A stretch of DNA of 64,000 nt. It comes from a candidate division FCPU426 bacterium. Its GTDB lineage: Bacteria > Oederibacteriota > JAAXVQ01 > JAUVAV01. This document shows, one piece after another, positions 1-64,000 of this stretch. The stretch covers positions 360,907 through 424,906 of the forward strand of contig JBFLYH010000003.1 in NCBI GenBank assembly GCA_040756875.1. The letters are read 5' to 3'. How positions within the stretch are numbered: position 1 is the first letter of the stretch; each line of letters begins with the position of its first letter. The notes under the pieces were generated by a model. That model was not told the origin of the DNA. It worked only from the letters and a program-made list of their open reading frames with translations, and made no database searches. The translations under genes were made by a program, and so were the position numbers.

Positions 1-524
1 ACCCGCACGATTTGCAGATCCGACTCCACGCGGCGCCGCAGGTCCGGCCGCTGCAGCTTGACCACGACCTGGTGTCCGTCCCGGGTCACGGCCCGGTGCA
101 CCTGGGCGATCGAAGCCGCAGCCAGCGGCGAAACCTGAAAAGACTTGAAAAGCTGCTGCACCGGCGCGCCCAATTCCGCGCGGATGATTTCCCGCGGAGT
201 GGGCTGCGTGAACGGCGCCACCCTGTCCTGCAGCTTGGACAATTCCTGCACATACGCCGGCGGCAGCAAATCCGGCCGCATGGACAGCACCTGGCCCAGC
301 TTGATGAAGGTCGGGCCCAGTTCCTCCAGCATTTGCCGCAGCCTCGTCGGGACGGCGACCTTGGGCTTGACCGGGCGGGAGACCCTGGCCTTGGCCGGCA
401 GGTAGGCGCCCAAGTGCAGTTGCGACACCAGGAAACCGAAACCGTATTTCGTCAGGATGGTGAGGATTTCACCCAGACGGTTCAGATCCTGGATCGCGCT
501 GCCGAGGCCGGCCAGGGGCATCAT
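1..524 (-). CDS. AarF/UbiB (ABC1) family atypical kinase, N-terminal part; runs off the left edge of the window
   Basis: Not in the ORF track because it has no stop in the window. Manual translation from ATG 524 gives MMPLAGLGSAIQDLNRLGEILTILTKYGFG...RLRQMLEELGPTFIKLGQVLSMRPDLLP...LSKLQD...ASIAQVHRA...VVVKLQRP, the classic AarF motifs. It starts just after the phasin stop. Confidence 0.9.
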   Translation of the reverse strand, partial: MMPLAGLGSAIQDLNRLGEILTILTKYGFGFLVSQLHLGAYLPAKARVSRPVKPKVAVPTRLRQMLEELGPTFIKLGQVLSMRPDLLPPAYVQELSKLQDRVAPFTQPTPREIIRAELGAPVQQLFKSFQVSPLAAASIAQVHRAVTRDGHQVVVKLQRPDLRRRVESDLQIVR

Positions 525-527
525 GGA

Positions 528-854
528 TTAGCGTTTGGCTTTCTTCTTGGGCGCCGCCTGCTTGTTGAGCTGGCGCTCCAACTCCTTGATCCGCCGCTCC
601 ATCTTGTTGAGCTGCGCCTGCGTGGCCAAGTTCATTTTCTGATAGGTGGCCGAAACCTGCGTGCCGACGGTCTTTTGCACGTCCTTCCGCGCCGCCTCAA
701 CTTTTTGCAGCATATCGGCCAGCACCTTTTTGCCTTCCTGTTCGCGGATCTGCCCCTGTTCCACCAGTTCCTTGACTACCCGCTGGGCCCGTTCCTTGGT
801 CAGGCTCAGCGCGCCTACTCCGGCGAGAAAAGCTTTCTTAATGACGTCCTGCAT
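528..854 (-). CDS. Phasin-family / PHA granule-associated coiled-coil protein
   Basis: IKKAFLAGVGALSLTKERAQRVVKELVEQGQI pattern, coiled-coil body and Lys-rich tail. GAGGA SD upstream. Commonly adjacent to aarF. Confidence 0.75.
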   Translation of the reverse strand: MQDVIKKAFLAGVGALSLTKERAQRVVKELVEQGQIREQEGKKVLADMLQKVEAARKDVQKTVGTQVSATYQKMNLATQAQLNKMERRIKELERQLNKQAAPKKKAKR

Positions 855-904
855 GGGTTCCTCCTCGATGGGTGAAGATGTCGGCTCGCAGAGCCGTTAT
901 GCTC

Positions 905-925
905 GCTTCCCGCCTTGCGGGAAGC
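905..925. terminator. GC-rich hairpin downstream of alaS, possible terminator
   Basis: gcttcccgc-ctt-gcgggaagc, a perfect 9-bp stem. No clear U-tract. Confidence 0.35.
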
Positions 926-930
926 AGAGT

Positions 931-1027
931 ATTTGAGCAGGCGAACAGTTGATCAGTAGATCGTTTCATCAGACAAATGCTCGCCTGCTCAAATGCGGTC
1001 TACTGTTCACCTGCTCAACTGTTCATC
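931..1027. repeat. Inverted arrays of degenerate 8-bp repeats (ttgagcag/gcgaacag/ttgatcag) with a perfect 14-bp inverted repeat, overlapping the alaS stop
   Basis: atttgagcaggcga (931-944) is the exact reverse complement of 981-994. Positions 999-1026 read tgaacag-ttgagcag-gtgaacag-taga on the minus strand, mirroring ttgagcag-gcgaacag-ttgatcag-taga at 933-960. Confidence 0.7.
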
Positions 1028-3657
1028 TTTGGATTGAACTTCTTAAACACTTCATTAATGTAGTGTTCTTCTAAAACGCTGGCTAATTTTGACGAATCCT
1101 TCAAGCCTCCTTGACCAAAGTCGGGACGCCCACCCGCTGATCCCCCAAAAGGAGAGACCAGAGCCTTCAGAAATTCACCGTTGTTAAACCCACTGTTCAC
1201 TACCGATGCGGTTGCAGTAGCAGCAATAAAGGTCTTATCGTTTAAGATACTGCCTAAAACGACGAAGCCATCATCCATTTTTTGTTTTAAGGCATCGGCT
1301 GCAGTACGTAAGGCACCGGCATCGAGCCCCGGCAATTCCGCAGCGATATAGTAATAATCTCCGATTTTTTTTCTTTTTTTCAATAATTCATCAACATCTT
1401 TACCGGCCTGCTTGACCTGGAGTTTCTCGCGCTCCTTCTCCAATTCCCGCACGCGGGCCGCGAGTTTTTCCACCCGGGCCGGAAGCTCCGCCGTCTGGAC
1501 CCGCAGGGTCTCGGCCGCGTCCCGCAGCAGGCGCTGCTCCCGCTTGGTTTCCCGGTAGGCTCCCTCGCCGGTCACGGCTTCGATACGGCGGACCCCGGCC
1601 GCTACGCTGGCTTCGGTCAGGATGCGCAGCAGCCCGATTTCACCAGTGGCGCGCACGTGCGTGCCGCCGCAGAGTTCGCAGGAAAACTGGTCCACGCTGA
1701 CCATGCGCACCCAGTCGCCGTACTTCTCGCCGAACAGGGCCATGGCGCCCCGCGCCTTGGCGGCTTCAATCGAAAGTTCCTCCACCGAGACCGGCGCGTT
1801 CTCGCGGATGTGGCCGTTGACGATCTCCTCGATCCGGTCCAGCTCGCGCGGATTCACGGCCTGAAAGTGGGAGAAATCGAAGCGGAAGCCGTCCGGCCTG
1901 ACCTCCGAGCCCGCCTGCTCCACGTGCCGTCCCAGCACCTGGCGCAGGGCGGCGTGCAGCAGATGGGTGGCCGTATGGTTCCTGGCCGTGGCGGCGCGTT
2001 CCTGGTTCAGCACGTTCGCGCTGACCGCCTGCTGGACCGCGGCCGCGCCCTCCACCACCCGGCCCTGGTGCAAAAACACCCCGGCCGGGCTTTTTTGCAC
2101 GTCCGTGACCTCTATCCGCAATCCGGCAGCCGTCAATTCGCCTTGGTCAGCCACCTGGCCACCCGAGGCGGCGTAGAACGGCGTGGTGTCCAGGACCACG
2201 GTCACTTCGCTGCCTGCCGGCGCGGATTCGCAGCGCTGGTCGCCGCACAACAAAGCCAGGATTTTCGCGTCGGCCTTCAGCTGCTGGTACCCCACGAACC
2301 GGGTGGGACCGGCCTGGGCTTCGAGCTGCTGCACCACCGGCGAAAGCGCGCGTTCGCCGCTGCCCACCCAGGCCGAGCGCGCGCGTTCGCGCTGTTCTTC
2401 CATGGCCTGCTGAAAACCCGCCTCGTCCAACCCGAGCTTGTGCTCCTGGGCGATCTCGCGCGTGAGGTCCAGGGGGAACCCGTAGGTGTCGTAGAGCTGG
2501 AAGATCCGCTTGCCGGGGATGACGGGTTTCTTTTGGGCCTTCATCTCGGCGATGATGTCGTTGAGAATGGCCAGCCCCGAGTCCAGGGTGTGCTGGAACC
2601 GTTCCTCCTCGCTGCGCACCACGGCTTCGGCGTGCGCCGCATGCTCCACGAGTTCAGGATACGCTTCGCCCATCAGTTGCGTCACGTCAGGCACCAACCG
2701 GTACAGAAAGCGCTCGTTGAGCCCCAGCAGCTTCCCGTGGCGAACGGCCCGGCGCACGATGCGCCGCAGCACGTAGCCCCGGCCTTCGTTGCCCGGCAGC
2801 ACGCCGTCCGCGATCAGGAAGGCCGCGCACCGCACGTGGTCGGCGATCACCCGCAGCGAGCTGTCCGCTCTCGGGTCCTTGCCGTAGCGCGTCATGGTCT
2901 CCTTGGCAATGGACTGGATGAGGGGCTGGAACAGGTCCGTGTCGAAATTCGAGGGTACGCCCTGATGCACCGCAGCCAGGCGTTCGAGCCCCATGCCGGT
3001 GTCGATGTTCTTCTGCGGCAGGGGCGTGAGCGAGCCGTCCGCCTGCCGGTCGTACTGCGTGAACACCAGGTTCCAGACCTCCAGATAGCGGTCTTCGTCC
3101 TGGTCCGGCCCGGCTTCCGGCTTGCCGGGTTTGGGGCCGATGTCATAGAGGATTTCGCTGCAGGGGCCGCAGGGGCCGGTTTCACCCATGGTCCAGAAGT
3201 TGGTCTTCTCGCCCATGCGCACGATGCGCTTCTCGGGAACGCCCACCTGATTTTTCCAAATGGCGTGGGCTTCGTCGTCCTCGCGGTGCACGGTGATCCA
3301 GAGTTTTTCCTTGTCCAGGCCGATGACGTTCACCAGGAAGTCCCAGGACCACTGGATGGCGTCGGTCTTGAAATAATCGCCGAAGGAAAAATTGCCCAGC
3401 ATTTCGAAGAAAGTGTGGTGCCGCGGGGTGAAGCCGACGTTCTCGATGTCGTTGGTGCGCACGCATTTCTGGGAAGTGGCGGCGCGGGTGAAAGGTTTGG
3501 GCACGGTGCCCAAAAAATAAGGTTTGAACTGCACCATGCCGGCCACCGTAAACAGCACGGTGGGATCAGCCGGTACCAGGCTGGCGCTGGGCCGGATGGT
3601 GTGGCCCTGCGCCTGGAAATAGTCGAGAAACTTTTTCCGGATTTCTTTGCTCGTCAT
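1015..3657 (-). CDS. alaS: Alanine--tRNA ligase
   Basis: 880 aa with AGMVQFKPYF, HHTFFEMLGNFSFGDYFK, IDTGMGLER, editing-site NHTATHLL and ELCGGTH, and a C-terminal GGSAGGRP (DHHA1). Confidence 0.99.
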   Translation of the reverse strand: MTSKEIRKKFLDYFQAQGHTIRPSASLVPADPTVLFTVAGMVQFKPYFLGTVPKPFTRAATSQKCVRTNDIENVGFTPRHHTFFEMLGNFSFGDYFKTDAIQWSWDFLVNVIGLDKEKLWITVHREDDEAHAIWKNQVGVPEKRIVRMGEKTNFWTMGETGPCGPCSEILYDIGPKPGKPEAGPDQDEDRYLEVWNLVFTQYDRQADGSLTPLPQKNIDTGMGLERLAAVHQGVPSNFDTDLFQPLIQSIAKETMTRYGKDPRADSSLRVIADHVRCAAFLIADGVLPGNEGRGYVLRRIVRRAVRHGKLLGLNERFLYRLVPDVTQLMGEAYPELVEHAAHAEAVVRSEEERFQHTLDSGLAILNDIIAEMKAQKKPVIPGKRIFQLYDTYGFPLDLTREIAQEHKLGLDEAGFQQAMEEQRERARSAWVGSGERALSPVVQQLEAQAGPTRFVGYQQLKADAKILALLCGDQRCESAPAGSEVTVVLDTTPFYAASGGQVADQGELTAAGLRIEVTDVQKSPAGVFLHQGRVVEGAAAVQQAVSANVLNQERAATARNHTATHLLHAALRQVLGRHVEQAGSEVRPDGFRFDFSHFQAVNPRELDRIEEIVNGHIRENAPVSVEELSIEAAKARGAMALFGEKYGDWVRMVSVDQFSCELCGGTHVRATGEIGLLRILTEASVAAGVRRIEAVTGEGAYRETKREQRLLRDAAETLRVQTAELPARVEKLAARVRELEKEREKLQVKQAGKDVDELLKKRKKIGDYYYIAAELPGLDAGALRTAADALKQKMDDGFVVLGSILNDKTFIAATATASVVNSGFNNGEFLKALVSPFGGSAGGRPDFGQGGLKDSSKLASVLEEHYINEVFKKFNPKMNS

Positions 3658-4358
3658 GCTTGCTCCTTTTCATCGCTTTCCCCGGGCAGCGCCCGGTCCA
3701 CGGCCCGGAAAATGTCCTCCGGCCCGAACCCGCGCCTGGCCAGAAACCCGGCCAACCGGCGCCGGCCGGTCTCGCGGGGCAAATTGCGGTAGGCCTTGGC
3801 TTTACGCTGGGCCAGCTCCAGGCAGGATTCGGCCTCGTCCCTGAGCATTCCAGGGACTTCGGCGCCGGGCATTCCAGGGGCTTCGGCGCCGTCCACGGCT
3901 CCGCTCTCTTCCAGGGCCGCCTCCACGGTCTCGCGGGCCACCCCGCGCTTGAGCAGTTCGCCGCGCAGCCGCCGCCTGCCCACTTCGCCGCCGCGCAGGC
4001 GGTCCTGCACCAGGGAGACGGCCAGGGCGTGGTCGTTCAGCAGGCCGGCCTGCTCCAGGCGGTCCAAAACGCGCCCCGCGATTTCCGGCCGGATGTCCAG
4101 CCGCCGCAGCCGGTCTTGAAGTTCCCGGCGCGTGCGTCCATGCGCCGAGAGCCAGGTCAGGCACTTCTCCCGGGCCCGGACTTCTTCCTCGCGGTCCAAC
4201 AACCGCGCCAGATCATCCGGCTCGACCGGATCGCCCACTTTCAGATGCAGCTCAGCCGCCACTTCCCGCTCCACTCCGGCGAAAAATTCCCCGTCAATGA
4301 AGACCGCCAAGCGCTGGCGGCGTTTTTGTTGGGGCTTGAGCGCGGTAATCACGGGCAT
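3654..4358 (-). CDS. recX: RecX family regulatory protein
   Basis: ITAL..Q..RR.R..VFIDGEF N-terminus, RTRRELQDRL, GLLNDHALA, LLKRGV and FLARRGF motifs. The stop overlaps the alaS ATG (ATGA). ATG 4358 is preferred over the ORF-track start at 4406. Confidence 0.85.
   Translation of the reverse strand: MPVITALKPQQKRRQRLAVFIDGEFFAGVEREVAAELHLKVGDPVEPDDLARLLDREEEVRAREKCLTWLSAHGRTRRELQDRLRRLDIRPEIAGRVLDRLEQAGLLNDHALAVSLVQDRLRGGEVGRRRLRGELLKRGVARETVEAALEESGAVDGAEAPGMPGAEVPGMLRDEAESCLELAQRKAKAYRNLPRETGRRRLAGFLARRGFGPEDIFRAVDRALPGESDEKEQA
3845..3891. repeat. 24-bp in-frame tandem duplication inside recX (AEAPGMPG/AEVPGMLR)
   Basis: gcattccagggacttcggcgccg followed by gcattccaggggcttcggcgccg at a 24-bp period with one mismatch. 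Confidence 0.85.
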
Positions 4359-4437
4359 GGCGGCGTCCCTGTATTGTAATGATTTCGGCTTTGAAAAGAA
4401 AGGCAAATTCAGCCCGGCTCCATCGCTTGCCGGGCCA

Positions 4438-4471
4438 TGACTTTTTTACCCTTTTGGGTTGAAAAAGTCAA
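4438..4471 (-). promoter_or_regulatory. Candidate sigma70 promoter for recX-alaS embedded in an imperfect palindrome
   Basis: Minus strand reads TTGACT-17 nt-TAAAAA. The same stretch has dyad symmetry (tgacttttt..accc-tttt-gggt..aaaaagtca). Confidence 0.4.
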
Positions 4472-4506
4472 CGGCCCGGGAGCGAGGAGTGCGCGCCCGG
4501 GCCGTT
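4462..4506 (-). terminator. Probable intrinsic terminator after rnpB
   Basis: 11-bp stem aacggcccggg (4470-4480) / cccgggccgtt (4496-4506), followed on the minus strand by GACTTTTT. Confidence 0.55.
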
Positions 4507-4515
4507 CCACTTCAG

Positions 4516-4891
4516 GGGAGTAGTCCGTAAGCCGAGTTCTGTCCCCCTTGCGGGGTGACGGTCATTTCTCTGGGACCGGCCTTGCGGCCGGCCTCTAGCG
4601 ACCAACCCGAGGGCGCCGCGGGTCACGGTTTCCGGCGAAACAGCCGCCGGAGCCCTCCTATTTGGTCTTGCTCCAAGTGGGGTTTGCCCTGCCGCGCCGG
4701 TCACCCGGCGCGCGGTGAGCTCTTACCTCGCCTTTTCACCCTTACCGCCCGCCTTGCGGCGGGAGGCGGTATGTTTTCTGTGGCACTTTCCTTCGCGTCG
4801 CCGCGACTGGGTGTTACCCAGCACTCTACCCTGGGAGCTCGGACTTTCCTCTCCGGGCGCGAAGCCCGGAGCGACCGTCTGGACTACTCCC
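4516..4891 (-). ncRNA. rnpB: RNase P RNA, bacterial class A
   Basis: Minus strand has GAGGAAAGTCCG, GGAAAGTGCCACAGAAAA and 3' GACAGAACTCGGCTTAC, with complementary P1 ends (GGGAGTAGTCC / GGACTACTCCC). About 376 nt. Confidence 0.97.
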
Positions 4892-4953
4892 GTGCGATCG
4901 ATTCGCTTCGGGAAGCGATCGCAATCACCTGCTCCCCTCTCGCCTGCTCTGTT

Positions 4954-5547
4954 CTACTGGTTAAAATCGACTTTCGGCGGTTGTTTCGCGCCTTCCTCCG
5001 CCTCGAACAAGGGCGCCTTCTCGAACTTGAACATGCCGGCGATGATGTTCTTCGGAAACACGCGTATGCTCTGGTTGAATTGCTTCACCAGTTCGTTGTA
5101 GCGCATGCGTTCGACCGCGATGCGGTTTTCCGTGCCCGCCAGCTCGTCCTGCAGCTGCCGGAAATTCTGGTCGGACTTCAACTGCGGATAATTTTCCACG
5201 ATCGCGAGCAGTCGGCCCAGGAACCCGGTCATCTCGTTGGCCGCGTTGATTTTCTCGCCCACGTTCTGCGCGCCCGACAGCTTGGCGCGCGCATTGGCCA
5301 CGTTTTCGAAAATGCCCTTCTCCTGCTTGGCGTAGCCTTTGACCGTGGCCACCAGGTTGGGGATCAGATCGTTCCGCCGCTGCAGCTGGTTCTCCACCTG
5401 CGACCAGGCGGTTTTAACCGACTCATCCAGGCGTACCAGGCTATTGTAGCCGCCGATCACGTAGAACACCACGCCAATGACCACGAGCACTACGACCACC
5501 AAAATGACACCTACCATTGACAACACTGCCAACCCTGTCTTTTCCAT
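4954..5547 (-). CDS. lemA: LemA family protein
   Basis: N-terminal TM helix, YNSLV...AWSQVENQLQRRNDLIPNLV, ENYPQLKS, ELAGTENRIAVERMRYN. AGGAGG SD. Confidence 0.96.
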   Translation of the reverse strand: MEKTGLAVLSMVGVILVVVVLVVIGVVFYVIGGYNSLVRLDESVKTAWSQVENQLQRRNDLIPNLVATVKGYAKQEKGIFENVANARAKLSGAQNVGEKINAANEMTGFLGRLLAIVENYPQLKSDQNFRQLQDELAGTENRIAVERMRYNELVKQFNQSIRVFPKNIIAGMFKFEKAPLFEAEEGAKQPPKVDFNQ

Positions 5548-5633
5548 GCCTTTAATATCCTCCTTCTTTATGCGTTATCTTCACCGTTCTCTTTTCCTGG
5601 GTTGTTCGAGGCTGGGCCTCGAACAACCTATAA

Positions 5634-6416
5634 TCACCATCTCCCTCCCACACCGCCGCCGCCTGAAAAGCCGCCGCCAAATCCTCCGAACCCTCCTCCG
5701 AAACCGCCGCCGCCTGATCCATAAAACCCCCCGCCAATGCCGGTTGGTCCCCCCCACCCGGTGCCGGTTAGACCCCGCTTGCGCCGGTAATACGACGCCC
5801 AGGCCACATAAATGAACAGAACCAGCAGCGTGACCAGCAGTACAATCGCCTGGTCCCGGTTGTCATTGCGCGGACGGCGGGCAGCCGTGCCCGTCAGTTG
5901 GACTCCGGCGTCCTTGGCAATGTCCTGGGCAATGACACGGCCGATGTTGGCCAGCCCGGCGCCGATTTGCCCTTGCCGCAGATAAGGGACAAGGTATTCG
6001 TCCCGGTAACGGCCCAGCTTCCCGTCCGGTAAAATCCCCTCCAGGCCGTAGCCCGTGACCAGGCGCAGGCGGCGGCCTTTGAGATCCAGTAAAATCAGCA
6101 GCCCATTGTCCTTGCCTTGTTTGCCGATCTTCCAGCGGTCGAAGACGGCCATGGCGTAGGTGAAGTCATCCCAGGGTTCGATGCTGGGCATGATGACGAA
6201 AACCAGCTGGGCCGTGGTGGCCTGCTCCAGGGATTCCGAAATCCCGGTCAGGGTCGCGGTCTCGGCCGGGGACAGCACGCCGGCATAATCGTTCACGAAG
6301 CCGCGCGGCTGGGGGATCTCGGGAACCGCGTTGGTTACGGCGGCCCGGGCCGCAGCCGTCCAAGCCAGCAGCCCGGCCAGCAGCAGGATTCTACAAGCGG
6401 TCGACCTGGGCTGCAA
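5634..6416 (-). CDS. TPM domain (YgcG-like) membrane protein with Gly-rich tail
   Basis: Signal peptide, VNDYAGVLS, WKIGKQGKDNGLLIL, TGYGLEGILPD, one TM helix and a GGGFSGGGGVGGRW tail. Next to lemA. Confidence 0.93.
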   Translation of the reverse strand: MQPRSTACRILLLAGLLAWTAAARAAVTNAVPEIPQPRGFVNDYAGVLSPAETATLTGISESLEQATTAQLVFVIMPSIEPWDDFTYAMAVFDRWKIGKQGKDNGLLILLDLKGRRLRLVTGYGLEGILPDGKLGRYRDEYLVPYLRQGQIGAGLANIGRVIAQDIAKDAGVQLTGTAARRPRNDNRDQAIVLLVTLLVLFIYVAWASYYRRKRGLTGTGWGGPTGIGGGFYGSGGGGFGGGFGGFGGGFSGGGGVGGRW

Positions 6417-7104
6417 TTCGGGTCACCTCGTGGAGGTATTGCTGGCAAAGCGTTTCCAGTTCCCCGCGGTTCCGCTTGGCCTGCCCGGCCTTGAGGTCCC
6501 GCAGGTGCTGCAGCACAGGCCCGTCAACCCGGTAGTGCTTGGCCAGAGCCGCGTCGATTTCCTCTTTTTTCACCGGCGGCGCGACACGCTTCAACCGCAA
6601 GGCCGCGCGAAAGGCCGGGTAATTGGCATTGTGGGCCGCAAGCAGCAACTGCCGCAGCGGCGCGGCGTCCTTGCCGATTTCCAGGTAGCTCTGCCGCAGG
6701 CGCAGGAGGCGGCCTTTGAGTTCGTGTTCACATTCGTGCCGCAGGTTTTTCAAATCAATGCGCAGTTTCGTGAAGGGGTCCTGCCCCCACAGTAAGCGGT
6801 GTTTTTCCTTGATCTCGAGGTATTCAATGGGAAAAACGTCCGCCGAGGTGCGGATATGCTCCGAGGTCAGCATCAGCGGCGTCGACAATTTGACTTTCCG
6901 GTGCTTCTGGACAAAGCTGCGCAAGCGCTCCAAATCCGCGAGTTCCACCGCTTTGAGGATCAAGACCAGATTGATATCCGACACGCCGGGCAGGTAATCC
7001 GCGGTGGCCGCCGAACCGTAGACCGCCAACCCCAGCAGGTTGCCGCCGAAAAGGCCCCGGATCTCCGCCTGCGCCTCTGCCAGCCAGCTTTCCAAATGGT
7101 TCAT
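6391..7104 (-). CDS. Nucleotidyltransferase-domain protein (lemA/TPM-associated)
   Basis: VYGSAA...SDINLVL Pol-beta-type motif, plus DVFPIEYLEI and GQDPF. Confidence 0.8.
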   Translation of the reverse strand: MNHLESWLAEAQAEIRGLFGGNLLGLAVYGSAATADYLPGVSDINLVLILKAVELADLERLRSFVQKHRKVKLSTPLMLTSEHIRTSADVFPIEYLEIKEKHRLLWGQDPFTKLRIDLKNLRHECEHELKGRLLRLRQSYLEIGKDAAPLRQLLLAAHNANYPAFRAALRLKRVAPPVKKEEIDAALAKHYRVDGPVLQHLRDLKAGQAKRNRGELETLCQQYLHEVTRIAAQVDRL

Positions 7105-7490
7105 GGTGTCCCGGCCCCCTTGCTCTTCAACTGGCGCTCCACATGCCGCAAGAGCCGCTCGGCTGTGCAGGGTTTGACCAGATAATCATCCGCCCCGCCC
7201 TCGGCGGCCAGCCGCAGGGCTTCCTGGTGGGAGAGCGCGCTCAGGAAAATTATCGGGATATGCTTGGTGTTCGGGTTCTCTTTAATGATCTGGCAAACCT
7301 CATACCCATTAACACGCGGCAGCATAATGTCCAAAATGATCAAATCCGGCCGCTCGCGGGACACGGCCTGCAGAGCCTCCCACCCGCGTTGAAAGGTCTG
7401 GACTTCATACCCCCGGCTTTCGAGCACGTCTTTGAACAATTCGACGATGCCGGGGTCGTCGTCAACCAGGATGATCCGTTTTCCGGCCAT
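7101..7490 (-). CDS. Single-domain response regulator (CheY-like receiver)
   Basis: ILVDDD, PDLIILDIMLP, IIFLSA and GADDYLVKP motifs. ATG 7490 lies just after the fmt stop. Confidence 0.92.
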   Translation of the reverse strand: MAGKRIILVDDDPGIVELFKDVLESRGYEVQTFQRGWEALQAVSRERPDLIILDIMLPRVNGYEVCQIIKENPNTKHIPIIFLSALSHQEALRLAAEGGADDYLVKPCTAERLLRHVERQLKSKGAGTP

Positions 7491-7492
7491 GC

Positions 7493-8467
7493 CTATTCCC
7501 CTTTCAAGCCCAGGACGCTGCCCGGGCCGACGCGGTACCCGCAGGTAAACGCCTGCGCGGTCATCTGCCTGCTGTTCTCGCACTGGACCTGCAATACATG
7601 CAAGGTCGTGCCCTGGCCTGCGGCCACCAGCCAGCCGCCTTTGTGCTCCACCTTCAATATGCTCCCGGCGGGCGTGGAAGGTGAAACCTTCTGGCCGCCC
7701 GGTTTGGTCAGCAGGATTTTAAGCGTTTCGCCCGCGGCTTCGGTATAAGCTCCGGGCCAGGGCTGCACGCCCCGGACCCGGTTATGCAGTTCCAGGGCCG
7801 TCTGCGTCCAGTCCAGGTGCCCGTCTTCCCGGCTCAGCCGCGGCGCGAAAGTCGCCTGGCTCTCGTCCTGGGGCGTGCCGGCCCGCCGGCCTTCGCGGGC
7901 CAGCAGGTCCAGGGCTTGCGCCATGAGCGGTCCGCCCAGGGCGGAGAGCCGCGCGAACAAATCCGCCGCAGTCTGGTCCGGATGGATGGCGGTCTTGTCC
8001 TGGACGAGAATATCGCCGCTGTCCACGCGTTCGGCCATGCGCTGGACGGTCACGCCGGTTTCCGTTTCGCCGCGAATGATCGCCCATTGGATCGGCGCCG
8101 CCCCGCGGTACTTGGGCAGCAGCGAAGCGTGCAAATTCACGGCGCCCAGCGGGGCGAGCGTCAAAAGCGGCGCCTTGAGAATTTGGCCGTAGGCCGCCAC
8201 CACGAGCACATCCGCCCTGAGTTCCCGCAGCTGCTCCACCACCGCGGGTTCATTCACCTGCGACGGCTGCAAGATCTTCGCACCCAGCTCCTGCGCTGCG
8301 CGCTTGACGGGGCTGAAAGACGTCTGGTAACCCCGGCCCTGCGGCTTGTCAGGCCCGGTGACGACCGCGGCCACGGGAAACCCCGCTTGCGCCAGATGCC
8401 GCAGCGTGGGTACCCCGAAATCGGGAGTGCCCATGAAGATCAAGCGCGGATGGCTGCCGGCGGCCAT
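7493..8467 (-). CDS. fmt: Methionyl-tRNA formyltransferase
   Basis: FMGTPDF, VAAYGQIL, NLHASLLPKYRGAAPIQWAI, PWPGAY. Adjacent to def. Confidence 0.98.
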   Translation of the reverse strand: MAAGSHPRLIFMGTPDFGVPTLRHLAQAGFPVAAVVTGPDKPQGRGYQTSFSPVKRAAQELGAKILQPSQVNEPAVVEQLRELRADVLVVAAYGQILKAPLLTLAPLGAVNLHASLLPKYRGAAPIQWAIIRGETETGVTVQRMAERVDSGDILVQDKTAIHPDQTAADLFARLSALGGPLMAQALDLLAREGRRAGTPQDESQATFAPRLSREDGHLDWTQTALELHNRVRGVQPWPGAYTEAAGETLKILLTKPGGQKVSPSTPAGSILKVEHKGGWLVAAGQGTTLHVLQVQCENSRQMTAQAFTCGYRVGPGSVLGLKGE

Positions 8468-8516
8468 GTGGATTATACCCCTTCACCGGATACCCTGCAG
8501 CAACCCGCAGGGTCAT

Positions 8517-9062
8517 TCACAGTTTCGCCGCTTTCCGGCCGGCCAGGGCGTTCCTGGTCGCGCGTGCGATCTCCCGCAGCTGCTTGTTCAGCCGCACCCG
8601 GTGGACCAGATTCATCCGTTCGATGAAAACGATGCCGTCCAAATGGTCCAGTTCATGCTGAAAAGCCCGGCCGACCATGCCTGCGCCGCGGATCAAGACC
8701 TGCTTTCCCTCCAGGTCCACGCCCTCTATCTCCACCTCCAGCGCCCGTTCGACGGGCCCCCAGAGCTGGGGGAATGACAAACAGCCTTCGTCCAGCGTTT
8801 CCTTTTCTTTGCTGCGGAAAGTGATCTTTGGGTTGATGATGATGTGGGTGACCGGCGGCCCGACTTTGGCCGGCACTTCCACCACAAACAGGCGCTCGGC
8901 GACGCCGACTTGGTTCGCCGCCAGCCCCAACCCGTTTTCAGCCCGCATGGTTTCCAGCATATCGCGGGCCAGCTGGCGGATGCGGTCATCCACCTGCTTG
9001 ATCTCCTTGGCACGCGTTTTTAACACCGGATGGCCCCAGGTGCAAATGGGCAAAATGGCCAT
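8517..9062 (-). CDS. def: Peptide deformylase
   Basis: GLGLAANQVG, EGCLS and QHELDHLDG motifs. GGAGGA SD. Confidence 0.98.
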   Translation of the reverse strand: MAILPICTWGHPVLKTRAKEIKQVDDRIRQLARDMLETMRAENGLGLAANQVGVAERLFVVEVPAKVGPPVTHIIINPKITFRSKEKETLDEGCLSFPQLWGPVERALEVEIEGVDLEGKQVLIRGAGMVGRAFQHELDHLDGIVFIERMNLVHRVRLNKQLREIARATRNALAGRKAAKL

Positions 9063-9087
9063 TTCACGTTCCTCCTGCGAGGGAGGT

Positions 9088-9117
9088 ATTATATAACACT
9101 TCCGTAAAAGGTTGCAA
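9088..9117 (-). promoter_or_regulatory. Candidate sigma70 promoter for def-fmt
   Basis: Minus strand TTGCAA-18 nt-TATAAT, about 25 nt upstream of the def ATG. Confidence 0.55.
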
Positions 9118-9138
9118 GGCTGGCATCCCCGGGTTTGC

Positions 9139-11319
<2,181 letters not shown>

Positions 11320-11389
11320 CGGCGACTCCCAGGGGAATGGTTCAAAGCTTCCGCATTATGCGCCACCCGGCGGGGGATGACAAGCCCAG

Positions 11390-11430
11390 AAAATAAAACC
11401 GGCCCGGGCTAGAAAACGCCCGGGCCGGTT
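11390..11430 (-). terminator. Intrinsic terminator after the VWA lipoprotein gene
   Basis: 13-bp stem aaccggcccgggc / gcccgggccggtt followed on the minus strand by TTATTTT. Confidence 0.75.
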
Positions 11431-11450
11431 CACTAAAGCGAGAGCGGCGT

Positions 11451-12428
11451 CTAAGGCAGAACGATGTTGACCGTACTGGTGTAGGTTCCGGTGGAGCAAC
11501 TGTAGGTGATGGTAATGGTGATCGTGTCCCCGGACCGGTAAACGAATGACGGCCAAGAGATGATCATGGTGTTGGTGAAAATTTGCGCGATCCGCTGGTA
11601 AATGCCGGCCAAATCCGAGGAAGCGCCGGCCCGTTCGTACAACCCGTTGGTCTGCGAGGCGATGCTTTCCAGGATGCTGTCACTGGCTGATCCGAAGCCG
11701 ATGGTGTAGATGGGAATCCCGTTGCTGCGCGCGTACTGGATCAAGTCGCTCATGCTGTGCGTACTGGAGTTGTCGCCTCCGTCGGTAAAGGCCACCACGG
11801 CGCGCTGTCCGGACTCGGGGATCGTATTCGTCACTCCCAGGTATGTGGCGTCAAAAAAAGCGGTCAGCCCATTCAACGACACGGGATTGGTGATGGCGGT
11901 GCGCAGGGCGTTCTTGTCGGTGGTGTAGGTTTGGATCTGGTTGATGGTGTCGTCGAACTTAATGACTTCACCGCGATCCGCAGGCTGCATGTTGTTCACG
12001 AACGAAACCGCCGCAGTCTCCAGATCACCCGTATATCCGGACATGGATCCGGAATAATCCAGCACCAGTGAGGAAGAAATGCTCTGGCCGGATCCGCTGG
12101 CCGTGCTCACGGTGATGGAGCCGGATGAAATCCGGGTGCCGTTGTAAACCACCTGGAAATTGGCGCTGGAAAAATAGGAGGCCGCCAAGGCATTGCCGTC
12201 CTGGTCCCGGACCGAAACAAATACGCCCTGGCTGTTGGCCTGAGAGTAGTTGGCATCGATGTTCGTGGTCGTGTGATCGCTGGAATTGACCGGAACCGCG
12301 CCGCCACCGCCTCCGGCGGCACTGGTAATGGGATCCACGGGATTGCTAAAGCAGCCGGCCAAAGAAAGAAGCAAGCCGGCAAGCACAATAAAATTGCGCG
12401 TCAATCTGTTTCGATCCATGATGTTCAC
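11451..12428 (-). CDS. VWA-domain lipoprotein
   Basis: LAGC lipobox and MIDAS residues (LDYSGSM, G.TAFFDA, FTDGGDNSS), plus IPIYTIGFG. The true start may be ATG 12418. Confidence 0.85.
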   Translation of the reverse strand: MNIMDRNRLTRNFIVLAGLLLSLAGCFSNPVDPITSAAGGGGGAVPVNSSDHTTTNIDANYSQANSQGVFVSVRDQDGNALAASYFSSANFQVVYNGTRISSGSITVSTASGSGQSISSSLVLDYSGSMSGYTGDLETAAVSFVNNMQPADRGEVIKFDDTINQIQTYTTDKNALRTAITNPVSLNGLTAFFDATYLGVTNTIPESGQRAVVAFTDGGDNSSTHSMSDLIQYARSNGIPIYTIGFGSASDSILESIASQTNGLYERAGASSDLAGIYQRIAQIFTNTMIISWPSFVYRSGDTITITITYSCSTGTYTSTVNIVLP

Positions 12429-12467
12429 CTCGTTGAACTAGCTTCCGCCTGATACACTGATTAACGT

Positions 12468-12917
12468 CTAATTCAGTGTTATATTAATACCTGTCACTGC
12501 ATTTCCACCGCTGATCGTCACGGTCCCCAGATAGGCACCGCTCAGCGTGTTCTCGTCCGCGCCGACGTAATAAATGCCGTCAGGAAGCCCGGAAACCGTA
12601 TACGTCCCATTCCCGGTCCGCGTGGTTTGATAGAAGCTCGTTCCGCTCAAGACCGCGGTGACGGTCACCGTGCCGCCAGAACTTCCCGAGATCGTTCCGC
12701 TAATGGACCCTGAGCCGGTGCCGCCGCCTCCGCCGCCGGTAATCGGCGTGGGGGTGGGAGAGAGCGTGCCACCGCCAACACCGCAACTGCCCCCGCAGGT
12801 GCTGGTCCCCAGCACATTCGGCGAGGTGGGAGAGGTGAAACACCCGGCAGCCAGCATGAGGCCGGCTGCCAGGGCTGCATTCGCAAGCAAGAGCAAAAGT
12901 GCTTTGGGAGTTCTCAT
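12468..12917 (-). CDS. Small lipoprotein with Gly/Thr linker and carboxypeptidase-regulatory-like (prealbumin-like) beta-sandwich
   Basis: AAGC lipobox, then GSISGTISG...GNGTYTVSGLPDGIYYV...TVTISGGNAVTGINITL. Confidence 0.65.
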   Translation of the reverse strand: MRTPKALLLLLANAALAAGLMLAAGCFTSPTSPNVLGTSTCGGSCGVGGGTLSPTPTPITGGGGGGTGSGSISGTISGSSGGTVTVTAVLSGTSFYQTTRTGNGTYTVSGLPDGIYYVGADENTLSGAYLGTVTISGGNAVTGINITLN

Positions 12918-12927
12918 GATCAGACTC

Positions 12928-14298
12928 CTAGAAATTTATTGAGCTTCCGATTAGGAGTTTCGTGGCGTTGTTCGGTGCCGTGGCCGGGGAAGGCGGCCAG
13001 CCGATGCCCTCCCGGTTGGGCATGAACATAGCCACTTGCCCGTAGAATGACACGATCTTCGAGGCCTGGTAAACCAGCCACGCGTTCAACTCCGTGCCCA
13101 GGCTCTTGCCGTCCTTGTCGGTATTGGAATAAATCCACAGGCCCACACCCGGCTTGATGCTGTTGAAGGCGAATTCGCCCGTGAAGCCCAGCGACAAAAC
13201 GCCGACGTAATTCTGTATCTTCAAACTTGCGGAGTGCCCATCCAGGTACGTATAGGCACCGGCGCCGTCCTGGATCTTGGAAAACAGCCCGGGGCCCGAG
13301 CCGGGGAGCGAATTCAAGCTGGCAAAACCGCACTTGGTGTTGAGCAGCGGTTCCGGATCTCCGCCCGTATAGACGATGTGCGCGCCCAGTTCAAAGCCAA
13401 AATCCGGGGTGGATTGCATGCCGTACATGCCGTCCAGTTTCAGGCCCAGGGCGGTGGCGTCGATGGAATCGTCAGCCGCAGTCTTGGCCATGCCGAACTG
13501 AATGCCCAACTGGCCGTTCAGGCCGAAGTGCCCGGCATCGCCGGCAGGCATGTCCAGCATATAGCGTCCGCCGAGCAGGATCAGCGTGTTGACCGCGTCC
13601 TTGGCGGTGGGCGGAGTGCCTGACGTGATGGTGATGGGCTCGTTGCCGATCAGCAAGTAACCGCGCAGGCCCATGGTGTCGCCGAGGTTGAAATACGGCG
13701 TGAAGCCGATCATGCTTTCGATCTTCCCGCCTGTGCCCCACGGCGCATACAGATCGGTGCGCGCAATGAAAAACATCAGGTCAATCTTGTCCAGGTCAAA
13801 ACCCAAAGTCACGGCGTCATGCTGGAACCCCAGCAACAGATCCTGGGTGTCGCCGAACAATTGACGGCCCAGCTTGACGTAAAAATTGTCCTGTTGGAAC
13901 TTGGCATACAGTTCATTCACTTTAATGAAGGGATAGGTTATGTTCGCATAACCCGGCTTTTCCACGTCCGCGAACAAGCCGAAATTTTCCTTGTCAAACA
14001 CGTTGGCCAACGCCATGCGGTAGACCGGGTAGAAATACCAGTCCGAAGTCTCGCCATAGGCGCTGTTGACCATGTCGAAAATTTTAATGTCGATGTTGCC
14101 GCTGAAATCGAAGCCCGGCTTCATCTCGTTGATGAGATCCTGGGGTGTGGGCTCCTTCGACTGTTGGACAACAGGTTTGGCGGCGGGTTTGGCTGCTTGG
14201 GTTTGGGCCTTGGCCTTGGGAGCCTGGGCAGCAAGGACGAGCTGGCTTCCGGCCGTGACAAACAAGAGCGTCGTTAGAATGGTGAAGACTTTTTTCAT
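12928..14298 (-). CDS. Putative outer-membrane beta-barrel protein
   Basis: Signal peptide MKKVFTILTTLLFV, Ala/Lys/Pro linker, amphipathic beta strands, VKLGRQ and LGTELN motifs as in alginate-export-like porins, and a terminal Phe. ATG 14298 is preferred over TTG 14310. Confidence 0.65.
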   Translation of the reverse strand: MKKVFTILTTLLFVTAGSQLVLAAQAPKAKAQTQAAKPAAKPVVQQSKEPTPQDLINEMKPGFDFSGNIDIKIFDMVNSAYGETSDWYFYPVYRMALANVFDKENFGLFADVEKPGYANITYPFIKVNELYAKFQQDNFYVKLGRQLFGDTQDLLLGFQHDAVTLGFDLDKIDLMFFIARTDLYAPWGTGGKIESMIGFTPYFNLGDTMGLRGYLLIGNEPITITSGTPPTAKDAVNTLILLGGRYMLDMPAGDAGHFGLNGQLGIQFGMAKTAADDSIDATALGLKLDGMYGMQSTPDFGFELGAHIVYTGGDPEPLLNTKCGFASLNSLPGSGPGLFSKIQDGAGAYTYLDGHSASLKIQNYVGVLSLGFTGEFAFNSIKPGVGLWIYSNTDKDGKSLGTELNAWLVYQASKIVSFYGQVAMFMPNREGIGWPPSPATAPNNATKLLIGSSINF

Positions 14299-14521
14299 TT
14301 CGTTTTTCAACCCCCTCTTGGTAGTGATTGCAATCCCGAATGGGATTCGAATCCGTAGTAACAGTATTTCTGCAGGCTTCCCACCCCTCTCATCTGATAT
14401 AAGGAAAGGTGTTGGAAGGTGGTTAAGGTAGGAATCATTCTCCCAAAAGACTTGCCGCTCGTCAAGCTCTCAAAACGATTGTATTAAGTAATACTTTACA
14501 TTAATAAATATCTCATCCACG

Positions 14522-15535
14522 TTAATTCTCTTGGGAACCTATTTTTATTTCGTCAAAAGTCGTTCCCGTTCCATCAACACTACCTTCAATAAGCAAGTCA
14601 ATATGAAAAGACTTAGTTCCGCTCCAAACAGGCGCTGACGCATTGATGTCTATATAATGAATTCCCGCGTTTAAGTATTCGCAGATGAGTTTGCGTGAAC
14701 CATCATCTAAAAAAACCTTAAATGCTGTGCCACTGTCAATCTGTGTTACAACGATCCGCATGTATTTAAATGTATCAAAGTTCAATGTCATGCCGTCCGA
14801 TTCTACGTGCCCATATCCCTTGGCACCAGACACAAGAGCGACTTTTGCAGCACCTTTAGGTTGCCCGAGGCCGCTTGTGCGTATGGTGGCATTGTCCACG
14901 TCCCACCAACTTCCTGGCCGGACATCGTCGCCCAGATCCTCAAAATGTTCGACATACCCGTTCGTGGATTGTTTATAAATCCAGACTTCGTCAAAACGAG
15001 TGCCGGTATTGGCCGTAGCACTTTCCACAAGCAAGTCAATGTGAAATGATTTATTCCCGCTCCATATCGGCGCGGTGGCGTTAATGCCGATATCATGAAC
15101 ACCCACTCCCAGACCGCTCGCGATTTCTTTTCGTGCCCCATCATCCAGAAAAACCTTGAAAGCTGTGGCGCTATCAACAGATAGTATCACCAGTCTAACG
15201 GTATCCAATGTATCAAAATTCAAGGTCATGCCGTCCGATTCAACATGACCGTAGTTTTTACTTGTAGTCGCAAGCGACACTTTTGCTGTCCCTTTGGGTT
15301 GCCCGGTTCCGCTCGTACGAATGACGGCATTGTCAACATCCCACCAGCTTCCCGGACGCACATCATCGCCTGTTTCTTCGTAATGCTCCAAATAGGGCGT
15401 AGTGGGGGCCGACACATCCAGAAAAGTCACTGTTATGGGAAAGGAAAGACTTACGGCGGCAAAAAGTCGGGTTGAATAAGACGTAGTCAGTACAGTAAAA
15501 ACCAACAATCCGCTAAAAAAAACATGGTTCTTCAT
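14522..15535 (-). CDS. Secreted protein with two tandem ~146-aa beta-sandwich (carbohydrate-binding-like) domains
   Basis: Signal peptide and an internal duplication (GDDVRPGSWWDVDNA...YGHVESDGMTLNFDT...FDE, twice) at a 438-bp offset. DNA is visibly AT-richer than the flanks. ATG 15535 is preferred. Confidence 0.7.
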   Translation of the reverse strand: MKNHVFFSGLLVFTVLTTSYSTRLFAAVSLSFPITVTFLDVSAPTTPYLEHYEETGDDVRPGSWWDVDNAVIRTSGTGQPKGTAKVSLATTSKNYGHVESDGMTLNFDTLDTVRLVILSVDSATAFKVFLDDGARKEIASGLGVGVHDIGINATAPIWSGNKSFHIDLLVESATANTGTRFDEVWIYKQSTNGYVEHFEDLGDDVRPGSWWDVDNATIRTSGLGQPKGAAKVALVSGAKGYGHVESDGMTLNFDTFKYMRIVVTQIDSGTAFKVFLDDGSRKLICEYLNAGIHYIDINASAPVWSGTKSFHIDLLIEGSVDGTGTTFDEIKIGSQEN

Positions 15536-15674
15536 GATGCATTTGCGGGATTCAGAAAACAAGGATAACACCTCGCTTTTAAACCTTAAAATCGTATTAT
15601 ATAGTAATTAGACTCTCCGGGCGACCAGTAATTTCAACAAAATAAGGTGTCTTCGAGAAGTATTTAGGCGTGTG

Positions 15675-16838
15675 CTAGCGCCAGCTGGGGACGAGGTTGT
15701 CGTAGTAGCTGCGGGTGAGGTTGCGGACGTGCTGGCCATCGGCGTCCATAATGAAGATATTCCAGGCGTTTTCCCAGCGCGCCACGTAGGCGATCAAGGT
15801 GCCGTCGGGTGAAAAAATCGGGTCATCCTTGTCCATTTCGTCGTCCGTAATGCGGTAATACTTCTGCCAATTGAGGTCGTAGATATAAAGCTGCCGCGTC
15901 ATGCGGTCCAGGGAGTTGGAGGAAAAAACCATCTTGTTGCCCACCGGCGAAAATACCGGATCGCCCATGTAGGTCAGCTCGTCGGTCTCGATCAGGGGAA
16001 TCGGCTTTTGGTCCTGCAATTTCATCATAAATATTTCGCTGCGGTTGTTGCGGCTTGATTCCAGGGAAACGTAGGCCCCGTCGGGCGAAAATCCGTAGCC
16101 GTGCGTGTGCCCGAACCAGTGGGTCAACTGCCGCATCTGACTGCCGTCCGCACTGATGATTCCGGTTTCGGCGCTTCCATCCCGGTGCGTTGTGTACAGC
16201 AACGAACGGCCGTCTGGGCTCCAGAAGGGGTTGGTTTTATCCCCCACGCCGTGCGTCACTTGACGGATGGCGCGGGTGGCCAGGTCCATGACATAGATTT
16301 GATAGGTGCTCGTGCGGTTGGAAGAAAAAGCCAGACAATGCCCGTCGTAGGAAAGATGCGGATCGCGGTCAAAGGCATTCGATTCCATCAGGCGTTCGCA
16401 GTGATTGCCGTCCGCATCCATCAAATACAACTGGTAATGACGCCCATCGCTCCGGTTTGACGCAAAGGCTATTTTGCGCAGGATGCCGCCGCCTGCAGGC
16501 GTTGGTGTAGGCACGGGCGTGGTTTGTACCAGCGGAGGAAAAGTCGGGCGTTCGGCCAGGTAAAGGGTTTTGGGCTGGGAGAGAATTCTCGGCAAAGGCG
16601 CCACGGCGGCGGCCAGCACGGGTTCGCCGGCTGCAAGCGCCTCCACTGAAGCCGCAATGGTAACCGGTGTTGGATGATATCCGAAAACGAAAATCAATAT
16701 TAGAATAATCAGCGCCAATAATGTGACGCTTTTTAAAAAGGTTCCTTCATCATCAATGAAAGATGAAACGAACCAGCTTTTCAAATTTGCCCTCCATATA
16801 TGGTATTTGCCATTAATATGATACGCTTTATGGGGCAT
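15675..16838 (-). CDS. TolB-like PD40/WD40-like beta-propeller protein with N-terminal TM anchor
   Basis: Repeated P.[WF]SPDG..[IL]AF.S.R and IY.MDADG...LT motifs, one hydrophobic helix and a Pro/Thr linker. Start uncertain. Confidence 0.85.
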   Translation of the reverse strand: MPHKAYHINGKYHIWRANLKSWFVSSFIDDEGTFLKSVTLLALIILILIFVFGYHPTPVTIAASVEALAAGEPVLAAAVAPLPRILSQPKTLYLAERPTFPPLVQTTPVPTPTPAGGGILRKIAFASNRSDGRHYQLYLMDADGNHCERLMESNAFDRDPHLSYDGHCLAFSSNRTSTYQIYVMDLATRAIRQVTHGVGDKTNPFWSPDGRSLLYTTHRDGSAETGIISADGSQMRQLTHWFGHTHGYGFSPDGAYVSLESSRNNRSEIFMMKLQDQKPIPLIETDELTYMGDPVFSPVGNKMVFSSNSLDRMTRQLYIYDLNWQKYYRITDDEMDKDDPIFSPDGTLIAYVARWENAWNIFIMDADGQHVRNLTRSYYDNLVPSWR

Positions 16839-16964
16839 ATGTCAATTTGAAAAACATATTTTTTGTATTTAATAAAGTTATTATCAAAACCTCATGTTCG
16901 TCATCAAGAATATCCTTATTATCATTGATTTTTAAGCATTTTATTAAAAGTTTTATACAGTTTT

Positions 16965-17684
16965 TTAGCTTTTCCCGGCCTGTACAGGCTTCAAACCTAA
17001 AAGCGATGCGATTTGTTTCATGTCCTCCCAAGCCAGACGTTTATTTTGCGGATGATAGAGCAAGGCCGCGGGATGAAAGGTCGGCACCAGCGCCACCCCC
17101 TGAAAGCGATGGACTTTGCCCCTCATTTTCCCGATCGGTTCCTGGGTATCCAGGAGCGTTTGAGTGGCATACGTTCCGAGCGTGCAGATAACCTCGGGTT
17201 TGAGCAATTCCAACTGCTGCTGCAGCCAGTCCCGGCAAGCGCTGATTTCTTCTGGTTGGGGATTCCGGTTCCCGGGCGGACGGCATTTGAGGACGTTGCA
17301 GATGTAAACTTTTTCCCGCCGCAACCCGATCGCTTCCAACATGCGCGTCAGCAGCTGGCCCGCGGCGCCGACAAAAGGCCGCCCTTGCCGGTCTTCTTCC
17401 GCGCCCGGCGCCTCGCCGACCAGAACCAGCCGCGCCCGCGGGTCACCTTCGCCGAAAACCACGCGCTGGCGGCTCTTGTGCAGGGCGCATTTCGTGCAAT
17501 GGGCGGCTTCCCCGGCCAAAGCGTCCATCCGGGGATCTGCCGGTTGTTTTCCGGAAACGGGCCGGACGCCCCGCGCCGGGCGATAGAAAAAGTCGGCCGC
17601 ATCATCTCCATCCAGGCGCCGGCGCACATACCGCTTCAATTGCCCGGCTATGGATTCCATTTTTTTCCTCGGTTGCTCGGACAT
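16965..17684 (-). CDS. Uracil-DNA glycosylase family 4 (Fe-S)
   Basis: [36 protein letters not shown] and TFHPAALL motifs. Start either ATG 17684 or 17717. Confidence 0.93.
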
Positions 17685-17749
17685 CGTTCTCCCGGATTGC
17701 AATGGCATTATAATCAAACGGACTGATCGCCGTCTGCGCTGGCCGGAGG

Positions 17750-18706
17750 TTACCAGGACACCGCCAGGGAAAAGACGTGATTCAAACCCTCGCCGGGCAT
17801 TCGCTCCGTCGCCAAAGCGTAGTCCAGCTGCAGCGTGACCCGCTCGCCGAGACGGAAGTTACCGCTGGCGCCGGCGGTCCAGCGCCCATTGTCCAAACCC
17901 GTGCGCACGGCCAAAGCCGGAAGCGCTTGATATTCGACGCCCGCGTGGTACCGGTAGTTCCTGACCGCGGCCGGAGCGTGAAGATACTCGGCGTCAGCGT
18001 CGCAGGAAGCCCGCAGCCCGGTGTCACCCAGCTGGTACATGACCCCGGCCCGAATAAGCCAGGGCACCCGGTCCTGATACCCGCCCGGCCAGTTGAGGGA
18101 ACTGTACACGTCCTGCAACATCAAACCCCAACTCCAATCCGGATCCAGTTGGTGCCAAACCGCCAGGTCGAGGCCGAATCCACTGGCCGATGTGCCGTCC
18201 AAGGATTGCAGCAGAAGCTTGAGATTGCTGCCCACGCCCAACCCGGGCCCCAAGCCGGAAGCGAGCGACAGCAGGAGGGCGTTCTCTGAATCGGAAAACA
18301 TGTGATCCGGCAGCGGCCGATTCTCTTCCCGGGCTTCCAGGTCGCTGCCAGCCGAAAAATTGATCCAGGTTCCCGCGTAGGCGTACGATCCGCCGGTGGC
18401 GTTGACGTCGGCATGGGTGAAGCCGAGGAAATTCCAGGCCCGCTCCCATCCCAAAACCGAGGTCTGTGCCAGCACCCGGTCGCCGGCCAGAAACGGCAGT
18501 TTGCCCGGATTCCAATAGGCGGCCGAAGCATCATCCGCGGCCGCGGTCTGGGCACCACCCATTCCCACTCCCCTGGCGCCGGCGCCGGCCCGCAGGTACG
18601 GCGCTGCACCGCCGCCCTCGGCCCGAACCTGCGGGACCCAGGCCATGAGCAGGCATCCTGCCAGCAAAACCCCCGACAGGCGCGGCCACGCGGCAAGGTT
18701 TTTCAA
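17750..18706 (-). CDS. PorV/PorQ-like (FadL-type) outer-membrane beta-barrel, copy 1
   Basis: GAGARGVGMGGA..A.ADDASAAYWNP, GFGLDL, AGVEY, LDYA motifs and a terminal Trp. 4-bp overlap with the S8 stop. Confidence 0.8.
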   Translation of the reverse strand: MKNLAAWPRLSGVLLAGCLLMAWVPQVRAEGGGAAPYLRAGAGARGVGMGGAQTAAADDASAAYWNPGKLPFLAGDRVLAQTSVLGWERAWNFLGFTHADVNATGGSYAYAGTWINFSAGSDLEAREENRPLPDHMFSDSENALLLSLASGLGPGLGVGSNLKLLLQSLDGTSASGFGLDLAVWHQLDPDWSWGLMLQDVYSSLNWPGGYQDRVPWLIRAGVMYQLGDTGLRASCDADAEYLHAPAAVRNYRYHAGVEYQALPALAVRTGLDNGRWTAGASGNFRLGERVTLQLDYALATERMPGEGLNHVFSLAVSW

Positions 18707-20352
18707 TTTCGCACCACGATTTTATTCATATACGTCTTGCCGCCGATCTCCAAAACAAAAGGATAAACGCCGTTGGCCGCCAAATCGCCGGATTCGTTCC
18801 GTCCGTTCCAGCCGATCACGCCCCCCGCATGCACCGCAGCGCCCTGAAGTTCGAGCGTCCGCACCAGGGTGCCGAGGGAATCGAAGATCCGAACGCTGGC
18901 TGTCTGGCCGGTCGCGGCTTCCGGAATGACAATATAGGTTTGTTCCCCGCGGGCGGGGCGGAAGGGATTGGGATAGTTGTACGAGGGGCGGCTCCCGCCG
19001 GCCGCTTTAAAAGTGTATTGCCGCGTCAGCGCCCGGTAAAGGTTGACCCGCCCCCATCCCAGCTCGGGATTCCAGCCGTCCGCGTCCGCGGCCAGGCTTC
19101 CGGTCTTGTCCGCCGTGGTGATCAGCAGGTTAAGCACTTCTGCGGACGTACGGTTGGGGTCCTGCATCCACAGCATGGCCGCGCAGCCCGAAACCACGGG
19201 CGCGGACATGGACGTGCCGTAGGCGTAGGCATAGGCGTCCGGCGCATCGTAAAACGTACTGAGAATCTTGCCCGCATCGGCTCCTGGATTGCCGCCGGGC
19301 GCAGCCAGGTCGATATAATCGTGGTAAATGGAATACCCGGCCCGGGCGCCCGTGGAATCACACGCTGCGACCGCCACGACCTCCGGGTAAGCGGCCGGAT
19401 AAACGACGGGGTTGTAGGTGGGATCGCCGGTGTCGTTGTTGCCGCCCGAAGCCACGACCAGGCAGCCGCGCTGGACGGCATACTGGACGGCCTCCTCCAT
19501 AACCTGCCCGCTGGCCGTTCCTCCCAAGCTGAGATTGAGCACCTTGGTGCCCTGATCCGCGGCCCAAATGATCGCCTGGGCGATGTCATAATCATTCCCG
19601 GAGGGGATGGTCCCGGCCGGCCCGCCCAGGACCTTGACCGGCATGAGCCGGATCCCCGCGTGACTGGCCGTGCCCGCCACGCCCAGGCTGTTGCCCGTGG
19701 CCGCGGCTGCGATGCCGGCCACATGCGTGCCATGGCCCTGAATGTCAGAGGCATCGCCGCCCACGTCGTAAAAGTCCCGGCCCGGCACCAAGCGGCTGAT
19801 CAAATCCTCGTGCTGAAGCGCAATGCCGCTGTCCAGGATGGCGATGACCACGGTGCGCCCGGCCGAAGGTGCGGGCAAAATGGCTTCAGCCCACACCCGG
19901 TCCGCGCCCACGGCTTCCACCCACCACTGGCTGCCGTTTTGATAATAGGGATCGTTCGGTCCGTTAGACAGGGGGGACAAGGCGGCGCGGCGATAGTTCG
20001 GTTGGGCGTAAAGCACGGCCGGGGAATCCTGCAGTTGCCGCAGCACCAGGGAAGGGACCCGGCTGTCCGTCAGGCGCAGGCGTTCCACGCCCAGATTGGG
20101 AATGCGGTCCCACGCGCGCGTGCCGGTGGCCTGCATCAGGGCGCTGCGCAACTGCGGAAGTTCAGCCTCGGTAATGCCCAGTTGTTTTTGCTCGGCCCCG
20201 GTCAGACGGGTGCGGAATTTGACCAGGACCACGCCCGGCACGGCGTCTTCCGGGCCCGGCAGGGGCGCGCCGGCCAAGACCGGCCAGGTCCAGAGGGCCA
20301 GGCAGAGTGCCGCTACCGAGCGGATGAACCACCGGAAAGTCAAGGTTGCCAA
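18703..20352 (-). CDS. S8 subtilisin-like serine protease with C-terminal YNYPNPF / FlgD-Ig (T9SS-sorting-like) domain, copy 1
   Basis: Signal peptide, catalytic triad AILDSG / GHGTHVAG / GTSMSAP, and tail YNYPNPF...IFDSLG.LVR...WNGRNESG...ANGVY. Confidence 0.92.
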   Translation of the reverse strand: MATLTFRWFIRSVAALCLALWTWPVLAGAPLPGPEDAVPGVVLVKFRTRLTGAEQKQLGITEAELPQLRSALMQATGTRAWDRIPNLGVERLRLTDSRVPSLVLRQLQDSPAVLYAQPNYRRAALSPLSNGPNDPYYQNGSQWWVEAVGADRVWAEAILPAPSAGRTVVIAILDSGIALQHEDLISRLVPGRDFYDVGGDASDIQGHGTHVAGIAAAATGNSLGVAGTASHAGIRLMPVKVLGGPAGTIPSGNDYDIAQAIIWAADQGTKVLNLSLGGTASGQVMEEAVQYAVQRGCLVVASGGNNDTGDPTYNPVVYPAAYPEVVAVAACDSTGARAGYSIYHDYIDLAAPGGNPGADAGKILSTFYDAPDAYAYAYGTSMSAPVVSGCAAMLWMQDPNRTSAEVLNLLITTADKTGSLAADADGWNPELGWGRVNLYRALTRQYTFKAAGGSRPSYNYPNPFRPARGEQTYIVIPEAATGQTASVRIFDSLGTLVRTLELQGAAVHAGGVIGWNGRNESGDLAANGVYPFVLEIGGKTYMNKIVVRN

Positions 20353-20376
20353 CAGGCTGGTCTTCCCTTCTGAGGT

Positions 20377-21570
20377 TTAACGGGCGAGCTTCTGCTCCAG
20401 ACGGTCGCAAACCAGGTCGGCGACGCGGGCTTTGGACTGCCGGGAAACGGCTTCCCGTCCGCCCTCCCGGTCCAGGATAAGAACCGCTGCTTCATCAGAC
20501 GCAAAGGCGTCGTCTGGGCCCGAGGCCTGGTTGGCGATCAGCAGATCTAATTTTTTGGCTGCCAGCTTGTCGCGGCCCCGCTTCTCCAGTTCTTCGGTTT
20601 CCGCCGCAAATCCTACCAGAATCTGGCCGGTTTTGCGTTCCCCCAACTCCTTCAGAATGTCCGGGTTGGGCAGCAGCTCCAGTGCCGGCGGAGTCTGGCC
20701 TTTTTTCAATTTTCCGGTTTGGGGATGGGCGGGCCGGAAATCCGAAACCGCAGCCGCGGCAATGACCACGTCGGCGTTTGGGAATTCAGCCAGGGTCGCG
20801 GCATGCATCTCCACGGCCGTGATGACCGGGATGACCCGTACGCCGGGCGGCGGAACCAGTTCGACCGGCCCCAGCACCAGGGTGACATGGGCTCCCCGCC
20901 GGGCTGCCGCGGCCGCCAGCGCCAGACCCATTTTCCCCGTGGACCGGTTGGAGAGAAAACGTACGGCATCCCAGGGTTCGCGGGTCGGTCCGGCTGTGAT
21001 GAGCACGCGCTTGCCGGCCAGAGGGCCGGCCGGGGACAGCCTCCGTTCGACTGCGGCCACAATTTCCTCGACCGGCGCCAGGCGGCCCCGGCCGGTTTCG
21101 CCGCAGGCCAGCTCGCCTTGGGCCGGAAGCACCCACTGGTGCCCCATCTGCTCCAAAGCGCGGACATGGGCCTGAGTGAGCGGATGCTCCCACATGCGCA
21201 CGTTCATGGCCGGCGCCCATATCACCGGCGCGCGCGTGTCCAGGAGCAAGGCGGCCAGCAGGTCGTCGGCCCGTCCCTGGGCCGCGCGGGCGATGCTGTC
21301 CGCCGTGGCGGGCGCCACGAGGACCAACTCGGCCCACTGGGCGAGGGAAATGTGCGGAACCGGCGAGGCCGGATCGGCGAAAAACTCCGTCACCACCGGC
21401 CGCTGGGTCAGGGTGCGCAGGGTCAGCGGCGTGATGAAGCGGCAGGCATTGGCCGTCATGACCGCGGTGACTTCGCACCCGGCCCGCACCAGTTGGCGCG
21501 CCAGTTCAGCCGCCTTGTAGGCCGCAATGCTGCCTGTCACGCCCAGCAGGATGCGGCGGCCGGCCAGCAT
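20377..21570 (-). CDS. coaBC: Bifunctional phosphopantothenoylcysteine decarboxylase / phosphopantothenate--cysteine ligase
   Basis: GVTGSIAAYKA, APAMNVRMW, LACGETGRGRL, TAGPTRE, SNRSTGKMG, VGFAAET. Confidence 0.98.
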   Translation of the reverse strand: MLAGRRILLGVTGSIAAYKAAELARQLVRAGCEVTAVMTANACRFITPLTLRTLTQRPVVTEFFADPASPVPHISLAQWAELVLVAPATADSIARAAQGRADDLLAALLLDTRAPVIWAPAMNVRMWEHPLTQAHVRALEQMGHQWVLPAQGELACGETGRGRLAPVEEIVAAVERRLSPAGPLAGKRVLITAGPTREPWDAVRFLSNRSTGKMGLALAAAAARRGAHVTLVLGPVELVPPPGVRVIPVITAVEMHAATLAEFPNADVVIAAAAVSDFRPAHPQTGKLKKGQTPPALELLPNPDILKELGERKTGQILVGFAAETEELEKRGRDKLAAKKLDLLIANQASGPDDAFASDEAAVLILDREGGREAVSRQSKARVADLVCDRLEQKLAR

Positions 21571-21576
21571 GAAGCG

Positions 21577-21786
21577 TCAGCCTTTCAGCGGGGAGGCCGG
21601 GTCGGTTTCCTGGCCCTGCTGCTTGAGGTATTCGTGCAAGGCCTGGCTGGTGACTTTGCGATTGGACGGCAGGTCCGAGGTGATGGCCGCGTCGGCCAAC
21701 TGCCGGGCCAGGACCGACATGCGGGTCACGGCCTCATATTTGCTCCCGAGTTTGTCCACGATCTTTTCAAAATCCAAGTGGTGCAT
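21577..21786 (-). CDS. rpoZ: RNA polymerase omega subunit
   Basis: 69 aa from ATG 21786 with an AGGAGG SD. GSKYEAV...ARQL...KVTSQALHE motifs. Canonical position between gmk and coaBC. Confidence 0.8.
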   Translation of the reverse strand: MHHLDFEKIVDKLGSKYEAVTRMSVLARQLADAAITSDLPSNRKVTSQALHEYLKQQGQETDPASPLKG

Positions 21787-21886
21787 GATGCAAGTTCCTC
21801 CTTGATGATATAAAGCTGTTATGCCACAGCGTACACGCGTGGGGCAAAGTGGATAGACCGATGCGCGCTGCGGTTTTATCCCACGA

Positions 21887-22462
21887 CTACCGCTTCCGGC
21901 GCAGGCGTTCGGCGGTGATGATGGCCTCGACCTGGCGTACTGCCCGCGCCAACGTGTGGTTGACCACCACATAATCATACGCATCGGCCTGGGTCATTTC
22001 CCAGCGCGCGTTGCGCAGCCGTTGGCGGATAATTTTCCTGCTGTCCGTGCCACGCCGCCGCAGCCGTTCGGCCAGCACGCGGTACGTGGGCGGTTTGACG
22101 AAAATCAGCACGGCCTCGGGGTCCTGCTTTTTGACCGCCAGGCCCCCTTGAACATCGATGACCAGGATCACGTCCCGGTCGCCGCGGCGCCGGCGGGCGA
22201 TTTCGCTCCGCAGGGTTCCGTAATAATGGCCGTGGACCTTCGCCCATTCCAAAAAACAGCCGGCGCGCAAGTGCCGTTTGAAGGTGGCTTCGTTCCAAAA
22301 GTAATATTCGCGCCCGTGCTGTTCGCGTCCGCGGCGGGGCCGGGTGGTGGCGGATATGCTCCGGCTCAATTTCCGGTCGCGGCGCAGGAGCTGCTCGCAG
22401 ATGGTGGTTTTGCCGCCGCCCGAAGGGGCCGACAAGACCAGCAACCGTCCGGTTCCACGCAT
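21887..22462 (-). CDS. gmk: Guanylate kinase
   Basis: SAPSGGGKTT, SISATTRPRR, FLEWAKVHGHYYGT, IDVQG, YDYVVVN. Confidence 0.98.
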   Translation of the reverse strand: MRGTGRLLVLSAPSGGGKTTICEQLLRRDRKLSRSISATTRPRRGREQHGREYYFWNEATFKRHLRAGCFLEWAKVHGHYYGTLRSEIARRRRGDRDVILVIDVQGGLAVKKQDPEAVLIFVKPPTYRVLAERLRRRGTDSRKIIRQRLRNARWEMTQADAYDYVVVNHTLARAVRQVEAIITAERLRRKR

Positions 22463-22475
22463 CGCCGCCTCCGGC

Positions 22476-23354
22476 CTACTCCAGATTCTGCACCTGCTCG
22501 CGGATTTTTTCCATTTCTTCCTTCAGTCCCACCACCTGGTGGGCCAGTTTGGCGTCCACGGACTTGGCGCCGAGGGTGTTGAGTTCCCGGCCGATTTCCT
22601 GAAGCAGGAAATCCATTTGCCGCCCCACGGGTTCCCCGGCCGACAGCAACTGGTGGAACTGCTCCAAATGCGAACGGAGCCGGACGACTTCCTCGGTCAC
22701 GTCGGACCGCAATTGTTTGCTGATCAATTCCTGCACCAGGCGCCGGTTGTCCGCCTCCTTGGCGCCCAGCCAATCCGCCACTTTCAACCGCATCTGCTGT
22801 TCCTGCCGCCGCCAGCTTTCCCGGGCGGCCAGTTCCACGGGGGTCAAGCGGTGCTGGATGTAGTTCACCCGGCGGCGGATGTCCTGGCCCAGGCGCCGCC
22901 CTTCGGTCAGGCGCATTTGGGCGAGACGCCGCAAAGCCTTCAGCAGGGCCTGCTTGACCAGCGGCCGGATGGGCGCGGTCTCGACCGGCCTCTCCTCGAC
23001 GCGTACAACATCCGGCAGCCGCACCAACAGCGACAGATCCAGGGCGGAAGCAAGCTTGAGGCGCTTGCCGGCGGCGCGCAAGGCTTTGAGATATTTGCCG
23101 GCCAGGGCCGTGTCCACCAGCGGCTCGCGGTCTCCGGCCAGGGGTGACAGTACGTGCAGGAAAACCTCGACCCGGCCCCGGCTGATCGCCCTTTGGACTT
23201 CGCGTTTGATAAACGGCTCCAGTTCCCACAGTCCGACAGGCAAGCGGATGCTGGTTTCCAGATGCCGGTGGTTCACCGTACGTATCTCCACGGCCACGGC
23301 CACGCCCCGGCCGCGCGCTTCGCCCCGGCCGTATCCAGTCATGCTGGCGATCAT
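22476..23354 (-). CDS. yicC: YicC/YloC family endoribonuclease
   Basis: SMTGYGR, VNHRHL, DVTEEVVRLRSHL, GRQMDFLLQEIGRELNTLGAKS, EKIREQVQNLE. Confidence 0.96.
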   Translation of the reverse strand: MIASMTGYGRGEARGRGVAVAVEIRTVNHRHLETSIRLPVGLWELEPFIKREVQRAISRGRVEVFLHVLSPLAGDREPLVDTALAGKYLKALRAAGKRLKLASALDLSLLVRLPDVVRVEERPVETAPIRPLVKQALLKALRRLAQMRLTEGRRLGQDIRRRVNYIQHRLTPVELAARESWRRQEQQMRLKVADWLGAKEADNRRLVQELISKQLRSDVTEEVVRLRSHLEQFHQLLSAGEPVGRQMDFLLQEIGRELNTLGAKSVDAKLAHQVVGLKEEMEKIREQVQNLE

Positions 23355-23599
23355 ACCGTCTCTCCGTTTCCAGCGGCCCCGCGCTCAACGGCCCAGTAAA
23401 TCAGCCAGGCCCCGGCCAGGCCCATTCCGGTAAGCAGCACGGTAAACATAAGGATGACTTCCGCCACATCAGCCCGCAGCGGCAGCAACGAAAGCAGCGT
23501 CAACAACGCCAATCCGAGCAGCAAAACCCAAAGGCTTATGGCTGCGCGGAATGACGCGTCTTTTTTACCCTTGTTTTTCAATGGTATTCTGGCAGCCAT
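23351..23599 (-). CDS. Small two-TM membrane protein of unknown function
   Basis: 82 aa with a basic N-terminus and two hydrophobic helices. ATGA overlap with yicC, and it lies downstream of a strong promoter. Confidence 0.6.
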   Translation of the reverse strand: MAARIPLKNKGKKDASFRAAISLWVLLLGLALLTLLSLLPLRADVAEVILMFTVLLTGMGLAGAWLIYWAVERGAAGNGETV

Positions 23600-23645
23600 C
23601 GCTTCCGCCTGTATTCACGCCGGAAGAATTGGATGAAAGGTTTAG

Positions 23646-23674
23646 ATTGTACTGGCAAAGGCGGTTTTTGTCAA
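23646..23674 (-). promoter_or_regulatory. Near-consensus sigma70 promoter for the yicC-gmk-rpoZ-coaBC operon
   Basis: Minus strand TTGACA-17 nt-TACAAT. Confidence 0.7.
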
Positions 23675-23701
23675 TCAGCGATATATTATATGGAAGACTG
23701 G

Positions 23702-24688
23702 TTACATCTCCAGCCTCAGGGTCACCCAGTGGTCCCACCCTTCGATGCGGTCGGTTTGCGCCGCGTAATCCAGGCGCAAGGCGATGCGTCCCCAGCCGAT
23801 GGAGGGTAGGCGCAAGCCGCCGCCGATTGCCCATGCGCCGTCCATCCAGCCGCCGCGCGCAAACAAAATCCGGTTGAAACCGTATTCCAGTCCGGCCCGC
23901 GTTTGGGGTACGCGCCGTTCGGAAAGCGTCTGCACCCCCTCAATGCTGACAAGCAGATCCTGGGCTTCCAGCCACGACCAGGCGTAGGCCACACCCAGAT
24001 GGATTACAGCGGGAAAACGGTCGCGGGCGCCGGTGGACCATTGCAAATCGGCATAGGCGTTCCGCAAAACCAGGGCCACGGTCAACCCGGAAAACGGCAG
24101 CCAGCGTGCGCCTGCATCCAATCCCCAGCCCGAGGCTTGTTCCCGCTCCAGCAAATGATAAAACCCCTTGAGGCCCAGGCCTACTGACAATTGCCGGTCG
24201 AAAAAAGGATGCCCGTAAGCCAGCCCATAACTGCCTTCGATATCCGAAAATAAATAATCCGGATTCAGCGAGTCAATGCGCCGGGCTTCCAGGGCGTAAG
24301 AGCCGGCGAAGCGGAGAATGGTCAGTCCCAGGGCGCCGAGCGGCAGGGAGCCCGTGCTCCCGGCTCGTTCGTCGGTTGGAAACGCGAAAGCGTTCAGCGG
24401 CAGCGCGAAATGCACCTGCGAATAATCGCCGCCGGCCGGAAGGGCCGCATACGTGCCCGAACCCTCGAGACGCGTCATGGACGCGAGGCCGGCCGGATTC
24501 CAGAAGCCGGCCGCGCTGTCCTCGCAGACCGCGGTGTACGCGCCGCCCAATCCCAGGGCCCGCGCATCCGCCCCCAGTTTTAGGAAGGCTCCCGCCTGTC
24601 CGCCGCCCGGTTCCGCGCGCAGGCCCGCGGCCAGGCCCAGGCAGATCAGGCAGCAGACCGCGGTTCCCAACCGCCGCGTCCAGGTCAT
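23702..24688 (-). CDS. PorV/PorQ-like outer-membrane beta-barrel, copy 2
   Basis: FLKLGADARALGLGGAYTAV.EDSAAGFWNPAGL, GWGLDAG, AGLEY, LDYA. ATGA overlap with the S8 stop. Confidence 0.82.
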   Translation of the reverse strand: MTWTRRLGTAVCCLICLGLAAGLRAEPGGGQAGAFLKLGADARALGLGGAYTAVCEDSAAGFWNPAGLASMTRLEGSGTYAALPAGGDYSQVHFALPLNAFAFPTDERAGSTGSLPLGALGLTILRFAGSYALEARRIDSLNPDYLFSDIEGSYGLAYGHPFFDRQLSVGLGLKGFYHLLEREQASGWGLDAGARWLPFSGLTVALVLRNAYADLQWSTGARDRFPAVIHLGVAYAWSWLEAQDLLVSIEGVQTLSERRVPQTRAGLEYGFNRILFARGGWMDGAWAIGGGLRLPSIGWGRIALRLDYAAQTDRIEGWDHWVTLRLEM

Positions 24689-26292
24689 CGCAGCACCGCC
24701 ATGGCTTTGACCGGGCTGGAAGGCCCGCCGGGCGACGTCATCTGAAAGTAATAGATGCCATTGGCCACGGGCTCACCCCAGCCGTTGCGGCCTTCCCACA
24801 GGATGACATTCTTGCCGGCCAGCGTGGCAGCCGCAGCCAGCGAGCGGTGGAACACCAATTCCCGGCCGGCGTCGTAAATGCGCAAGTCCACGTCCCGCGG
24901 GCGGTCCAACAGAAAAACGATCCGGGTTGCGTCGTCCTGGCCGGGCCGGAAAGGATTGGGATAATTATACGCGGTCATGACCGGCCGTTCGACCGGCGGG
25001 TTTCCCAGGGCGGCCAGCAAGTCGATCCGTCCGGCGCCGGTCTGTTCATCCGGGCCGGCCGGCCCCAGATCCACGGCGGTCGCAGCCAACGCGTTCTCCA
25101 CCTGATCGGCGCTCCATCCCGGCTGATGGCCCCACACCACGGCAGCCGCGCCGGAAACCATGGCTGCGGCCATGGACGTGCCGGCGGTCACGGCGTACTC
25201 GCCGGCTTCCGATCCGCCGACGAAATCAGAAATCCGGCTGTTTTCGCTCCAAAAGGTGCTGAGCATGCCCGTATCCTTGGAAAACAAGGTTCCGCCGGCC
25301 CCGCCCGGAGCCGCCATGTCCACCGTGGAACTGGAAGTCGAGTAGCTGGCCCGCTGGTCCCAGGGATCCGTGGCTGCGACCGAGACCACGTGGTTCAACC
25401 CGGCTGGATAAAATAGTTCCTCCTGGCCCGAATTGCCGGACGCGGCGACGATCAGGCAGCCGCGGCCGTAGGCGTCGTCCACGGCGTCCTGCACGGCCTG
25501 CGGATAATCCTGCCCTGCGGCCGGACCTCCCAAGGACAGGTTGATGATGCGCGCGCCCATGTCCACGGCCCAGCGGATGCCGGCGGCGATGTCCGCGTCC
25601 GTCCCCTCTCCCTTGTTGTTCAAAACCTTGACCGGCATGATTTTTCCGAACCAGGCGCATCCCGCCAGGCCCAGGGCATTGTCCGCGCCGGCTGCGATCA
25701 ACCCCGCTACGTGCGTGCCGTGCCCGTTGTCGTCCTGCCCGTTGGCGGGCGGAGTATACCCGGACTGGTTGACCAGCGAGATGCCTTGCACCAGGCGGTC
25801 CTTCAATTCGGGGTGTTTCAGGTCCACGCCGCTGTCCACGACTGCGATCACCAGATCGTCCCTGCCTTTGGCCAGGGACCACGCGTAATTGGCGTTGATC
25901 TTGGGCAGGTACCACTGTTGATATTGCCGCTGGTTGTGGTCCGGACGGTAGTAGGGATCATTGGGCGTGACTTCCACGGCCAGGGCGTGCCGCCAGTAAT
26001 TGGGTTGCACCTGCAGCACGCCGGGATCCCGGCGAAGGGCCGCGGCGGCGCTGAACACCGAAGCGCCGGAGGACGGCGACTGCCGTCTCCAGCCCAAAGC
26101 GGCGAGCGGGTCAGCCGGCGAGGTCCCCGGAGGGGTCCGCCCTTTCACCAGCACGTCCTCGGGCTGGCGCTGGACTACCTGGGCCGGCTGGACCAGGACC
26201 GGTTCCGATGCCTGGGCGCTGCATACGCCAACCGCCAGACAGCAGGCCGCCAGCAAAACCCAGGTGCTTGTACGTCGTGAGTCAAATGTCAT
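24685..26292 (-). CDS. S8 subtilisin-like serine protease with C-terminal YNYPNPF / FlgD-Ig domain, copy 2
   Basis: Signal peptide, AVVDSG / GHGTHVAG / GTSMAA triad, and tail YNYPNPF...IYDAG...WEGRNGWG..VANGIY. TAATG overlap with the clpB stop. Confidence 0.92.
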   Translation of the reverse strand: MTFDSRRTSTWVLLAACCLAVGVCSAQASEPVLVQPAQVVQRQPEDVLVKGRTPPGTSPADPLAALGWRRQSPSSGASVFSAAAALRRDPGVLQVQPNYWRHALAVEVTPNDPYYRPDHNQRQYQQWYLPKINANYAWSLAKGRDDLVIAVVDSGVDLKHPELKDRLVQGISLVNQSGYTPPANGQDDNGHGTHVAGLIAAGADNALGLAGCAWFGKIMPVKVLNNKGEGTDADIAAGIRWAVDMGARIINLSLGGPAAGQDYPQAVQDAVDDAYGRGCLIVAASGNSGQEELFYPAGLNHVVSVAATDPWDQRASYSTSSSTVDMAAPGGAGGTLFSKDTGMLSTFWSENSRISDFVGGSEAGEYAVTAGTSMAAAMVSGAAAVVWGHQPGWSADQVENALAATAVDLGPAGPDEQTGAGRIDLLAALGNPPVERPVMTAYNYPNPFRPGQDDATRIVFLLDRPRDVDLRIYDAGRELVFHRSLAAAATLAGKNVILWEGRNGWGEPVANGIYYFQMTSPGGPSSPVKAMAVLR

Positions 26293-28871
26293 TAGCGCGA
26301 CTTCCCTTTGGTCAACTGTATCGTTTCACCCTCCAGGCGCCCCTGAATGACGTCGCCGGGCTGAAAATCGCCGGCGACCAGCCTCTTAGCCAAGGGATCC
26401 GCGAGCAGCCTTTGCAGCGCCCGTTTCAATGGCCGCGCCCCGTATACGGGATCGTATCCCTCCCTCGCGATCAAGTCCTTGGCCCGGTCGTCCAGCTCCA
26501 GCCTGAGCCGTTTGGCCTCCAGCCGGGTTTTCAGGTGTTCCAGCTGCCGCTCCACGATTTGGCGCAGCAATCCGTCGTTGAGACGGTGGAAAATGATGAT
26601 GTCGTCCAGGCGGTTGAGAAATTCCGGCTTGAATTGGGCGCGCAACTCTTCCATCACCGCGGTCTGCAGCTCGTCCTCAGACGCGCCGGCCATGCGTGAC
26701 AGCGTTGCGCCGCCGACATTGCTGGTCAGGATGATCAGCGCCTGGCGGAAATCCACGGTCCGTCCCTGGCCGTCGGTCAACCGCCCGTCATCCAGAACCT
26801 GCAGCAGAATGGAAAACACCTCGGGATGGGCTTTTTCGATCTCGTCGAACAGGATGAGGCAGTATGGCCGGCGCCTGACCACTTCGGTCAGCTGTCCGCC
26901 TTCCTCGTAGCCCACGTATCCCGGGGGCGCCCCGATCAGGCGGGCCACGGAATGGCGCTCCATGTATTCGGACATGTCGATCCTCACCATGGCGGATTCG
27001 TCGTCGAACAGAAACGCCGCCAGGGCGCGCGCAAGTTCGGTCTTGCCCACGCCGGTGGGGCCGAGAAACAGAAAAGACCCCAGCGGCCGGTTGGGCTCAG
27101 CCAGGCCGGAGCGCGCGCGGCGTACGGCGTCGGAAACCGCCTGCACGGCCTCGTCCTGCCCCACGACCCGCCGCCGCAGCGTTTCCTCCATCGTCAGCAA
27201 CTTGGCGGTCTCGCCTTGCAGAAGCTTGGTCACGGGGATGCCCGTCCAGCGGGCGACGACTTCGGCCACGTCTTCCTCGTCCACTTCGTCCTTCAGCAGG
27301 GCCTGCTCTTTGGCGGACGGCCCCGCCTGATCCAGTTTGGCCTGCAGCTCGCGCAGGCGGCCGTAACGGATCTCGGCCACCCGTTCGAGGTTGCCTTCCC
27401 GTTCCGCCCGCGCTTCCTCCTGTTTAAGCGCCTCCACCTGTTCCTTGAGCTTCTGCGCCGTTTCGATTTCCTGCTTTTCGCGCTGCCATTGGTCGCGCAG
27501 GGTGTTGCGGCGCGCCGACTGGGCCTTCAACTCCTGCTCCAGGTGGCGCATCCGGTTTTGGACCGCTTCCCCGGATTCGCGCTTCAAGGCTTCCCGTTCG
27601 ATCTCCAGCTGCCTGACTTTGCGTTCGACCTCGTCCAGTTCGGACGGCAGACTGTCGATCTCGGTGCGCAGGCGCGAGGCGGCTTCATCCACCAGGTCGA
27701 TGGCCTTGTCCGGCAAAAAGCGGCCGGTGATGTAGCGGTGCGACAATTCCGCGGCCGCCACCAACGCGGCGTCGCGGATTTTCACCCCGTGGTGCAACTC
27801 GTAGCGCTCCCGCAAGCCGCGCAAAATGGACACCGTGTCCGCCACGGTCGGCTCGCCGACCATCACCACCTGGAAGCGCCGCTCCAGCGCCGCGTCCTTC
27901 TCGATGTATTTTTTATATTCGTTCAAGGTCGTGGCGCCGATGCAGCGCAGTTCGCCGCGCGCCAGGGCGGGTTTCAGCATGTTGGAGGCGTCGATCGCGC
28001 CTTCCGCCGCCCCGGCGCCCACCACGGTATGCAGTTCGTCGATGAAAAGGATGACTTCCCCGCCGGCGTCGGCGATCTCCTTCAGGACCGCCTTGAGGCG
28101 GTCCTCGAATTCGCCGCGGTATTTGGCGCCGGCCAGGAGGGCGCCCATGTCCAGGGACAGCACCCGCTTGTGCTTCAATCCTTCGGGGACATCCCGGGCG
28201 ATAATGCGCTGAGCCAGCCCTTCGGCAATGGCGGTCTTCCCCACCCCGGGCTCGCCGATGAGCACCGGATTGTTTTTGGTGCGCCGCGACAGCACCTGGA
28301 TGACGCGGCGGATCTCCGCGTCGCGTCCAATGACCGGATCGAGCTTGCCGGATTGCGCCCGATCGGTCAAATCCGTGCAGTACCGTTTCAGCGCCTGGTA
28401 CTTGTCCTCGGGATTGGGATCAGTGACGCGGTGGCTTCCGCGGATTTCCTGCAACGCCGACAGGGCGGACTCTGGCTTGACGCCGGCCGCGGACAGGACT
28501 TTGCCGGCGGTTCCGCGGTCCGCTAGCATGGCCAAAAAGAGGTGCTCAGTGGACAGGTATTCGTCCTGAAGTTCCTGGGTCTTGGTCCAGGCCGTTTCGA
28601 GCACCTGGTTGAGGTCGCGGGACGGGGCGGGCTGGGCGGCAGCTCCGGCCACTTGAGGCAGGCGCTTCAGTTCCGCCTCGGCCAAACGGCCGAGCAGGCC
28701 CGCATCCAGGCCCAGCTTTTCCAACAAGAGGGGAACCACCCCTCCGGTCTCGGCCAGCAACGCCTGCAGCAGGTGTAGCGGCTGGACTTCGGGGTGCCCG
28801 CGCTCCGCCGCCGCGGCAACGGCTTGCTGCAGCGCTTCCTGGCTTTTGACGGTAAAGCGATCGTAACGCAT
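26292..28871 (-). CDS. clpB: ATP-dependent chaperone ClpB
   Basis: 859 aa with two AAA+ modules ([17 protein letters not shown]), a coiled-coil middle domain and GARPLKR. Confidence 0.98.
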
Positions 28872-28948
28872 GAACCATCGCTCCTTAGACAGTGATCAAT
28901 CTATAAAATATCAGAAAAACCGGCGAATATAAAGGGGGGATAAAAGAT

Positions 28949-28976
28949 GTAGGGGCGTTCAATTGAACGCCCCTAC
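28949..28976. repeat. Perfect 28-bp palindrome, GTAG-type REP-like
   Basis: gtaggggcgttcaattgaacgcccctac is its own reverse complement and lies ~18 bp past the stop of the 2236-aa gene. Confidence 0.75.
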
Positions 28977-28994
28977 TCAGGGATCTGCCAGGGA

Positions 28995-31900
28995 TTACGC
29001 CGCAGCTCCGGTCCGCAGGATCTTGCGCCGCACCGGCGGCAACGGCTTGCCCTGGGTGTCGAAGACATCCAGGAAGAACAGCAGATCGTCGCGCAGGTGG
29101 GTGTTGTAAATGCTGGCCGGCAGCGTGGTCTGGATGACTTTCCCGGAATCCAGCAGGACCTGCACAGGGAATTGCTGGAACGGCTCGATGCGGGTCATGA
29201 CTTGGAACAGGCTTTCCTGGTACGCCTCGAAATCAGCCACGTCCCGCCGGCTCACTTCACGCATCAGCAGGGTGACGACGCGCTGCAGGTTATACGGCGT
29301 GATATCGCGCTCCAGGCGGTCCAGGGCCCGCTGCAGCAACAGGCTGAAGCGCCGGTCCTTGATGGCAACCGCCACCTGGGCCAGACGCGCCGCTGAAGCC
29401 TCGGGATTTTTCAGCAGTTGTTGCTGCTCGGCCCGCAGTTGGGCCAGTTCCTGCTTGGCTTGATCCGCCGAGCGGGTCAGGTTGGCCTTAAGGCCGGGAT
29501 GGGCGCCTTCCAGCTGGTTGAAGTGGCGCTGCAGGGTGGTGGCCGGCGCGAAGTAGAACATGACCGATTGCAGCTGGTCGGATTCGGAAAGCAGAGCGAA
29601 CAACTCGGGATAAAGCGGCACCAGGTTTTGAATCCGCACCAGGTTCATCAGCAGTTTGAACACGCTGTGATTGGACAAAAACCGGTTAAACCGCACGAAC
29701 TGGCTTAAGCTGTATTTGAGGGAAACAGGCACCTCTCCGGGCTGCAAGGTTTCCAACACCCGCTGTTTTTCGATCAATCCCTGCAAATCCTGAATTTGCT
29801 GCCGAAGCAAGGGCGACAGGGATTCCATGGCCCGCCGTTCCCCGAACACCACGCGCACCATCAACTGCAGGGATTTCACGAAATCAGGATGGGTGATCAC
29901 GCGGAAAAGCGGCAGCCTGCGGCCTTGGCGGTCGCGGGTTCTGGCCACCTGGGCCAGCGTATCCATGACCAGCGACCCGGCCGCGAAACCCAGCAGCAGC
30001 GCCGAGACCACTTTGGCCATGCCCCGCTTCTGTTCGTGGGCGGTGACTTTCATCTCAGGGCTCCACGCCTCCACGTTCATGCGCGGCTGCGACACCATGC
30101 GCCCCCGCTTGAAGCGATAGAAAACATCCGAAGCGAACAAAGACGGCGGCTCGGCCACTTCCTGGCCGCGCAAACGCAGCAGGCGGTTGGCCAGGGCTTT
30201 ATCGCTGATGACCGTGGTCACGGCATCCAGGCCCAACAGCGCCTCGGCTTGGGCATTCAGCTGGCGGTCGGACAAGCCTTGCGCCGCTTGTTCGCCGAGC
30301 TGTTCCATCACGAATGATCTGGCCTCCTGCTGCCATTGCGTCAATGCCTCGCTCTCCAGGCCCAACTCCTCCTGCAGATCGTCCCGTTCCACGGCACTGG
30401 CTACGGATGAGGTTTCCAAGGTGTCGGCGTTGAACAAGGACTGCATGAACAGCGAGTTGAAATCGTATCCTGCCAGCGAAGCCAGCGCCACTTCGCTCAA
30501 ACCGAACAACAACACGCCCTGGGCTCCGGTCCTGGCGGCGCGCTCAAGGGCGCGATATGCGGACTGGTTGAAGTCCACCACCACGCGTTCCGCGCCCTGG
30601 GCCAAGGCCGGTTGGGCCGCGGTCCGCAAGGCCGTCAAGGGCAGCTGGATGCCGGTTTGCGAGGCGGCCTGAAAGCCGACGACCGAGGTCAAAAGGTTGT
30701 TGACCTGGCCGGGCGTGCTTTGCAGCTGCTGCACGGTGGCCGCGCTGACCAGCAAATACCCTTCCAATTCGGTCTGATTGCGCATTTGCGAAAGCAGCCG
30801 TTGGTGGTCGGCCAGCAGCGCGTCCCATCCCGCTTTGCCGGCAAAGGCTTTCTGTGCTTCATCCATCTTTATGGCCGGCACTTTCACGCCGACTGTCGCT
30901 TCCCCGTTCCGGCCTATCACGACGGTCAAAGGCGACAGGTTGCTGCCTGCCTCTGACAGCACGGCCAGGCTGTTGGGCGCGCGCCAGTCCGTCGGCGCCA
31001 GGCGCTGGCCGGTGGCCGGATCAACGGGAAAGAGCGTGGTCTGAATGCGGTCGGCCAGTCCCGTGCCCACGCCTGAAGCCCGCAGGCTTTCCAGCATGGC
31101 GTCGATCCTGGCTTTCAATTGCGGGTTGTCCAATCCCAGGGTGACCGTCTGCCCGTCCGGCAATGTGTTCAACACCTGCGCGGCTTGTCCGAGGATGTAG
31201 AGCGCCCGTTGTTCTGATAGCAATTGCTCCTTGGCCGACCCGGGCATGGCCAACCCGCCCAGCAAAGGAACAAAGTAGGATCTGCCACCGGGCACATAAG
31301 GCTGGGTTTCGGATGGACCGATGCCCGTGGGACTCAGCGTCAGTTGGCCGTCTTCAGTCAGTCCAGCAACCATCCGGGCGGCTTGGGCAACACTGCGTCC
31401 GGGCAATTCCTGGCCAGGGACGCTCTGGTTCAATCCCTGAGTGTTGACTGCGTTCGTCCCGGTATTGACGGTGGTCTGCGCGTTCTGCGCGCCGAGTGAC
31501 AATACGGGAACCAGGTTGGATTGTCCCGGCAGTCGCACCTCGGCAGGCAAAGCGAACGCGCCCGGCGGAGGCACGCCGTCCGCGGGATAGCGGGGCAAGC
31601 CGGTGAGATCGGTATCCACCAGCCCGGCAGTCTCGGCCGCCATGACGCCCGTGGCGAAGTCGTTGGACGCAACCGGCGCTTCCGAGGTAACGGCAGAAGC
31701 CGGCAGCTGGGAGAACGAAACCAATTGGGTTTCCTGGTCCTCCTTGCGGCCCGCTTCGACCATGTCCTCGTTTTTATCCATCATGGTTTGGACGAATCTG
31801 CTGGTCGACAATGTTTGGTCAGCCTCTTGCCGTGTCCTTCGCTTGGCTTCGGAACCATCCTCGCCGAGGCGTGCTGGCTGTACGGGCGCCGAGGCGACTG

Positions 31901-34900
31901 TTTCGCTCGTGAGCGAAAGCTGTATGACGGGCTGATCCAGTTCATGTTCAAGTAAGGATCGCAACGTCGGACGTTTGGCCGCCTTGGGTTCTTCGGCGCT
32001 GACCGCAGCAATATCGACAAGCGGCATGGTTTGGGCTTGAACAGCGGCAATGCTTTTCGTGCTTTTTTCAGCCGTCAGGTGAATGAGCGGCGGCATTTCG
32101 GCGGCCGCTTCTTCGGTTGCCGGGCCTGCTAGCGGTTGCACCGGGGTTTCGCGAACCGTCACTTCAGTATCCAAATCCGTCCTCAGTTGCTTGGGTTGGT
32201 TGAGGCGGTCGATCAGACTTTTAGCCAAGAGCGCCGGGCCGGACCATAGCCACGCGTTTTGGCGGACAAAATCCATGACGCCGATCGAAATATCCTGGAC
32301 CAGTCCCGCCACGGTTGCCAGCATGAAGCGGCTGGAATTGGCGTGCTGCATGGTGAACCGCAGTATCTTGTTCTCGTTGTCAAATTGTTTGAGAAGATTG
32401 AGGTAATCGTTGAAGAATTTATATTCCGCATCCGTGAGCTTGGGATCGCCGAATGCGGAAATATAGACGTGATCACGCTCGGCGGCATCCAGATCCGCTT
32501 CCAGCTGTTGCATTTGCTGCTGTGTTACACCTTGCATCAAGGCTTGCGTCCCCAAATTGCCTTTGGCGCGCGCGCCCTCCAGCACGATCATTTGGTCGAT
32601 GTTGATGGGAAAACCCAGCCGTTCCCTTAAAAGCTGATTATAAATCTGGATTTTCAGGAAATTCTCATACATATACATGCTAAAGCGGTCACAGAATGTT
32701 TCCAAAGCAATAAGAATATTGATGCTGTCTTTGGTTTCTGCGCTGGCTGGTTTGTCGGACACTTTGACCAAGGCCTTGTAAATGTTCTTTATAAATACCA
32801 CACTGGTTTGAAGGCGGGGGTCGCTGTTGATCAACCGCAAATAGCTTTCCAGATTTATCGCGCGGAGATGGTCCTGTTCATCCACAGTCAGGTTGGCGGG
32901 AATTTCATCCGGCATATGCAGCACCAAGGCATGAACGGCCTCGTGCAGAAAAGCCAGGCTGATCCAGGCTTGCAGGGTTTGGAAATCCTTGGGAGCGGTC
33001 TTCTTCTGCCATTGCTGGGCGGCGAACTTCAGCAGTTGTTCAAAGGCGGGGGCGTTTTCCTCGGCCCGGGCCAGATAATCGGGCAAGGAATCGCGCAGGA
33101 TCTGGTACAAAGCATCCGGCCGCAATCCGTTCAATACAGCTTCGATATAGCGCGCCGGGATTTCTTTGTAGGGCATCTTCACATCCATCAATACGATCCG
33201 GAAAACCATGGTGGCCATTTCATTCTGATTGCGCGGCAGTCGGAACAAAGGCTCGCTGGCGATCGGGGCCGGTTGCACGTAAATTTGCTTCGGATCCTCG
33301 TTCACCTCTTCGTCCTTGGTGAACCAATCCACCAGCACCTGGTCGCTGAAACGGCGGAGTCCGTTGGCCTCCAGCAGCTGAAGCCAGGTCTCCACCATGT
33401 CCTCGGAAACGATTTCGAACGCGCCCGGCACGGGCCGTTTTTGATCTCCCTCGATAAGATCTCCGAATTTTTGTTTGATCCGTTGGGTGATGGCCCGCGT
33501 GCTTTCCTGGGCCCTGAGCATGGCGAAATCTGTCCCAAACTGGGCCTGCGTGGTTTTTTCCTGGCGTATCTCCCGGCGTCCCATTAACTTGGTCATCTGG
33601 GTGATGCCAAACACCCCGCCCATGGTCGTGCTGCCGAACAGGGTTTGCGCGTTCTGCATCATGTTCGCCGCAACAGCAGGGTCGTGCGTTTGGGGCATGA
33701 ACGGCAACACTTGCACCACCTGGTCCACCGCTGCCGTCAATCCTTGCAGATGCACCGCCAGGCCGGTCCGCACGGACAAAGACACGACGATGTCGGACAA
33801 GAGCGGCATAGCCAGGATGGGGATGGCCACCGCAGCAATGGCCAGGACCCCCAAAATCACGTTGCGCTTGGTGAAGAGCCGCTGGCCGAAATCCCCGGTG
33901 GCGTTCGTGGTCACCCACCAGGCGGCCAAAAGCATCAGGCTGCCGGTTGCCACCAGCAGAGCCGGAACCGCACTCGCGGTAAATCCAAGCAGAGGCAGGA
34001 CGATCCCCGCCAAGAGCCCGCCGGAAAGCAGCCACAAGGCGGAAATCCGCAGTTGGGTGGAATTGATGGCCGTCGGCCGCGCCGCATACGCCTCTACTTC
34101 CGTGCGGGAGAGAACCTGCAGGCCCTGGCGGTTGAATTGCAGGCCCATGATCGTCGATTGATCGTTCGCGCTGATCCTGACCAGGCGGTCCCGTAGGCGT
34201 TCCAGGGTCAAACCAGGCAGGCGGAGATAGGAACTGTTGCCGAGCCGTTGCAAGCCGTTCTCAATGAACCCGACCGCCCGTTGAAATTGCAGGCGGAAAG
34301 CCGGCAGCGTGAGGAAGTTGCGCACCGCCATGGCCGCCGGGCCGGCTGTTTGTTTGGCCAACAACTGCTCGAATTCGGTCGGCCTTTCCGGCGCCCGCAA
34401 CAGTTCGAAATAATTGGCCGAAGACTCGGCGCGGTCCATGGCCGGCCGCAGCACCACATAGGCCTGCCCGGCCTGCCGCGCCAAATCACGGATGGCTTCG
34501 GTATGATACCCGCCGGTGATCAATACGGCCCGTTTCTCTCCGCGATCCCTGAGTCGCTGCCAGGCATTCCGGAACAGCGCTGCGTCGCGCTGTGCGGCCA
34601 GGTCGTAAAATTTCATGGCCTGCTGCAGCAGCGCCGGCAGGGTATCTAGGTCGCGGGCCAACGTGGGGTTGTCGGCCACGAGCGCCTGCAAGCCGGCAAC
34701 ATTCACTTCCCGGCTCAGCGCCTGATACCGGTCCAGGTCTTCGCGGGAGGCGGACACGTTCAGGATGCGTTCAGCCAGTTCCACCCACTCCTGGTACTGC
34801 AGCAATTGACTCTCACCAGGCGTCCTTATAAGCCGGGCGCGCAATTGCGCTTCCAAATGCTGCACCTGGAGGTTGCGGGAATAGTAATCCCGTTCGACCT

Positions 34901-35705
34901 GGCGCTCCCAGCCGCGCAGGGATTCAGGATAGAGAGGCACTTGGGCCCGCCCGGCCTCCCGCATCAGATCCCGGCGGTAGGTTTCAGAATCCGCGTCGCC
35001 GCGCTGGTAAAATTTGCGGCGGCGCTCGAAGCTCAGCAACGGAGCGTTGAATTGCTGTTCCTGAAGAAAATCGAGTTGGTCCAAGAGTTCCTGCACCAAG
35101 CCCCGGTTCTCCTCGGTGGCGAATTGGCGGATCAGCACCAGGCTGCGTTCATACAAAGCCGAGTCTTCGGCGCCGAACAGTTCCAATTCCGGCCGGTCGA
35201 GAATGGCCAGCCAGTCCGCGCCGGTCAGCTTGCCCATGCGCACGAAATATTCGGTCACCGCCCTTTTGGCTGCGCTTTCCGGCATCGAGGACAGTTCCAG
35301 GGTCGGAATGATGCCGCTGCCGCCCTCGACCGCAATCAAGCGCAAGTCAGGATAACGTGCGCAAAGAGTATCCACCATGCCGCGGATATTGGTTTGAATG
35401 CCGGTATGACAGTGCAGATCTTGGATAAGAATGAAGGTCACCGGTCCGGGAAGGCCGGCTTCAGCCACGCGCCCCAAATGCGCAGGTATCTGGTATTCCG
35501 CTGCCAGCCGGTCACTGCCCGGACCTTCCAAGCGCACTCCTTGGCTGGGCGGCAACAGGTAGCTTTCAGCATTAAAAGCAAACCCAAGGGTTGGCATAAG
35601 AAAACTCAGTGCACATGCCAAGGCGATTACCCTAATCCCCGGGTGTTTTCTTGGCAAGATAGAAAGAAACAATCCGCCAATGCTGTTTTTGTTCTTCATG
35701 GTCAT
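28995..35705 (-). CDS. Giant membrane-associated protein (2236 aa): conserved N-terminal QDLH/GGxH domain, TM segments, HExxH zincin-like domain, low-complexity linker, basic -AA C-terminus
   Basis: Uninterrupted 6.7-kb ORF. The N-terminal ~470 aa align by eye with the 6130-aa neighbour. Contains FLHEAVH...LETFCDRF and ends RRKILRTGAAA. Confidence 0.8.
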   Translation of the reverse strand: MTMKNKNSIGGLFLSILPRKHPGIRVIALACALSFLMPTLGFAFNAESYLLPPSQGVRLEGPGSDRLAAEYQIPAHLGRVAEAGLPGPVTFILIQDLHCHTGIQTNIRGMVDTLCARYPDLRLIAVEGGSGIIPTLELSSMPESAAKRAVTEYFVRMGKLTGADWLAILDRPELELFGAEDSALYERSLVLIRQFATEENRGLVQELLDQLDFLQEQQFNAPLLSFERRRKFYQRGDADSETYRRDLMREAGRAQVPLYPESLRGWERQVERDYYSRNLQVQHLEAQLRARLIRTPGESQLLQYQEWVELAERILNVSASREDLDRYQALSREVNVAGLQALVADNPTLARDLDTLPALLQQAMKFYDLAAQRDAALFRNAWQRLRDRGEKRAVLITGGYHTEAIRDLARQAGQAYVVLRPAMDRAESSANYFELLRAPERPTEFEQLLAKQTAGPAAMAVRNFLTLPAFRLQFQRAVGFIENGLQRLGNSSYLRLPGLTLERLRDRLVRISANDQSTIMGLQFNRQGLQVLSRTEVEAYAARPTAINSTQLRISALWLLSGGLLAGIVLPLLGFTASAVPALLVATGSLMLLAAWWVTTNATGDFGQRLFTKRNVILGVLAIAAVAIPILAMPLLSDIVVSLSVRTGLAVHLQGLTAAVDQVVQVLPFMPQTHDPAVAANMMQNAQTLFGSTTMGGVFGITQMTKLMGRREIRQEKTTQAQFGTDFAMLRAQESTRAITQRIKQKFGDLIEGDQKRPVPGAFEIVSEDMVETWLQLLEANGLRRFSDQVLVDWFTKDEEVNEDPKQIYVQPAPIASEPLFRLPRNQNEMATMVFRIVLMDVKMPYKEIPARYIEAVLNGLRPDALYQILRDSLPDYLARAEENAPAFEQLLKFAAQQWQKKTAPKDFQTLQAWISLAFLHEAVHALVLHMPDEIPANLTVDEQDHLRAINLESYLRLINSDPRLQTSVVFIKNIYKALVKVSDKPASAETKDSINILIALETFCDRFSMYMYENFLKIQIYNQLLRERLGFPINIDQMIVLEGARAKGNLGTQALMQGVTQQQMQQLEADLDAAERDHVYISAFGDPKLTDAEYKFFNDYLNLLKQFDNENKILRFTMQHANSSRFMLATVAGLVQDISIGVMDFVRQNAWLWSGPALLAKSLIDRLNQPKQLRTDLDTEVTVRETPVQPLAGPATEEAAAEMPPLIHLTAEKSTKSIAAVQAQTMPLVDIAAVSAEEPKAAKRPTLRSLLEHELDQPVIQLSLTSETVASAPVQPARLGEDGSEAKRRTRQEADQTLSTSRFVQTMMDKNEDMVEAGRKEDQETQLVSFSQLPASAVTSEAPVASNDFATGVMAAETAGLVDTDLTGLPRYPADGVPPPGAFALPAEVRLPGQSNLVPVLSLGAQNAQTTVNTGTNAVNTQGLNQSVPGQELPGRSVAQAARMVAGLTEDGQLTLSPTGIGPSETQPYVPGGRSYFVPLLGGLAMPGSAKEQLLSEQRALYILGQAAQVLNTLPDGQTVTLGLDNPQLKARIDAMLESLRASGVGTGLADRIQTTLFPVDPATGQRLAPTDWRAPNSLAVLSEAGSNLSPLTVVIGRNGEATVGVKVPAIKMDEAQKAFAGKAGWDALLADHQRLLSQMRNQTELEGYLLVSAATVQQLQSTPGQVNNLLTSVVGFQAASQTGIQLPLTALRTAAQPALAQGAERVVVDFNQSAYRALERAARTGAQGVLLFGLSEVALASLAGYDFNSLFMQSLFNADTLETSSVASAVERDDLQEELGLESEALTQWQQEARSFVMEQLGEQAAQGLSDRQLNAQAEALLGLDAVTTVISDKALANRLLRLRGQEVAEPPSLFASDVFYRFKRGRMVSQPRMNVEAWSPEMKVTAHEQKRGMAKVVSALLLGFAAGSLVMDTLAQVARTRDRQGRRLPLFRVITHPDFVKSLQLMVRVVFGERRAMESLSPLLRQQIQDLQGLIEKQRVLETLQPGEVPVSLKYSLSQFVRFNRFLSNHSVFKLLMNLVRIQNLVPLYPELFALLSESDQLQSVMFYFAPATTLQRHFNQLEGAHPGLKANLTRSADQAKQELAQLRAEQQQLLKNPEASAARLAQVAVAIKDRRFSLLLQRALDRLERDITPYNLQRVVTLLMREVSRRDVADFEAYQESLFQVMTRIEPFQQFPVQVLLDSGKVIQTTLPASIYNTHLRDDLLFFLDVFDTQGKPLPPVRRKILRTGAAA

Positions 35706-35759
35706 ACCCCCAATAGCAAAAAACGTATTAAAATCAAACAGCTAATATATTACGTATAA

Positions 35760-35788
35760 AATATAACACTTTTCTTGTCGTATTTCAA
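35760..35788 (-). promoter_or_regulatory. Candidate promoter for the 2236-aa gene
   Basis: Minus strand TTGAAA-17 nt-TATATT with a TG extended -10, in a very AT-rich spacer where chance matches are likely. Confidence 0.4.
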
Positions 35789-35827
35789 ATTGATACTATA
35801 ATAAATAACCAATTAAAATAAGCATAA

Positions 35828-38800
35828 TCAGGCAGCGCTATCAACTGCCCTACGTTGTCTAGGTTGTGGTGCTTCCCAGATTTGGTTATCTATTTTAATG
35901 ACTGGGAATATCCGTTTAAAGCGAATTAAAAGATTTGGCTTTTCAAGTACAGCCATGGGTAACTGCCGGGAGAACTGACTGCCATCTGCCATTTGCAGGG
36001 TCACGTTTTTCTGGTTTGACGGCAGGCTAGATAAAATATCCAATACCGCTTCTCTGGCCACCGGGTCGTCTTTAACTTCATTTAATACTCCCAATAACTC
36101 TTGCAGCAATAGCGAAACCTGAACCGAATCCCGTGAACGGTTCAGTGCCAAGACGATCTGTTCCAGCCAGGCGCTGCGGGCAATCGCCCGGGAGGCAGGC
36201 GTGGCAGCCATGGTCCGCAAACGGTATTGGAACGCAAACCCCGGCGCCAACACCGTCAAACCGGTCAGCACAAAACTCGCGGCCATATTCACTCCGGCGC
36301 CGTTAACCAGGGCCAGGCTGATTCCGGCCCAGGCGGCCAAACTCAAGCCGATGACCGCGGCCCTGCCCCAGAAATTGTTTTGAGGCCTGGGAAGCAGGAG
36401 CATGAGCTTGAGTCCGGCTGGCAGGCCGCGCATTTGAATAATAGCCCGCCCCAGTCCGCTTTCCACAAAGCGCAGTCTTAAACGCTGCCAAACCGTGGTT
36501 CCGGGCTGCGCCGTTACACCCAGGTTCTGGTCCTGGCGCACGGTGGCAATGATTTCCTGCAGCGGCTGCGCCTCGGCCGTTGTGCCTGCTGCTGTTTCGG
36601 CGTCTGCCGGCTCAGCGGCCCGTGGAGCCAGCACACCGCGGAACCCGGCCACGCTCAGACCGGCCAGGGCAAACACCGCACCCAAAGCCACGGGCACGGC
36701 TGCCGGCAGGGCGACGAAGAAACTCGCGGCCAACAACAATCCCGAAGTTAAAAAGACGCCACTCAATACAACCGCATCCCAACGCGGCCCGGTCCGTAAA
36801 CGGGCAAACGCCATGGGGGCGGTCAAGGTGTCCAGCGTATGGGTTAAAAATTCCGCCAGACCCGCAACCAAGGCATAGCGGAACGTGCCTGTTGGCATGG
36901 ACGCCATGTTGATCCCGAACACGCGCAGGAGGCGCTGCGCCGCGGCATGTGAAAATCCTTCATGCCAGGCAATCGGCCAGTCCGCTTCGCCCAACACGGC
37001 GCCGGTCTGGGGGTCCACCATCTTCTCGATTTTCGGATCATAGGCTCCGACCGGTTCGCCCACGTGGCGCAGCAGGCCCGGGAATCCGTACTTGGCCCGC
37101 AACAACCGGAATGCGGTTGCCAGCTTGGCCGAAGGATAGAGCAACCCGAGCCCCAGGGACGGCAGCAGGGGCAGCCCCAGACCCAGGCTCAAAATCCCGA
37201 TCCAGACCGCGGCCACGACCAAGGTGTTCCGCAGGCTTAATGCCTGGTAATCGCCGTTTTTCCTCCCCAAGACCGCCTGGCGCACGATTCCGCGGCTCAT
37301 GATCGTGTCCGCGATCATCTGCTCGATCATGCGGACCGTGCGGCTGGCGCTTTTTTGCGTCTCCGGAGAAATGATGAGCGCGTCCGTGGGCACGGGCATT
37401 CTCGACTGGGGTTCCGTGGATTTACGGTCTTTGGCTGTCAGGTCAAAATAAACCCGGATGTCCGTCCGTTTAACGTATTGCTCGGGCGTTTGCCCCACCA
37501 CGATGACCCGGCCTTTTTGGGCTGAGTTTTGGACCAGCCGGCTGACCAGGGTATCCAGCAATTGCCGCTGATCCCTGAAGATTTTCGCGCCCACGGTCAA
37601 CTCCGAGGATTCCGTGGTTTCGCCCGCCAGTTCGTTGCGGTTAAAAGCCATGGTTTCCTTGGCCGCGCCTTTACGGTTGTAGTCGGCGGTCAGACCTTCG
37701 GCCGTTAACCGGAACTTGGCCCGTTTGACAAATTCCTCGAAGCTGTCCGCCTTGCCGGCTGCGAGAAACTTCTCATACACCGAAACGATTCCCCGATAAA
37801 CCAACCCGACATCGATGACCCGGTAACTGAGGCTCTGAGCCAGTTTCCAGGCAGCCTCGATCTTGCCCGTACCCGAGGGCCCACCCATGGTAATGATCCA
37901 ATCGACCGCCTTGATGACGTCCTGTTTGACCAGGGTATAGCCCGGACGGGTGGCGCTCTCATCGAGGAAATTAGGCAGGATTTTAATCTCAGCGCCGAAC
38001 GCCATGGGATCAACCGGCGCGATTTTAATTTTAACGTCGAAATAGCCGTCGGTTATTTGCTCGATTTTTATGCGCCCGTCTGCGCCCTGGGTGATGCTGA
38101 CGTTGACCCCGGCGGCTTTTTGGCCGTCAACGACCTTGATGCGGTAGCCGTGCGCTTCCAAATAGGGTATCAGCTGATTGACCGCTTTCTCAATCTGGTC
38201 CACATGAGGAATGACCAATAGGGTCCCTACGACGTCGTCCACGATTTTCTTGACGTTTCGTTCGTTGTATATGTCGGTGTCGCTGAAATCCGGCTTGGCT
38301 GGCATGGCCTTATTCCAATACCGCAGGAAATTCATGAGGATAGAGAAGGGTTCCTTGACTCGGCCCGGAGCGACCAGCATGTCCAAATCCACCTGGTCCG
38401 CAAAGCTGCGCAAGTCTTCGCGCAAGCGTTCCATTTCTTTTTCCCGTCTGGCGGGATCGATCAACCGCCGGAGGCGGGCCATGGCCGGACGAAGCTCGGG
38501 ATGGCGGTCCAGATATTGATCGACCATCCCGCCGCCGTGCCGCTGTTCCCACAGGAGAGTGATTTCCCAGAACTTCCGCTCCGCATCAGGCAGGGCGTAG
38601 TGCCCCATTTGCCGCATCTCTTCAATGACTTGCCGTGCGTTCAGGAAAATGACCCCCAGATAATCGAAATCCATATCCTCGAGCGCTTCCTGGTTGTCGT
38701 GATACAACTGGCGCAAGGCGTCGATAGCCGCCAATTTGTCGTCGCTTTCGCTTGCCAGGCGCTGGGCCGTATTCACAAACCAGCGTTGGAAAATTTGGTC

Positions 38801-41800
38801 GTTGCGTATATTGAAATTCAGCAGACTCCATTCCGGCGAAATGAATTCCTTGGCTTCCTGCGCTTGGCCGTTGGCTTCCTGTTCCAGGTTGACGGCAAAA
38901 ACGATTTCGCCGCCCAAGGGGCGGGCGAAAGCCGCTAGCGCATCCGTGGCTGCTTTTTCCAGAACCCTAAACAAGTCCCGGCCCGGCATCTGGGAGCGGA
39001 CTTCGCCCTGGCGGGTCGGCACTTGGGCCAGGGCCTTATCATAGGCTTCGGCGCCGGCCACGCCCATGGAAAGCTTGGGTACGTACAAATAACCCGCATG
39101 CAGTCCGATTTTGGATTCAACTTCAAAGGGCATGGCAGCCAGCGTGTCAGCCGAGGTGCCCGAAGGCTGCAGGATGCCGGCCACTTCCAGAGCATGCTGC
39201 AGGTCTTTCTGGGCCGATATTTCATAAACAACGTGCACTTGCCGGCCTTCGGTAATCCCCACGGCGCCGTGCCCGAATTCCCTGACCGCGTTGCGCAACT
39301 GGCTGAGACGAATGTTGAAATCCCGCTCCGAGATGGTCCGGGCCTGGTTGTCGAGGTCGAAATACTGCAGGGTGACCACCCGGTAACGGCGGTTGAAGCT
39401 ATAGAATAAATAGGATTGAACGTCCTGCAGCAACCGGCTGAATTCTTTGTCGTTTCTCAGCTTGGTCGCAATGGCAAACCGGGCGGAAGTGTTTTCCGGC
39501 CGGAAGAAGAAAATATTTCTGCCCAAATATCCTTGCAGAATTTGCAAGGTTTTTTCATAAATGAACTCCGCGATATCCTGGCCGTAAATATCCTTCAAAT
39601 CGGAGAAAGAATCGATCTCCGCCACGGCCAGGGCCGCCGGTTCTCCGTCGGATAACAGTTTCTCCACCCGGCGCTGGCCGGAAACGCGCTGCGGAATTTT
39701 ATACCTGTCCCGGACAATGGTATCCTTGCCCAAACCGCCGACCATACCCGCGGCCAGGATGAATTGTCCACCGGCTGGTTGCTGGTTCAAGAGGGCGTAG
39801 ATCCCGATGGCGGCCAGGAGGATGATCATCGGGTTGCCGCGGACGAAATCAACCGCGCGCTGCAGATGCCGGCGCAGCACCGGCCAGGCGGTTTCCCGCA
39901 GGGCGGCCACGCGCAGGCGCAGTTTCTGGAACGCGCTCAAGAAGGCGGCTGCACCGGCCAGCAGCCCTACGCCCAGCAGGACGGCTCCAGCGCCAAACAG
40001 GGCCGCGGTCCCGGCGCCGAGAAAAACGGCGGTGTAGATGAGGTATCCCAGTCCAACGGCCAGGAACGAACCGCCGGCCAAGCCCATCACCAGCGATAAG
40101 GAAGCGGTGCCGCGCTCTCCCAAACGCGGGGTCCTGCCTTCGGGCTGGCTGGCCGTTTGCGCGACCGAGGCGATTTCAGCATCGCGTTTTTCTTTGGTCT
40201 GAAGCAACCGGTTCCAGAAATAAGCCAGCGTGGTCTCCAGCGGCCGGTCTTTGAAGAATTCTCCGCTGAGCGTGGTCAAAACATGTTCCTCGGCGCTGCG
40301 AAGCACGAAGAGGCGCTCAGCCTCGGTCAAACCGAATTGATCCATTACCGTGGACAGTTCCGGCAACACCTCGGAGTAGCGGTCCGCCAGCCAGGCAATG
40401 ATCATGGCCCGGGTCAGCCGCAGCATGCGCTGAGACCGCCAAGGGGACCCCAGGGAATACAAGGCTTGCATTAAATCATTCACAAAAGCACCGTGCGGCC
40501 CGCGCCAGGCCAGACGCCGCTCCAGGAAATCCCGGATCTCGTCCGGCGTCCCGTCCAGCGGGCTGGCCACCGGCGCAGCCCGCGCCGGGCGGGCCTGGAA
40601 TTCGTCGGCCCGCAGGATTCTGACCCGGGCCAGCAAGGCGCGGGTGGCGGCCATGGCATTGAGCGGCTGGTTCAAGGCGCGACGAACGGATACGCCCCAC
40701 AGCGGCGAGCGAACGGAACCGACATTGAAGCCTGAATCCGCCACTAAAGGCAGGTCATTGTCGAAAATCGAGCCCACCGAATCACCGGCTAAAAACAGCT
40801 CAGTGGTGTCAATACCCAGGTCCGCGGCCATATCTTCCGCGGCCCGGCGTTTGGTGACGTCCCACGGATAAATCCGCAGGTCCTTGCCTTCGACATACAT
40901 TGCATACTGCCGCTGCAACCGGGGAAACTGCCGGGTGATGAACCGCGCCAATTCGAAGGCCTTGTCCCGGCTTCTGCAGCTGACGTTGAAGTATCCCTGC
41001 CCCTCGGAAACTTTCTTGTCGGGATAGCTCGCCAGCAGCTGTTCAAGCAAGTTGATGTCGCCGGGTTGAAGCGTGCGCCGATAGGCCGCGTCTTCGACCG
41101 GCTGGCCGGACCGCACCTGCCATTTGGTCGCGCCGTTTTCCCCGTAGATCCGCAGGCGCTCCAAGTCCTGTTCCGTGGCGCCGTAGGCCTGCAATTGCTT
41201 GATGGTCTTGGCCATGGAGGAGGCGGTCATGATCCGACCCGTGGCCAATCCCACATACTTGCCTTCTTGCAGGGCCTGGGCAATGTCTTTTTCCTCCATC
41301 GTCCCGGTCCAGTCTGTCAGCATGCCCTTGTAGGTCTGACCCAGCCTCTCCTCCCACATTTTTCTTTCGACTTCGGGAAGTAGCGCCAAAAGTTTGGAGG
41401 TAGGCAGCAATTCCGTGCGACCGTCGCGCTCGTCCACTGCCACGGGTGCGCCCCGCTGGGTAAGCAGCACGGCGGTCATGGCATCAAAGAAGATGTTCAA
41501 AACCTGGGCCGGGCTCAAATTCAGGTCAGGACGGATTGGATCCAGCGCCGGCACGGCTTCCGCTTCCCGGGTTGGCTGTTGCCGCCTCAATTTGCCGAAT
41601 AATTCCTGCACGCGGGCGTAGAAGGTCTTGTTTGCAAACGCGTAGAAATCCTCGAAGTATCCGGGCCGGTGGTCTTTGCGACCCATTTCCGGCGCATCCA
41701 TGGCCATGAATTTCCTGAGCCACAGGGGAATACTGGCGTTGTTGACCGTGGCGTTGATCAGGATGATTTCCCTCTGCCCCGGCCGTTCCCGGAAGTTCTC

Positions 41801-44800
41801 GTAATTGCGCTGCAAGCTATCGAAGATCTTGTCCCGGCGGGTGGGCAGCGCGCGGCCGTCGGGAGTCCAGTATTGGACATCATAAACCACCTGCGTGGCC
41901 CCGGGTTTCAGTTCACGCAACCGGGCCAGCAGTTCGCGGTTGTTCCGGTCCCGCAGGGCTTCTTCGGCGTGGCTCGCGCGGCTCTTTTTGGACAGCTCCA
42001 GAACGTCCTGGCTGGGAAGCCCCGGATTCAGCACGGAGTTCAGCAGGACCGACAGGTTGGAAAATTGCTGGAAGCCGTCCGGATAGCGTTGGTTTTTAGA
42101 ACCGTCCAGGACGACCACGTGCGGAGCTTCGGTCATCAAGCGGCGCAAAATTTGGGGCGTAATGTCGTCTTCCGGCGCCATGCGGGCGTCCGCATCTTCG
42201 CGGTAGAACAAACGGTCCGCAATATAGGGCGGGTTGGTGTGGCTCATGCCCGAACGCGCGCGGGTCCGGATGAATTCGACCTGTTTCCCTTTCTGGGCAG
42301 CATACTCTTGGATATGCTGCTTCAGCGGCTGGGTGACGAACATGCCGTACGCCACGTTTTCGCAGATCAGGACAGGAGCCGTGGCGGCGTCGATAATGCG
42401 TTCAAGGTAGCGGGCCACCTGCAGGCTTTCATACGCCAGAAAATACTGTTCCTGGGCCGATTCCTTGATTTGCTGCTCCAGGCGCGACAAGGCGTCCAGG
42501 CCGAGTTCATCCACCATGTCCGCCACTGCTTCGATGCCCCGGTCCCGGATGGCGGCCAACTGGCGGTTGCTGGCCAGCAGGCTGAGCAGGCGGGCGGCGT
42601 TCTGGCCGGTCCGCTGGATCATCCGGTTCATTTGGCCGATGAAAAGCTGCACTTCCGCAAAATCGGCAAATCCGCCCTTTCGCTGGTAGTTTTCGAGCAC
42701 CTGCACGAAATGCACAAAGTATTGGGGCCGGTCCGCGATCAGCTGCACGATGACCGCCGCGTCATAATCTTTCAACCCCTTCAGCGCCGCATGGAGGCTT
42801 TCAAATTTATTAGCGGTCTTCAAATGTTCCTGATGCCGGAGCAACGCTTCGGTCAACTGCGGAACCACGGCCGCCAATTCCGGATGGGCCCGGACCAGGG
42901 CCGCCACTTTATTCTCGACTTGTGTTTTCTTGTCGCCCGGCCCGACCACCATGCCGGCAGCGGCGAAAATCACCCCGCCTTCCGCCGGATGCTGGGCCAG
43001 GAGGGAGTAAATGCCTATGGCCGCCAGCAGTACGATCATGGGATTGCCGCGGATAAAATCAATTACACGTTTGGCCAGCCTGGCGAAGCCCGCCGGATTG
43101 ACGACCTTGGCCAGCTTTGACAGCGTGGTGCGGGTGGGCAATCCGGTTATAACGGCCCCCATGCCTAGAATCAGCAGAATGCCGGCAGCGACCAGCCCGC
43201 CGGTCAGCAGGGTTGCGGTTCCGGTGGCGATGATGGCCGTCGTACCCGCCACGACCGCCGAGGCGCCGGTGAGCACGCCGGCCAGCGGCGCGGTAATGAA
43301 TCCGCCCTGGCCGGGTTTGGCCTCCAGCTGGGTGGGAATGGGCATTCCCCGCTTTTCCATTTCGAGGCTCAAGGCATTGGCAAAATCCTGGTCCACTGTC
43401 TGTCCCTGGGCTTTTTGCTCCAGGATTTGCCGCCAAGCAGCCAGCAGCGCCCCTTGGATGGCCCTTTCGATCTCCGGATTATCCGCGGACAGATTGGGAT
43501 CGATGGAATGAACGGAAATCTGAAGCCCGGTTTCGCCAAAACCGAGCGAAACTTTCAACATGGACCCAAAAGCATCCACCCCGAACTTCAGAACCCGGTT
43601 TTCTTCGGCGTTGTCGCCGATTTGGCCGTACGCCGAGCGGACCGCGGGATGCAGGTTCTCGTGCACGAGATCATAAGCTAGCAATTCCGGATCATTGAGA
43701 TGCCCGGCTGGCACATAGGTCCGGCCATTTACCAGGAAAGCGCCGAGCTCCTGGCCCTCCAAAGTGACCGGTGCATGCAATTGCACTTCTCCCGGATTCA
43801 AAGCGGACAGCGTGCGGTCCAGGGAACGCCAGGTGTTGATCTCCCTGGGGTCAGCGGGTTCTTCCTGCCCCTGCAGCCTCGCCAGCTGCTTCTTCACCAA
43901 TGCTTGAGCCCGGACCTTCGCGGCCCGGAATTTATCGATGTCTGCGGAAGTCTTTTCCAGGATCAGCGCCACATGACTCCCGAGCGGCGAGGTCATGGTC
44001 ATGTGGGAGGAGACCGCCCGGTCGCCCGCCTCCACCGGTACTTCCAGTTGCTGTTGCCGGCCCTCCAGGGCCAGCGAATAGGAGCGCGTGGCCGGGGCTT
44101 TCTTAATAAGCTCCACTTGCTCGGTATCAACGCGTATATTCGGCTGCGCGCCTTGGGCCCAGGCGGAAACATTCGGGGTCGAAACCGCCATGAACCCGGC
44201 CGCGATCAGGGCAAACAGCATCAGGAAAAGCGAACGGGGCCTGAACCCGCGGGTGCGCGGCGCAGTTTCCGCCGCTTCCACTTCCTCCACCATACGGCGC
44301 TGGGCGCCCGGCTCGGCGAACATCCCCTGCAGGCGGGTGACCGCCAACCCCATCTGCGTAACCAGGGCCGGCTGCCGCAGCGTGGGCTGATAGGCCGTGA
44401 TCTTGCCCTGTTTGGCCATGCTGGCCACGCGCAGGTCCGAGAACAAGCGGCCCAGACCGCGCTTGGCCGCCTGCTTGGTCGGCATTTCGGAGAAGACTGC
44501 GGTCAGGACGACGTGGGCCTGGTTGCCTGATTGCGGGTCGTTGATCTCCTTTTCCAATTCCGACAGCACGCCGGGCAGCTTCCTATTCATCCGGCCCGGT
44601 TGGCGCAGCAGGTTCAGGCCGTTCAGGTCCAGAATCAGGTGGGGCAAGCCGATCATCTGGTCGCCGGCCGTATAACCGATGGCGTCGTTGACTAATTTGA
44701 AGCGGTTATAATTGACCCCGTCCCGCGTGGCGATGACGTAGGAGGCCATGGTTTCATCGAGCGTCCGTTCCAGGACCGGGTCGGCCAGGACTTCCTCAAG

Positions 44801-47800
44801 CGGACGCTGTTGTTGTTGCGACCATTCCTCGGCCATGCGTTGCCGCAGGATCCCGCGGGCTTGCTCGACAAAGGGGCCGTAATACTGCCCTTCCAATTCC
44901 AGCAGGTAGGTGGTTTCCGGGGTGATGACGGCAATGTGCACTTTGTCCGGCCCGCTGTCCGGCGGCGCCCGGCTGACGTGCACTTCGGGCTGGAAATCGC
45001 CGCGCCCGGCCAGCACGGCCAAGCGCTGCGCCACCAGTTCGCGGAACCCCTCGGTGGAAAAGTGTTTCGGATAAATGGCGTCGTGCTTGGGTTTGTCGCC
45101 GCTCCGGAGGATCATGTTGTCCTCGTAGAGCAGTTGTTGCCGCAGCAGCTGGCGGCCGTGCGCGTCGCCCAGCACCGGGGCCTCGGCTTTCTTCTCTTTG
45201 GCCTGAATCGGCTTCGTCAGGTCGTCCACCACCACCTGGTTTTTGCCCGCATCCTTGGCCACGTGCAGAAAATCGCCAGCCAATTGATATAAAGCTTCGC
45301 TCCAGGCTTGCACCTCCGACCGGCTCAGCTCTCCGGCCGCCTGTTTCTCGACGTAGGCGAAGTCCACGCGGGAGGCTTTGGTGGCGCCGATGGAAAGCGT
45401 GGGCGTGAGGAAGTATCCCTCCTGCAGGTACCCGTATCCCTTCTGGTCAATGGGCGGTTTGAAATCTTCGGCCTCCCGGGGCCAAGCCATTTTCGTCAAA
45501 TTAAGGTTTTCCAGGCGGGCGGTCTGCAACCCAGCTTGTTCGAGGCGTTTCTTGAAAATCTGTTCAAGCAAGCGGCCGTTGACCTGATCCGCCGGCACGG
45601 GCGCAAATCCCTGCAGTTCCCGCTGGAAACGGCCAGCCAGGTCGTTGCGTCCGACGCGCAGCAACAGCCGCACGCCGTACACTTCGTCGAAAGCCACCCG
45701 CGCCAATTTGGGATCGCCGTAATCCTCGTTGATTTTAGCCGCGATAGCCCGCAATTGCTGTTCTTCCTGGGGTTTCAGCCCCCGCAAATCATAGGCCATG
45801 AACTGGCGGTGCATGTTCAGCTGCACCCGGCTGCGGAACAGGCGCATGATCTCTTTGATTTCCTGGGGAGTGAAATTTTCGGGCATGAGATACAGGCCCT
45901 CGTCGCCTCCGTGCCGGATGGTCGTCACCCGGGTTTCAGCCAGCTTGGGCAACAGCTTAAAGACCTGACGGAAATGGAGCGTAAGCAGCGCGCCCAGCAG
46001 CTGCCGCCTCACTGCCTGCCGCTTCTTTTCCAGGATCAGCTTTACCGGCCTGGAATTCGCCGTCTCCTCAATGATGCCGAGCACGTCGTCCAGCAGGAAA
46101 TTCGTTATGGATTTGCCGTAAATGAGGTTGTAGCCGGACAGCCCGTCGATGTCCGAAAATCCCAGCCAGGCGTCGCCGGCTTGCTCCAACATCTGCCGCC
46201 GGGCGTTTTCACCCTGGATCCGGTTGAGCATACGGTTCCGCTCGCGCGCCATGGACCACAACCGGCCGATGGCCGAGCGAACCACCCTGGACTTGCGGAT
46301 AATGCTCTGCTGCGCGGTGCCGAGAACTTCGGCCAGGGTGAAATTGCCCGTGTCCAGCACCACAGCCTCCGGAATCGGGCGGAGGGGATCACGCGACCGG
46401 GTGCGGGCTGAGAGGTCCATGTTCTCGATTTCCTTCAACCCAGCGGCCAACTCCTCCTCGGTGCGCAACGGGCGCTTCAAGAGCCGTTCCGCGCGGTTCC
46501 GCAGATCGTTGTTCACCACGTAGAAGCGCATTTTGGCGTCCCGGTCGAACAGCTTGGTGCCCATGGTCTGCCCGACCGCCACTAGGTTTTCCCGTTTGGC
46601 CAGGGCGCGGAGATGGTCGTCCACCACTTTTTGGACCGCCGGAATCCGTCCCAGCCTGGAGGCCAGGGATTCGAGGCGCTGGAAATCCTCTCCGGCCGCG
46701 TTGACGGCGTTGGGCAGCACCTGGTCCGTCACTTCGCGCCGCCGCCCTGGAAAAGCGCCTTCGCGGAGGAAAACCCGCATGCGCTGTTCTCCCAAGGCGC
46801 GGTCGAAATAAACCGTGACATTCGCCTGCTGCAAACGGTCCATGACGATCTTGGTGAAGGTGGCGAAGGCTTGCTGCTCGGCGGGCGTTTCCGCGCGGAA
46901 AGCGTCCTCGGTCCAATTCCCCTTGTCGATCTCGTCCTTGACGATGAGCGCGAACGCCCGGTAATAAATAGCCGCATCCGCGTAGGTATAGCCAAAGTAG
47001 CGCGACAAGACCTCGCCGATTTCAGTTTTTCCCGTGGCATCCGGTCCGTCCACCGTGATGATAAATCGCGGTTTGAAGAAGGTCGCCACGCTCCACAGCA
47101 GGGGCACCAGGCCCGAGCCGGCGAGCGTCACGGCGGCCGCGGGTGCGACCAGCCCGGTGGCAATGGCCCCCACGGCCAACAGGGTGGCTAGAATGCCTAT
47201 CACCCCCACGATCGCGCTCAGCACGCGCGTGGGCCAGAATATTTCCCGGGCCAGGGACTGTAAGAACGGCTGTGTGCCGAGGCTGTAGGCGGACACGGCT
47301 TCCAGGTCCGCCACGTTGCGGTGGTCAAGGCCCAGCACTGACTCCAGCAATTCATGCAGCAGGGCTTGCGGCAGCTGGCGGTGGGCCATGACATTGACGA
47401 AGCCCACGGGCCCGGCCGGCGTTTCTTCCACCGTGAAAAAGGCCCCGATCTTGAGGGCCTCGGGAGAAACCGACGCCTTGGAAGTAATCTTGCGAATTTG
47501 CAGATCCGTGATGGCCCGGTCCTGGCCGTTGACCTTGACGGTCAAGCCCTGCCCGCTTTCCAGGGACTGGACCGCGGCCTGGGCTTGGTCGAGCGTGTTC
47601 TCGAAGACCGTGCCCCGCAGGCTGCGGCGCAGGCGATTGATTTCCTCGGACAGTACCTGGCGGGTATAGAGCCCGGCCCGGGTTTCGGCCTTGTGGCCGA
47701 AGGAGGCGAAAAAGGCGTTCAATTGCTCCTGATCCAGCAGATCGAACCCGCGCTGCACCAGCGTTCGCGCCAATTGCAGGGTGTTCGCGCCGGGAATTTG

Positions 47801-50800
47801 TTTGAAAAGACGGTCGCGGAGTTCCTTCTGCGAATTTAAAAACACCGCCAGCAGCGTCGACAGGGCTGATTGGGTTTCCTCGCCGTAGAATCCGCGCCGG
47901 TCCAGGGCCAGCGCGCGCACGCGCTGCTGCTCCTGCAGCAGAGACCGGGCCACCCGCGCCACCAGGAGGGCGTTTTCTTTCTGGCGTTGCTTCAACGCCG
48001 GTGTTCCGCCGGGTTCGCGGTCAACGGCGCTGATCACGTCCGCAGTGTTGGCCACCACGTTCCGCAGGTGCACCTCGTCGTAATGGGTCGTTTGGCTTAA
48101 CTTGGCCCTCAGGCTTTCAGGCGCCAGTTCCTGCTCCACCACAAACGCCAGGGCGTGGGCCTCGGCAATGCCCTGGCTGCGCAGAGCCGCCTCCACCGCT
48201 TCATGCAGGATCGTGGATTTTTTCAAATCCCCCTCGAGTTGCCGCTCCGCGATGACCTGGAGTTTTCCGCCAGCCTGGCGGTGCACGGCCAGGGCGCCGG
48301 AGATCCGCTCGGTGGTCCGGACCTCGAAGTTTTCGGGCGAAAGCCCGCGCAGGTAAGCTTCCACGGCCGCGGCATCCTCCGCCTTGGCCAGGAAGGGACG
48401 CACCGCGTTGGCCGCCGCTTCGGCGCGTGAACGGATGTACTCGGCATATTCCGCCGGAGATTCGGGCTGGAGGTCGGCGGCGCGCGTTTCCACGGCCTCG
48501 AAGCCTTCGATTTCCACGGGCGTGGCGATGTCCTTGCTGGCGCGGGCCTGCCCGTTTTTAAGATCGATCACGCCCACGATCTGGGAAGGATCGAAGCGGG
48601 TCATGCCTTCCAGGGCGTGGCCCGGGAACAGGGCGACCTGCGTGAATCCCAGGGCGGCCAGGGCCTGGCGCATTCCGCGGATGCCGGCCAGGAATTGGGC
48701 CTCCGCGCCCCGGAATCCCGGACGCTGATAGTGGGAGGAGCCGTTGTCCACGCACAATACGGTCTGGCCGTTGATCATCGCCACGCGCATGTAACCGGCA
48801 AATTGCGCCTGGGCGATGTTGTCGGCATTAGGGTTGGAATAGGTGGCGTGCGGCACCCCGCCCCGGGAAACGATCTGGCCGCTGGCCGCGGCATAGGTCA
48901 GGAAATCGCTCCAGCCCACGGTTCCCGTAGTGTCCCGGACCTGCTGCTTGAGGCTGTCCAAAGCTTTGACGTATTCCGGATTGCGGCGGGCGAAATCCTC
49001 GAAATTCAAGGTCTGCACCAGCAGGCGTTTTTGTTCGGTCAGGTTGCCTTGCAGGGCCAGCACATCCGGATCATCGCTGTAGCGGTTGACCAGCGTCGCC
49101 ATGAGCTGTTCCGCCTCATCCAACAACTCAATCAGACGGGTCCGCTGGTATTTCCCGCTTTGATACTGCTGGAGCGCCGTGTTGAACGCCTGGCGGACGC
49201 CGGCCATCAACTGCTTTTGTTCGTCTTCAACCACGCGGCCGGCCCTGCGCGGCCCGACCAAGGCCAGGGGGCGTGTCTGCGGCAGGGCGGCCACCGCTTG
49301 TTCGTGGGCCGCCTGGGCCAAGCGGGCGAGGGAGGCGGTTTGGCCGCCTTGGGCCTGCCGCAAGGCCGCCAGTTCATCGGCCACGATGTTCAATTCAGCC
49401 GCCAGGGCGGTCTGGGAAGCCAGGGAGCGGTCCGAGGCGACTTGTTCAAGCGGCACCTTCAGGCTGTCGGCCAGATTGCGCGCATACTGCATGCGATAAA
49501 GGGCGAGCGCCATCTGCTCCACTTCAGCCCAGTCGGCCGTATCGAAGAACCAGGCGATCTGGTCCAATGCCTGCTGCAGGTTTCCGCGGATCGCTTCACG
49601 CCGGGACTGGGCGGCGTTCGCCGCGTCCTGCAACTGTTTGAGCGCCGTCACATACCCTTGGGTTTTAGTGGCATTGCCGAGGAACCAGACGGCTTGTGAT
49701 GTGTACTGGGAAAATATTTGCTGAAAACGCGGGTCATTCGCGAGTTTGTCCGCCAGGAATGGAAGGGGATAATCCGCAGGCAGGAAGCGGCTAAGCTCTT
49801 CCTGCGACGGAGGCGCTTTGTTGCCAAACAGCCGTATGACCTGCTGCGATGCAGTCTGGCGCAACAGGTCCTGCCCTATCCGGCGCAGGCTGTTGCGCAC
49901 GGCATCCGCCTGATCGGCAAATCCCGTTTCCTGGAAATTGGAACGGAAGAAACGCCCGAAATCACGAAGCGCACCAATTGCAGCCTCGGGAGTCGGCACT
50001 TGGGTTTGCAGTTTGCGGTCGATCAATTTCGCCATGGTCCCGGGCTGCGAAGCCAGGGCTTTGTCCAGCGTGGCCTGCAGCAACTGCCGGGCTTGCGGCT
50101 GAAGGGCAACAGGCAGGTCTTTGAGCACGGCCGCTGCACGGGCGTCGAAGTTCAGCGCGAATTCGACGGCATAATTAGCCTCGGTGAACTTGGCCGCTTC
50201 GTCGGAGGCCACCCGTTCAACCATCAACGTCAAGGCCGGCGTCAAAGCCAGGCCCTCCTCGCCGTCGAAAGCCATCCTCACCAACTCGCGCACGCCGTCC
50301 GTGGTGCGAATCGGCGCGCGGGCGGTTTCATAGGCTGAAAATTCGGCCGGAACGACGTCTTGGGCGTAGGTCTTCAAGTCTTGGATATGCTTGGTCACGG
50401 CCGCATCCAGACTCAGGCCCTGCAGCGTCAGCTTGAAGGTTTCCAGCAGGTCGGCCCCTGAATAAAACCGGCTGTCCATGCCGGCCAGGGCCTGGGATAG
50501 TTGCGCCAGCAGTTTGACGCCGTCCTGGTGGGTTTTCTCCGTCGTCCGTCCGGGCACAAGGGATTCGAGTTGTCCGGCCGACAGTCCGCCGGTGTACGTC
50601 GCCAGGGTATCGATCGAAACCTCGGTCCAGCCCCGCGCGTTGAACCAGGTGCTCATGGTTTCACGTTCGCCGTCGGTTAAGGCAATTTCGCTCGCCGGCC
50701 CGACTGCGGCCAAGGGCAACTCCACCGTCTCCCCGAGAATGGCGCGCCGGTTGACATTGCCGATTTCCGCGGTGTAATCGGCAATGCCCAACTGGTAGCC

Positions 50801-53800
50801 GGCCAGGATTTTGGCGATCAGGCCGGCCCGGATTTCGCCGATGCGCGTCTGTTCCAAACCGGCGATGTGCCCGCTTTCGTGCGCCAGGCGGCGCAGCAGC
50901 TGCATCTTGCCGCGGTTGTTTTTCAGCTGGTCCAGGGCCTTGGCATTGAGAACCATGCGGTTGCCCTGCACCTCGGAAAACGCCTGGCCGTGTGCCAGTG
51001 CATCCATTTCACCCGATAGACGTACCTCGAACTCCTTGTCGCCGCTGGCCTTGAAGGCGGCCATGATTTCCGAGAGTTCGAACGCCGCATTCGGATACTG
51101 TTGCAGGCGCTGCTGGAGTTCAAACCGCTCCTGCTGCTGGGCCGGCGTGGGTGCGGCGATGCGGTTCAAGAAATTCAACCGCCGGTTCGAAGCCCGGCGC
51201 TCCTGATCCAGCGTCCGCTGCGCCGCTTGCACGCGTTTCACCAACTGCGAAGTTTGCAAAATGACGCGTCCGTCGGGCCGCATCTGGAATCCCAACAGTT
51301 TCAGGCCGTCGGTGACAATTTGGCGCTGCCCGTTGTCGGCCACCTGGCCCAGGGGCGTGGCGCGGTCCATGATTTGCTCCAGGGTCAGCGCTGAAGTCCC
51401 GGCCCCGGCCGGTCCCAGCAGGGCGTTGTCGGGTTTGCGGCTTATATTCAGGTTGATCACCGGAGCTTCGGCGACTTCCTCTTCCACCGGAGTCTCCGCG
51501 CTGCTGCCGGCCATGATTTCCTGGCTGGCGGCGGTCATGGGCAGTTCGGCGCCCTGCAGCAGATCGGCGTCCAATTGCTGGGCAAAATTCAGCAATCCCT
51601 GGCGGATGGAAGCGATTTGAAGCTGGGCCGGGCGGAAAAATACGATCGGATTGAAACTGAAATTGGGGATCTGGACTTTCAGGTTGTTCTGCTTGGCCAA
51701 CTGCCTCATGGCATCTCGCTGGCGGTCGCTGGTAAACTCCGGCAGCAGGCGTTCGGGGCTCAACACATCCTGTTCACCCAGCTCAAAACTACGGCGTCCC
51801 GCGCGGATGGCCTGGACCAACTGGGCCAAATGCGAACCCGCGCTTTTCAAATCCAGACTGTCCAGAGACGTTCCGGCCAAAACAGCCTCCGCCAGCTCCT
51901 CGGCCTCGTTGTAATCCCGCACCAGACGGTTCAGGTTGTCCGACGGCGTAACCTCGCCCAGCAGGGGTAGGCGGCCGTTCCGGAAGGCCATGCCTGCCAG
52001 CGCGAGGCGTTCGGCGCGGCCGGCAATGAAGGCTTGCAGGGTTTTGTCGTCTTTCGACAGATCCAGAACGTTTTGCAAATCCACTTCCAATTCCGTCCGG
52101 TTCACCTGGTTCTGCGCATAACCGTACTTATCCAGCGACCACAGCATGGCCCGCTCCACCAGGCGCTGCTCCGGCCTGAAATACCCGCTCATGCGGGCGG
52201 TGACAACGGACCAAAGAGTGGCCGCCGGCCTGAATAATCTTGCCAAGGCCGCAACAAGGGAGCGCGCCGCCGATACCGGCGTCAGTCCCCGCAATCCCTG
52301 GGGCGCGCCCCAGGCAATGGCCAGCGTCCCCAGTGCCCGGGTGATTGGGTTGGTGACTTCCGCCACCTGCGCCGCAAGCCGGCTCAGGGCGAAGGCACCG
52401 GCGCGTGCAGGTTCCTCAGTGCCGAGGATCTGCGCGCGCTTCTGGGCGAACTCGTCGGCGCCTACGAATTGGAACTGGAAGTTGTTGCCGTAGAGCACTT
52501 CCCCGGACAGCTCCGTGGTGTAGGCCGTGGTGGCGTTGGGTCTTACGACCACGTACCACCCGGCCTCCTGATCGAACTGGAAGACAAAAACATTAGCCGC
52601 GGGATTGGATTGCTCGGGCCTGAAAACCAGGCTGACCTTGGCGTCGTCCTCGGGATAGTTCCCGCGCGCCTCGCGGAACGCCTGTTGCAGGGCATCGCCG
52701 GCAAGCTTGTCTTCCAGCACCAATTTGCGCCCCAACTCGATCTCCCAAACCGTTTCGAGATAGCGTTTGAAGACGGGATTGTTGAAAAGGCTGCGGGGAG
52801 CGAAAATATTTTCATTGCGGGCCAGCAATTTCTCCAAGGGGGTGCGCTCATTGCGCAGCAGCGAAAAATAGGGGTTGGCGACGTCCGTACGCGTCAGGCG
52901 AGGTTTAACGGTCAGGAACGAGACTCCCTGGGTCCGCAGGACGTTTTCGACATGCGAGGCGTGAAAACCGCCCGTGATCAGCACGGCCAAGGACGTCTGG
53001 TTCTTGCGCATGGCCTGCATCAGGTTTTCCACAAAAGCCTGCGAACGCTGATCAGCCACGCGGTAGAAATCCGCGGACAGGTCGAGGTATTCAACCAGCT
53101 TGAGTACACCCGGGTCCAGATCCGGCTGCAGGGCGTACCGGTAACTGACGTTTTCCAGAAAATGCAGCATGGACTCCAGCGTGAAATCCTCGCGGTGGCC
53201 TCGGAAGTAGCGCAAATCCTCTTCGGTCGCGCTGATGTTGATGAGGTTCTCCATTATTTTCAGGACGTACAGCTGATGGTCCAACTGGCGTTGCTCGTCG
53301 CTGGTGTACAAGCGCTGCCGGACAGCCCGGTCCAAAGCCTCGGCTTCATGCAGCAGACGTTCGTAGTCGACCACCGCGTTCACGGGCAGCCGGTGCTCCA
53401 AGGCGTACAGGCGGATGACTTTGTACGGTTCCAGTTCCACTCCCAGCCGGTTGGCTTCAGCCAGCAGGAAATCGCAATACTTTTCGAGCGTCTGGTTTTC
53501 CTGGTCGAAATTCTCTCGTTCATGGTCCATTTTGGCCAAATCCGTGCTGTAAATCGGGCGTTTGAGTTGTTCGAGGGCAAAACGCAAATCCTGGCAGTAG
53601 CCCTGGCTTTCCTCGTTCAGGAATTTCATCAGGGTGTTCTGGTTATGATCATAGAGCGCCTGGGATTCAATGCCCTGCAATACCAATGGTTCCGCACCCG
53701 TGGCAGCCTGGTATTCCGCTCCGGTTATGCGTCCCCGCTGGAGGAAGTACTGTCCGACTTTGTCCTTGACCGGCGATAAGGGGATACGGGCAAGTTTGTC

Positions 53801-54220
53801 GACATTCACCGGCGTGCTCTCGCCTTCCACGCCGACCACGCGCAGACGGTTTTTCCTGCCCAGTTCCGCCAGCATGGCTTGGATGTTGCTTTGCACTTCA
53901 TAATTGCAATGCAGGTCCTGAATATACACCACGGTTTTTCCCGAAGCGCCCTGGTAACTGCTGGTAACGCGCCCCCATTCAGGTTTGATTTCGATGGATT
54001 GCCCGTTGGCGGCCAGCGGGGTATAGCGGAATTCCTCGATTAAACTTTTCGGATAGGTGGCCGGCTCAAATGCGAAGGCTACGGAGGGCCAGATGAATCC
54101 CAGGGATATCATCAAGGCCAGGGTTTTAGCGATTGGCAGGCGGCCAGGACGGCGCCAGGCATCCAGACTGGCTACGGCTGGCACGGGTGTTTGAGCTGCG
54201 GATGGTTTCATCGAAGACAT
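35828..54220 (-). CDS. Giant multidomain membrane protein (6130 aa): QDLH/GGxH domain, HExxH motifs, 2 cytidylate-kinase-like, split GGDEF-like, HAD hydrolase and RelA/SpoT-like domains, multiple TM clusters
   Basis: Uninterrupted 18.4-kb ORF with a GAAGGGAG SD. Motifs read directly: ITVDGPDATGKT, SDIDG...RHGGDEG...TLSIG...AKDAGKNQV, LTDWTGT...ATGR...GENGA...GDS...ND, GRVKE..SI...DDVVG...GY...EIKI, ITMGGPSGTGK. Confidence 0.85.
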   Translation of the reverse strand: MSSMKPSAAQTPVPAVASLDAWRRPGRLPIAKTLALMISLGFIWPSVAFAFEPATYPKSLIEEFRYTPLAANGQSIEIKPEWGRVTSSYQGASGKTVVYIQDLHCNYEVQSNIQAMLAELGRKNRLRVVGVEGESTPVNVDKLARIPLSPVKDKVGQYFLQRGRITGAEYQAATGAEPLVLQGIESQALYDHNQNTLMKFLNEESQGYCQDLRFALEQLKRPIYSTDLAKMDHERENFDQENQTLEKYCDFLLAEANRLGVELEPYKVIRLYALEHRLPVNAVVDYERLLHEAEALDRAVRQRLYTSDEQRQLDHQLYVLKIMENLINISATEEDLRYFRGHREDFTLESMLHFLENVSYRYALQPDLDPGVLKLVEYLDLSADFYRVADQRSQAFVENLMQAMRKNQTSLAVLITGGFHASHVENVLRTQGVSFLTVKPRLTRTDVANPYFSLLRNERTPLEKLLARNENIFAPRSLFNNPVFKRYLETVWEIELGRKLVLEDKLAGDALQQAFREARGNYPEDDAKVSLVFRPEQSNPAANVFVFQFDQEAGWYVVVRPNATTAYTTELSGEVLYGNNFQFQFVGADEFAQKRAQILGTEEPARAGAFALSRLAAQVAEVTNPITRALGTLAIAWGAPQGLRGLTPVSAARSLVAALARLFRPAATLWSVVTARMSGYFRPEQRLVERAMLWSLDKYGYAQNQVNRTELEVDLQNVLDLSKDDKTLQAFIAGRAERLALAGMAFRNGRLPLLGEVTPSDNLNRLVRDYNEAEELAEAVLAGTSLDSLDLKSAGSHLAQLVQAIRAGRRSFELGEQDVLSPERLLPEFTSDRQRDAMRQLAKQNNLKVQIPNFSFNPIVFFRPAQLQIASIRQGLLNFAQQLDADLLQGAELPMTAASQEIMAGSSAETPVEEEVAEAPVINLNISRKPDNALLGPAGAGTSALTLEQIMDRATPLGQVADNGQRQIVTDGLKLLGFQMRPDGRVILQTSQLVKRVQAAQRTLDQERRASNRRLNFLNRIAAPTPAQQQERFELQQRLQQYPNAAFELSEIMAAFKASGDKEFEVRLSGEMDALAHGQAFSEVQGNRMVLNAKALDQLKNNRGKMQLLRRLAHESGHIAGLEQTRIGEIRAGLIAKILAGYQLGIADYTAEIGNVNRRAILGETVELPLAAVGPASEIALTDGERETMSTWFNARGWTEVSIDTLATYTGGLSAGQLESLVPGRTTEKTHQDGVKLLAQLSQALAGMDSRFYSGADLLETFKLTLQGLSLDAAVTKHIQDLKTYAQDVVPAEFSAYETARAPIRTTDGVRELVRMAFDGEEGLALTPALTLMVERVASDEAAKFTEANYAVEFALNFDARAAAVLKDLPVALQPQARQLLQATLDKALASQPGTMAKLIDRKLQTQVPTPEAAIGALRDFGRFFRSNFQETGFADQADAVRNSLRRIGQDLLRQTASQQVIRLFGNKAPPSQEELSRFLPADYPLPFLADKLANDPRFQQIFSQYTSQAVWFLGNATKTQGYVTALKQLQDAANAAQSRREAIRGNLQQALDQIAWFFDTADWAEVEQMALALYRMQYARNLADSLKVPLEQVASDRSLASQTALAAELNIVADELAALRQAQGGQTASLARLAQAAHEQAVAALPQTRPLALVGPRRAGRVVEDEQKQLMAGVRQAFNTALQQYQSGKYQRTRLIELLDEAEQLMATLVNRYSDDPDVLALQGNLTEQKRLLVQTLNFEDFARRNPEYVKALDSLKQQVRDTTGTVGWSDFLTYAAASGQIVSRGGVPHATYSNPNADNIAQAQFAGYMRVAMINGQTVLCVDNGSSHYQRPGFRGAEAQFLAGIRGMRQALAALGFTQVALFPGHALEGMTRFDPSQIVGVIDLKNGQARASKDIATPVEIEGFEAVETRAADLQPESPAEYAEYIRSRAEAAANAVRPFLAKAEDAAAVEAYLRGLSPENFEVRTTERISGALAVHRQAGGKLQVIAERQLEGDLKKSTILHEAVEAALRSQGIAEAHALAFVVEQELAPESLRAKLSQTTHYDEVHLRNVVANTADVISAVDREPGGTPALKQRQKENALLVARVARSLLQEQQRVRALALDRRGFYGEETQSALSTLLAVFLNSQKELRDRLFKQIPGANTLQLARTLVQRGFDLLDQEQLNAFFASFGHKAETRAGLYTRQVLSEEINRLRRSLRGTVFENTLDQAQAAVQSLESGQGLTVKVNGQDRAITDLQIRKITSKASVSPEALKIGAFFTVEETPAGPVGFVNVMAHRQLPQALLHELLESVLGLDHRNVADLEAVSAYSLGTQPFLQSLAREIFWPTRVLSAIVGVIGILATLLAVGAIATGLVAPAAAVTLAGSGLVPLLWSVATFFKPRFIITVDGPDATGKTEIGEVLSRYFGYTYADAAIYYRAFALIVKDEIDKGNWTEDAFRAETPAEQQAFATFTKIVMDRLQQANVTVYFDRALGEQRMRVFLREGAFPGRRREVTDQVLPNAVNAAGEDFQRLESLASRLGRIPAVQKVVDDHLRALAKRENLVAVGQTMGTKLFDRDAKMRFYVVNNDLRNRAERLLKRPLRTEEELAAGLKEIENMDLSARTRSRDPLRPIPEAVVLDTGNFTLAEVLGTAQQSIIRKSRVVRSAIGRLWSMARERNRMLNRIQGENARRQMLEQAGDAWLGFSDIDGLSGYNLIYGKSITNFLLDDVLGIIEETANSRPVKLILEKKRQAVRRQLLGALLTLHFRQVFKLLPKLAETRVTTIRHGGDEGLYLMPENFTPQEIKEIMRLFRSRVQLNMHRQFMAYDLRGLKPQEEQQLRAIAAKINEDYGDPKLARVAFDEVYGVRLLLRVGRNDLAGRFQRELQGFAPVPADQVNGRLLEQIFKKRLEQAGLQTARLENLNLTKMAWPREAEDFKPPIDQKGYGYLQEGYFLTPTLSIGATKASRVDFAYVEKQAAGELSRSEVQAWSEALYQLAGDFLHVAKDAGKNQVVVDDLTKPIQAKEKKAEAPVLGDAHGRQLLRQQLLYEDNMILRSGDKPKHDAIYPKHFSTEGFRELVAQRLAVLAGRGDFQPEVHVSRAPPDSGPDKVHIAVITPETTYLLELEGQYYGPFVEQARGILRQRMAEEWSQQQQRPLEEVLADPVLERTLDETMASYVIATRDGVNYNRFKLVNDAIGYTAGDQMIGLPHLILDLNGLNLLRQPGRMNRKLPGVLSELEKEINDPQSGNQAHVVLTAVFSEMPTKQAAKRGLGRLFSDLRVASMAKQGKITAYQPTLRQPALVTQMGLAVTRLQGMFAEPGAQRRMVEEVEAAETAPRTRGFRPRSLFLMLFALIAAGFMAVSTPNVSAWAQGAQPNIRVDTEQVELIKKAPATRSYSLALEGRQQQLEVPVEAGDRAVSSHMTMTSPLGSHVALILEKTSADIDKFRAAKVRAQALVKKQLARLQGQEEPADPREINTWRSLDRTLSALNPGEVQLHAPVTLEGQELGAFLVNGRTYVPAGHLNDPELLAYDLVHENLHPAVRSAYGQIGDNAEENRVLKFGVDAFGSMLKVSLGFGETGLQISVHSIDPNLSADNPEIERAIQGALLAAWRQILEQKAQGQTVDQDFANALSLEMEKRGMPIPTQLEAKPGQGGFITAPLAGVLTGASAVVAGTTAIIATGTATLLTGGLVAAGILLILGMGAVITGLPTRTTLSKLAKVVNPAGFARLAKRVIDFIRGNPMIVLLAAIGIYSLLAQHPAEGGVIFAAAGMVVGPGDKKTQVENKVAALVRAHPELAAVVPQLTEALLRHQEHLKTANKFESLHAALKGLKDYDAAVIVQLIADRPQYFVHFVQVLENYQRKGGFADFAEVQLFIGQMNRMIQRTGQNAARLLSLLASNRQLAAIRDRGIEAVADMVDELGLDALSRLEQQIKESAQEQYFLAYESLQVARYLERIIDAATAPVLICENVAYGMFVTQPLKQHIQEYAAQKGKQVEFIRTRARSGMSHTNPPYIADRLFYREDADARMAPEDDITPQILRRLMTEAPHVVVLDGSKNQRYPDGFQQFSNLSVLLNSVLNPGLPSQDVLELSKKSRASHAEEALRDRNNRELLARLRELKPGATQVVYDVQYWTPDGRALPTRRDKIFDSLQRNYENFRERPGQREIILINATVNNASIPLWLRKFMAMDAPEMGRKDHRPGYFEDFYAFANKTFYARVQELFGKLRRQQPTREAEAVPALDPIRPDLNLSPAQVLNIFFDAMTAVLLTQRGAPVAVDERDGRTELLPTSKLLALLPEVERKMWEERLGQTYKGMLTDWTGTMEEKDIAQALQEGKYVGLATGRIMTASSMAKTIKQLQAYGATEQDLERLRIYGENGATKWQVRSGQPVEDAAYRRTLQPGDINLLEQLLASYPDKKVSEGQGYFNVSCRSRDKAFELARFITRQFPRLQRQYAMYVEGKDLRIYPWDVTKRRAAEDMAADLGIDTTELFLAGDSVGSIFDNDLPLVADSGFNVGSVRSPLWGVSVRRALNQPLNAMAATRALLARVRILRADEFQARPARAAPVASPLDGTPDEIRDFLERRLAWRGPHGAFVNDLMQALYSLGSPWRSQRMLRLTRAMIIAWLADRYSEVLPELSTVMDQFGLTEAERLFVLRSAEEHVLTTLSGEFFKDRPLETTLAYFWNRLLQTKEKRDAEIASVAQTASQPEGRTPRLGERGTASLSLVMGLAGGSFLAVGLGYLIYTAVFLGAGTAALFGAGAVLLGVGLLAGAAAFLSAFQKLRLRVAALRETAWPVLRRHLQRAVDFVRGNPMIILLAAIGIYALLNQQPAGGQFILAAGMVGGLGKDTIVRDRYKIPQRVSGQRRVEKLLSDGEPAALAVAEIDSFSDLKDIYGQDIAEFIYEKTLQILQGYLGRNIFFFRPENTSARFAIATKLRNDKEFSRLLQDVQSYLFYSFNRRYRVVTLQYFDLDNQARTISERDFNIRLSQLRNAVREFGHGAVGITEGRQVHVVYEISAQKDLQHALEVAGILQPSGTSADTLAAMPFEVESKIGLHAGYLYVPKLSMGVAGAEAYDKALAQVPTRQGEVRSQMPGRDLFRVLEKAATDALAAFARPLGGEIVFAVNLEQEANGQAQEAKEFISPEWSLLNFNIRNDQIFQRWFVNTAQRLASESDDKLAAIDALRQLYHDNQEALEDMDFDYLGVIFLNARQVIEEMRQMGHYALPDAERKFWEITLLWEQRHGGGMVDQYLDRHPELRPAMARLRRLIDPARREKEMERLREDLRSFADQVDLDMLVAPGRVKEPFSILMNFLRYWNKAMPAKPDFSDTDIYNERNVKKIVDDVVGTLLVIPHVDQIEKAVNQLIPYLEAHGYRIKVVDGQKAAGVNVSITQGADGRIKIEQITDGYFDVKIKIAPVDPMAFGAEIKILPNFLDESATRPGYTLVKQDVIKAVDWIITMGGPSGTGKIEAAWKLAQSLSYRVIDVGLVYRGIVSVYEKFLAAGKADSFEEFVKRAKFRLTAEGLTADYNRKGAAKETMAFNRNELAGETTESSELTVGAKIFRDQRQLLDTLVSRLVQNSAQKGRVIVVGQTPEQYVKRTDIRVYFDLTAKDRKSTEPQSRMPVPTDALIISPETQKSASRTVRMIEQMIADTIMSRGIVRQAVLGRKNGDYQALSLRNTLVVAAVWIGILSLGLGLPLLPSLGLGLLYPSAKLATAFRLLRAKYGFPGLLRHVGEPVGAYDPKIEKMVDPQTGAVLGEADWPIAWHEGFSHAAAQRLLRVFGINMASMPTGTFRYALVAGLAEFLTHTLDTLTAPMAFARLRTGPRWDAVVLSGVFLTSGLLLAASFFVALPAAVPVALGAVFALAGLSVAGFRGVLAPRAAEPADAETAAGTTAEAQPLQEIIATVRQDQNLGVTAQPGTTVWQRLRLRFVESGLGRAIIQMRGLPAGLKLMLLLPRPQNNFWGRAAVIGLSLAAWAGISLALVNGAGVNMAASFVLTGLTVLAPGFAFQYRLRTMAATPASRAIARSAWLEQIVLALNRSRDSVQVSLLLQELLGVLNEVKDDPVAREAVLDILSSLPSNQKNVTLQMADGSQFSRQLPMAVLEKPNLLIRFKRIFPVIKIDNQIWEAPQPRQRRAVDSAA

Positions 54221-54333
54221 GAGGAGACGACTCTCCCTTCCCTTACGCTGCGGGTTCCATGCCCTTTTCGATAAAAAGGCAGCCTGAAATGGGAAAACCG
54301 CAGACTATTTCCCTTATATATTATTTCAATTTT

Positions 54334-54362
54334 AGTATAGCACAGGGTTTCATGGATCGCAA
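54334..54362 (-). promoter_or_regulatory. Candidate promoter for the 6130-aa gene
   Basis: Minus strand TTGCGA-17 nt-TATACT with a TG extended -10, about 115 nt upstream of the ATG. Confidence 0.5.
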
Positions 54363-54469
54363 ATCAGGGGGCCGATTTCCAGGAACCGCCGAAATCCGCT
54401 TCAATTTAAGGCCTTTTTCGGCTGGCGTTTCAACTTGTTGTAACCGGGCAAATAGCTTGATCCATTCTT

Positions 54470-57043
54470 TCAGTCCAATTTCAGCTTTATACTGACCTCC
54501 GGAAATTCCAGACGATCCGGCATGAGCAGGGAAATATTCTTCTTCAACCGGTTGATCAGCAGCATGTTGCCGGTGCTGCTGGTGATGCTTCCCGCGGCAT
54601 CCAGACGTAAAACGCATTGCGCTCGTGCTTGCGCAAAAACCAGCTCCACACCTTTATTCCCGTTTGGATACTTGTATGTCGCCGTCTCCCCGGAAGGAAA
54701 CTGCAAGCCTGTTCTTCGTCCCACCTGGTCATACTCTTTGATAAGTTGCAATTGGCCCTTTTCGTCCAAATATCGGACTTGGGTCTGGTTTTGCGTGCGG
54801 TTGAAAAGCAGGCGTTTTCCATCGGGAAGCGTCATTGCTTCGACCCGGCCTTGCGATAAATGCCACGTCTGACTGCGGCCGCGATACTGTATTTCCAATT
54901 TGGTTCTTTCGGGAGAAACGTCCACAACCTTGCCGGCTTCCCCCCGGGCAGTGTTCCAGCTTTGCAATCGGCCGTCCGGGCCGTACGTTTCGGTCTGCAC
55001 GACTGCTTCGTGCAGACGCCAAACCCGGCGGTACCCCATGGGGCGCCCCAGCCAGGTTTGCTGATAAAGGGTGCCGCGATATCCTCCGGGGCCCGGCCAG
55101 TTTTTAATCTCTTTTTCGGCCTTACCACCCGCCAGCATCCGTCCCAAGACCGTGCGCCAGACGGTTGATACTGCCCTGGCCCCCGCGGTAGCACCCGCCG
55201 GCACCACCGTGGCGGGGGAGACAGCCTGTTCTGGCCGGAGATCGTTCTTTTGATCCCAATTCTGCATCCCAAGAATGCTCCCGCTCACACGCCGGGATTT
55301 GTCCAAAGACTGAAGTTTCCAGTGGAACCGCCCCTCGTCCACCCGCAATTGCCAGGCGCCGTCTTTTTCCATCAGTTCGTCCCTGCCTGGGCGCAAGGCA
55401 TAAGGCATCCAATATCCTTTTTCCGGGTGATCGGAATCGGACTGCCAGATCCGAAGACCCCTTCCGCCGCGCTCCACGCGGCTAATCCAGGTGTAGGTTT
55501 TTTCCTTGTCCACTTCCGGTAAAAACACTTCTATATCCGAATACAACCATTGTTCCACTTCCCGGTTGCGCAACCGGCGCAGCCGCCCCAGCTGGCCGGC
55601 CAGAGAGGAGAGGGACAGCATGCGCTCGGGCGACAGCGAGCGTAATAAAAGGTCGAATTGCGGATGCTGGTCGCTGTCCCGCTGAGCCATTTGCGGGCTG
55701 AGCAGGAGGTCGCGCTTGACCTGATAGGTTATCGCCAACTGCAGCAGGCGCGCCTGTTCGGGTTCAAGGCGGAGCACGGATTCGCCCTCCCGAAGCGGGG
55801 TCGGCAAAGGTGTCAGCGTGCTCTCGGCCGCGGCTTGCAGCAGGCGGTGCAAGTCGTCGAAATCCGGTTCGTCGTTCTGGTGCTGGGACAACCTCAATTT
55901 TTCATTCTCCAGCGCCTCATCCGGAATCAAAAGCCTGGCCGAAAAATCAAACCGGTCCATCTTCTCGGGGTCCGCCCTCCAAAAAGTTCGCGCATATCTG
56001 GATTTGACCGTTGCATCGCCCCTCATGTTTAAGGGGACGAGTTCCTCTTCCTCCGGATCGAAGGGATAGCGCTCCCAGCGCCTCCTCTCCGGAACCCACA
56101 TCATGACTCGATCCCCCTCGATTTTGACCTTTTGCACCAAAACATTTTCTTCTTCCACCATGTCCACCCAGGGCAGCGACATTTCAATATCCGTGCAATC
56201 GATGAATTTCCACTCCTCGTCGAAAACCACCCGCCGTTCTTCGCTGTCCGCGATGAATCGCCGCAATGGATAAAAGACTTCGGGGCGAAGGTATTTAAGA
56301 ATGACGTCGCCCCGGGTCTGCCCATAGCTGTCGGTCTTCAAGCGCCGGCGGTCCGAGTATTCCTGCCTGACCTTCTCCTGCAAAAGCCGCGAAATCAGGG
56401 CATACCGCTCATCCCAGACGGTTGTCATTCCCCCTGAAACCCGCCAATGTTCGAGCGGCAACCCGCTGGTGGTATTGACTTTGAAATAATCCGTCAAACC
56501 GTCCCGCGAGCGCGTTTCCAGGTAGCTATAGGTGCGCCGGTTTTCGCCCCAGCTGAAATCGCAGCGGTAGCACAATCCGTCCGGCCCCTGTTGGATTTCA
56601 AACAGGACATTGCCCTCGTCGTCGTAGTAACTGGCGGTCACTTGCTTGCCGAAAAACCGGAGCGCCCGCTTGATGCGTCCTTGGGAGGTAAAAAGATACT
56701 CCGTCCGGTCAACAAGCTCCCCGGAGGCGGAATAATGCCGCACGGGATAACCCTGCGCGTATTGGATCAGGCTGCCGTCCGGCAGCAACTTCTTCAGCAG
56801 GCGGCCGCTGTCGTCATACGTCAGCGTTTGACCGTTGGCAAGGGTGAACGTCACCTGCCAACCGCCGGGGGACTGGTCAAACTGATAGTTTCTTATGGCA
56901 TAACGGTCTTTTAGGCAATTGTACATTTGTTCGGCAAGCTGCTGAGGCGGCACTTCAGCCCCCAGGCTGCCCCGCGTAGCTGCCAGTAACACCACGCCTG
57001 CAATCAAGCGGAACCGGACGGAACGCGAAACCGGGCGGGTCAT
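54470..57043 (-). CDS. Secreted 857-aa protein with YD/RHS-like repeats at both ends
   Basis: Signal-like N-terminus, TYDDSGRLLKKLLPDGS, YYDDEGN, TYGPDGRLQS, TLPDGK, EYDQVGRRTGLQFPSGETATYKY. Confidence 0.7.
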   Translation of the reverse strand: MTRPVSRSVRFRLIAGVVLLAATRGSLGAEVPPQQLAEQMYNCLKDRYAIRNYQFDQSPGGWQVTFTLANGQTLTYDDSGRLLKKLLPDGSLIQYAQGYPVRHYSASGELVDRTEYLFTSQGRIKRALRFFGKQVTASYYDDEGNVLFEIQQGPDGLCYRCDFSWGENRRTYSYLETRSRDGLTDYFKVNTTSGLPLEHWRVSGGMTTVWDERYALISRLLQEKVRQEYSDRRRLKTDSYGQTRGDVILKYLRPEVFYPLRRFIADSEERRVVFDEEWKFIDCTDIEMSLPWVDMVEEENVLVQKVKIEGDRVMMWVPERRRWERYPFDPEEEELVPLNMRGDATVKSRYARTFWRADPEKMDRFDFSARLLIPDEALENEKLRLSQHQNDEPDFDDLHRLLQAAAESTLTPLPTPLREGESVLRLEPEQARLLQLAITYQVKRDLLLSPQMAQRDSDQHPQFDLLLRSLSPERMLSLSSLAGQLGRLRRLRNREVEQWLYSDIEVFLPEVDKEKTYTWISRVERGGRGLRIWQSDSDHPEKGYWMPYALRPGRDELMEKDGAWQLRVDEGRFHWKLQSLDKSRRVSGSILGMQNWDQKNDLRPEQAVSPATVVPAGATAGARAVSTVWRTVLGRMLAGGKAEKEIKNWPGPGGYRGTLYQQTWLGRPMGYRRVWRLHEAVVQTETYGPDGRLQSWNTARGEAGKVVDVSPERTKLEIQYRGRSQTWHLSQGRVEAMTLPDGKRLLFNRTQNQTQVRYLDEKGQLQLIKEYDQVGRRTGLQFPSGETATYKYPNGNKGVELVFAQARAQCVLRLDAAGSITSSTGNMLLINRLKKNISLLMPDRLEFPEVSIKLKLD

Positions 57044-57729
57044 GGCTGGTCGTCCGGTTGTACGAGCAGATCCACGGGGATGATCTGTTCCAGGTCATCG
57101 GGACCGCCGGAGCTCTGAGTTGACCAGGGAGTCCCATCGGCGTGATATCCGGCGAGCAGTCTCCCCCGGGAGTTGAACAGCAGTATGCGATTTTGGATTT
57201 TATCCGTCACGGAAACGTACAGGGCCGGAACATCGTTATCCGGCGTTTGGGTTTTAACGGCCAGCAGCCCTAGGGCATGGAAGACTTGGAGTGTTCCGTC
57301 CTTTTGCAGCCGTGCCTGCAGCCGCCCGCGCCAATAATATCTTTCCTCCAACAGCTGGTTGTCGGCTCCGGTTTCCCAAACCGTGGCGCTGGATCCATCC
57401 GTTCCATAACGCCACTGCTCTTCGGAACCGTCCGCGCGCCGTTTGGCGACCATCCGGCCTCTGGCGTCGTACTCGGCGCGGGCGTTGACCGAAAGAAACA
57501 ACCGGCGGGTCTGGCGAAAAACATCGGCCTCCTGCGCCAGTCTCTCCCGGCTGAAATGCCGCTGTTCGAGCCACGATGCGCCCCAATCCTCGGATTCGGC
57601 TTCCGAGGGCAAGGCTGCTCCGGGCAGTAATGCCGCCCCTCCCGCGAGGATGAACAAGGTCAAACAAACCGCCGACTTGCGCACGCCGCACACCCCTTTG
57701 GCCGACTCCGACGCATCAGTATAACCCAT
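57040..57729 (-). CDS. Secreted ~215-229-aa protein with YD/RHS-like repeats
   Basis: Hydrophobic N-terminal stretch, EYDARGRMVAKRRADGSEEQWRYGTDG and FNSRGRLLAGYHADGT. ATGA overlap with the downstream gene. The start may be a downstream GTG (VRKSAV). Confidence 0.65.
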   Translation of the reverse strand: MGYTDASESAKGVCGVRKSAVCLTLFILAGGAALLPGAALPSEAESEDWGASWLEQRHFSRERLAQEADVFRQTRRLFLSVNARAEYDARGRMVAKRRADGSEEQWRYGTDGSSATVWETGADNQLLEERYYWRGRLQARLQKDGTLQVFHALGLLAVKTQTPDNDVPALYVSVTDKIQNRILLFNSRGRLLAGYHADGTPWSTQSSGGPDDLEQIIPVDLLVQPDDQP

Positions 57730-57772
57730 TTGGAGGGCCGGGGAAAGCCTCTCGATCCTCGCGGTTTCTCCT

Positions 57773-57813
57773 AAAAAATAAAAAACCCGGCGCCAACCGC
57801 GGCGCCGGGTTTT
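57773..57813 (-). terminator. Intrinsic terminator after the 53-aa-repeat protein gene
   Basis: Stem aaaacccggcgcc / ggcgccgggtttt followed on the minus strand by TTATTTTT. Confidence 0.85.
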
Positions 57814-57827
57814 CCGATCATTCTCCG

Positions 57828-60800
57828 CTATTCGCGCACTTTGGGCGGTTCCTGGATGAGTTCGTCGTCGAAGTGCTTGCCTTGCAGTATTTCTTTCTGC
57901 GTTTTGATCGCCTCGGAAAGTTCCTCCAGCGGCTCGCGTTCCTGCGATTGGCTGACGACCTTCATGCGGCCCCCGTCTTTAGCCAGCACATTAAGCAAAC
58001 GCCCGTGTGCATCATATTTATATATGCGTTCCTCCTCTTTTTTAACCAGCCTGACATCCACTGTTTCGGGTTGCTTGTTGGCGTTCCATTTGTAAGTAAC
58101 ATCCAGTTTGCTTCCATCCTCAAAGGTGGCGCTTTGCAGCCAGCCTTGTTCGTATCGAGCTTCACTTTCGGTCCGGCCGTCGGTTGTGATGAATTTCACG
58201 ACGGTTTTCGTCCCCGAAGGATAGGCAAATGTCTTGGTGCCACCTTCGCTCCTGGCCGTTTGTACCACCCTACCTTCGCGGTCCAGTTTCTTCTCGCCCG
58301 CGTCGTCGGTATGCTGTTCACGTCGCAGACTGAGGCGGTGTGTCTTGACGAGTTCGTCGAATCCCCGCTCGTTTTTCGCTTCACTCGGGCGTTGGTCACG
58401 CGGCTTTGCTTCACCGGACGACTGCGTCTCCCCGGATTTGGCCGCAGCGCCGGCTGCCGTTCCTTGGGCAGAGGCGGCGGCCACGCCTACGGGTTTGATA
58501 TATCCCAATCGTTCCGGATTAATCACCCAACCTTGGCGGGCCTTGCCGCTGGCTGAAGCGGTTTCCAACGCTCCGCCCAAGGAGACGCCTTCCCCGGCGC
58601 GCCGGGCACCCGTCCGTCCGCCCTGGCCGCTGGCCAGCATCCCGCTTACATCGGAAACGGTTTTCGGCGAATCCAGAACGCCGGTCAGCCATTCTTTCAC
58701 ACCGGCCGGCGACAGGTACACTCCCAGCTTGCTGCGCGATTGCCTGCTCAACAGTCCGGCCAGGGTTTCGCAGAGTATATCCATTCTCCTGGCCCGCAGC
58801 CGGGCATCCTGCAAATCCTTCAGTTCATGCGCAGCCTGGCTCAGCATGGCCCCGGCTGTTTTTTGGTCCGCTGCCGGCAGCGTGAATTTGATCCAATCCT
58901 GCAAAACAGCCGTGCTGGGAGCGCGGTCCGTGAGGCAATAGGCGCGCGTCAGGCTGGACCGCGTCAATTGCTCTTCGCTGAGATGCGCTCCGGAAAAATA
59001 ATAATAAACACCGTCAACGGTCTGCCAGAGAAACTCCGTTTTATCTTTGGCCCGTTTCAACTCCTCGTCAAACGTCGCTAAATCGGCGTATTGATAACTG
59101 GCGATGCGTTTAAGGCTCATGGCTTCCCCGGTTCTGGAAAAATGCAGGAGCAGATCATCCAAGCTTTGAACCACGCCGGCATACTGGCCCTTCAGTTCTT
59201 CCGCATAACCTTGCCGGGCCAACAGGGATGCCATTCGCTTTTGGTCCACGCTGTGGTAGTCCGCCTCGGTGGCGTCCCGCTGCTTGACCGAAGCCGCCAC
59301 GATGCCGCCGGACTTGGTTTTGCTCCGGGCCAGCGCCACACCCGTCGGCCGGGTTCCCTGCAGGTGGCTTAGAATCCAGTCATCGCTTTCCGGAGCGTGT
59401 TTCGGGCCCTCGGTCTTGGATTCTGAGCCGCCCACGCCTTTATTGTGCGCCGCCTGATCCACGACATATTGTTCCTCGCCGCCCAAACAAGCGCCGCTGT
59501 TGTCATACCCCTTGGTGCATTTGAAAATATAGTGGCCGATCTCGGCGTAGTGGACGGTCCCTGACCACGACGAGTCGGTGGTCCACGAAAGCATATCGCC
59601 GCGGTCATTGTGCTTGTAGGTGGTCACAGATTTCCAGCTCCCGCCCAGGAATTGATTGCCGTATTTATCGGGCGGATCAGCCGGGATTTTTCCAGACCAC
59701 TCGGTGTATTCCTGGTCGCCATACTGGTTGAACCGCGAAAAGCCGCTGTCCTTGCCGTTGGATTCGGTCCGGTAGGTGACAAACCCGCGGCTGTTGTAGG
59801 TATTGGTATACGTGGTGGTGCCGTCCTTGGTTTGGACCTTATTGGCCGCGCCGTTATGGCGGTGGTCATACCAGGTGGTGGTGGTCCCTTCGTCGCCTTC
59901 ATTCACCGTTTGATCCATCCAACGGCCGGAATAATAATAGGTCGTGCTGCCGTTGGGGCCCGAGCTGCTTGCCGCCCGGTTGTTGGCCATATCCATGACC
60001 GTGGTGCCGTTTTTCGAATAAGAATGAGTGACCTCGCCGGCCGCATTAAAAGCGTTGACCGTGACGTTCCCCCGCTCGTCCGTGGATTTGGCGCTGGAAA
60101 TATCCATTTGGGCGTCGTAATAATTGACGGTTTCCGAATGCAAACCGACGGTCGCCTTGAACGAACTGCGCAGGGCCAGTCCGTTGTCTTCGTACCAGGT
60201 CTGGGTGCTGCCGGTCGCGGCCTGGCTGAGGCTGTAGGTCGGCATTCCGGTCAAGCGGTTGTTGGTGTAGGTGGTGACCGTGCGTTCGCCCCATTCATCG
60301 ACCCGCTCGGCTTTTTCCAGGAACCCGTCCAAGTCGGAATACTTGTGGGTTTTGCCGTGGGCGTCCGTGGCGATCGCATACAGCGGCGATCCGGTGTAGG
60401 GGTTCCAGGTCTGCACGCGGGTGGTTTCGGTCACGATAAAATGAGCTCCGGTATTGGCGCGCGTGGCGGTCGTGTTCAAGCCCTCGGCGTTGTATTGCGA
60501 GGTGGTCTGCCCCTTGCGGTCCACGCTCGCGCTCTGCAAGGGCATCCCGGTCTGTTCGTCCAGCGTGTTGGTGGTGGTGATGGTGCGGATGGCCCCCAGC
60601 AAATTGTCGCGCCGGGAGGAAGTGATCCCATATTCATTATGCTGGTTTCGGGTCGTGCCGCCCTCGTCTTCCACCAGGCTGGCTTCGATCAGCCCGGTAT
60701 TCGTGTCGCAGACAAACGCCGTTTGCTTCTCCTTGTAGGCGCCGAACGAACTCAAGGCCACCGAACTGACCGGAGTGCCGTATTCCGGATCGTTCTGCGT

Positions 60801-63800
60801 GGCCGCCTCGGTCACGAGCGTTCCTCCCGGACCGCTCAGGGTCCGGGAAGTGGAACGGATGGTCATGCCCGTCTCCTCGTCCGCCTCCATGCTGGTTTCC
60901 TGATAGCGTCCCTGGTCAGGCCCGTGTTTGGCCCAGCCGGTGCTGCTGCGCGCAAATCCGTTTTCGTCCATGAGGGTGTGCACTTCGCCCGCATGCAGGC
61001 CATCGGTGGTGAAAGTTTCCCGCGTCAACCCGGTTCCCGGATCCGGAATCATGCGAGTATGCTTGAGACGGCCGGCGCGGGGGCCGTGCAGATCCCGCCC
61101 CTCGCTTTCCCGGACGATTCCGTTCCCGTCCATCCGGGTCACAGCCGGCCCGTCGTGCAAACCGTCGCGGGTGGAAACCTCGCGGGTCACTCCTGTATAG
61201 CGGTCGGCGGTTATTTGGCTGTTTTTTTCGCGCCCGTTTTCCGGTCCCAGGCGTTCAAGGCTGCGGCTGCTGACCGGCAGCCCGTTCTCGTCCATGGTCG
61301 TCCAGGTTTCCTCCTGCAAGTCGTTCTTGGAATAGGTGGCCGCGATTTCGCCGGTCCGCGCGTCGGTGGTGACACGGCCGGCACTGTGGCGCTTTTTACG
61401 GGCGCCCAGCGTGGTCCAGCTTTCGCTGAAAACCGCCAACCCGTTTGCGTCCATCTCCGTGATCGTGCGCTCCCCTAAATCGTTGGTGCTGACGGTGGAG
61501 GAGATTTCACCCGTATCGGCTGTGTGGATCTCCGAAACCGTGTGTCGTTTGGCCGTCGGACCCAGGCTGAGCCAGGATTCGCTGCGCACCGGAGTTCCAT
61601 CACGGTCCATTTGCGTGACCGTGCGGTCGCCCAGTTGGTTGATGCTGTTGGTGGCGGCCGTTTCTCCGGTTGTCCGGTCGGTGTCAATCCGCGTCTCCAC
61701 CAGCCGTTTATATATCGCACCTAAAGACAGTCGACTGAGGCTCAGGGTGGCCAGGCCGTCCTGATCCATGATCGTATAAGTCATGTCCTGGCGGTCGTTG
61801 AGGCTCAAGGTGGACGTGGTTTCTCCGGTGGCGGGATCGGTGCTGATGTCGGTCAGGCTGTGCTTCTTCAATTCCGCTCCCAGCGCCAGGTGGCTGTCGC
61901 TTTGAACGGCCAGCCCGTTGCGGTCCATCAGCGTCAGGATCAGGTCCCCGCGGTCATTGCGGTCCAGGGTCGCCGTGGTTTCGCCCGTATCAGGATGGGT
62001 CGCAATGGATGTCGCGTGGTGGCGTTTGGCTTTCGGCCCCAACGCAAGCCAGCTTTCGCTCCCAGCCGCCAGGCCCTGTTCATTCATTTGCGTCATCGTC
62101 CGGTCGCCGCGGTCGTTGGTCGTATCCGTCGCCCGGGTCTCCCCGGTCTCCGGGTCCGTTTGAATGGCGGACACGCTGTGCCGCTTCGCCCGGGCACCCA
62201 GGGCCTGCCAGGATTCGCTGCGCACCGCCAGACCGTTCCCGTCCATCCCCGTCCACACCTTGTCCCCGCGGTCGTTCACGTTCAACGTCTCCGACGTCTC
62301 CCCCGTCTCGCGGTTGTTCGTGATCGTGGTCACGCTGTTCCGCTTCCGCACCGCCCCCAGCGCGTTCTGCGTCACGCTCCGCACTGCCAGACCGTCCTCG
62401 TCCATCGCCGTCCACACCTTGTCCCCGCGGTCGTTCAGGCTATACGTCTTCTCCGTTTCCCCCGTGTTCCGGTCCGTTGTGATCTCCGTCAGACTGTGCC
62501 GCTTCAGCACCGCCCCCAGCGCCGACTCCGTCTCGCTCCGCACCGCCAGACCGTCCTCGTCCATCGCCGTCCACACCTTGTCCCCGCGGTCGTTCAGGCT
62601 GTACGTCTTCCGCGTCTCTCCCGTGTCCGCGTCCGTCGTGATCTCGATCACGCTGTGCCGCTTCTGCCTCGCCCCCAAAGCCAGCCAGTTCTCTCCCGCC
62701 ACCGCCAGTCCGTTCCGGTCCATCACCGTCAGCGTCCGGTCCCCGCGGTCGTTTACGTTCCGCGTCGACGATGTCTCCCCCGTGTACCGGTCCGTGCGGA
62801 TCTCCGTCAGACTGTGCCGCTTCAGCAGCGCACCCACCTTCTGCCACGTCTCGCTCGCCATCGCCAGCCCGTCACGGTCCATCCCCGACCAGGTCCGGTC
62901 CCCACGGTCGTTCACGCTCACCGTTTCCGCCGTCTCCCCCGTCTCCTGGTTCGTCTTGATCTCCGTGACGCTCCGCCGTTTCAGCACCGCCCCCAGCGAC
63001 AGCGTGCCCACGCTGTCCGTCGCCAGCCCGTTCTCGTCCATCGCCGTGGCCGTGAAGTCCCCGCGGTCGTTCATGCTGCTCGTCGCCGCCGTCTCCCCCG
63101 TCTCCGCGTCCGTCTCGATCGCCGTCAGGCTGTTGCGCTTCAGCGTCGCCCCTAGCGCCGCCAGCGACCGGCTCTTCACCGCCAGCCCGTCCTCGTCCAT
63201 CGCCGTCCACGCCATGTCTCCGCGCTCGTTCAGGTTGCACGTCATCGCCGTCTCGCCCGTGTACGCGTCCGTCTGGATCAGCGTCGTGCTCCCGCGCTTC
63301 TGCAGCGCCCCCAGCGCCATCCGGCTCTTGCTGCTTACCGCCAGCCCGTTTTCGTCCATCACCGTCAGCGTCTCGTCCCCCCGGTCGTTCTGATCCGCGG
63401 TCTCGGCGGTTTCCCCGGTGTTCGGATCGGTCGTGATCCGGGTGATATGGTGCTTCTTTTGCCCGGCGCCCAGGGCGCGCCAGTTTTCGCTGCCCACAGC
63501 CAGGCCGTTCCTGTCCATGTTCGTGGCGCTCCGGTCGCCCAAATCATTCACCATGCTGGTCGCCCGGGTTTCGCCGGTCTCCGTATCCGTATTGATCGCC
63601 GTGACGGCATGCCGTTTTTTTCCGGCGCCCAGAGCCTGCCAGGATTCGCTGCGCACCGCCAGACCGTTCCCGTCCATCCCTGTCCACACCCGGTCTCCGC
63701 GGTCGTTCACGTTCAACGTCTCGGACGTTTCCCCCGTCTCGCGGTTGTTCGTGATCGTGGTCACGCTGTTCCGCTTCCGCACCGCCCCTAGCGCCGACTC

Positions 63801-64000
63801 CGTCTCGCTCCGCACCGCCAGACCGTCCTCGTCCATCACCGTCCACACCTTGTCCCCGCGGTCGTTCAGGCTGTACGTCTTCTCCGTTTCCCCCGTGTTC
63901 CGGTCCGTTGTGATCTCCGTCAGACTGTGCCGCTTCAGCACCGCCCCCAGCGCCGACTCCGTCTCGCTCCGCACCGCCAGACCGTCCTCGTCCATCGCCG
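57828..64000 (-). CDS. Very large repeat protein (>2055 aa, 5' end outside window): ~20 copies of a 53-aa repeat grading into YD/RHS-like repeats, then a unique region and a final YD block
   Basis: The frame is open to the window edge. The ORF-track Met at 63995 is the first residue of a repeat unit, not a start. Consensus MDxxGLAVxSExxxALGAxxKRHSxTxIxTDxxTGETxxTxSxNDRGDxxxTx. Confidence 0.85.
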   Translation of the reverse strand, partial: AMDEDGLAVRSETESALGAVLKRHSLTEITTDRNTGETEKTYSLNDRGDKVWTVMDEDGLAVRSETESALGAVRKRNSVTTITNNRETGETSETLNVNDRGDRVWTGMDGNGLAVRSESWQALGAGKKRHAVTAINTDTETGETRATSMVNDLGDRSATNMDRNGLAVGSENWRALGAGQKKHHITRITTDPNTGETAETADQNDRGDETLTVMDENGLAVSSKSRMALGALQKRGSTTLIQTDAYTGETAMTCNLNERGDMAWTAMDEDGLAVKSRSLAALGATLKRNSLTAIETDAETGETAATSSMNDRGDFTATAMDENGLATDSVGTLSLGAVLKRRSVTEIKTNQETGETAETVSVNDRGDRTWSGMDRDGLAMASETWQKVGALLKRHSLTEIRTDRYTGETSSTRNVNDRGDRTLTVMDRNGLAVAGENWLALGARQKRHSVIEITTDADTGETRKTYSLNDRGDKVWTAMDEDGLAVRSETESALGAVLKRHSLTEITTDRNTGETEKTYSLNDRGDKVWTAMDEDGLAVRSVTQNALGAVRKRNSVTTITNNRETGETSETLNVNDRGDKVWTGMDGNGLAVRSESWQALGARAKRHSVSAIQTDPETGETRATDTTNDRGDRTMTQMNEQGLAAGSESWLALGPKAKRHHATSIATHPDTGETTATLDRNDRGDLILTLMDRNGLAVQSDSHLALGAELKKHSLTDISTDPATGETTSTLSLNDRQDMTYTIMDQDGLATLSLSRLSLGAIYKRLVETRIDTDRTTGETAATNSINQLGDRTVTQMDRDGTPVRSESWLSLGPTAKRHTVSEIHTADTGEISSTVSTNDLGERTITEMDANGLAVFSESWTTLGARKKRHSAGRVTTDARTGEIAATYSKNDLQEETWTTMDENGLPVSSRSLERLGPENGREKNSQITADRYTGVTREVSTRDGLHDGPAVTRMDGNGIVRESEGRDLHGPRAGRLKHTRMIPDPGTGLTRETFTTDGLHAGEVHTLMDENGFARSSTGWAKHGPDQGRYQETSMEADEETGMTIRSTSRTLSGPGGTLVTEAATQNDPEYGTPVSSVALSSFGAYKEKQTAFVCDTNTGLIEASLVEDEGGTTRNQHNEYGITSSRRDNLLGAIRTITTTNTLDEQTGMPLQSASVDRKGQTTSQYNAEGLNTTATRANTGAHFIVTETTRVQTWNPYTGSPLYAIATDAHGKTHKYSDLDGFLEKAERVDEWGERTVTTYTNNRLTGMPTYSLSQAATGSTQTWYEDNGLALRSSFKATVGLHSETVNYYDAQMDISSAKSTDERGNVTVNAFNAAGEVTHSYSKNGTTVMDMANNRAASSSGPNGSTTYYYSGRWMDQTVNEGDEGTTTTWYDHRHNGAANKVQTKDGTTTYTNTYNSRGFVTYRTESNGKDSGFSRFNQYGDQEYTEWSGKIPADPPDKYGNQFLGGSWKSVTTYKHNDRGDMLSWTTDSSWSGTVHYAEIGHYIFKCTKGYDNSGACLGGEEQYVVDQAAHNKGVGGSESKTEGPKHAPESDDWILSHLQGTRPTGVALARSKTKSGGIVAASVKQRDATEADYHSVDQKRMASLLARQGYAEELKGQYAGVVQSLDDLLLHFSRTGEAMSLKRIASYQYADLATFDEELKRAKDKTEFLWQTVDGVYYYFSGAHLSEEQLTRSSLTRAYCLTDRAPSTAVLQDWIKFTLPAADQKTAGAMLSQAAHELKDLQDARLRARRMDILCETLAGLLSRQSRSKLGVYLSPAGVKEWLTGVLDSPKTVSDVSGMLASGQGGRTGARRAGEGVSLGGALETASASGKARQGWVINPERLGYIKPVGVAAASAQGTAAGAAAKSGETQSSGEAKPRDQRPSEAKNERGFDELVKTHRLSLRREQHTDDAGEKKLDREGRVVQTARSEGGTKTFAYPSGTKTVVKFITTDGRTESEARYEQGWLQSATFEDGSKLDVTYKWNANKQPETVDVRLVKKEEERIYKYDAHGRLLNVLAKDGGRMKVVSQSQEREPLEELSEAIKTQKEILQGKHFDDELIQEPPKVRE
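60850..64000 (-). repeat. Coding tandem array, 159-bp unit, with a 1431-bp (9-unit) higher-order duplication
   Basis: Unit starts (ATG) at 63995 and 63836 give a 159-bp period. The units starting at 63995 recur near-identically from 62564 (offset 1431 = 9x159). Confidence 0.9.

Follow-up and report, generated by a model that had tools for sequence, protein, structure and literature searches.

P0002 (6130 aa) and P0001 (2236 aa), encoded next to each other, belong, on sequence evidence, to an unnamed and very large family of giant proteins of the inner membrane, which we class beside the giant mosaic membrane proteins from Omnitrophota. The family is marked by an N-terminal signal/anchor helix with a conserved W-A-F-E-like motif at its end, by a domain of ~440 aa that is predicted to have a TIKI/EreA/ChaN fold and keeps an acid-x-His…Glu…His set, by a body of transmembrane blocks and enzyme-like modules of highly variable length, and by a short C-terminal module in which a basic cluster precedes Ala-Ala. 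The best explanation that we can offer for the locus is a family of membrane-retained enzyme arrays with an exported pair of YD-type scaffold proteins, a reading that we propose tentatively, putting its chances a little short of even.

The window, meaning the whole 64,000-nt stretch of DNA analyzed, comes from an uncultured groundwater bacterium. ORF translations confirmed the five co-oriented genes reported by a first-pass annotation, at 28995-63998 on the minus strand, the strand of every feature given below. In gene order, they encode P0003 (57828..64000, with its ORF in the window at 57828-63998; 2056 aa at the C-terminus of a secreted protein of >3000 aa), P0005 (57040..57729; an exported YD-repeat protein of 229 aa), P0004 (54470..57043; an exported YD-type protein of 857 aa), the giant polytopic membrane protein P0002 (35828..54220), and P0001 (28995..35705). 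The P0005 stop overlaps the P0004 start by 4 nt (57040-57043), and the intergenic gaps between the window ORFs of the cluster are short. When two contig ends are joined, the co-oriented cluster covers at least 75 kb and seven genes, of which the window holds the downstream part; the joined order is a 6133-aa YD giant, g10 (at least 6132 aa), P0003, P0005, P0004, P0002, and P0001, with g10 a third giant unrelated to P0001 and P0002. Directly downstream, as annotated, the 859-aa ORF at 26292..28871 is ClpB (Pfam AAA_2, E 1.7e-70; ClpB_D2-small, E 4.5e-25), the sole ~860-aa protein of its kind in the genome, judged by length. It is followed by an exported S8 subtilase with an Ig-like C-terminal domain (24685..26292; Pfam Peptidase_S8, E 3.5e-57). 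ClpB is a common but not universal downstream neighbor of the giants: ORFs of 862-864 aa, identified from position and length only, take its place in genomes G001 and G007, whereas in G003 a 56% identical subtilase ortholog directly follows the P0001 ortholog. Subtilase-length ORFs, recognized by length only, also lie downstream in G001 and G007.

The two giants share an N-terminal module of ~470 aa (30% identity, E 2e-43), and BLASTP detected no similarity between them besides it, so both the conserved N-terminus and the unrelated middles of the original description were borne out. The N-domain occupies residues ~25-485 of P0002 (52766..54148), after a signal-anchor helix ending in AFAFE, and by alignment residues ~18-471 of P0001 (34293..35654); no Pfam or NCBIfam model matches it. 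At least 10 genes in the same genome encode it, in proteins of 2236, 6130, >1103, 1223, 8793, 10037, 12493, 12403, 2611, and >4323 aa, which sum to about 61,000 aa and thus about 5.7% of the 3.22-Mb genome. A profile search of 1.84 billion representative sequences (protein clusters) returned 9,529 matches at E ≤ 1e-3 and 5,817 at E ≤ 1e-30, and among the 150 matches listed the domain begins at or before residue 42 in all but one (residue 91). Within the phylum, it was found in 15 of 31 genomes, the source genome included: all 10 other genomes of its family and all 4 sister-family genomes carry the domain, at 7-44 matches per genome, and the 16 genomes of other families gave none. Precomputed Pfam assignments for the middles of homologs include glycosyltransferase, SIS, radical SAM, aldolase, FBPase, amylase, malate synthase, phosphorylase, and methyltransferase domains, in agreement, across the wider family, with the suggestion that the middles are enzymes of cytoplasmic type.

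The AlphaFold 2 model of the P0002 N-domain (pLDDT 77) predicts a TIKI/EreA/ChaN-like fold. Foldseek placed EreC and Bcr135 on top, and the best five of 48,161 chains by VIA-align all belong to the TIKI superfamily (ChaN, Z 9.2; HopBA1, 9.0; EreC, 8.8; 2qgm, 8.6; 2rad, 8.5), with PMT and RRSP lower down at Z 6.0; values of 8.5-9.2 are modest, as models without a clear match usually reach a best Z of 7-8. The alignment of nine paralogs shows an invariant Q-D-L-H-C (53906..53920, P0002 residues 101-105) in all nine, from which D102 and H104 form, together with the likewise invariant E132 and H420, the acid-x-His…Glu…His set. This pattern and its 28-residue His-to-Glu spacing are as in the 2His/2Glu residues of RRSP listed in PMC6254334 (E3900, H3902, E3930, H4030). 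The N-domain residues may therefore be equivalent to the RRSP catalytic set, an equivalence drawn from pattern matching rather than superposition.

Visual inspection of P0002 shows at least a dozen hydrophobic, membrane-spanning stretches spread along its length. A multi-TM cassette is present in two copies, at 42908..43402 (residues ~3607-3771) and 39704..40237 (residues ~4662-4839), which are 37% identical over 181 columns (E 5e-21). Cytidylate-kinase-like module 1 (46307..47059, residues 2388-2638) comes right after a double hydrophobic stretch and matches Pfam Cytidylate_kin (E 1.2e-20) and Cmk structures in the PDB (to E 5.7e-9). Its P-loop, D-G-x-D-x-x-G-K-x-E, is invariant in 5/5 orthologs; because the position following the P-loop lysine differs between genera (T, Q, K, or R in the five orthologs), the module may bind nucleotide without catalysis. 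If the spans preceding this module were even in number, an ATP-using fold would lie on the extracytoplasmic side, a placement that the membrane-array model leaves unexplained. Module 2 (37490..37894, residues ~5443-5577; P-loop GPSGTGKI) comprises the N-terminal half only, with a Cytidylate_kin score of 26.1 bits against a cut-off of 26 (E 8.5e-6). Of the tentative GGDEF-like module 1 (45341..46168, residues ~2685-2960), the motifs DIDGLSGYN…GGDEG were recognized by eye, and its profile retrieved only DgcB from the PDB (E 0.52). The GGDEF signal in NCBIfam is weak (E 0.0066), as is GGDEF-like module 2 (39443..39664, residues ~4853-4926), whose Pfam match (E 0.011) falls under the cut-off. The same holds for a weak matrixin-like HExxH module (50846..51079, residues 1048-1125, HESGH; Pfam Peptidase_M10, E 0.017). 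From the enzymes first proposed for the middles, the kinase thus stands, the GGDEF assignment is weak, and RelA/SpoT and HAD are unconfirmed, as neither has a Pfam match in the giants even at E ≤ 5; HAD-like motifs were seen by eye only. Only the two cytidylate-kinase-like modules are firmly identified there, and with most of both giants outside any recognized domain, the term "enzyme array" rests on few modules.

P0001 runs from the N-domain through a TM block, an HExxH-containing region, and a low-complexity region to a conserved C-terminal stretch of ~750 aa. It has no Pfam or PDB sequence match, nor any recognized domain beyond the N-domain. Its HEAVH (32931..32945, residues 921-925) aligns with HEFTH in the G003 ortholog, and the nearest Atlas cluster, "putative Zinc-binding metallo-peptidase" at 0.83, serves as a lead only. 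The last residues of both giants are a basic cluster and then Ala-Ala-COOH (P0001, …RRKILRTGAAA, 28998..29033; P0002, …PRQRRAVDSAA, 35831..35866), and the P0001 ortholog of G007 terminates in RRIELRHGASA. Such an ending recurs in 7/8 complete paralogs of the source genome and in 5/8 complete homologs from other genomes. The conserved C-terminal module claimed earlier accordingly narrows to this tail, as the last 300 aa of P0001 and P0002 are only weakly alike in a profile-profile comparison (probability 17%, E 0.0014, 60 columns).

P0004 and P0005 had been described as signal-peptide YD-repeat proteins. Signal-peptide-like segments are visible by eye at both N-termini, but the YD/RHS signals are weak: RHS_repeat at E 0.0035 in P0004, under the Pfam cut-off, and TIGR01643 YD_repeat at E 4.8e-4 in P0005, which passes (20.5 bits vs 15.8). 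The AlphaFold 2 model of P0004 (pLDDT 74, pTM 0.30) contains YD-type β-hairpin sheets at ~50-203 and ~642-825 and two middle domains of long hairpins and helices. Foldseek ranked the Rhs core 8qjd on top (E 8e-10) and also returned teneurin, RhsA, RhsP, and Tse15, all of these hits, 8qjd included, at TM scores of 0.07-0.14. For residues 642-828, VIA-align gave higher scores to the open single-layer sheets of the CPAP G-box (Z 9.5) and OspA (Z 7.7) than to the Rhs core (Z 6.5), so the modeled YD segments appear nearer to open sheets than to Rhs shells. With these open sheets and no Rhs core domain in P0003, P0004, or P0005 (Pfam, E ≤ 0.01), the idea of a YD/RHS cage enclosing cargo is not supported. 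Binding between P0005 and P0004 is predicted: their complex model scored 0.68 against 0.35 for the best control, three runs agreed on 76% or more of the contacts, and the partner had a pLDDT of 74 or higher. Calibration put 58 of 80 solved complexes at or above the mark, compared with 2 of 110 mismatched pairs; these counts hold only roughly because our own alignments were used.

P0003 consists of 53-aa tandem repeats, degenerate YD-like repeats, and a non-repeat region ending in YD repeats. Tandem Repeats Finder recovered the annotated 53-aa repeat as 11.7 copies of a 159-nt unit at 62137-64000. A 100-N scaffold gap interrupts this array where the window ends, and extension past 64000 added 981 residues to a Met start with a signal peptide; at its N-terminus, P0003 carries a module similar to the N-terminal one of P0004 (E 2e-7).

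Across relatives, the order P0005, P0004, P0002-type giant is kept in 5/5 genera examined (G001, G003, G004, G005, and G007), with P0004 orthologs immediately upstream of the giant's N-domain, P0005 counterparts of 206-251 aa before them, and protein identity down to 27-46%. In G001, G003, and G007, a P0001 ortholog (2280, 2269, and 2196 aa, respectively) follows the giant and a g10-like giant lies upstream. The recurring core in this bacterial family is thus a g10-type giant, P0005, P0004, a P0002-type giant, and P0001, seen in full in 3/5 genera, the other two loci being cut or covered in part. The expectation that the repeat/YD genes cluster with the giants in relatives is therefore correct for P0004 and P0005 but not for P0003, which was found at this position in this genome only and has no counterpart there in G001, G003, or G007. 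P0001 is colinear with its G003 ortholog over the full length (41% identity), and a tested 1000-residue stretch of P0002 is colinear across genera at 78%, 45%, 39%, and 37% identity. This colinearity points to vertical inheritance rather than polymorphic-toxin-like swapping and speaks against the proposed exchangeable payloads.

An alternative that we regard as unlikely treats the giants as delivered polymorphic effectors, with the constant ends as export or processing signals, the middles released by cleavage, for which the TIKI-like or HExxH modules might be responsible, to act in or on another cell, and the YD proteins as a delivery or encapsulation device likened to Rhs, Tc, or MARTX toxins. 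The payload domains do vary greatly across the family and between paralogs, and the syntenic P0002-type giants range between genera from ~2462 aa (G007) through ~3305 (G005), at least 3810 (G004), 5753 (G003), and 5843 (G001) to 6130 aa. The N-domain fold is common to the effector domains RRSP, PMT, and HopBA1; chain processing could fall to the HExxH modules, the tail conserved at the extreme C-terminus could direct export, and the YD partners and the exported subtilase are conserved neighbors. Moreover, a report on Omnitrophota giants (10.1101/2023.11.21.568195) proposes that peptidases cleave them and that they act on the cell walls of prey. However, the many membrane spans seen by eye in P0002, including the duplicated cassette, favor a membrane-retained enzyme array over a delivered toxin, and, from genus to genus, P0001 and much of P0002 keep their colinearity at 41-78% identity. 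The YD parts come out as open sheets in the models and contain no Rhs core by Pfam, the window ORF list has no small immunity-like genes between the giants, and the constant module is N-terminal and enzyme-like, unlike in polymorphic toxins. The first-pass annotation saw no T6SS genes, and the sheath and spike families TssC and VgrG were likewise not found in the 100%-complete genome.

Rather improbable, in our judgment, is that the giants are envelope-spanning sensors whose extracytoplasmic domains sense the environment while cytoplasmic cytidylate-kinase-like and GGDEF-like modules make or bind nucleotide second messengers, with the YD pair as an extracellular ligand-binding accessory. These two modules recur in the same succession in P0002 orthologs and several giants elsewhere in the order, including a 1660-aa protein, and DxD (D31, D33) and GGDE of GGDEF-like module 1 are invariant in 5/5 orthologs, alongside the weak Pfam and NCBIfam matches. 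The Omnitrophota report also describes GGDEF domains and adjoining PilZ genes (10.1101/2023.11.21.568195). Here, the GGDEF assignment lies under every curated threshold, the PDB profile result stands at only E 0.52, P0001 has neither module, the wider family bears mostly metabolic rather than signaling enzyme domains, and no PilZ or receiver gene occurs among the 10 neighbors scanned. Similarly hard to credit is the absence of any system, in which YD proteins and giants are unrelated surface or envelope genes and large repetitive genes pile up regionally: P0003 is not conserved in position, YD neighbors accompany just 2 of the genome's 10 or more N-domain giants, its other two YD/53-aa-repeat giants are not beside N-domain giants (one adjoins the cluster only through the joined contig ends), and the syntenic giant of G014 in the sister family lacks a P0004 neighbor, yet the order is retained in all five genera despite the low identity, with the 4-nt overlap and short gaps.

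Under the membrane-retained enzyme-array model, Sec would export the N-terminal domain, a hydrolase outside the cytoplasm and most likely a protease or esterase. Later hydrophobic blocks would thread the chain through the inner membrane, and the enzyme-like modules would therefore sit on both faces as a fixed array rather than being released as cargo. We infer this topology and catalytic activity, as well as any contact between the YD pair and a giant: exported P0005 and P0004 would assemble into one open YD-type β-sheet scaffold that partners specifically with the P0002-type giant, either in the periplasm or on the cell surface. The locus supplies testable parts of the giant family, namely two N-domain members and a conserved secreted repeat-protein pair.

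Five co-oriented minus-strand ORFs were recovered in the window (contig C3:360907–424906 of G000) with the positions and sizes given in the first-pass annotation: P0001 (28995–35705, 2236 aa) and P0002 (35828–54220, 6130 aa), the two giants; P0004 (54470–57043, 857 aa) and P0005 (57040–57729, 229 aa, overlapping P0004 by 4 nt), a pair of YD-repeat proteins; and P0003 (57828–63998, 2056 aa, open at the window end), a further giant with 53-aa repeats. ClpB is, as had also been proposed, encoded directly downstream of P0001 in this genome (G000), and the 53-aa repeat holds up as a 159-nt tandem array of 11.7 copies (62137–64000). A 100-N scaffold gap inside this array coincides with the window end; past it, the P0003 frame remains open for another 981 residues up to a signal-peptide Met and encodes a signal peptide, YD-like repeats, and further 53-aa units, so the protein exceeds 3000 aa. 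At the end of the same contig (C3:428000–431914, outside the window) lie the C-terminal 1305 aa of g10, a third type of giant, and the end of contig C2 (C2:1120142–1134623) carries at least 4827 aa of its N-terminal part, with 64% identity to a protein of the same-family relative G001, for at least 6132 aa in total. Since the two contig ends hold the N- and C-terminal parts of one g10 gene, C2 and C3 join. On C2, g10 is preceded by a 6133-aa YD/53-aa-repeat giant with a 6179-aa counterpart in G001. On the other side of the cluster, the window contains two copies of a gene pair encoding an exported S8 subtilase that ends in an Ig-like domain and a ~320-aa protein (24685–26292 with 23702–24688; 18703–20352 with 17750–18706), the latter without a Pfam match in either pair. 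GC content drops to 0.48 at 14001–16000, against about 0.60–0.65 in the surroundings; a 349-aa ORF that matches nothing in Pfam lies here, as does part of a PD40-repeat protein.

By BLASTP, P0001 and P0002 share only their N-terminal ~470 residues (30% identity, E 2e-43), referred to here as the N-domain. It has no Pfam match at E ≤ 5 and no NCBIfam match, its profile retrieved 0 PDB sequences at E ≤ 10, and the Pfam families TraB_PrgY_gumN, Erythro_esterase, and Cofac_haem_bdg gave no sequence match within it. In this lack of sequence-level resemblance, it departs from the TIKI/EreA/ChaN superfamily, whose members supply its top five structural matches. An AlphaFold2 model of the N-domain (pLDDT 77) yielded EreC (E 4.9e-3, probability 0.90) and Bcr135 as the best Foldseek matches, with E-values of 5e-3 to 6e-2. 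An exhaustive VIA-align comparison against 48,161 chains ranked ChaN (Z 9.2), HopBA1 (9.0), EreC (8.8), 2qgm (8.6), and 2rad (8.5) highest, with 166–188 residues aligned at an rmsd of 3.8–6.1 Å; PMT and RRSP scored Z 6.0. At these modest scores, the predicted fold is that of the TIKI/EreA/ChaN superfamily. The RRSP study (PMC6254334) assigns just these proteins to the TIKI superfamily and names E3900, H3902, E3930, and H4030 as the essential "2His/2Glu" set of RRSP.

An alignment of nine N-domains revealed three invariant stretches, Q-D-L-H-C (101–105), E-G (132–133), and G-G-x-H (417–420). Within them, D102, H104, E132, and H420 are invariant in all nine paralogues and stand directly after predicted strands, in keeping with the acid-x-His…Glu…His arrangement that follows the core β-strands in the superfamily. 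The pattern reproduces that of RRSP, including the 28-residue spacing between His and Glu, with Asp as the first acid in place of the Glu of RRSP. Taken together, the fold matches and this pattern suggest that the N-domain is probably an active TIKI/EreA-type hydrolase, the residue equivalence being drawn from the pattern and the predicted strand positions. Unlike the members of the superfamily, the N-domain carries a long helical insertion (~210 residues) between the Glu and the second His, has an invariant Cys after the first His, and is fused to thousands of further residues. The hydrophobic helix before the N-domain has basic residues ahead of it and a strongly conserved end, P-x-[LFV]-x-W-[AS]-F-[EDQN]. 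The helix resembles a Sec signal or anchor, which would probably place the N-domain outside the cytoplasm. In TIKI, ChaN, and PrgY, the domain likewise comes after a signal peptide.

The N-domain defines a large family. In G000, tblastn located it at the head of at least ten ORFs (1223, 2236, 2611, 6130, 8793, 10037, 12403, and 12493 aa, and two truncated at contig ends), which add up to roughly 61,000 aa and account for some 5.7% of the genome. Beyond this domain the paralogues have little in common, and a ~700-aa C-terminal module found in some of them is absent from P0001 and P0002. Searched against 1.84 billion representative proteins, the profile gave 9,529 matches at E ≤ 1e-3, of which 5,817 reach E ≤ 1e-30. 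In the 150 matches listed, the N-domain starts in the first 42 residues with one exception (residue 91), and lengths run from 408 to 7768 aa, many ending at contig ends. Also among the N-domain matches is a 2,801-aa protein (P0147) in which Pfam detects no kinase domain at E ≤ 0.001. Across G000 and its relatives, 15 of 31 genomes have a match, comprising G000, all ten others of its family, and all four of the sister family, with 7–44 matches per genome in its own family and the order's sister family; the domain is absent from all 16 genomes of other families in the phylum. Among named records, the closest come from MAGs that carry the labels Candidatus Firestonebacteria and Goldiibacteriota, and distant homologues (22–32% identity) are present in Omnitrophota, Endomicrobiaceae, and uncultured Planctomycetia. 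Precomputed Pfam domains in homologues of 841–2400 aa are varied: glycosyltransferase, GH130, SIS, radical SAM, PPDK_N, class II aldolase, FBPase, alpha-amylase, M50, malate synthase, phosphorylase, Maf, APH, HD, rhomboid, and methyltransferases. The N-domain is encoded as a stand-alone protein of 528–567 aa in three MAGs, two from Omnitrophota and one from uncultured Planctomycetia. At these three loci (L070:6719–14062, L076:5756–13513, and L067:5704–14065), it is flanked by a 1006–1341-aa protein, which begins with TPR in two cases, and a 685–851-aa protein. Apart from TPR, the flanking genes have no Pfam domain, and the 685–851-aa downstream proteins of two loci are not related.

The middles of the giants had been read as kinase, GGDEF, RelA/SpoT, and HAD enzymes, a list of which only the first entry is firmly recognized. 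P0002 contains two cytidylate-kinase-like modules detected by Pfam (E 1.2e-20 and 8.5e-6), and the region matches PDB Cmk structures down to E 5.7e-9. Module 1 covers positions 1–207 of the 211 in PF02224 at 74.6 bits (cut-off 26), and its P-loop Lys is invariant among orthologues. Because it lies far under the cut-off of the TIGR00017 equivalog (69.9 vs 135.55), we regard it as Cmk-like rather than a Cmk orthologue. The GGDEF assignment is weak and sub-threshold: relaxed Pfam thresholds return a GGDEF stretch for GGDEF-like module 2 only (E 0.011; PF00990, 15.9 bits vs a cut-off of 23.8), GGDEF-like module 1 reads DIDGLSGYN…GGDEG, with the signature GGDEG, and is kept in orthologues, and a profile of the region reaches the diguanylate cyclase DgcB in the PDB at E 0.52. 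The top PDB match of that profile was rejected as an artefact on a multi-copy RecA chain. Likeness to GGDEF diguanylate cyclases thus appears at the motif level. For RelA/SpoT and HAD, neither giant has a Pfam match at E ≤ 5, and the NCBIfam scan, which covered P0002, gave none. P0002 further shows a matrixin-like HExxH stretch at relaxed Pfam thresholds (E 0.017) and, by eye, a HAD-like DxTGT…GDSxxxxxDND pattern at ~4300–4560. P0001 returned nothing in Pfam even at relaxed thresholds and nothing in the PDB at E ≤ 1 by sequence; its HExxH is HEAVH (residues 921–925; HEFTH in the G003 orthologue), and Atlas labels residues 700–1170 "zinc-binding metallo-peptidase" at 0.83, below the level at which the tool claims more than a lead. 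A dozen or more hydrophobic spans can be read by eye in P0002, which also carries a duplicated internal multi-TM cassette (37% identity, E 5e-21). The ORF lengths, by-eye TM stretches, duplicated cassette, and Cmk-like modules place the giants among the Omnitrophota-type giant membrane proteins, a descriptive class rather than a homology family. Separately, a 1660-aa ORF at G007:C5:144690–146654 and G009:C140:3955–5919 pairs cytidylate-kinase-like and GGDEF-like sequence and matches P0002 residues ~2370–3100 in pieces at 33–45% identity, so the cassette also exists outside six-thousand-residue proteins.

We then compared the locus with same-family relatives from five genera (G001, G003, G004, G005, and G007). 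In all five, a P0004 orthologue (27–62% identity) lies directly upstream of a giant N-domain, and each is preceded by a P0005-like gene of 206–251 aa; the YD genes and a P0002-type giant therefore do cluster in relatives, the co-occurrence on which the original proposal had been made to depend. The syntenic P0002-type giant measures 6130 aa in G000, 5843 aa in G001, 5753 aa in G003, at least 3810 aa in G004 (contig end), ~3305 aa in G005, and ~2462 aa in G007, and residues 2101–3100 of the long forms are colinear with orthologues at 37–78% identity. A P0001 orthologue follows the giant in G001, G003, and G007. Variable middles had been predicted for both giants; the P0002 lineage does vary (~2462 to 6130 aa), while the P0001 orthologues keep their length (2196–2280 aa), so that invariance among orthologues, considered as the converse, is true for P0001 and false for the P0002 lineage. 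A ClpB-length ORF comes after P0001 in G001 and G007. In G003 the gene in this place encodes an S8 subtilase, 56% identical to one that follows ClpB in G000, and the subtilase pair beside the giant cluster is conserved there, with matching-length ORFs in G001 and G007. A giant with a matching middle occurs in the sister family (G014) with the P0004 neighbour absent. Two local peculiarities were seen: an opposite-strand 558-aa ORF (G005:C98:11592–13268, L097) splits the upstream giant from the P0005-like gene, and one in-frame TGA is reported by the search in the N-domain match of the G007 syntenic giant (G007:C4:49341–50765, L092/L093), even though in the ORF listing the frame stays open between L092:19365 and L093:6753.

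P0003, which had been counted as a component of the system, fared differently. No P0003-type 53-aa-repeat gene is at this position in G001, G003, or G007, and the giants upstream of P0005 in these genomes, considered as P0003 orthologues, were rejected as such and are g10-like. The g10-type giant of G001 (~6687 aa) carries an anchor at its N-terminus and a region rich in Gln, Glu, and Pro; Pfam searches of g10 (its C-terminal part in G000 and the complete G001 protein) and of the G007 upstream giant returned only sub-threshold noise (DUF3991, CcdA). Because relatives have a g10-type giant there, P0003 is best described as an extra, genome-specific YD-giant located between g10 and P0005. Its N-terminal module is common to P0004 (E 2e-7).

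The repeat proteins had been proposed as scaffold or delivery parts. P0005 exceeds the TIGR01643 cut-off (20.5 bits vs 15.8), P0004 reaches 18.1 bits against the RHS_repeat cut-off of 22 in Pfam (E 0.0035), the G007 P0005-like protein matches RHS_repeat at E 0.0011, and P0003 has no YD/RHS family match at Pfam E ≤ 0.01. A model of P0004 (pLDDT 74, pTM 0.30) contains β-hairpin meanders at ~50–203 and ~642–825 and two long-hairpin/helical middle domains. Foldseek placed the Rhs core 8qjd first (E 8e-10, probability 1.0), the top matches, at TM 0.07–0.14, comprising T6SS Rhs cores, teneurin YD shells, RhsA, RhsP, Tse15, and Tse5 together with ER membrane complex chains, and Atlas returned RHS_repeat clusters at 0.81 (TM about 0.2), again below its more-than-a-lead level. 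For residues 642–828, VIA-align favored open single-layer sheets (CPAP G-box, Z 9.5; OspA, 7.7; MORN, 7.6) over Rhs (Z 6.5, rmsd 20.6 Å). These matches point to repeats that are YD-type, with a C-terminal meander that in the model fits open sheets better than an Rhs shell and forms no evident closed cage. Neither an Rhs core nor a toxin family was found in P0003, P0004, or P0005 (Pfam E ≤ 0.01; NCBIfam), and no DPxGL-type motif was seen by eye in these proteins outside the repeat unit.

P0005 and P0004 are predicted to bind each other. The complex of P0004 (30–857) with P0005 (60–229) scored 0.68 against 0.35 for the best control; in calibration, 58 of 80 solved complexes and 2 of 110 mismatched pairs attained this mark, counts that hold only roughly for this prediction, made with custom alignments. 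Runs agreed in at least 76% of contacts with a partner pLDDT of at least 74, and the predicted interface joins the P0005 sheet to P0004 helix 433–473 and to the P0004 C-terminal sheet. The pair resembles Rhs, Tc, and teneurin proteins in its YD-type β-hairpin repeats, its weak RHS_repeat and TIGR01643 matches, and the Foldseek probability of P0004 to Rhs cores and teneurin shells. TcB and TcC combine their repeats, and the adjacent P0005 and P0004 genes are predicted to do likewise. Unlike Rhs proteins, the YD proteins have no detected Rhs core, autoprotease, or C-terminal toxin domain, the repeats of P0004 and P0005 are too few for a closed shell and form open single-layer sheets in the model, and the repeat unit of P0003, at 53 aa, far exceeds a YD repeat in length. 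Unlike the setting of T6SS Rhs effectors, the 100%-complete G000 has no sheath or spike gene, with 0 matches each to TssC/VipB (PF05943) and VgrG (PF05954) in searches whose positive controls matched.

A conserved C-terminal module had also been ascribed to both giants. Profiles of the last 300 residues, built from three orthologues per giant, align over 60 columns, in register at the extreme C-terminus (probability 17%, E 0.0014). As this match is not significant and both lineages terminate in Ala-Ala after a basic cluster (…PRQRRAVDSAA in P0002, …RRKILRTGAAA in P0001), the module is reduced to a short tail motif at most. Seven of the eight complete G000 paralogues end in a basic cluster and …AA-COOH, the eighth ending in QAI, and the same holds for five of the eight complete homologues taken from other genomes; in G007, the P0001 orthologue terminates in RRIELRHGASA. 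The …AA tail looks similar to ssrA- and MuA-type ClpX tags and to tail-specific protease signals.

The best-supported reading of these results is that P0001 and P0002 belong to a very large family of giant mosaic proteins threaded through the membrane, each headed by a putative exported TIKI-type hydrolase and closed by a conserved tail, and that their cluster, inherited vertically, also contains a third giant and an exported YD sheet made of two proteins, the latter belonging specifically to the P0002 lineage. The first-pass annotation had instead favored polymorphic-toxin or MARTX-like logic, in which modules would be cut out of the giants and delivered. Payloads that vary across the family and P0002-type giants that vary in length between genera would suit such processed effectors, and, as in MARTX, the locus encodes very large proteins whose internal enzyme domains are modular and variable, with an N-domain whose predicted fold is also that of the MARTX effector RRSP. 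Against a classical delivery system of this kind stand the many hydrophobic blocks in the giants (by eye), the colinearity of orthologues, and the absence of an Rhs core, immunity genes, or T6SS, and we consider the processing of the giants into effectors unlikely. MARTX proteins have glycine-rich repeats, a cysteine protease domain, and T1SS export, and they lack internal TM blocks; the first three features were not found at this locus.

The giant-mosaic reading leaves room for a more specific, speculative, and improbable extension, in which the shared ends mark an unrecognized handling pathway. The N-terminal end would consist of the W-A-F-E-tipped signal helix and the TIKI-like hydrolase, and the C-terminal end of the basic …Ala-Ala-COOH tail, which could be read only once the whole chain of 2,000–12,500 residues had been made. 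A reader such as an AAA+ machine or a tail-specific protease might then recognize the tail, after which the N-terminal hydrolase would act on the chain outside the membrane, either processing or anchoring it, and almost any enzyme module between the two ends could be carried to the envelope. In the P0002 lineage, the P0005–P0004 YD sheet would act as a dedicated extracytoplasmic receiver. If true, this would represent a new targeting and processing logic shared by thousands of genes across Firestonebacteria-like bacteria, Goldbacteria, Elusimicrobia, and Omnitrophota.

The nearest described proteins are the giant multi-TM mosaic proteins of Omnitrophota ("Archaeovorin"-type; West-Roberts et al. 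2023, 10.1101/2023.11.21.568195; Nielsen & Lui 2026, 10.64898/2026.06.07.730766), whose recurrent modules, in the accessible text of these sources, are C39 or S8 peptidases and SecA-like domains. As far as that text describes them, they likewise span several thousand to more than 10,000 residues in uncultured bacteria, thread many TM helices among divergent enzyme-like domains (GGDEF, HAD, methyltransferase, peptidase), and begin with a signal peptide, often with an N-terminal peptidase domain; Omnitrophota MAGs also hold the distant N-domain homologues. Unlike those giants, P0001 and P0002 have no SecA, C39, or S8 domain by Pfam, and neither a TIKI/EreA/ChaN-like domain nor a conserved YD-pair partner is named for the Omnitrophota proteins in the text available. 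The N-domain stands alone at the three Omnitrophota and Planctomycetia loci. The host of P0001 and P0002 is nearest to Candidatus Firestonebacteria-labelled MAGs and has an expanded family. In the accessible literature on Omnitrophota and Firestonebacteria giants and on TIKI/EreA/ChaN proteins, a TIKI/EreA-like head, the W-A-F-E motif, the …AA tail, and the YD-pair partner are undescribed for such a family, although the preprints' supplementary domain tables may contain relatives; by titles and abstract starts, none of the Firestonebacteria papers listed deals with giant proteins. Relative to these sources, our analysis adds the putative head domain, the terminal motifs, and the YD partner. 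The sequencing runs searched gave no RNA match and one match to a groundwater metagenome, possibly the sample of origin.

Giant mosaic membrane proteins occupy several percent of some uncultured bacterial genomes. The family described here provides three testable handles on their function. The first is a family-defining domain, covered by neither Pfam nor NCBIfam, with a predicted hydrolase fold of the TIKI/EreA type and four invariant residues that are candidates for catalysis. The second is the set of conserved terminal motifs, which suggest a common handling step across the family, and the third is a conserved partner pair of small exported proteins predicted to bind mutually. Since the N-domain, the terminal motifs, and the YD pair are small enough to express, mutate, and assay, the giant-protein problem could become experimentally approachable without cultivating the organism.

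Follow-up and report, generated by a model that had tools for sequence, protein, structure and literature searches.

Locus and reading frame

The window, the whole 64,000-nucleotide stretch of DNA analysed here, contains one ATG-to-stop open reading frame encoding a 6,130-aa protein, P0001, at 35828..54220 on the minus strand, to which all coordinates below refer. The frame stays open across 18.4 kb and lies exactly where a previous sequence-only reading had placed it. The host has not been cultured and comes from groundwater; its closest relatives in public databases carry the labels Candidatus Firestonebacteria or Goldiibacteriota. The downstream neighbour (28995..35705), detected in the genome search with the N-terminal head domain of P0001, is a 2,236-aa paralog that has the same head and no other part in common with it.

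One rival reading is that the frame is chimeric in assembly, a pseudogene in decay or a row of separate genes taken for one, with no functional single protein behind it. Positions 35500-54500 are contained, free of differences and gaps, in a single Logan contig of 33,285 bases from run X1, so a second assembler gave the same contiguous sequence; X1, the only run with this DNA, is likely to be the source sample itself, and the contig is independent only as to the assembler. Orthologous colinear frames of 5,800–5,843 aa occur in other assemblies, among them P0002, which is colinear with P0001 in two blocks of 74% and 60% identity, and relatives encode hundreds of comparable stop-free giant frames. 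Against the same-genus ortholog, dN/dS was 0.20 over the whole ORF and below 0.52 in each segment. It was lowest in the head (0.065), followed by a C-terminal TM-flanked module (0.092) and the first cytidylate-kinase-like domain (CMK1, 0.10); CMK1, GGDEF-like domain 1 and the HAD candidate were all constrained (0.10–0.16). The fastest-evolving modules were GGDEF-like domain 2 and the second cytidylate-kinase-like domain (CMK2) (0.40–0.41), copies whose degenerate look would suit a pseudogene. These ratios indicate that all modules are under purifying selection. The ORF is a real single gene, and an artefact or pseudogene is hardly credible.

N-terminal helix and head domain

Residues 1-54 (54059..54220) comprise a basic N-tail and one hydrophobic helix ending A-F-A|F-E, where the family consensus reads FPYLTWAFE. 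By hydropathy and sequence this segment looks like a Sec-like signal peptide or signal anchor, and the small residues at -3 and -1 suggest that signal cleavage may occur after A-F-A.

The head, or QDLH domain (residues 55-500, 52721..54058), was delimited by its AF2 fold and invariant residues. Its model (pLDDT 79.7) includes a large helical insert at residues about 190-400 (~200 residues). The best VIA matches were HopBA1 (Z 9.0), 2qgm (8.9), EreC (8.4), ChaN (8.4) and 2rad (7.8), followed by PMT (6.3) and RRSP (6.0); the first five (Z 9.0–7.8) are all structures of the TIKI superfamily as listed in PMC6254334, and the top Foldseek matches were EreC, 3b55 and 2rad (probability 0.90). The conserved residues are D102-x-H104 within the QDLH motif (residues 101-104), E132, 28 residues on, and the invariant H420. 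The catalytic His/Glu pairs given in PMC6254334 for Bcr135 (H85/E113) and RRSP (H3902/E3930) have the identical spacing of 28, and D102-x-H104 occupies the position of E3900-x-H3902 in RRSP, whose catalytic 2His/2Glu set is E3900, H3902, E3930 and H4030 (PMC6254334).

Neither the TraB nor the erythromycin-esterase HMM matched anything in the genome at a cut-off as loose as E ≤ 10, and a head profile search of the PDB was empty; what supports the head assignment is thus a fold match of moderate strength (Z 8–9) together with the motif. On this basis the head is modelled as a TIKI/erythromycin-esterase/ChaN-type fold that keeps the His/Glu motif, and is a predicted peptidase/esterase, the most constrained part of the chain. 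Like the superfamily that supplies its best fold matches (Tiki, TraB/PrgY, EreA-C/Bcr135, ChaN, HopBA1, the PMT C1-C2 domains and the MARTX effector domain RRSP), it combines D-x-H with a Glu 28 residues on and a distal His, and it is membrane-tethered beside a TM helix, as Tiki and TraB also are. Unlike that superfamily, it matches neither the TraB nor the Erythro_esteras HMM in sequence, has the ~200-residue insert, has Asp and not Glu as its first acidic residue, and always opens very long modular proteins.

Motif modules and membrane segments

Several small modules with His/Glu motifs follow the head, and the QDLH, HESGH, two HExxE and HENLH motifs were all found where they had been noted earlier. 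The HESGH...GE module (residues 1041-1200, 50621..51100; motif at residue 1114) has a small zinc-peptidase-like motif with weak Pfam similarity (Peptidase_M10/M48, 17 and 15 bits, under the cut-off); H-E-x-x-H...G-E is kept in 10 homologous segments, including three copies in P0017. Two modules were recognised by recurrence. HEAVEA...HA.AF..E (residues about 1950-2060, 48041..48373; HExxE at 2006), for which no match to a known family was found, has two copies each in P0016 and P0020. LHELLE..G..H (residues about 2250-2325, 47246..47473; HExxE at 2289), directly ahead of TM cluster B, is also present in P0016, P0017, P0019 and P0020. The HENLHP module (residues 3354-3638, 43307..44161; motif at 3520) is conserved in its motif in P0003 and P0017 and missing from P0002 and L098. 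Near the C-terminus, TM segments flank a conserved module with the His/Glu motifs W..AHE..AH and E.LAH.LD (residues 5656-5870, 36611..37255), which had 0 Pfam and 0 Atlas matches; it occurs in only a subset of family members (16 segments in 12 proteins, with four in a single paralog of 12,426 aa). The final region, with two further hydrophobic clusters (residues 5871-6130, 35831..36610), is shared with homologs P0004, P0005, P0016-18, P0021 and P0024.

Kyte-Doolittle windows gave hydrophobic clusters at residues 29-54, 2326-2382, 3326-3353, 3639-3746, 4704-4816, 5659-5695, 5814-5866 and 5952-5998, which agrees with the earlier placement of TM segments and with a real beads-on-a-string order with TM linkers. 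TM cluster B (residues 2326-2382, 47075..47245) is a 57-residue hydrophobic stretch of one or two helices. A single signal-peptide-like helix (residues 3326-3353, 44162..44245), preceded by basic RTRGFRPR and followed by VSA-WA, is missing from the same-genus ortholog together with the HENLHP module that follows. TM linker D (residues 3639-3765, 42926..43306; dN/dS 0.45) consists of a Gly/Ala/Thr-rich hydrophobic stretch, a basic loop and a RGNPMIVLLAAIGIY helix, and linker E (residues 4704-4835, 39716..40111) is its duplicate by hydropathy and alignment (39% identity over 142 aa, E 5e-24).

Hydropathy combined with the positive-inside rule yielded no self-consistent topology for P0001. Homologous linkers D and E would be expected to have equal helix numbers, counter to a simple topology, and in an ortholog without one single-helix module everything downstream would flip. 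The earlier description as an apparently exported chain holds in part: the N-terminal segment looks like a Sec signal or anchor, but hydropathy gives the individual modules no firm membrane side.

Nucleotide-related cargo

The two CMP-kinase-like domains read from the sequence both pass the Pfam Cytidylate_kin (PF02224) cut-off of 26 bits. CMK1 (residues 2388-2638, 46307..47059; P-loop GPDATGKT) scored 77.4 bits, and 68.6 bits against TIGR00017, under the cut-off of 135.55. CMK2 (residues 5443-5577, 37490..37894; P-loop GPSGTGKI; dN/dS 0.41) scored 29 bits, with a match confined to the first 120 of the 211 model positions, the N-terminal part. Both have G-Q-T where housekeeping Cmk carries G-R-D.

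Profile-profile comparison by hhalign with 12 GGDEF domains from the same genome backed both GGDEF-like palm domains. Domain 1 (residues 2680-2801, 45818..46183; RHGGDEG) aligned at a probability of 92.4% (E 5e-7), with no match reported to the Pfam GGDEF HMM; an insert of roughly 40 residues explains why it had been described as split. Domain 2 (residues 4857-4940, 39401..39652; GGDEF HMM 13 bits; dN/dS 0.40) reached 96.3% with a query alignment that included copy-1-type sequences, and is degenerate, with FFFRPENTSARF at the expected R-GGDEF position. The shorter GGDEF fragment noted between them (residues 3171-3195, 44636..44710; GGDEF HMM 10.2 bits) was recovered at 84%, but over just 25 aligned columns.

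A HAD domain had also been named, and residues about 4290-4510 (40691..41353) are a candidate of type IIB/Cof-like. The motifs DWTGT, GLATGR and GDSVGSIFDND agree with the nearest ESM-Atlas clusters (Hydrolase_3/S6PP/Trehalose_PPase/PMM, score 0.94), whereas Hydrolase_3 stayed at 13.7 bits (cut-off 20.9) and the genome-wide scan gave no match. The HAD identity is thus weak but concordant.

Behind a helical region (residues 5140-5247), residues about 5248-5432 (37925..38479) are modelled with a RelA/SpoT-homologue (alarmone-synthetase) fold (AF2 pLDDT 77.4), which agrees with the RelA/SpoT-like region read earlier. VIA matched SAS1 (5dec, Z 11.6, rmsd 2.5, 143 aligned), RelP (11.4), Rel (11.1) and CapRel (11.1), and 28/28 among the Foldseek matches listed were RelA/Rel/SpoT/SAS/FaRel. 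R5287, K5289, S5293, D5329, G5332, Y5393 and E5411 are invariant in a five-sequence alignment (A3), and R5287, K5289, S5293, D5329 and E5411 fall within stretches aligning with the RelA/SpoT motifs GRxKxxxSI, DxxxxR and ExQIRT. The module resembles small alarmone synthetases and RSH proteins (SAS1/RelQ, RelP, CapRel, FaRel2, Tas1) in fold (Z 11.6–10.0, 143–161 residues aligned) and in the colinear motifs GRVKxPFSI, DDVVG, Y..K and EIKI. It differs from them in having no RelA_SpoT HMM match at E ≤ 10 (hhalign gave only 38%), in EIKILP for EIQIRT and G-T-L-L for the reference A-x-R, and in being embedded in a giant membrane protein. We regard it as a predicted nucleotidyl/pyrophosphoryl-transferase domain. 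Fold assignments reach about half of the chain; residues 501-1040, 1201-1950, 3766-4240, 4561-4703 and 5871-6130 lie outside them.

Distribution and cargo of the family

A phmmer search with head residues 1-560 matched 7,351 representative clusters at E ≤ 1e-3, of which 1,158 reached E ≤ 1e-30; the head was N-terminal in 150/150 among the matches listed, in proteins of 408–7,768 aa. The host genome (3.2 Mb) has 11 head matches, in frames of up to 12,551 aa, including about ten giant paralogs with the head as the only common part. Within the phylum the head occurs in 15/99 genomes, all from the order of the host: it is present in 10/10 genomes of one family and in the host genome, in 4/4 of a second family, and in 0/84 from the other 21 families. 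A head profile built from the family of P0001 matched 97/121 sampled Omnitrophota genomes, in frames of up to 23,964 aa.

The paralogs in the host genome differ widely from P0001 in their mostly sugar-related cargo (glycogen phosphorylase, sugar nucleotidyltransferase, PPDK, GT1, GH130, GH99, GNAT, methyltransferase, HD and DnaJ), and relatives elsewhere carry PGM, HIT, iPGM, dCMP deaminase, epimerases and Ham1. Modules are shared among members in mosaic fashion and are gained or lost among close relatives, as with TM segment C (the 3326-3353 helix) and the HENLH module missing from the same-genus ortholog. No conserved partner gene was found in the gene neighbourhoods of family members. P0001 very probably belongs to a very large family of giant modular proteins that thread the membrane, carry enzymes and have a common head.

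Discussion

The constant parts of the family are the N-terminal signal/anchor helix and the predicted TIKI/erythromycin-esterase-type head with its His/Glu motif, followed by interchangeable HExxH/HExxE motif modules, TM linkers and enzyme-like cargo. In P0001 this cargo is nucleotide-centred: two CMP-kinase-derived P-loop domains, a GGDEG palm and its degenerate copy, a HAD-like candidate and the RelA/SpoT-fold domain. The sequence-only reading had suggested a device that manipulates or senses nucleotide pools. In a dedicated device of this kind the kinase, cyclase-like, alarmone-synthetase-like and phosphatase modules would work together at the membrane, sensing or altering the pools of nucleotides or second messengers. 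The domain identities of that reading hold. In favour of the device, every assignable cargo module is nucleotide-related, the same set and order recur in P0002 and partly in P0004 (40% identity), CMK1, GGDEF-like 1 and HAD are constrained, R5287, K5289, S5293, D5329 and E5411 are invariant in the RSH-like domain, and the copies are extra, since housekeeping cmk and relA/spoT genes are present separately in the genome. The dedicated role fares worse. The paralogs of the host genome have only the head in common with P0001, and the unrelated, mostly sugar-metabolic cargo of same-head paralogs and relatives means that a nucleotide theme is no family property. Signature residues are changed in four modules (GGDEF-like 2, both CMKs and the EIKILP of the RSH-like domain), HMM scans of P0001 found no PAS, GAF, REC, EAL, HD-GYP or PilZ sensor/output domains, and hydropathy does not place the modules on one common membrane side. 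Such a device appears unlikely.

P0001 resembles the long proteins of Omnitrophota, described as 'multi-enzyme metabolic clusters' with TM helices or a signal peptide in 94% (Nielsen & Lui 2026 preprint, 10.64898/2026.06.07.730766), and giant genes with numerous TM regions and enzyme domains including GGDEF, HAD_2, NUDIX and PPDK_N, for which cleavage is suspected (West-Roberts et al. 2023, 10.1101/2023.11.21.568195). The main texts of both preprints do not mention an esterase/ChaN/TraB/Tiki-like head. Shared features are a long single ORF with many differing enzyme-type domains, none dominant, and TM segments between them, a chain much of which has no Pfam match, an overlapping family repertoire (HAD, GGDEF, HD, methyltransferase, GNAT, GT1, PGM, PPDK) and the head profile itself in most sampled Omnitrophota genomes. 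Most of the giants reportedly have a divergent SecA-DEAD domain; SecA-DEAD, C39 and S8 domains were not found inside the P0001 chain. P0001 further differs in its nucleotide-centred cargo, in coming from another phylum, where the head is confined to one order, and in its 6.1 kAA, compared with at least 10 kAA in the 2026 preprint catalogue (10.64898/2026.06.07.730766).

Omnitrophota giants have also been read as predatory (10.1101/2023.11.21.568195), and P0001 could be a contact-dependent or predatory weapon, comparable to polymorphic toxins or MARTX, in which the chain would be exported by its head and membrane modules and would release toxic modules that modify nucleotides (toxSAS-like RSH, kinase-like) into a neighbour cell. 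RSH-fold matches include the toxic SAS/effectors CapRel (Z 11.1), FaRel2 and Tas1 (Z 8.3), as well as an SAS that is exported (Z 10.0). The fold of the head also occurs in three effector domains, HopBA1, PMT and RRSP, and YD/RHS-like repeat proteins are encoded upstream. However, eight or more hydrophobic clusters would tend to keep the chain in the membrane of its producer. Beside family members, neither a small immunity-like ORF nor a secretion-system gene nor a conserved partner was seen, PADLOC gave 0 matches, and other members of the family carry sugar metabolism of a housekeeping type. The family also combines a constant N-terminus with a variable middle and a conserved C-terminus, whereas polymorphic toxins vary at their C-terminal tips. 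We consider a weapon improbable. Like MARTX toxins and viral or phage polyproteins, P0001 strings unrelated enzyme modules and built-in protease-like modules into one chain, and its family shuffles modules between relatives; unlike them, it has many TM segments, and a cysteine-protease (CPD) domain, RTX repeats and a secretion partner were not found for it.

The explanation that we favour, with some confidence, is that this genuine gene encodes a giant modular enzyme carrier, a head with interchangeable cargo, whose topology and cleavage are proposals. The chain would be inserted co-translationally, with the head and HExxH modules on the periplasmic side and at least some nucleotide modules, since each directly follows a basic, cytoplasm-type flank, on the cytoplasmic side. 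The cargo would act as membrane-tethered enzymes, and the head might either trim the chain into separate membrane-anchored pieces, as in a polyprotein, or work on an envelope substrate. Cleavage into pieces is plausible but less likely than not; the search for a cut-site motif or a recurring junction sequence gave none. P0001 adds to the already reported 'multi-enzyme giant protein' kind, and its nucleotide theme appears to be the cargo set of this one protein, not the purpose of the family.

An intact gene under purifying selection

The 6,130-aa protein, hereafter the giant (P0001 among the collected homologous proteins), is encoded by a single ATG-to-stop frame at exactly 35828..54220 (-), with a GC content (0.57–0.63) like that of the remaining window. 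A 33,285-base contig assembled by Logan from sequencing run X1 spanned window positions 35500–54500 with 0 differences, 0 gaps and a depth of ~59. Because X1, a groundwater metagenome, probably represents the source sample, this contig is independent only as to the assembler. P0002, from another assembly, was colinear with the giant in two blocks (74% and 60% identity), and in a same-genus genome the orthologous head domain sits in a 5,843-aa frame. Frame, Logan contig and colinear relatives thus confirmed the single ORF described by the sequence-only reading. That reading had named a chimeric assembly as one refuting outcome; the gap-free contig from a second assembler and the colinear P0002 speak against it, and the assembly contains no chimera as far as can be told. 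No RNA dataset was listed among the runs containing the giant's DNA.

Comparison with the same-genus ortholog gave an overall dN/dS of 0.20, at a dS of ~1.1 that is near saturation. The values were 0.065 for the head (residues 55–500), 0.092 for the CT module (5656–5870), 0.10 for the first cytidylate-kinase-like region (CMK1, 2388–2638), 0.16 for both the HAD region and GGDEF-like 1 (2680–2801), 0.26 for the RelA/SpoT-like (RSH-like) region (~5248–5432), 0.40 for GGDEF-like 2 (4857–4940), 0.41 for CMK2 (5443–5577), and 0.40–0.52 for the transmembrane (TM) linkers. Every part of the giant is under purifying selection.

The head has a predicted TIKI-type fold

The head was modeled with AlphaFold from a 19-sequence alignment (pLDDT 79.7, pTM 0.74). 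In VIA comparisons, the best Z values were obtained for HopBA1 (9.0), 2qgm (8.9), EreC (8.4), ChaN (8.4) and 2rad (7.8), and lower values for PMT (6.3) and RRSP (6.0). The best Foldseek matches were EreC, 3b55 and 2rad (probability 0.90, E 0.01–0.04). The TIKI superfamily as listed in PMC6254334 corresponds to these head-matching structures (HopBA1, Bcr135, ChaN, PMT and RRSP), which have a parallel beta-sheet core in common, and the same paper defines its 2His/2Glu catalytic motif and gives the His/Glu pairs H85/E113 of Bcr135 and H3902/E3930 of RRSP. In the head, D102-x-H104, E132 and H420 were invariant or nearly so in the 19- and 18-sequence alignments, and the H104–E132 spacing of 28 is the same as in both of those pairs.

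Curated HMMs for TraB_PrgY_gumN (PF01963) and Erythro_esteras (PF05139) gave 0 matches in the genome at E ≤ 10, residues 1–1000 of the giant had no Pfam or NCBIfam match, and querying the PDB with a profile of the head alignment returned just one carboxypeptidase match at chance level (E 0.31). The head was filed as TIKI superfamily by predicted fold and motif; because the Z values are moderate and the curated HMMs were without match, it was placed in no curated family. In front of it, a basic N-tail leads into a single hydrophobic helix with the end A-F-A|F-E; this segment resembles a Sec signal or anchor.

The head unites a large family that includes the Omnitrophota giants

A phmmer search with residues 1–560 retrieved 7,351 representative clusters at E ≤ 1e-3, 1,158 of them at E ≤ 1e-30, and the head was N-terminal in all 150 matches listed (proteins of 408–7,768 aa). 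The giant's own genome (3.22 Mb, 7 contigs) contained 11 head matches in frames of 12,551, 12,450, 10,037, 8,807, 6,158, 4,323, 2,613, 2,248, 1,271, 1,136 and 90 aa; since some frames are cut by contig ends, these represent about ten genes. Together they occupy ~185 kb, or ~5.7% of the genome, and four of the paralogs encode proteins of 8,793–12,520 aa. Within the phylum, the head was found in 15 of 99 genomes (own included), all in the giant's own order: in 10/10 genomes of one family plus the own genome, in 4/4 of a second, and in 0/84 of the other 21 families. Close head matches in public records were labelled Candidatus Firestonebacteria, Goldiibacteriota or "uncultured bacterium", and the weaker matches to this single-protein query came from Omnitrophota and one Nitrospirota record.

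A head profile search started from one Omnitrophota genome matched 97 of the 121 sampled Omnitrophota genomes (E ≤ 1e-5), typically with a dozen or more matches each and in frames as long as 23,964 aa. Because the head profile matches there, we place the giant with the Omnitrophota giants; ancestry was compared by the head only, and by this sequence comparison the giant is of the same family as the products of the giant genes that have been reported from that phylum. Those genes were described as "multi-enzyme metabolic clusters", with TM helices or a signal peptide in 94% of the long proteins (Nielsen & Lui 2026, 10.64898/2026.06.07.730766), and also by West-Roberts et al. (2023, 10.1101/2023.11.21.568195). 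The length floors of the two sets are ≥10 kAA in the former catalogue and ≥30 kAA in the latter. The protein studied here resembles the Omnitrophota giants in joining many distinct enzyme domains, of which none is dominant, to TM helices or a signal peptide; at 6,130 aa it is shorter than the members of either set.

Most giants in the 2023 Omnitrophota preprint reportedly carry a divergent SecA DEAD helicase domain. SecA_DEAD had no match at E ≤ 1 in the giant or in any head-bearing paralog; the only matches in the genome were the housekeeping secA and a weak one in a separate 844-aa frame. The latter (G000:C1:1086794-1086982 (-), 20.7 bits, below cut-off) belongs to a frame a short distance upstream of the 10,037-aa paralog. 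An architecture cluster of 20 proteins with PF07517 (SecA DEAD) is included in 10.64898/2026.06.07.730766. The main texts of both Omnitrophota papers (10.1101/2023.11.21.568195 and 10.64898/2026.06.07.730766) make no mention of an esterase-, TraB-, Tiki- or ChaN-type head, and a library search turned up no link between Omnitrophota and erythromycin esterase.

Nucleotide-related modules of the giant

When the giant was scanned as nine overlapping 1,000-aa pieces against Pfam and NCBIfam, cytidylate kinase was the sole significant match. Both CMP-kinase-like regions of the sequence-only reading passed the PF02224 gathering cut-off of 26 bits, CMK1 with 77.4 bits over model positions 1–207 and CMK2 with 29 bits over only positions 1–120 of 211. 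Neither reached the TIGR00017 equivalog cut-off of 135.55 bits, the level that implies the function of Cmk itself (CMK1 68.6, CMK2 25–26), whereas a separate normal cmk elsewhere in the genome scored 245.5 bits. The G-R-D of this housekeeping Cmk aligned with G-Q-T in CMK1 and CMK2 alike.

Of the three positions where GGDEF domains had been read, two drew scores of 13 and 10.2 bits from the GGDEF HMM (PF00990, cut-off 23.8), the Pfam/NCBIfam piece scans contained no GGDEF match, and the RelA_SpoT HMM (PF04607) found nothing in the giant at E ≤ 10. As both domains were missed at gathering level, reference alignments were built from the genomes themselves. Against 12 GGDEF domains of the own genome, hhalign recovered GGDEF-like 1 with a probability of 92.4% (E 5e-7) and GGDEF-like 2 with 96.3%, the latter from an iterative query alignment mixed with copy-1-type sequences; the alignments span GGDEF positions 28–109 of 160, and the control region R3 gave 0.3%. 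A ~40-residue insertion and the motif GGDEG (RHGGDEGLYL) in residues 2680–2801 justify the label "split GGDEF-like" for the first copy, and the second is without a GGDEF motif (FFFRPENTSARF). The palm core of both calls held, at scores below the PF00990 cut-off; relative to the GG[DE]EF active-site motif, copy 1 has the variant GGDEG and copy 2 no counterpart. A further "GGDEF fragment" (3171–3195) aligned over 25 columns only.

The RSH-like region aligned weakly with 27 RelA_SpoT domains of the phylum (hhalign 38.5% over 44 columns), with colinear motifs. An AlphaFold model of residues 5110–5440 from a 5-sequence alignment (pLDDT 77.4, pTM 0.68) matched SAS1 in VIA (5dec; Z 11.6, rmsd 2.5, 143 aligned), followed by RelP (6ewz, 11.4), Rel and CapRel (both 11.1; entries 8acu and 7ztb) and SAS2 (11.0). 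All 28 Foldseek matches listed were RelA/Rel/SpoT/SAS/FaRel proteins (best E 2.2e-3, probability 1.00). The model thus settles residues ~5248–5432 as having a predicted RelA/SpoT synthetase-domain fold, in line with the RelA/SpoT-like call that the curated HMM had missed. The catalytic and nucleotide-binding motifs of the reference alignment are GRxKxxxSI, DxxGxR and ExQxRT. Across five RSH-like homologs, R, K, S, D, G, Y and E were invariant, and where the reference has DxxxxR and EIQIRT the giant has G-T-L-L and EIKILP. No shorter stand-alone RSH-like homologs were present among 7,516 candidates.

HAD motifs I–IV are DxDxT, S/T, K and GDxxxD. The candidate HAD region contains DWTGT (Thr at Asp+2), GLATGR and GDSVGSIFDND. 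It scored 13.7 bits with Hydrolase_3 (PF08282), below the cut-off of 20.9 and over model positions 174–220 only, and was absent from the Hydrolase_3 genome scan at E ≤ 10. The nearest ESM-Atlas clusters, taken as a lead only, were Hydrolase_3/S6PP/Trehalose_PPase at 0.94, which agrees with the HAD call; the assignment stays weak.

A constant head with interchangeable modules

Module sharing was assessed by searching the giant against 154 other collected proteins and the genome's own ORFs of at least 1,000 aa. Residues 2650–3150 were common to P0017, P0029, P0031, P0034, P0053 and P0085, residues 4800–5450 to P0034 and P0104, and the C-terminal region to nine other proteins. The TM-flanked CT module, with the motifs W..AHE..AH and E.LAH.LD, had no usable ESM-Atlas match and is present in four copies in one 12,426-aa paralog. 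The HExxH motifs are conserved features of small modules recurring in relatives (HE.GH...GE occurs three times in P0017). Direct comparison showed linkers D (3639–3765) and E (4704–4835) to be duplicates with 39% identity over 142 aa; self-BLAST of the giant at 1e-3 returned no long internal repeat. The same-genus ortholog (L098, G032:C1:209800-229000) is without the single-helix and HENLH module (giant ~3317–3637, ~320 aa, window 43307–44245), which P0003 keeps. The SSHY region (~1661–1900; 48521–49240 (-)) was 59% identical to P0004 over residues 1668–1899, compared with 28–54% in other blocks, and had a dN/dS of 0.27 against the same-genus ortholog.

Among length-matched homologs, P0002–P0005 were close and colinear, and the others of 5,000–7,800 aa shared only residues ~15–500 with the giant. 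The Pfam cargo of the latter comprised PGM, HIT, iPGM, dCMP deaminase, epimerases, HAD, Ham1, methyltransferases and HATPase_c, and 18 relatives of 2,000–3,000 aa each had a different sporadic domain. In five further head-bearing frames of the own genome, scanned as 20 pieces (~48,000 aa), the domains found were Phosphorylase, NTP_transferase, PPDK_N, TreT_GT1, GT1, GH130, GH99, GNAT, methyltransferases, HD, HAD, DnaJ, CheR, aldose epimerase and metallophosphoesterase. The family plan is a constant TIKI-like head with interchangeable cargo and linker modules.

Profile searches recovered the cytidylate kinases directly and the GGDEF-like domains by profile–profile alignment, and the RelA_SpoT and Hydrolase_3 HMMs gave no match above cut-off. 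Overall, the sequence-only reading was right about the domains, and the cargo of the giant is nucleotide-related. Its proposal of a device for manipulating or sensing nucleotide pools does not follow from this, and the family context makes it less likely.

Genomic neighborhood

Around the giant lie ordinary chromosomal genes (AlaRS, PriA, CoaBC and ClpB) together with genes for secreted proteins (two subtilases, VWA and PD40). PADLOC defence models gave 0 matches in the giant's nine pieces. Upstream of 59 family loci, no conserved partner was found except another family member (16/59), so that tandem family members are common. Directly adjoining the giant downstream (28995–35705 (-)) is a 2,236-aa paralog with the head at profile positions 22–458; it shares no other part of the giant and is without Pfam match.

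Of the six S8 subtilase genes in the genome, three lie within ~30 kb downstream of the giant (18703–20352 (-), 24685–26292 (-) and, outside the window, G000:C3:356325-357146). The two in-window genes have an additional match to FlgD_ig, which in one exceeds the cut-off and in the other falls just short of it. A link between subtilases and giants was rejected, S8 genes being beside none of the other head-bearing paralogs. Directly upstream of the giant are two genes with overlapping stops (54470–57043 (-), 857 aa; 57040–57729 (-), 229 aa), with signal-like N-termini, YD-repeat-like motifs and a weak RHS_repeat match (18 bits, below cut-off). Next to them, a 2,149-aa frame without Pfam match (57828–64000 (-), running past the window edge; C3:418734-425183) contains at least 11.7 tandem 159-nt (53-aa) repeats (71% matching), then YD/RHS-like repeats and a long Ala/Gly/Ser-rich tail. 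AT and GC skew are strong at 57828–64000, with AT skew down to -0.41. Elsewhere, GC falls to 0.48 at 14001–16000, vs ~0.62 around it, across a 349-aa ORF without Pfam match (14522–15571) and the start of a PD40/beta-propeller protein (15675–16838).

Membrane topology and possible processing

Kyte–Doolittle hydrophobic clusters were located at residues 29–54, 2326–2382 (cluster B), 3326–3353 (helix C), 3639–3746, 4704–4816, 5659–5695, 5814–5866 and 5952–5998, matching the membrane segments read earlier. Hydropathy and positive-inside counts on the giant gave no self-consistent topology. The loss of the single-helix module in L098 should invert the topology downstream, unless the start of linker D, which is Gly/Ala/Thr-rich, inserts two ways. 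The giant is probably inserted through Sec, with the head and HExxH modules on the periplasmic side. The basic flanks that precede helix C, follow cluster B and lie within linkers D and E would be cytoplasmic, which would place at least CMK1, GGDEF-like 1 and their neighbors in the cytoplasm, and the cargo may act as membrane-tethered enzymes.

Cleavage of giants by C39 or S8 domains has been suspected for Omnitrophota (10.1101/2023.11.21.568195). The giant has neither domain inside it; if it is cut, the candidates are its head, which is conserved and hydrolase-like, and the repeated HExxH modules. We consider it rather improbable, if worth stating, that a bacterial membrane-polyprotein system spans Omnitrophota and the order labelled Firestonebacteria/Goldbacteria, with the TIKI-type head as its maturation protease and HExxH-aided cuts at TM linkers leaving many separately anchored enzymes. 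If so, giant genes would be "operons in one frame" whose product is threaded through the inner membrane, and recombination at linkers would exchange cargo cassettes between paralogs. As junction motifs, R[SA]ExR was rejected (0 in the giant vs a shuffle mean of 0.47), as were the enriched 4-mers TPEQ and LSPE, whose context looks like helix N-caps; no exact 5-mer or 6-mer occurred at least eight times in the 10 own paralogs.

Implications for giant bacterial proteins

Giant proteins of this kind were already known; new here are their occurrence outside Omnitrophota and the shared protease-like head. Giant multi-enzyme membrane proteins occupy several percent of some small genomes, and thousands of giant-type proteins are united by a single head that is recognisable, strongly constrained and protease/esterase-like. 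At 6.1 kAA the giant is relatively short for such proteins, and its nucleotide-enzyme modules are clearly delimited. Since the four candidate catalytic residues of the head and the modules are testable in vitro, the question of whether the giants are cut, and by what, becomes approachable by experiment; if the head does mature them, it would be a long-sought handle on whether and where giant bacterial proteins are cut.

Follow-up and report, generated by a model that had tools for sequence, protein, structure and literature searches.

It is a standing puzzle why uncultured and probably host-dependent bacteria carry giant genes, and two such genes lie one behind the other in the 64,000-nucleotide stretch of DNA analysed here (the window), which comes from a candidate division FCPU426 bacterium. 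What do proteins of 6130 and 2236 amino acids, such as these two genes would encode, have in common, and what could the common part do? An initial annotation made from the sequence had proposed that both begin with the same domain, carrying motifs of the EreA/ChaN/TIKI superfamily and perhaps acting as a protease on the giant itself. Our analysis indicates that this N-terminal part (the head) is apparently an active relative of the Tiki, erythromycin-esterase and ChaN hydrolases that has so far gone without annotation.

Both open reading frames are as first described, the longer one being uninterrupted (Table 1). When we compared the first 600 residues of each protein by BLASTP, we found 138 identities in 471 positions (29%, E 6e-48), in an alignment that spans aa 25-485 of the 6130-aa protein and aa 18-471 of the 2236-aa protein, and when the two giants were compared at full length the first ~480 residues were the sole common stretch. 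The shared module, a predicted Sec-type signal peptide followed by a domain of ~430 aa, is thus found in both giants as had been proposed, and the similarity is far beyond chance. A search of this genome gave 11 matches to the module, with E-values as low as 5e-196 and about 10 copies in all, and the head family as a whole comprises 10,178 representative clusters. In the 6130-aa protein, the interval originally given for it, 52850-54130, covers aa 31-457, and it is refined here into a signal peptide and a domain with their own limits. Most of the motifs listed for it were present in both proteins, namely F..P...FAF (aa 42-51 in the 6130-aa protein and aa 35-44 in the 2236-aa protein), IQDLHC, VEG, YF...G[RK][IL]TGA, L.G.E...LY, [DA]QR..A...N and AVLITGG[FY]H, while two did not hold as written for the 2236-aa protein, where V.VEG reads IAVEG and NPYF reads ANYF. 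No Pfam or NCBIfam model matched the head at threshold. With Pfam, only two cytidylate-kinase domains were found in the 6130-aa protein and no family at E<=0.01 in the 2236-aa protein, and a self-BLAST of the 6130-aa protein gave no internal repeats at E<=1e-3.

Table 1. Features of the two giant reading frames, in window coordinates; residue numbers refer to the protein concerned.
Feature	Position	Strand	Basis
6130-aa giant ORF (P0003)	35828..54220	-	uninterrupted reading frame
Signal peptide, aa 1-50 of 6130-aa protein, cleavage predicted after V-A-F-A50	54071..54220	-	hydropathy and family columns
Head domain, 6130-aa protein, aa 51-480	52781..54070	-	AF2 model and VIA-align
D102-L-H104, first motif, just after strand aa 96-102	53909..53917	-	alignment and model
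E132 (V-E-G), just after strand aa 128-131	53825..53827	-	alignment and model
E185 (G-I-E), just after strand aa 180-183	53666..53668	-	alignment and model
All-helical insertion of ~220 aa between core halves, aa 187-406	53003..53662	-	DSSP of model, helices at model residues 147-366
R392 (D-Q-R), long helix before last catalytic strand	53045..53047	-	alignment and model
G417-G418-F-H420 (G-x-x-H), after strand aa 411-417	52961..52972	-	alignment and model
End-of-head motif D..NPYF.LL....TPLEKLLA.NQ, aa 446-470	52811..52885	-	family alignment
C-terminal tail, 6130-aa protein, ending ...RQRRAVDSAA	35831..35965	-	family tail comparison, alignments
2236-aa giant ORF (P0004)	28995..35705	-	ORF
Signal peptide, aa 1-43 of 2236-aa protein, cleavage predicted after G-F-A43	35577..35705	-	hydropathy and family columns
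Head domain, 2236-aa protein, aa 44-470	34296..35576	-	AF2 model and VIA-align
D96-L-H98, 2236-aa protein	35412..35420	-	aligned with D102/H104
E127, 2236-aa protein, +29 from H98	35325..35327	-	sequence and alignment
E180 (G-A-E), 2236-aa protein	35166..35168	-	sequence and alignment
R373, 2236-aa protein	34587..34589	-	sequence and alignment
H401 (T-G-G-Y-H), 2236-aa protein, +28 from R373	34503..34505	-	sequence and alignment
C-terminal tail, 2236-aa protein, ending ...VRRKILRTGAAA	28998..29132	-	tail comparison, alignment

Each head is preceded by a predicted Sec-type signal peptide with a signal peptidase I site. We looked for a basic n-region, a hydrophobic core of 15-20 residues, a helix breaker near -6 and small residues at -3 and -1, as judged from hydropathy and column counts, and all of these were found. 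The 6130-aa protein has a basic n-region (R23, R24, R27, K32) and a hydrophobic stretch at aa 33-51, and the 2236-aa protein has a hydrophobic stretch at aa 26-44 followed by the c-region pattern of the head family. In the family columns, proline occupies -6 in 151 of 168 sequences, T, A, S or G occupies -3 in 153/168, alanine -1 in 148/168 and phenylalanine +1 in 145/166, and the basic residue aligned with K32 is K or R in 150/167. Distant members of the head family likewise have ordinary Sec signal peptides.

The head keeps its place at the front of very different proteins. Among the 150 best of the 10,178 family representatives, the domain is N-terminal in 149, starting within the first 47 residues. 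In this genome the head-bearing bodies, which reach 12,551 aa, are otherwise unrelated and have the head as their only common part, and the paralogous heads are 28-39% identical to one another. Within the phylum we found it in 15 of 99 genomes, with 7 to at least 14 matches in each. An ESM Atlas look-up of the head returned only an Omnitrophota cluster (score 0.93), and we found no paper describing the domain in the literature searched.

Template-free AF2 models of the 6130-aa head (pLDDT 87.5, pTM 0.83) and of the 2236-aa head (pLDDT 84.2, pTM 0.84) show a core with a parallel-sheet alpha/beta fold flanked by helices. When these models were compared by VIA-align with 48,161 PDB representative chains, only five chains per model reached our cut of Z>=8, and all of them belong to the Tiki superfamily. 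For the 6130-aa head they were HopBA1 (Z 10.0), EreC (9.0), 2qgm (8.7), ChaN (8.5) and 2rad (8.1), 2qgm and 2rad being the two Bcr structures, and for the 2236-aa head ChaN (9.6), HopBA1 (9.6), EreC (9.3), 2qgm (9.0) and 2rad (8.4). The assignment to an EreA/ChaN/TIKI fold, for which modelling and a fold search of both heads had been suggested as the check, is therefore upheld by the models. For the 2236-aa head, PMT stands at rank 6 (Z 7.3) and RRSP at rank 8 (Z 7.1), the matched chain being residues 3862-4058 of 5w6l, its catalytic C2 domain. Values of Z 8-10 are middling according to the tool's own warning, and methyltransferases, SRP GTPases and other generic alpha/beta folds score only 1-2 units lower. 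With Foldseek the top match was EreC (E 0.012, TM 0.21). The helical insertion compared on its own matched generic helical bundles only. The motif at the end of the head is strongly conserved (Y451 in 173/175, P450 in 159/175, E463 in 157/172) in a part of the model that has a lower confidence, with a pLDDT of about 70-75.

The order of catalytic-type residues claimed for the head, a strand followed by [E/D]-x-H, a strand followed by E, an Arg, and a strand followed by G-x-x-H, was borne out in both proteins, and each has the two His, the two acidic residues and the Arg of the RRSP pattern. In the 6130-aa head, E132 comes 28 residues after H104, as in RRSP and Bcr135, and H420 comes 28 residues after R392. 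Counted in an alignment of 179 heads, H104 is found in 175 of the 175 heads aligned there and D102 in 172/175 (with E in two more), E132 in 179/179, R392 in 178/178, and G417, G418 and H420 each in 177/177; the E185 column holds E in 174 and D in 5 of the 179. According to the available part of PMC6254334, the essential residues of RRSP are E3900-x-H3902, E3930, R4001 and H4030, the His-Glu pair of Bcr135 is H85 and E113, HopBA1 and the other structures of our top matches are TIKI superfamily members, and a metal is needed by Tiki and not by RRSP or the Ere enzymes. From the C-terminal ends of adjacent strands in the models we infer that the catalytic residues of the head lie near one another. 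The fold and an intact catalytic site are thus supported for both heads, by the models and by the alignment.

This likeness could be deceptive if the head were an unrelated three-layer alpha/beta domain in which His and Glu follow the strands by chance, and the sequence searches leave some room for that reading. No significant sequence or profile link from the head to a family of the superfamily was found with Pfam, NCBIfam, PDB searches or hhalign. The only Pfam signal was a sub-threshold match of ChaN (PF04187) to aa 382-424 of the 6130-aa protein, the R...GGxH segment, with E 0.11-0.3 and 12.8 bits against a curated cut-off of 27.7. When a single head or the family profile was used as query against the PDB sequences, only chance matches came back (E 0.6-1.8). 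A TraB alignment made of 8 sequences of this phylum was compared with the head alignment by hhalign, and the probability was 0.3; the N-lobe or the C-lobe used alone gave nothing significant and a wrong register. The weak Foldseek values and the middling Z scores, with unrelated alpha/beta folds following at Z 6-8, point the same way. However, two separate models each have five matches at Z>=8 out of 48,161 chains, all in one small superfamily, with PMT and RRSP next; four catalytic positions follow one another as they do in RRSP and Bcr135, at distances that differ by no more than one residue; and PF04187, which is labelled 'Tiki superfamily', is also the commonest weak Pfam match of the family (6 of 35 members, best E 0.0068) and covers that same R...GGxH segment. 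We consider chance convergence very improbable.

Membership in two named families of the superfamily was rejected. A search of the genome with the TraB/PrgY/GumN model (PF01963) gave nothing at E<=10. Two G-x-x-H motifs mark that family, and the first motif of the head is Q-D-L-H and not G-x-x-H (G-S-I-H in the TraB alignment). TraB genes are found in a different family of this phylum, in 7 of the 99 genomes, none of which has the head. The erythromycin esterase model (PF05139) was absent at E<=10 from both heads and from 35 family members, and the likeness to that family is structural only. A search of the phylum for ChaN matched none of the 99 genomes, in a run where the control too matched nowhere.

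Among the structures compared, the Ere family (EreC, 6XCQ/6XCS; Bcr135 and Bcr136, 2RAD, 3B55 and 2QGM) ranks at or near the top for both heads (Z 8.1-9.3, 152-185 residues aligned) and is also the top Foldseek match, with an alpha/beta core, a large helical addition, a His-Glu pair 28 residues apart in Bcr135 and a second His, as far as the accessible part of the published account goes. The Ere enzymes are, however, stand-alone cytoplasmic esterases of ~400 aa, whereas the head follows a signal peptide and fronts proteins of thousands of residues. HopBA1, a plant-cell-death effector delivered by the type III system of Pseudomonas syringae (5T09), aligns over 168-174 of its 217 residues, and is a minimal core without the helical insertion. 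RRSP, a module of the MARTX toxins (5W6L), shares with the head the [E/D]-x-H motif, an E at +28, the Arg and a His at +28/29, the spacing from R4001 to H4030 being 29 (PMC6254334, available in part) and that from R392 to H420 being 28; like PMT C1/C2 (2EBF) and the head, it is a domain of a giant multi-domain exported protein. The head always comes first and is carried by each giant of its family. RRSP, in contrast, lies inside its toxin as an effector module that is delivered into host cells, where it cuts Ras, and RRSP (Z 7.1) and PMT (Z 6.3-7.3) score lower against the heads than Ere, ChaN and HopBA1 do.

ChaN (Cofac_haem_bdg, PF04187; 2G5G) is extracytoplasmic, as the head is predicted to be, but it is a small haem-binding lipoprotein, and all its Pfam scores are below the cut-off. 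ChaN ranks high in both structural comparisons (Z 8.5 and 9.6) and gives the only Pfam signal, which raises the question of whether the head could be a non-catalytic binding or anchoring module, which might hold haem or serve as a folding plug that keeps the exported N-terminus outside, with the conserved residues serving binding. PMT would be a precedent, having the fold without the catalytic motif or activity (PMC6254334, in the part available). The full set of two His, two acids and Arg is nevertheless invariant in 175-179 of the 179 heads, and according to the same partial source it is this set that separates active members such as RRSP and Bcr135 from the inactive PMT. A purely binding role is in our judgement highly improbable.

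We therefore regard the head, with moderate confidence, as a divergent and catalytically intact Tiki/erythromycin-esterase/ChaN domain behind a Sec-type signal peptide, that is, as a predicted hydrolase likely to take part in a cis or local maturation step. As the first part to be exported, it would fold on the outer surface of the cytoplasmic membrane, where the His-Glu pair could activate a water molecule for the hydrolysis of a peptide (or ester) bond, by analogy with what has been proposed for Ere enzymes, RRSP and Tiki, while binding of the substrate or the oxyanion would fall to the Arg and the second His. Its target may then be the polypeptide that carries it, or something close to the giant's site of action. 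Since each giant keeps its own diverged and intact copy of the head, such cis or local action seems most likely. Tiki1/2 and PrgY/TraB/GumN have an analogous architecture, with an extracytoplasmic domain behind a signal or anchor that is tethered by later helices. Tiki is thought to trim N-terminal peptides at the membrane surface. PrgY is likewise thought to trim N-terminal or signal-peptide-derived peptides there (PMC7117660, available in part). A parallel closer to the giants is found in the Omnitrophota, where C39 and S8 peptidase domains occur near the N-termini of giant proteins and, in the view of the authors, may cut them into pieces (West-Roberts et al. 2023, bioRxiv 10.1101/2023.11.21.568195, available in part). 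Like the head, these are peptidase-type domains beside the giant's signal peptide, but they differ from it in fold and catalytic type. The words Tiki, TraB and erythromycin are absent from the text of that preprint, and the available parts of two preprints on giant genes describe bodies and some C39 and S8 domains and do not mention a common front end. In this genome, a neighbour search did not find ClpB-like and S8 paralogues beside the other giants.

For most of the relatives that have been characterised the target is another molecule: Tiki acts in trans on Wnt and the Ere enzymes on macrolides. PrgY acts on a pheromone (PMC7117660, in part) and RRSP on Ras (PMC6254334, in part). The head could accordingly be an active Tiki-like hydrolase that works on targets outside the producer's cytoplasm, such as envelope material, signal-peptide-derived peptides (as in PrgY/TraB) or the surface of a host or prey, rather than one that processes its own giant, and each giant would carry it at its N-terminal tip, on the end farthest from the membrane. 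After the signal peptide, hydropathy places the next hydrophobic segment of the 6130-aa protein only at aa 2327, which would allow the head to extend a long way out; the bodies have no repeated motif resembling a cleavage site; and related Omnitrophota are thought, in sources available in part, to be episymbionts or predators. A generic trans enzyme, however, would need neither fusion to every giant nor ~10 intact and diverged copies per genome, and its strict N-terminal place in the best family members, together with the special C-terminal tail described below, suggests a role tied to the giant. We hold action in trans to be rather unlikely. Two observations count against the maturation reading itself: cytidylate kinase is a cytoplasm-type domain and lies within the giant's body, and by a crude hydropathy count the first such domain would share the side of the membrane on which the exported head lies.

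The initial annotation had also suggested that the head might cleave the polyprotein, and we examined the C-termini and the bodies of the giants. In this genome all seven complete head-bearers have a C-terminus in which x-A-A comes after a basic stretch, and a C-terminal AA is found in 66 of 170 head-family proteins. Head and tail might be the two ends of one maturation system, in which the head would be a cis protease cutting the giant or would trim or dock the ...x-Ala-Ala tail; this more specific proposal we regard as unlikely. A predicted complex of the head with a 60-residue C-terminal tail scored 0.00 (mark 0.32) in a run without controls, a value that speaks neither for binding nor against it. 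No recurrent junction motif was found in the giants of this genome: the tag R-S-E-x-R occurs once in the 61,594 residues of the head-bearers and four times in the other long frames, which total 174,866 residues, so that it is not enriched, and a de novo count of enriched words of 4-6 residues in the bodies gave only helix-cap-like ones, such as TPEQ (9 found against 0.48 expected) and likewise LSPE, and no junction tag. If head and tail did form such a system, thousands of Omnitrophota-, Elusimicrobia- and Firestonebacteria-like giants would be self-processing polyproteins, a kind of protein that to our knowledge has so far been mainly viral.

Whichever substrate it has, one predicted enzyme domain carried on more than 10,000 protein clusters, intact on every paralogue and accompanied by a conserved tail, would offer a shared handle on this class of proteins. 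The head could be used as a marker to find and delimit giant genes, it provides a predicted active site that can be mutated for asking whether the giants are processed, and it would represent a new and large branch of the Tiki superfamily. Should it turn out to be an ordinary secreted hydrolase acting in trans, the annotation would still be useful. We do not claim stand-alone forms of the head, because behind the 662-aa gene of a distant member (P0040) lie ORFs of 693 and at least 1315 aa with the same orientation, and a relative of it with 66% identity is fused into an ORF of at least 2615 aa.

The two giant proteins encoded in the window, of 6130 and 2236 aa, resemble each other only at the front, in what we call the head: a signal peptide followed by a domain of about 430 aa. 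When we compared the full-length proteins, the head was the sole similarity, and their first 600 residues shared 29% identity over about 470 aligned positions (E 6e-48). The motifs that the initial annotation had listed for this region are found in both giants, apart from two spellings that do not hold for the 2236-aa protein, where IAVEG replaces "V.VEG" and ANYF replaces "NPYF". One of them, F..P...FAF, is accounted for by a c-region conserved in 168 sequences: after a basic n-region and 15-19 hydrophobic core residues come P at -6 (151/168), T, A, S or G at -3 (153/168), W or F at -2 (157/168), A at -1 (148/168) and F at +1 (145/166), as would be expected, judged from sequence, for a substrate of signal peptidase I. 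Because this pattern is conserved and ordinary Sec signal peptides also occur in distant members (530-870 aa), the head is most likely exported. The usual location of Tiki, TraB and ChaN proteins agrees with export. So does that of PrgY, according to PMC7117660.

AlphaFold2 without templates gave a pLDDT of 87.5 and a pTM of 0.83 for residues 41-490 of the 6130-aa protein, and 84.2 and 0.84 for residues 36-490 of the 2236-aa protein; in both models an all-helical insertion, about 220 residues long, divides a small core of parallel strands. When each model was compared exhaustively with 48,161 PDB representatives, five chains per model reached Z≥8 and all ten came from the Tiki superfamily, which bears out the EreA/ChaN/TIKI fold proposed earlier. 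For the 6130-aa head these were HopBA1 (5t09, Z 10.0, 168 residues aligned, rmsd 4.0), EreC (6xcq, 9.0), 2qgm (8.7), ChaN (2g5g, 8.5) and 2rad (8.1); for the 2236-aa head they were ChaN and HopBA1 (9.6 each), EreC (9.3), 2qgm (9.0) and 2rad (8.4), followed by PMT (2ebf, 7.3, rank 6) and RRSP (5w6l, chain residues 3862-4058, 7.1, rank 8). According to PMC6254334, PMT, HopBA1, Bcr135 and ChaN belong by structure, together with RRSP, to the TIKI superfamily. Values of Z 8-10 are middling by the tool's own warning, generic alpha/beta folds coming next at Z 6-8, and with these predicted models the weight of the result is in the coherence of the matches, not in their scores. Foldseek by itself was weak (best match EreC, E 0.012); re-alignment of its list added 3b55 (Z 8.4) and one outsider, a Tetrahymena mitochondrial complex IV subunit (Z 9.0, rmsd 7.0). 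This subunit (8b6h_DQ, 8bqs_DQ, 7w5z_E), matched by both models at Z 7.0-9.0 and rmsd 5.2-7.0 Å, may itself be a Tiki/TraB-like protein.

Neither Pfam nor NCBIfam recognized the head region of either window giant above threshold, and PDB sequence searches with the head gave nothing relevant. The sole Pfam match was a sub-threshold one to ChaN/Cofac_haem_bdg at residues 382-424 (E 0.3, 11.5 bits vs a cut-off of 27.7), a family labelled "Tiki superfamily" in its Pfam description; ChaN was also the commonest weak match among the 35 homologues from which our head profile was built (6/35, best E 0.0068), never above threshold. Membership in TraB/PrgY/GumN was rejected: PF01963 had no match anywhere in the genome, and a TraB alignment built within the same phylum gave no significant profile-profile match to the whole head or to either lobe. 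Since these sequence and profile tests failed, we file the head under the Tiki superfamily as a very divergent new family, outside the TraB, ChaN and Ere families.

The essential residues of RRSP are E3900, H3902, E3930 and H4030 ("2His/2Glu") together with R4001, the His-Glu pair of Bcr135 is H85/E113, and PMT has the fold without the motif and is inactive (PMC6254334). The 6130-aa protein carries D102-x-H104, E132 (+28), R392 and H420 (+28), and the 2236-aa protein D96-x-H98, E127 (+29), R373 and H401 (+28). Across 179 heads aligned with MAFFT (those of the two window giants, of 7 paralogues and of 170 proteins from databases), H104 (175/175), E132 (179/179), R392 (178/178), H420 (177/177) and both G417 and G418 (177/177 each) are invariant; D102 is found in 172/175, with 2 E, and E185 in 174/179, with 5 D. 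As PMT pairs the fold without the motif with inactivity, the invariance of the catalytic residues argues for a working enzyme. Both models place each His and Glu 1-3 residues past a beta-strand; the Arg is in the long helix ahead of the last catalytic strand. Positions just past the strands are where a parallel sheet puts its active site, and we infer from the models that the catalytic residues cluster in 3D. Cysteine makes up 0.10-0.25% of the five largest giants of this genome vs 0.53% of other frames ≥1000 aa; despite this, Cys105, beside the catalytic His, is kept in 170/176 heads, and distant short members have A, T, S or G there.

The genome that the window comes from (3.22 Mb) has 11 matches to the head profile, 8 at the front of open frames (12,551, 12,450, 10,037, 8,807, 6,158, 2,613, 2,248 and 1,271 aa) and 3 at contig ends. 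BLASTP against all 111 frames ≥1000 aa of this genome showed that only the head (28-39% identity) is common to the window giants and the others, the bodies being unrelated. Since the assembly breaks inside giant genes, there are at least as many giants as were counted; the four smallest contigs (C4-C7, 5.8-20 kb) consist almost entirely of giant-frame fragments, one of them starting with a head. Twice in the genome a large head-bearing giant is directly followed by a smaller one on the same strand. Within the phylum the head occurs in 15/99 species genomes, namely 11/11 of the window's family and 4/4 of the sister family, each with 7 or more matches (at least 14 in the richest) and with a longest frame of 13,678 aa overall; the remaining 84 had no match at E≤1e-10. 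Against 1.84 billion representatives the profile found 10,178 clusters at E≤1e-3 (7,118 at E≤1e-30), and in 149 of the best 150 representatives of the 10,178 the match starts ≤47 residues from the N-terminus, the exception being the database protein P0123 (residue 105). The 132 newly listed family proteins, many cut by contig ends, reach 7,768 aa, with a median of 2,574 aa, and homologues are labelled Firestonebacteria, FCPU426, Endomicrobiales, Elusimicrobia and Omnitrophica.

Coordinates of the giants, their parts and neighbouring genes (window positions unless prefixed G000:C2, a contig of the window's own genome)
Feature	Position	Strand	Remarks
6130-aa protein	35828-54220	minus	long ORF
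2236-aa protein	28995-35705	minus	long ORF
Cytidylate-kinase domain 1, 6130-aa protein	46307-47059	minus	aa 2388-2638; Pfam E 1e-20
Cytidylate-kinase domain 2, 6130-aa protein	37490-37894	minus	Pfam E 9e-6
Tail, 6130-aa protein	35831-35965	minus	conserved, ~45 residues
Tail, 2236-aa protein	28998-29132	minus	conserved, ~45 residues
Giant pair 1	28995-54220	minus	6130 + 2236 aa
Giant pair 2	G000:C2:52442-97805		12,450 + 2,613 aa
Third long ORF, upstream	57828-63998	minus	runs off window; 2246 aa in genome
ClpB-type and S8 genes	24685-28871	minus	directly downstream of 2236-aa giant
Headless giant	G000:C2:1078294-1099182		6963 aa

The head, which every giant of a large family carries at its front, is apparently an active, exported Tiki-type hydrolase, as far as sequence and models indicate. 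Every giant retains a copy of its own, diverged yet intact, which in our view makes it likelier that the head acts in cis or locally, where it would mature its own giant polypeptide, than that it has a generic activity in trans. A de novo word search of the giants in this genome found no junction motif, and R-S-E-x-R was not found there as a junction tag. Tiki requires metal and the RRSP and Ere enzymes do not, as stated in PMC6254334. N-terminal C39 and S8 peptidases have been put forward as possible processing enzymes of giants (10.1101/2023.11.21.568195); the main texts, supplements aside, of that preprint and of 10.64898/2026.06.07.730766 do not, in the portions available, mention Tiki, TraB or erythromycin esterase. 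We found no paper joining the TIKI superfamily with a giant protein, or Omnitrophota with a polyprotein.

The neighbours of head-bearing giants in this genome are not conserved. Next to the 2236-aa giant are the genes for a ClpB-type AAA+ chaperone and for an S8 subtilase that has a FlgD-Ig-like domain, a linkage that looks coincidental because their paralogues are not beside other giants. The 2246-aa upstream ORF lacks both head and Ala-Ala tail, and Pfam gave no family for it at E≤0.01.

About 45 C-terminal residues can also be aligned among head-bearers. All 7 complete head-bearers of this genome have a basic stretch and then x-A-A (GSAA, STAA, GQAA, AQAA, DSAA, GQAA, GAAA), compared with an AA ending in 101 of 4,946 frames ≥200 aa; the 1,271-aa head-bearer ends in DQAI. 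Family-wide, 66/170 end in AA and 18/170 in SA, many of the rest being incomplete, and in a sample of 19 head-bearing giants from four related genomes the numbers are 9 and 4. The ending resembles ssrA-like or PDZ-ligand C-termini. A headless giant of 6963 aa has a similar N-terminal signal anchor and a ...TGSAA tail, with an acidic low-complexity region behind the anchor, in the head's place.

In the 6130-aa protein, the first cytidylate-kinase domain directly follows a hydrophobic hairpin (residues 2327-2364), and a crude hydropathy count puts it and the head on one side of the membrane, which is odd for an ATP-using enzyme if the head is exported. The bodies, otherwise unannotated, contain isolated H-E-x-x-H words (HESGH, HENLH and HEAVH) at residues 1114 and 3520 of the 6130-aa protein and residue 921 of the 2236-aa protein, which may represent zincin-type sites or have arisen by chance.
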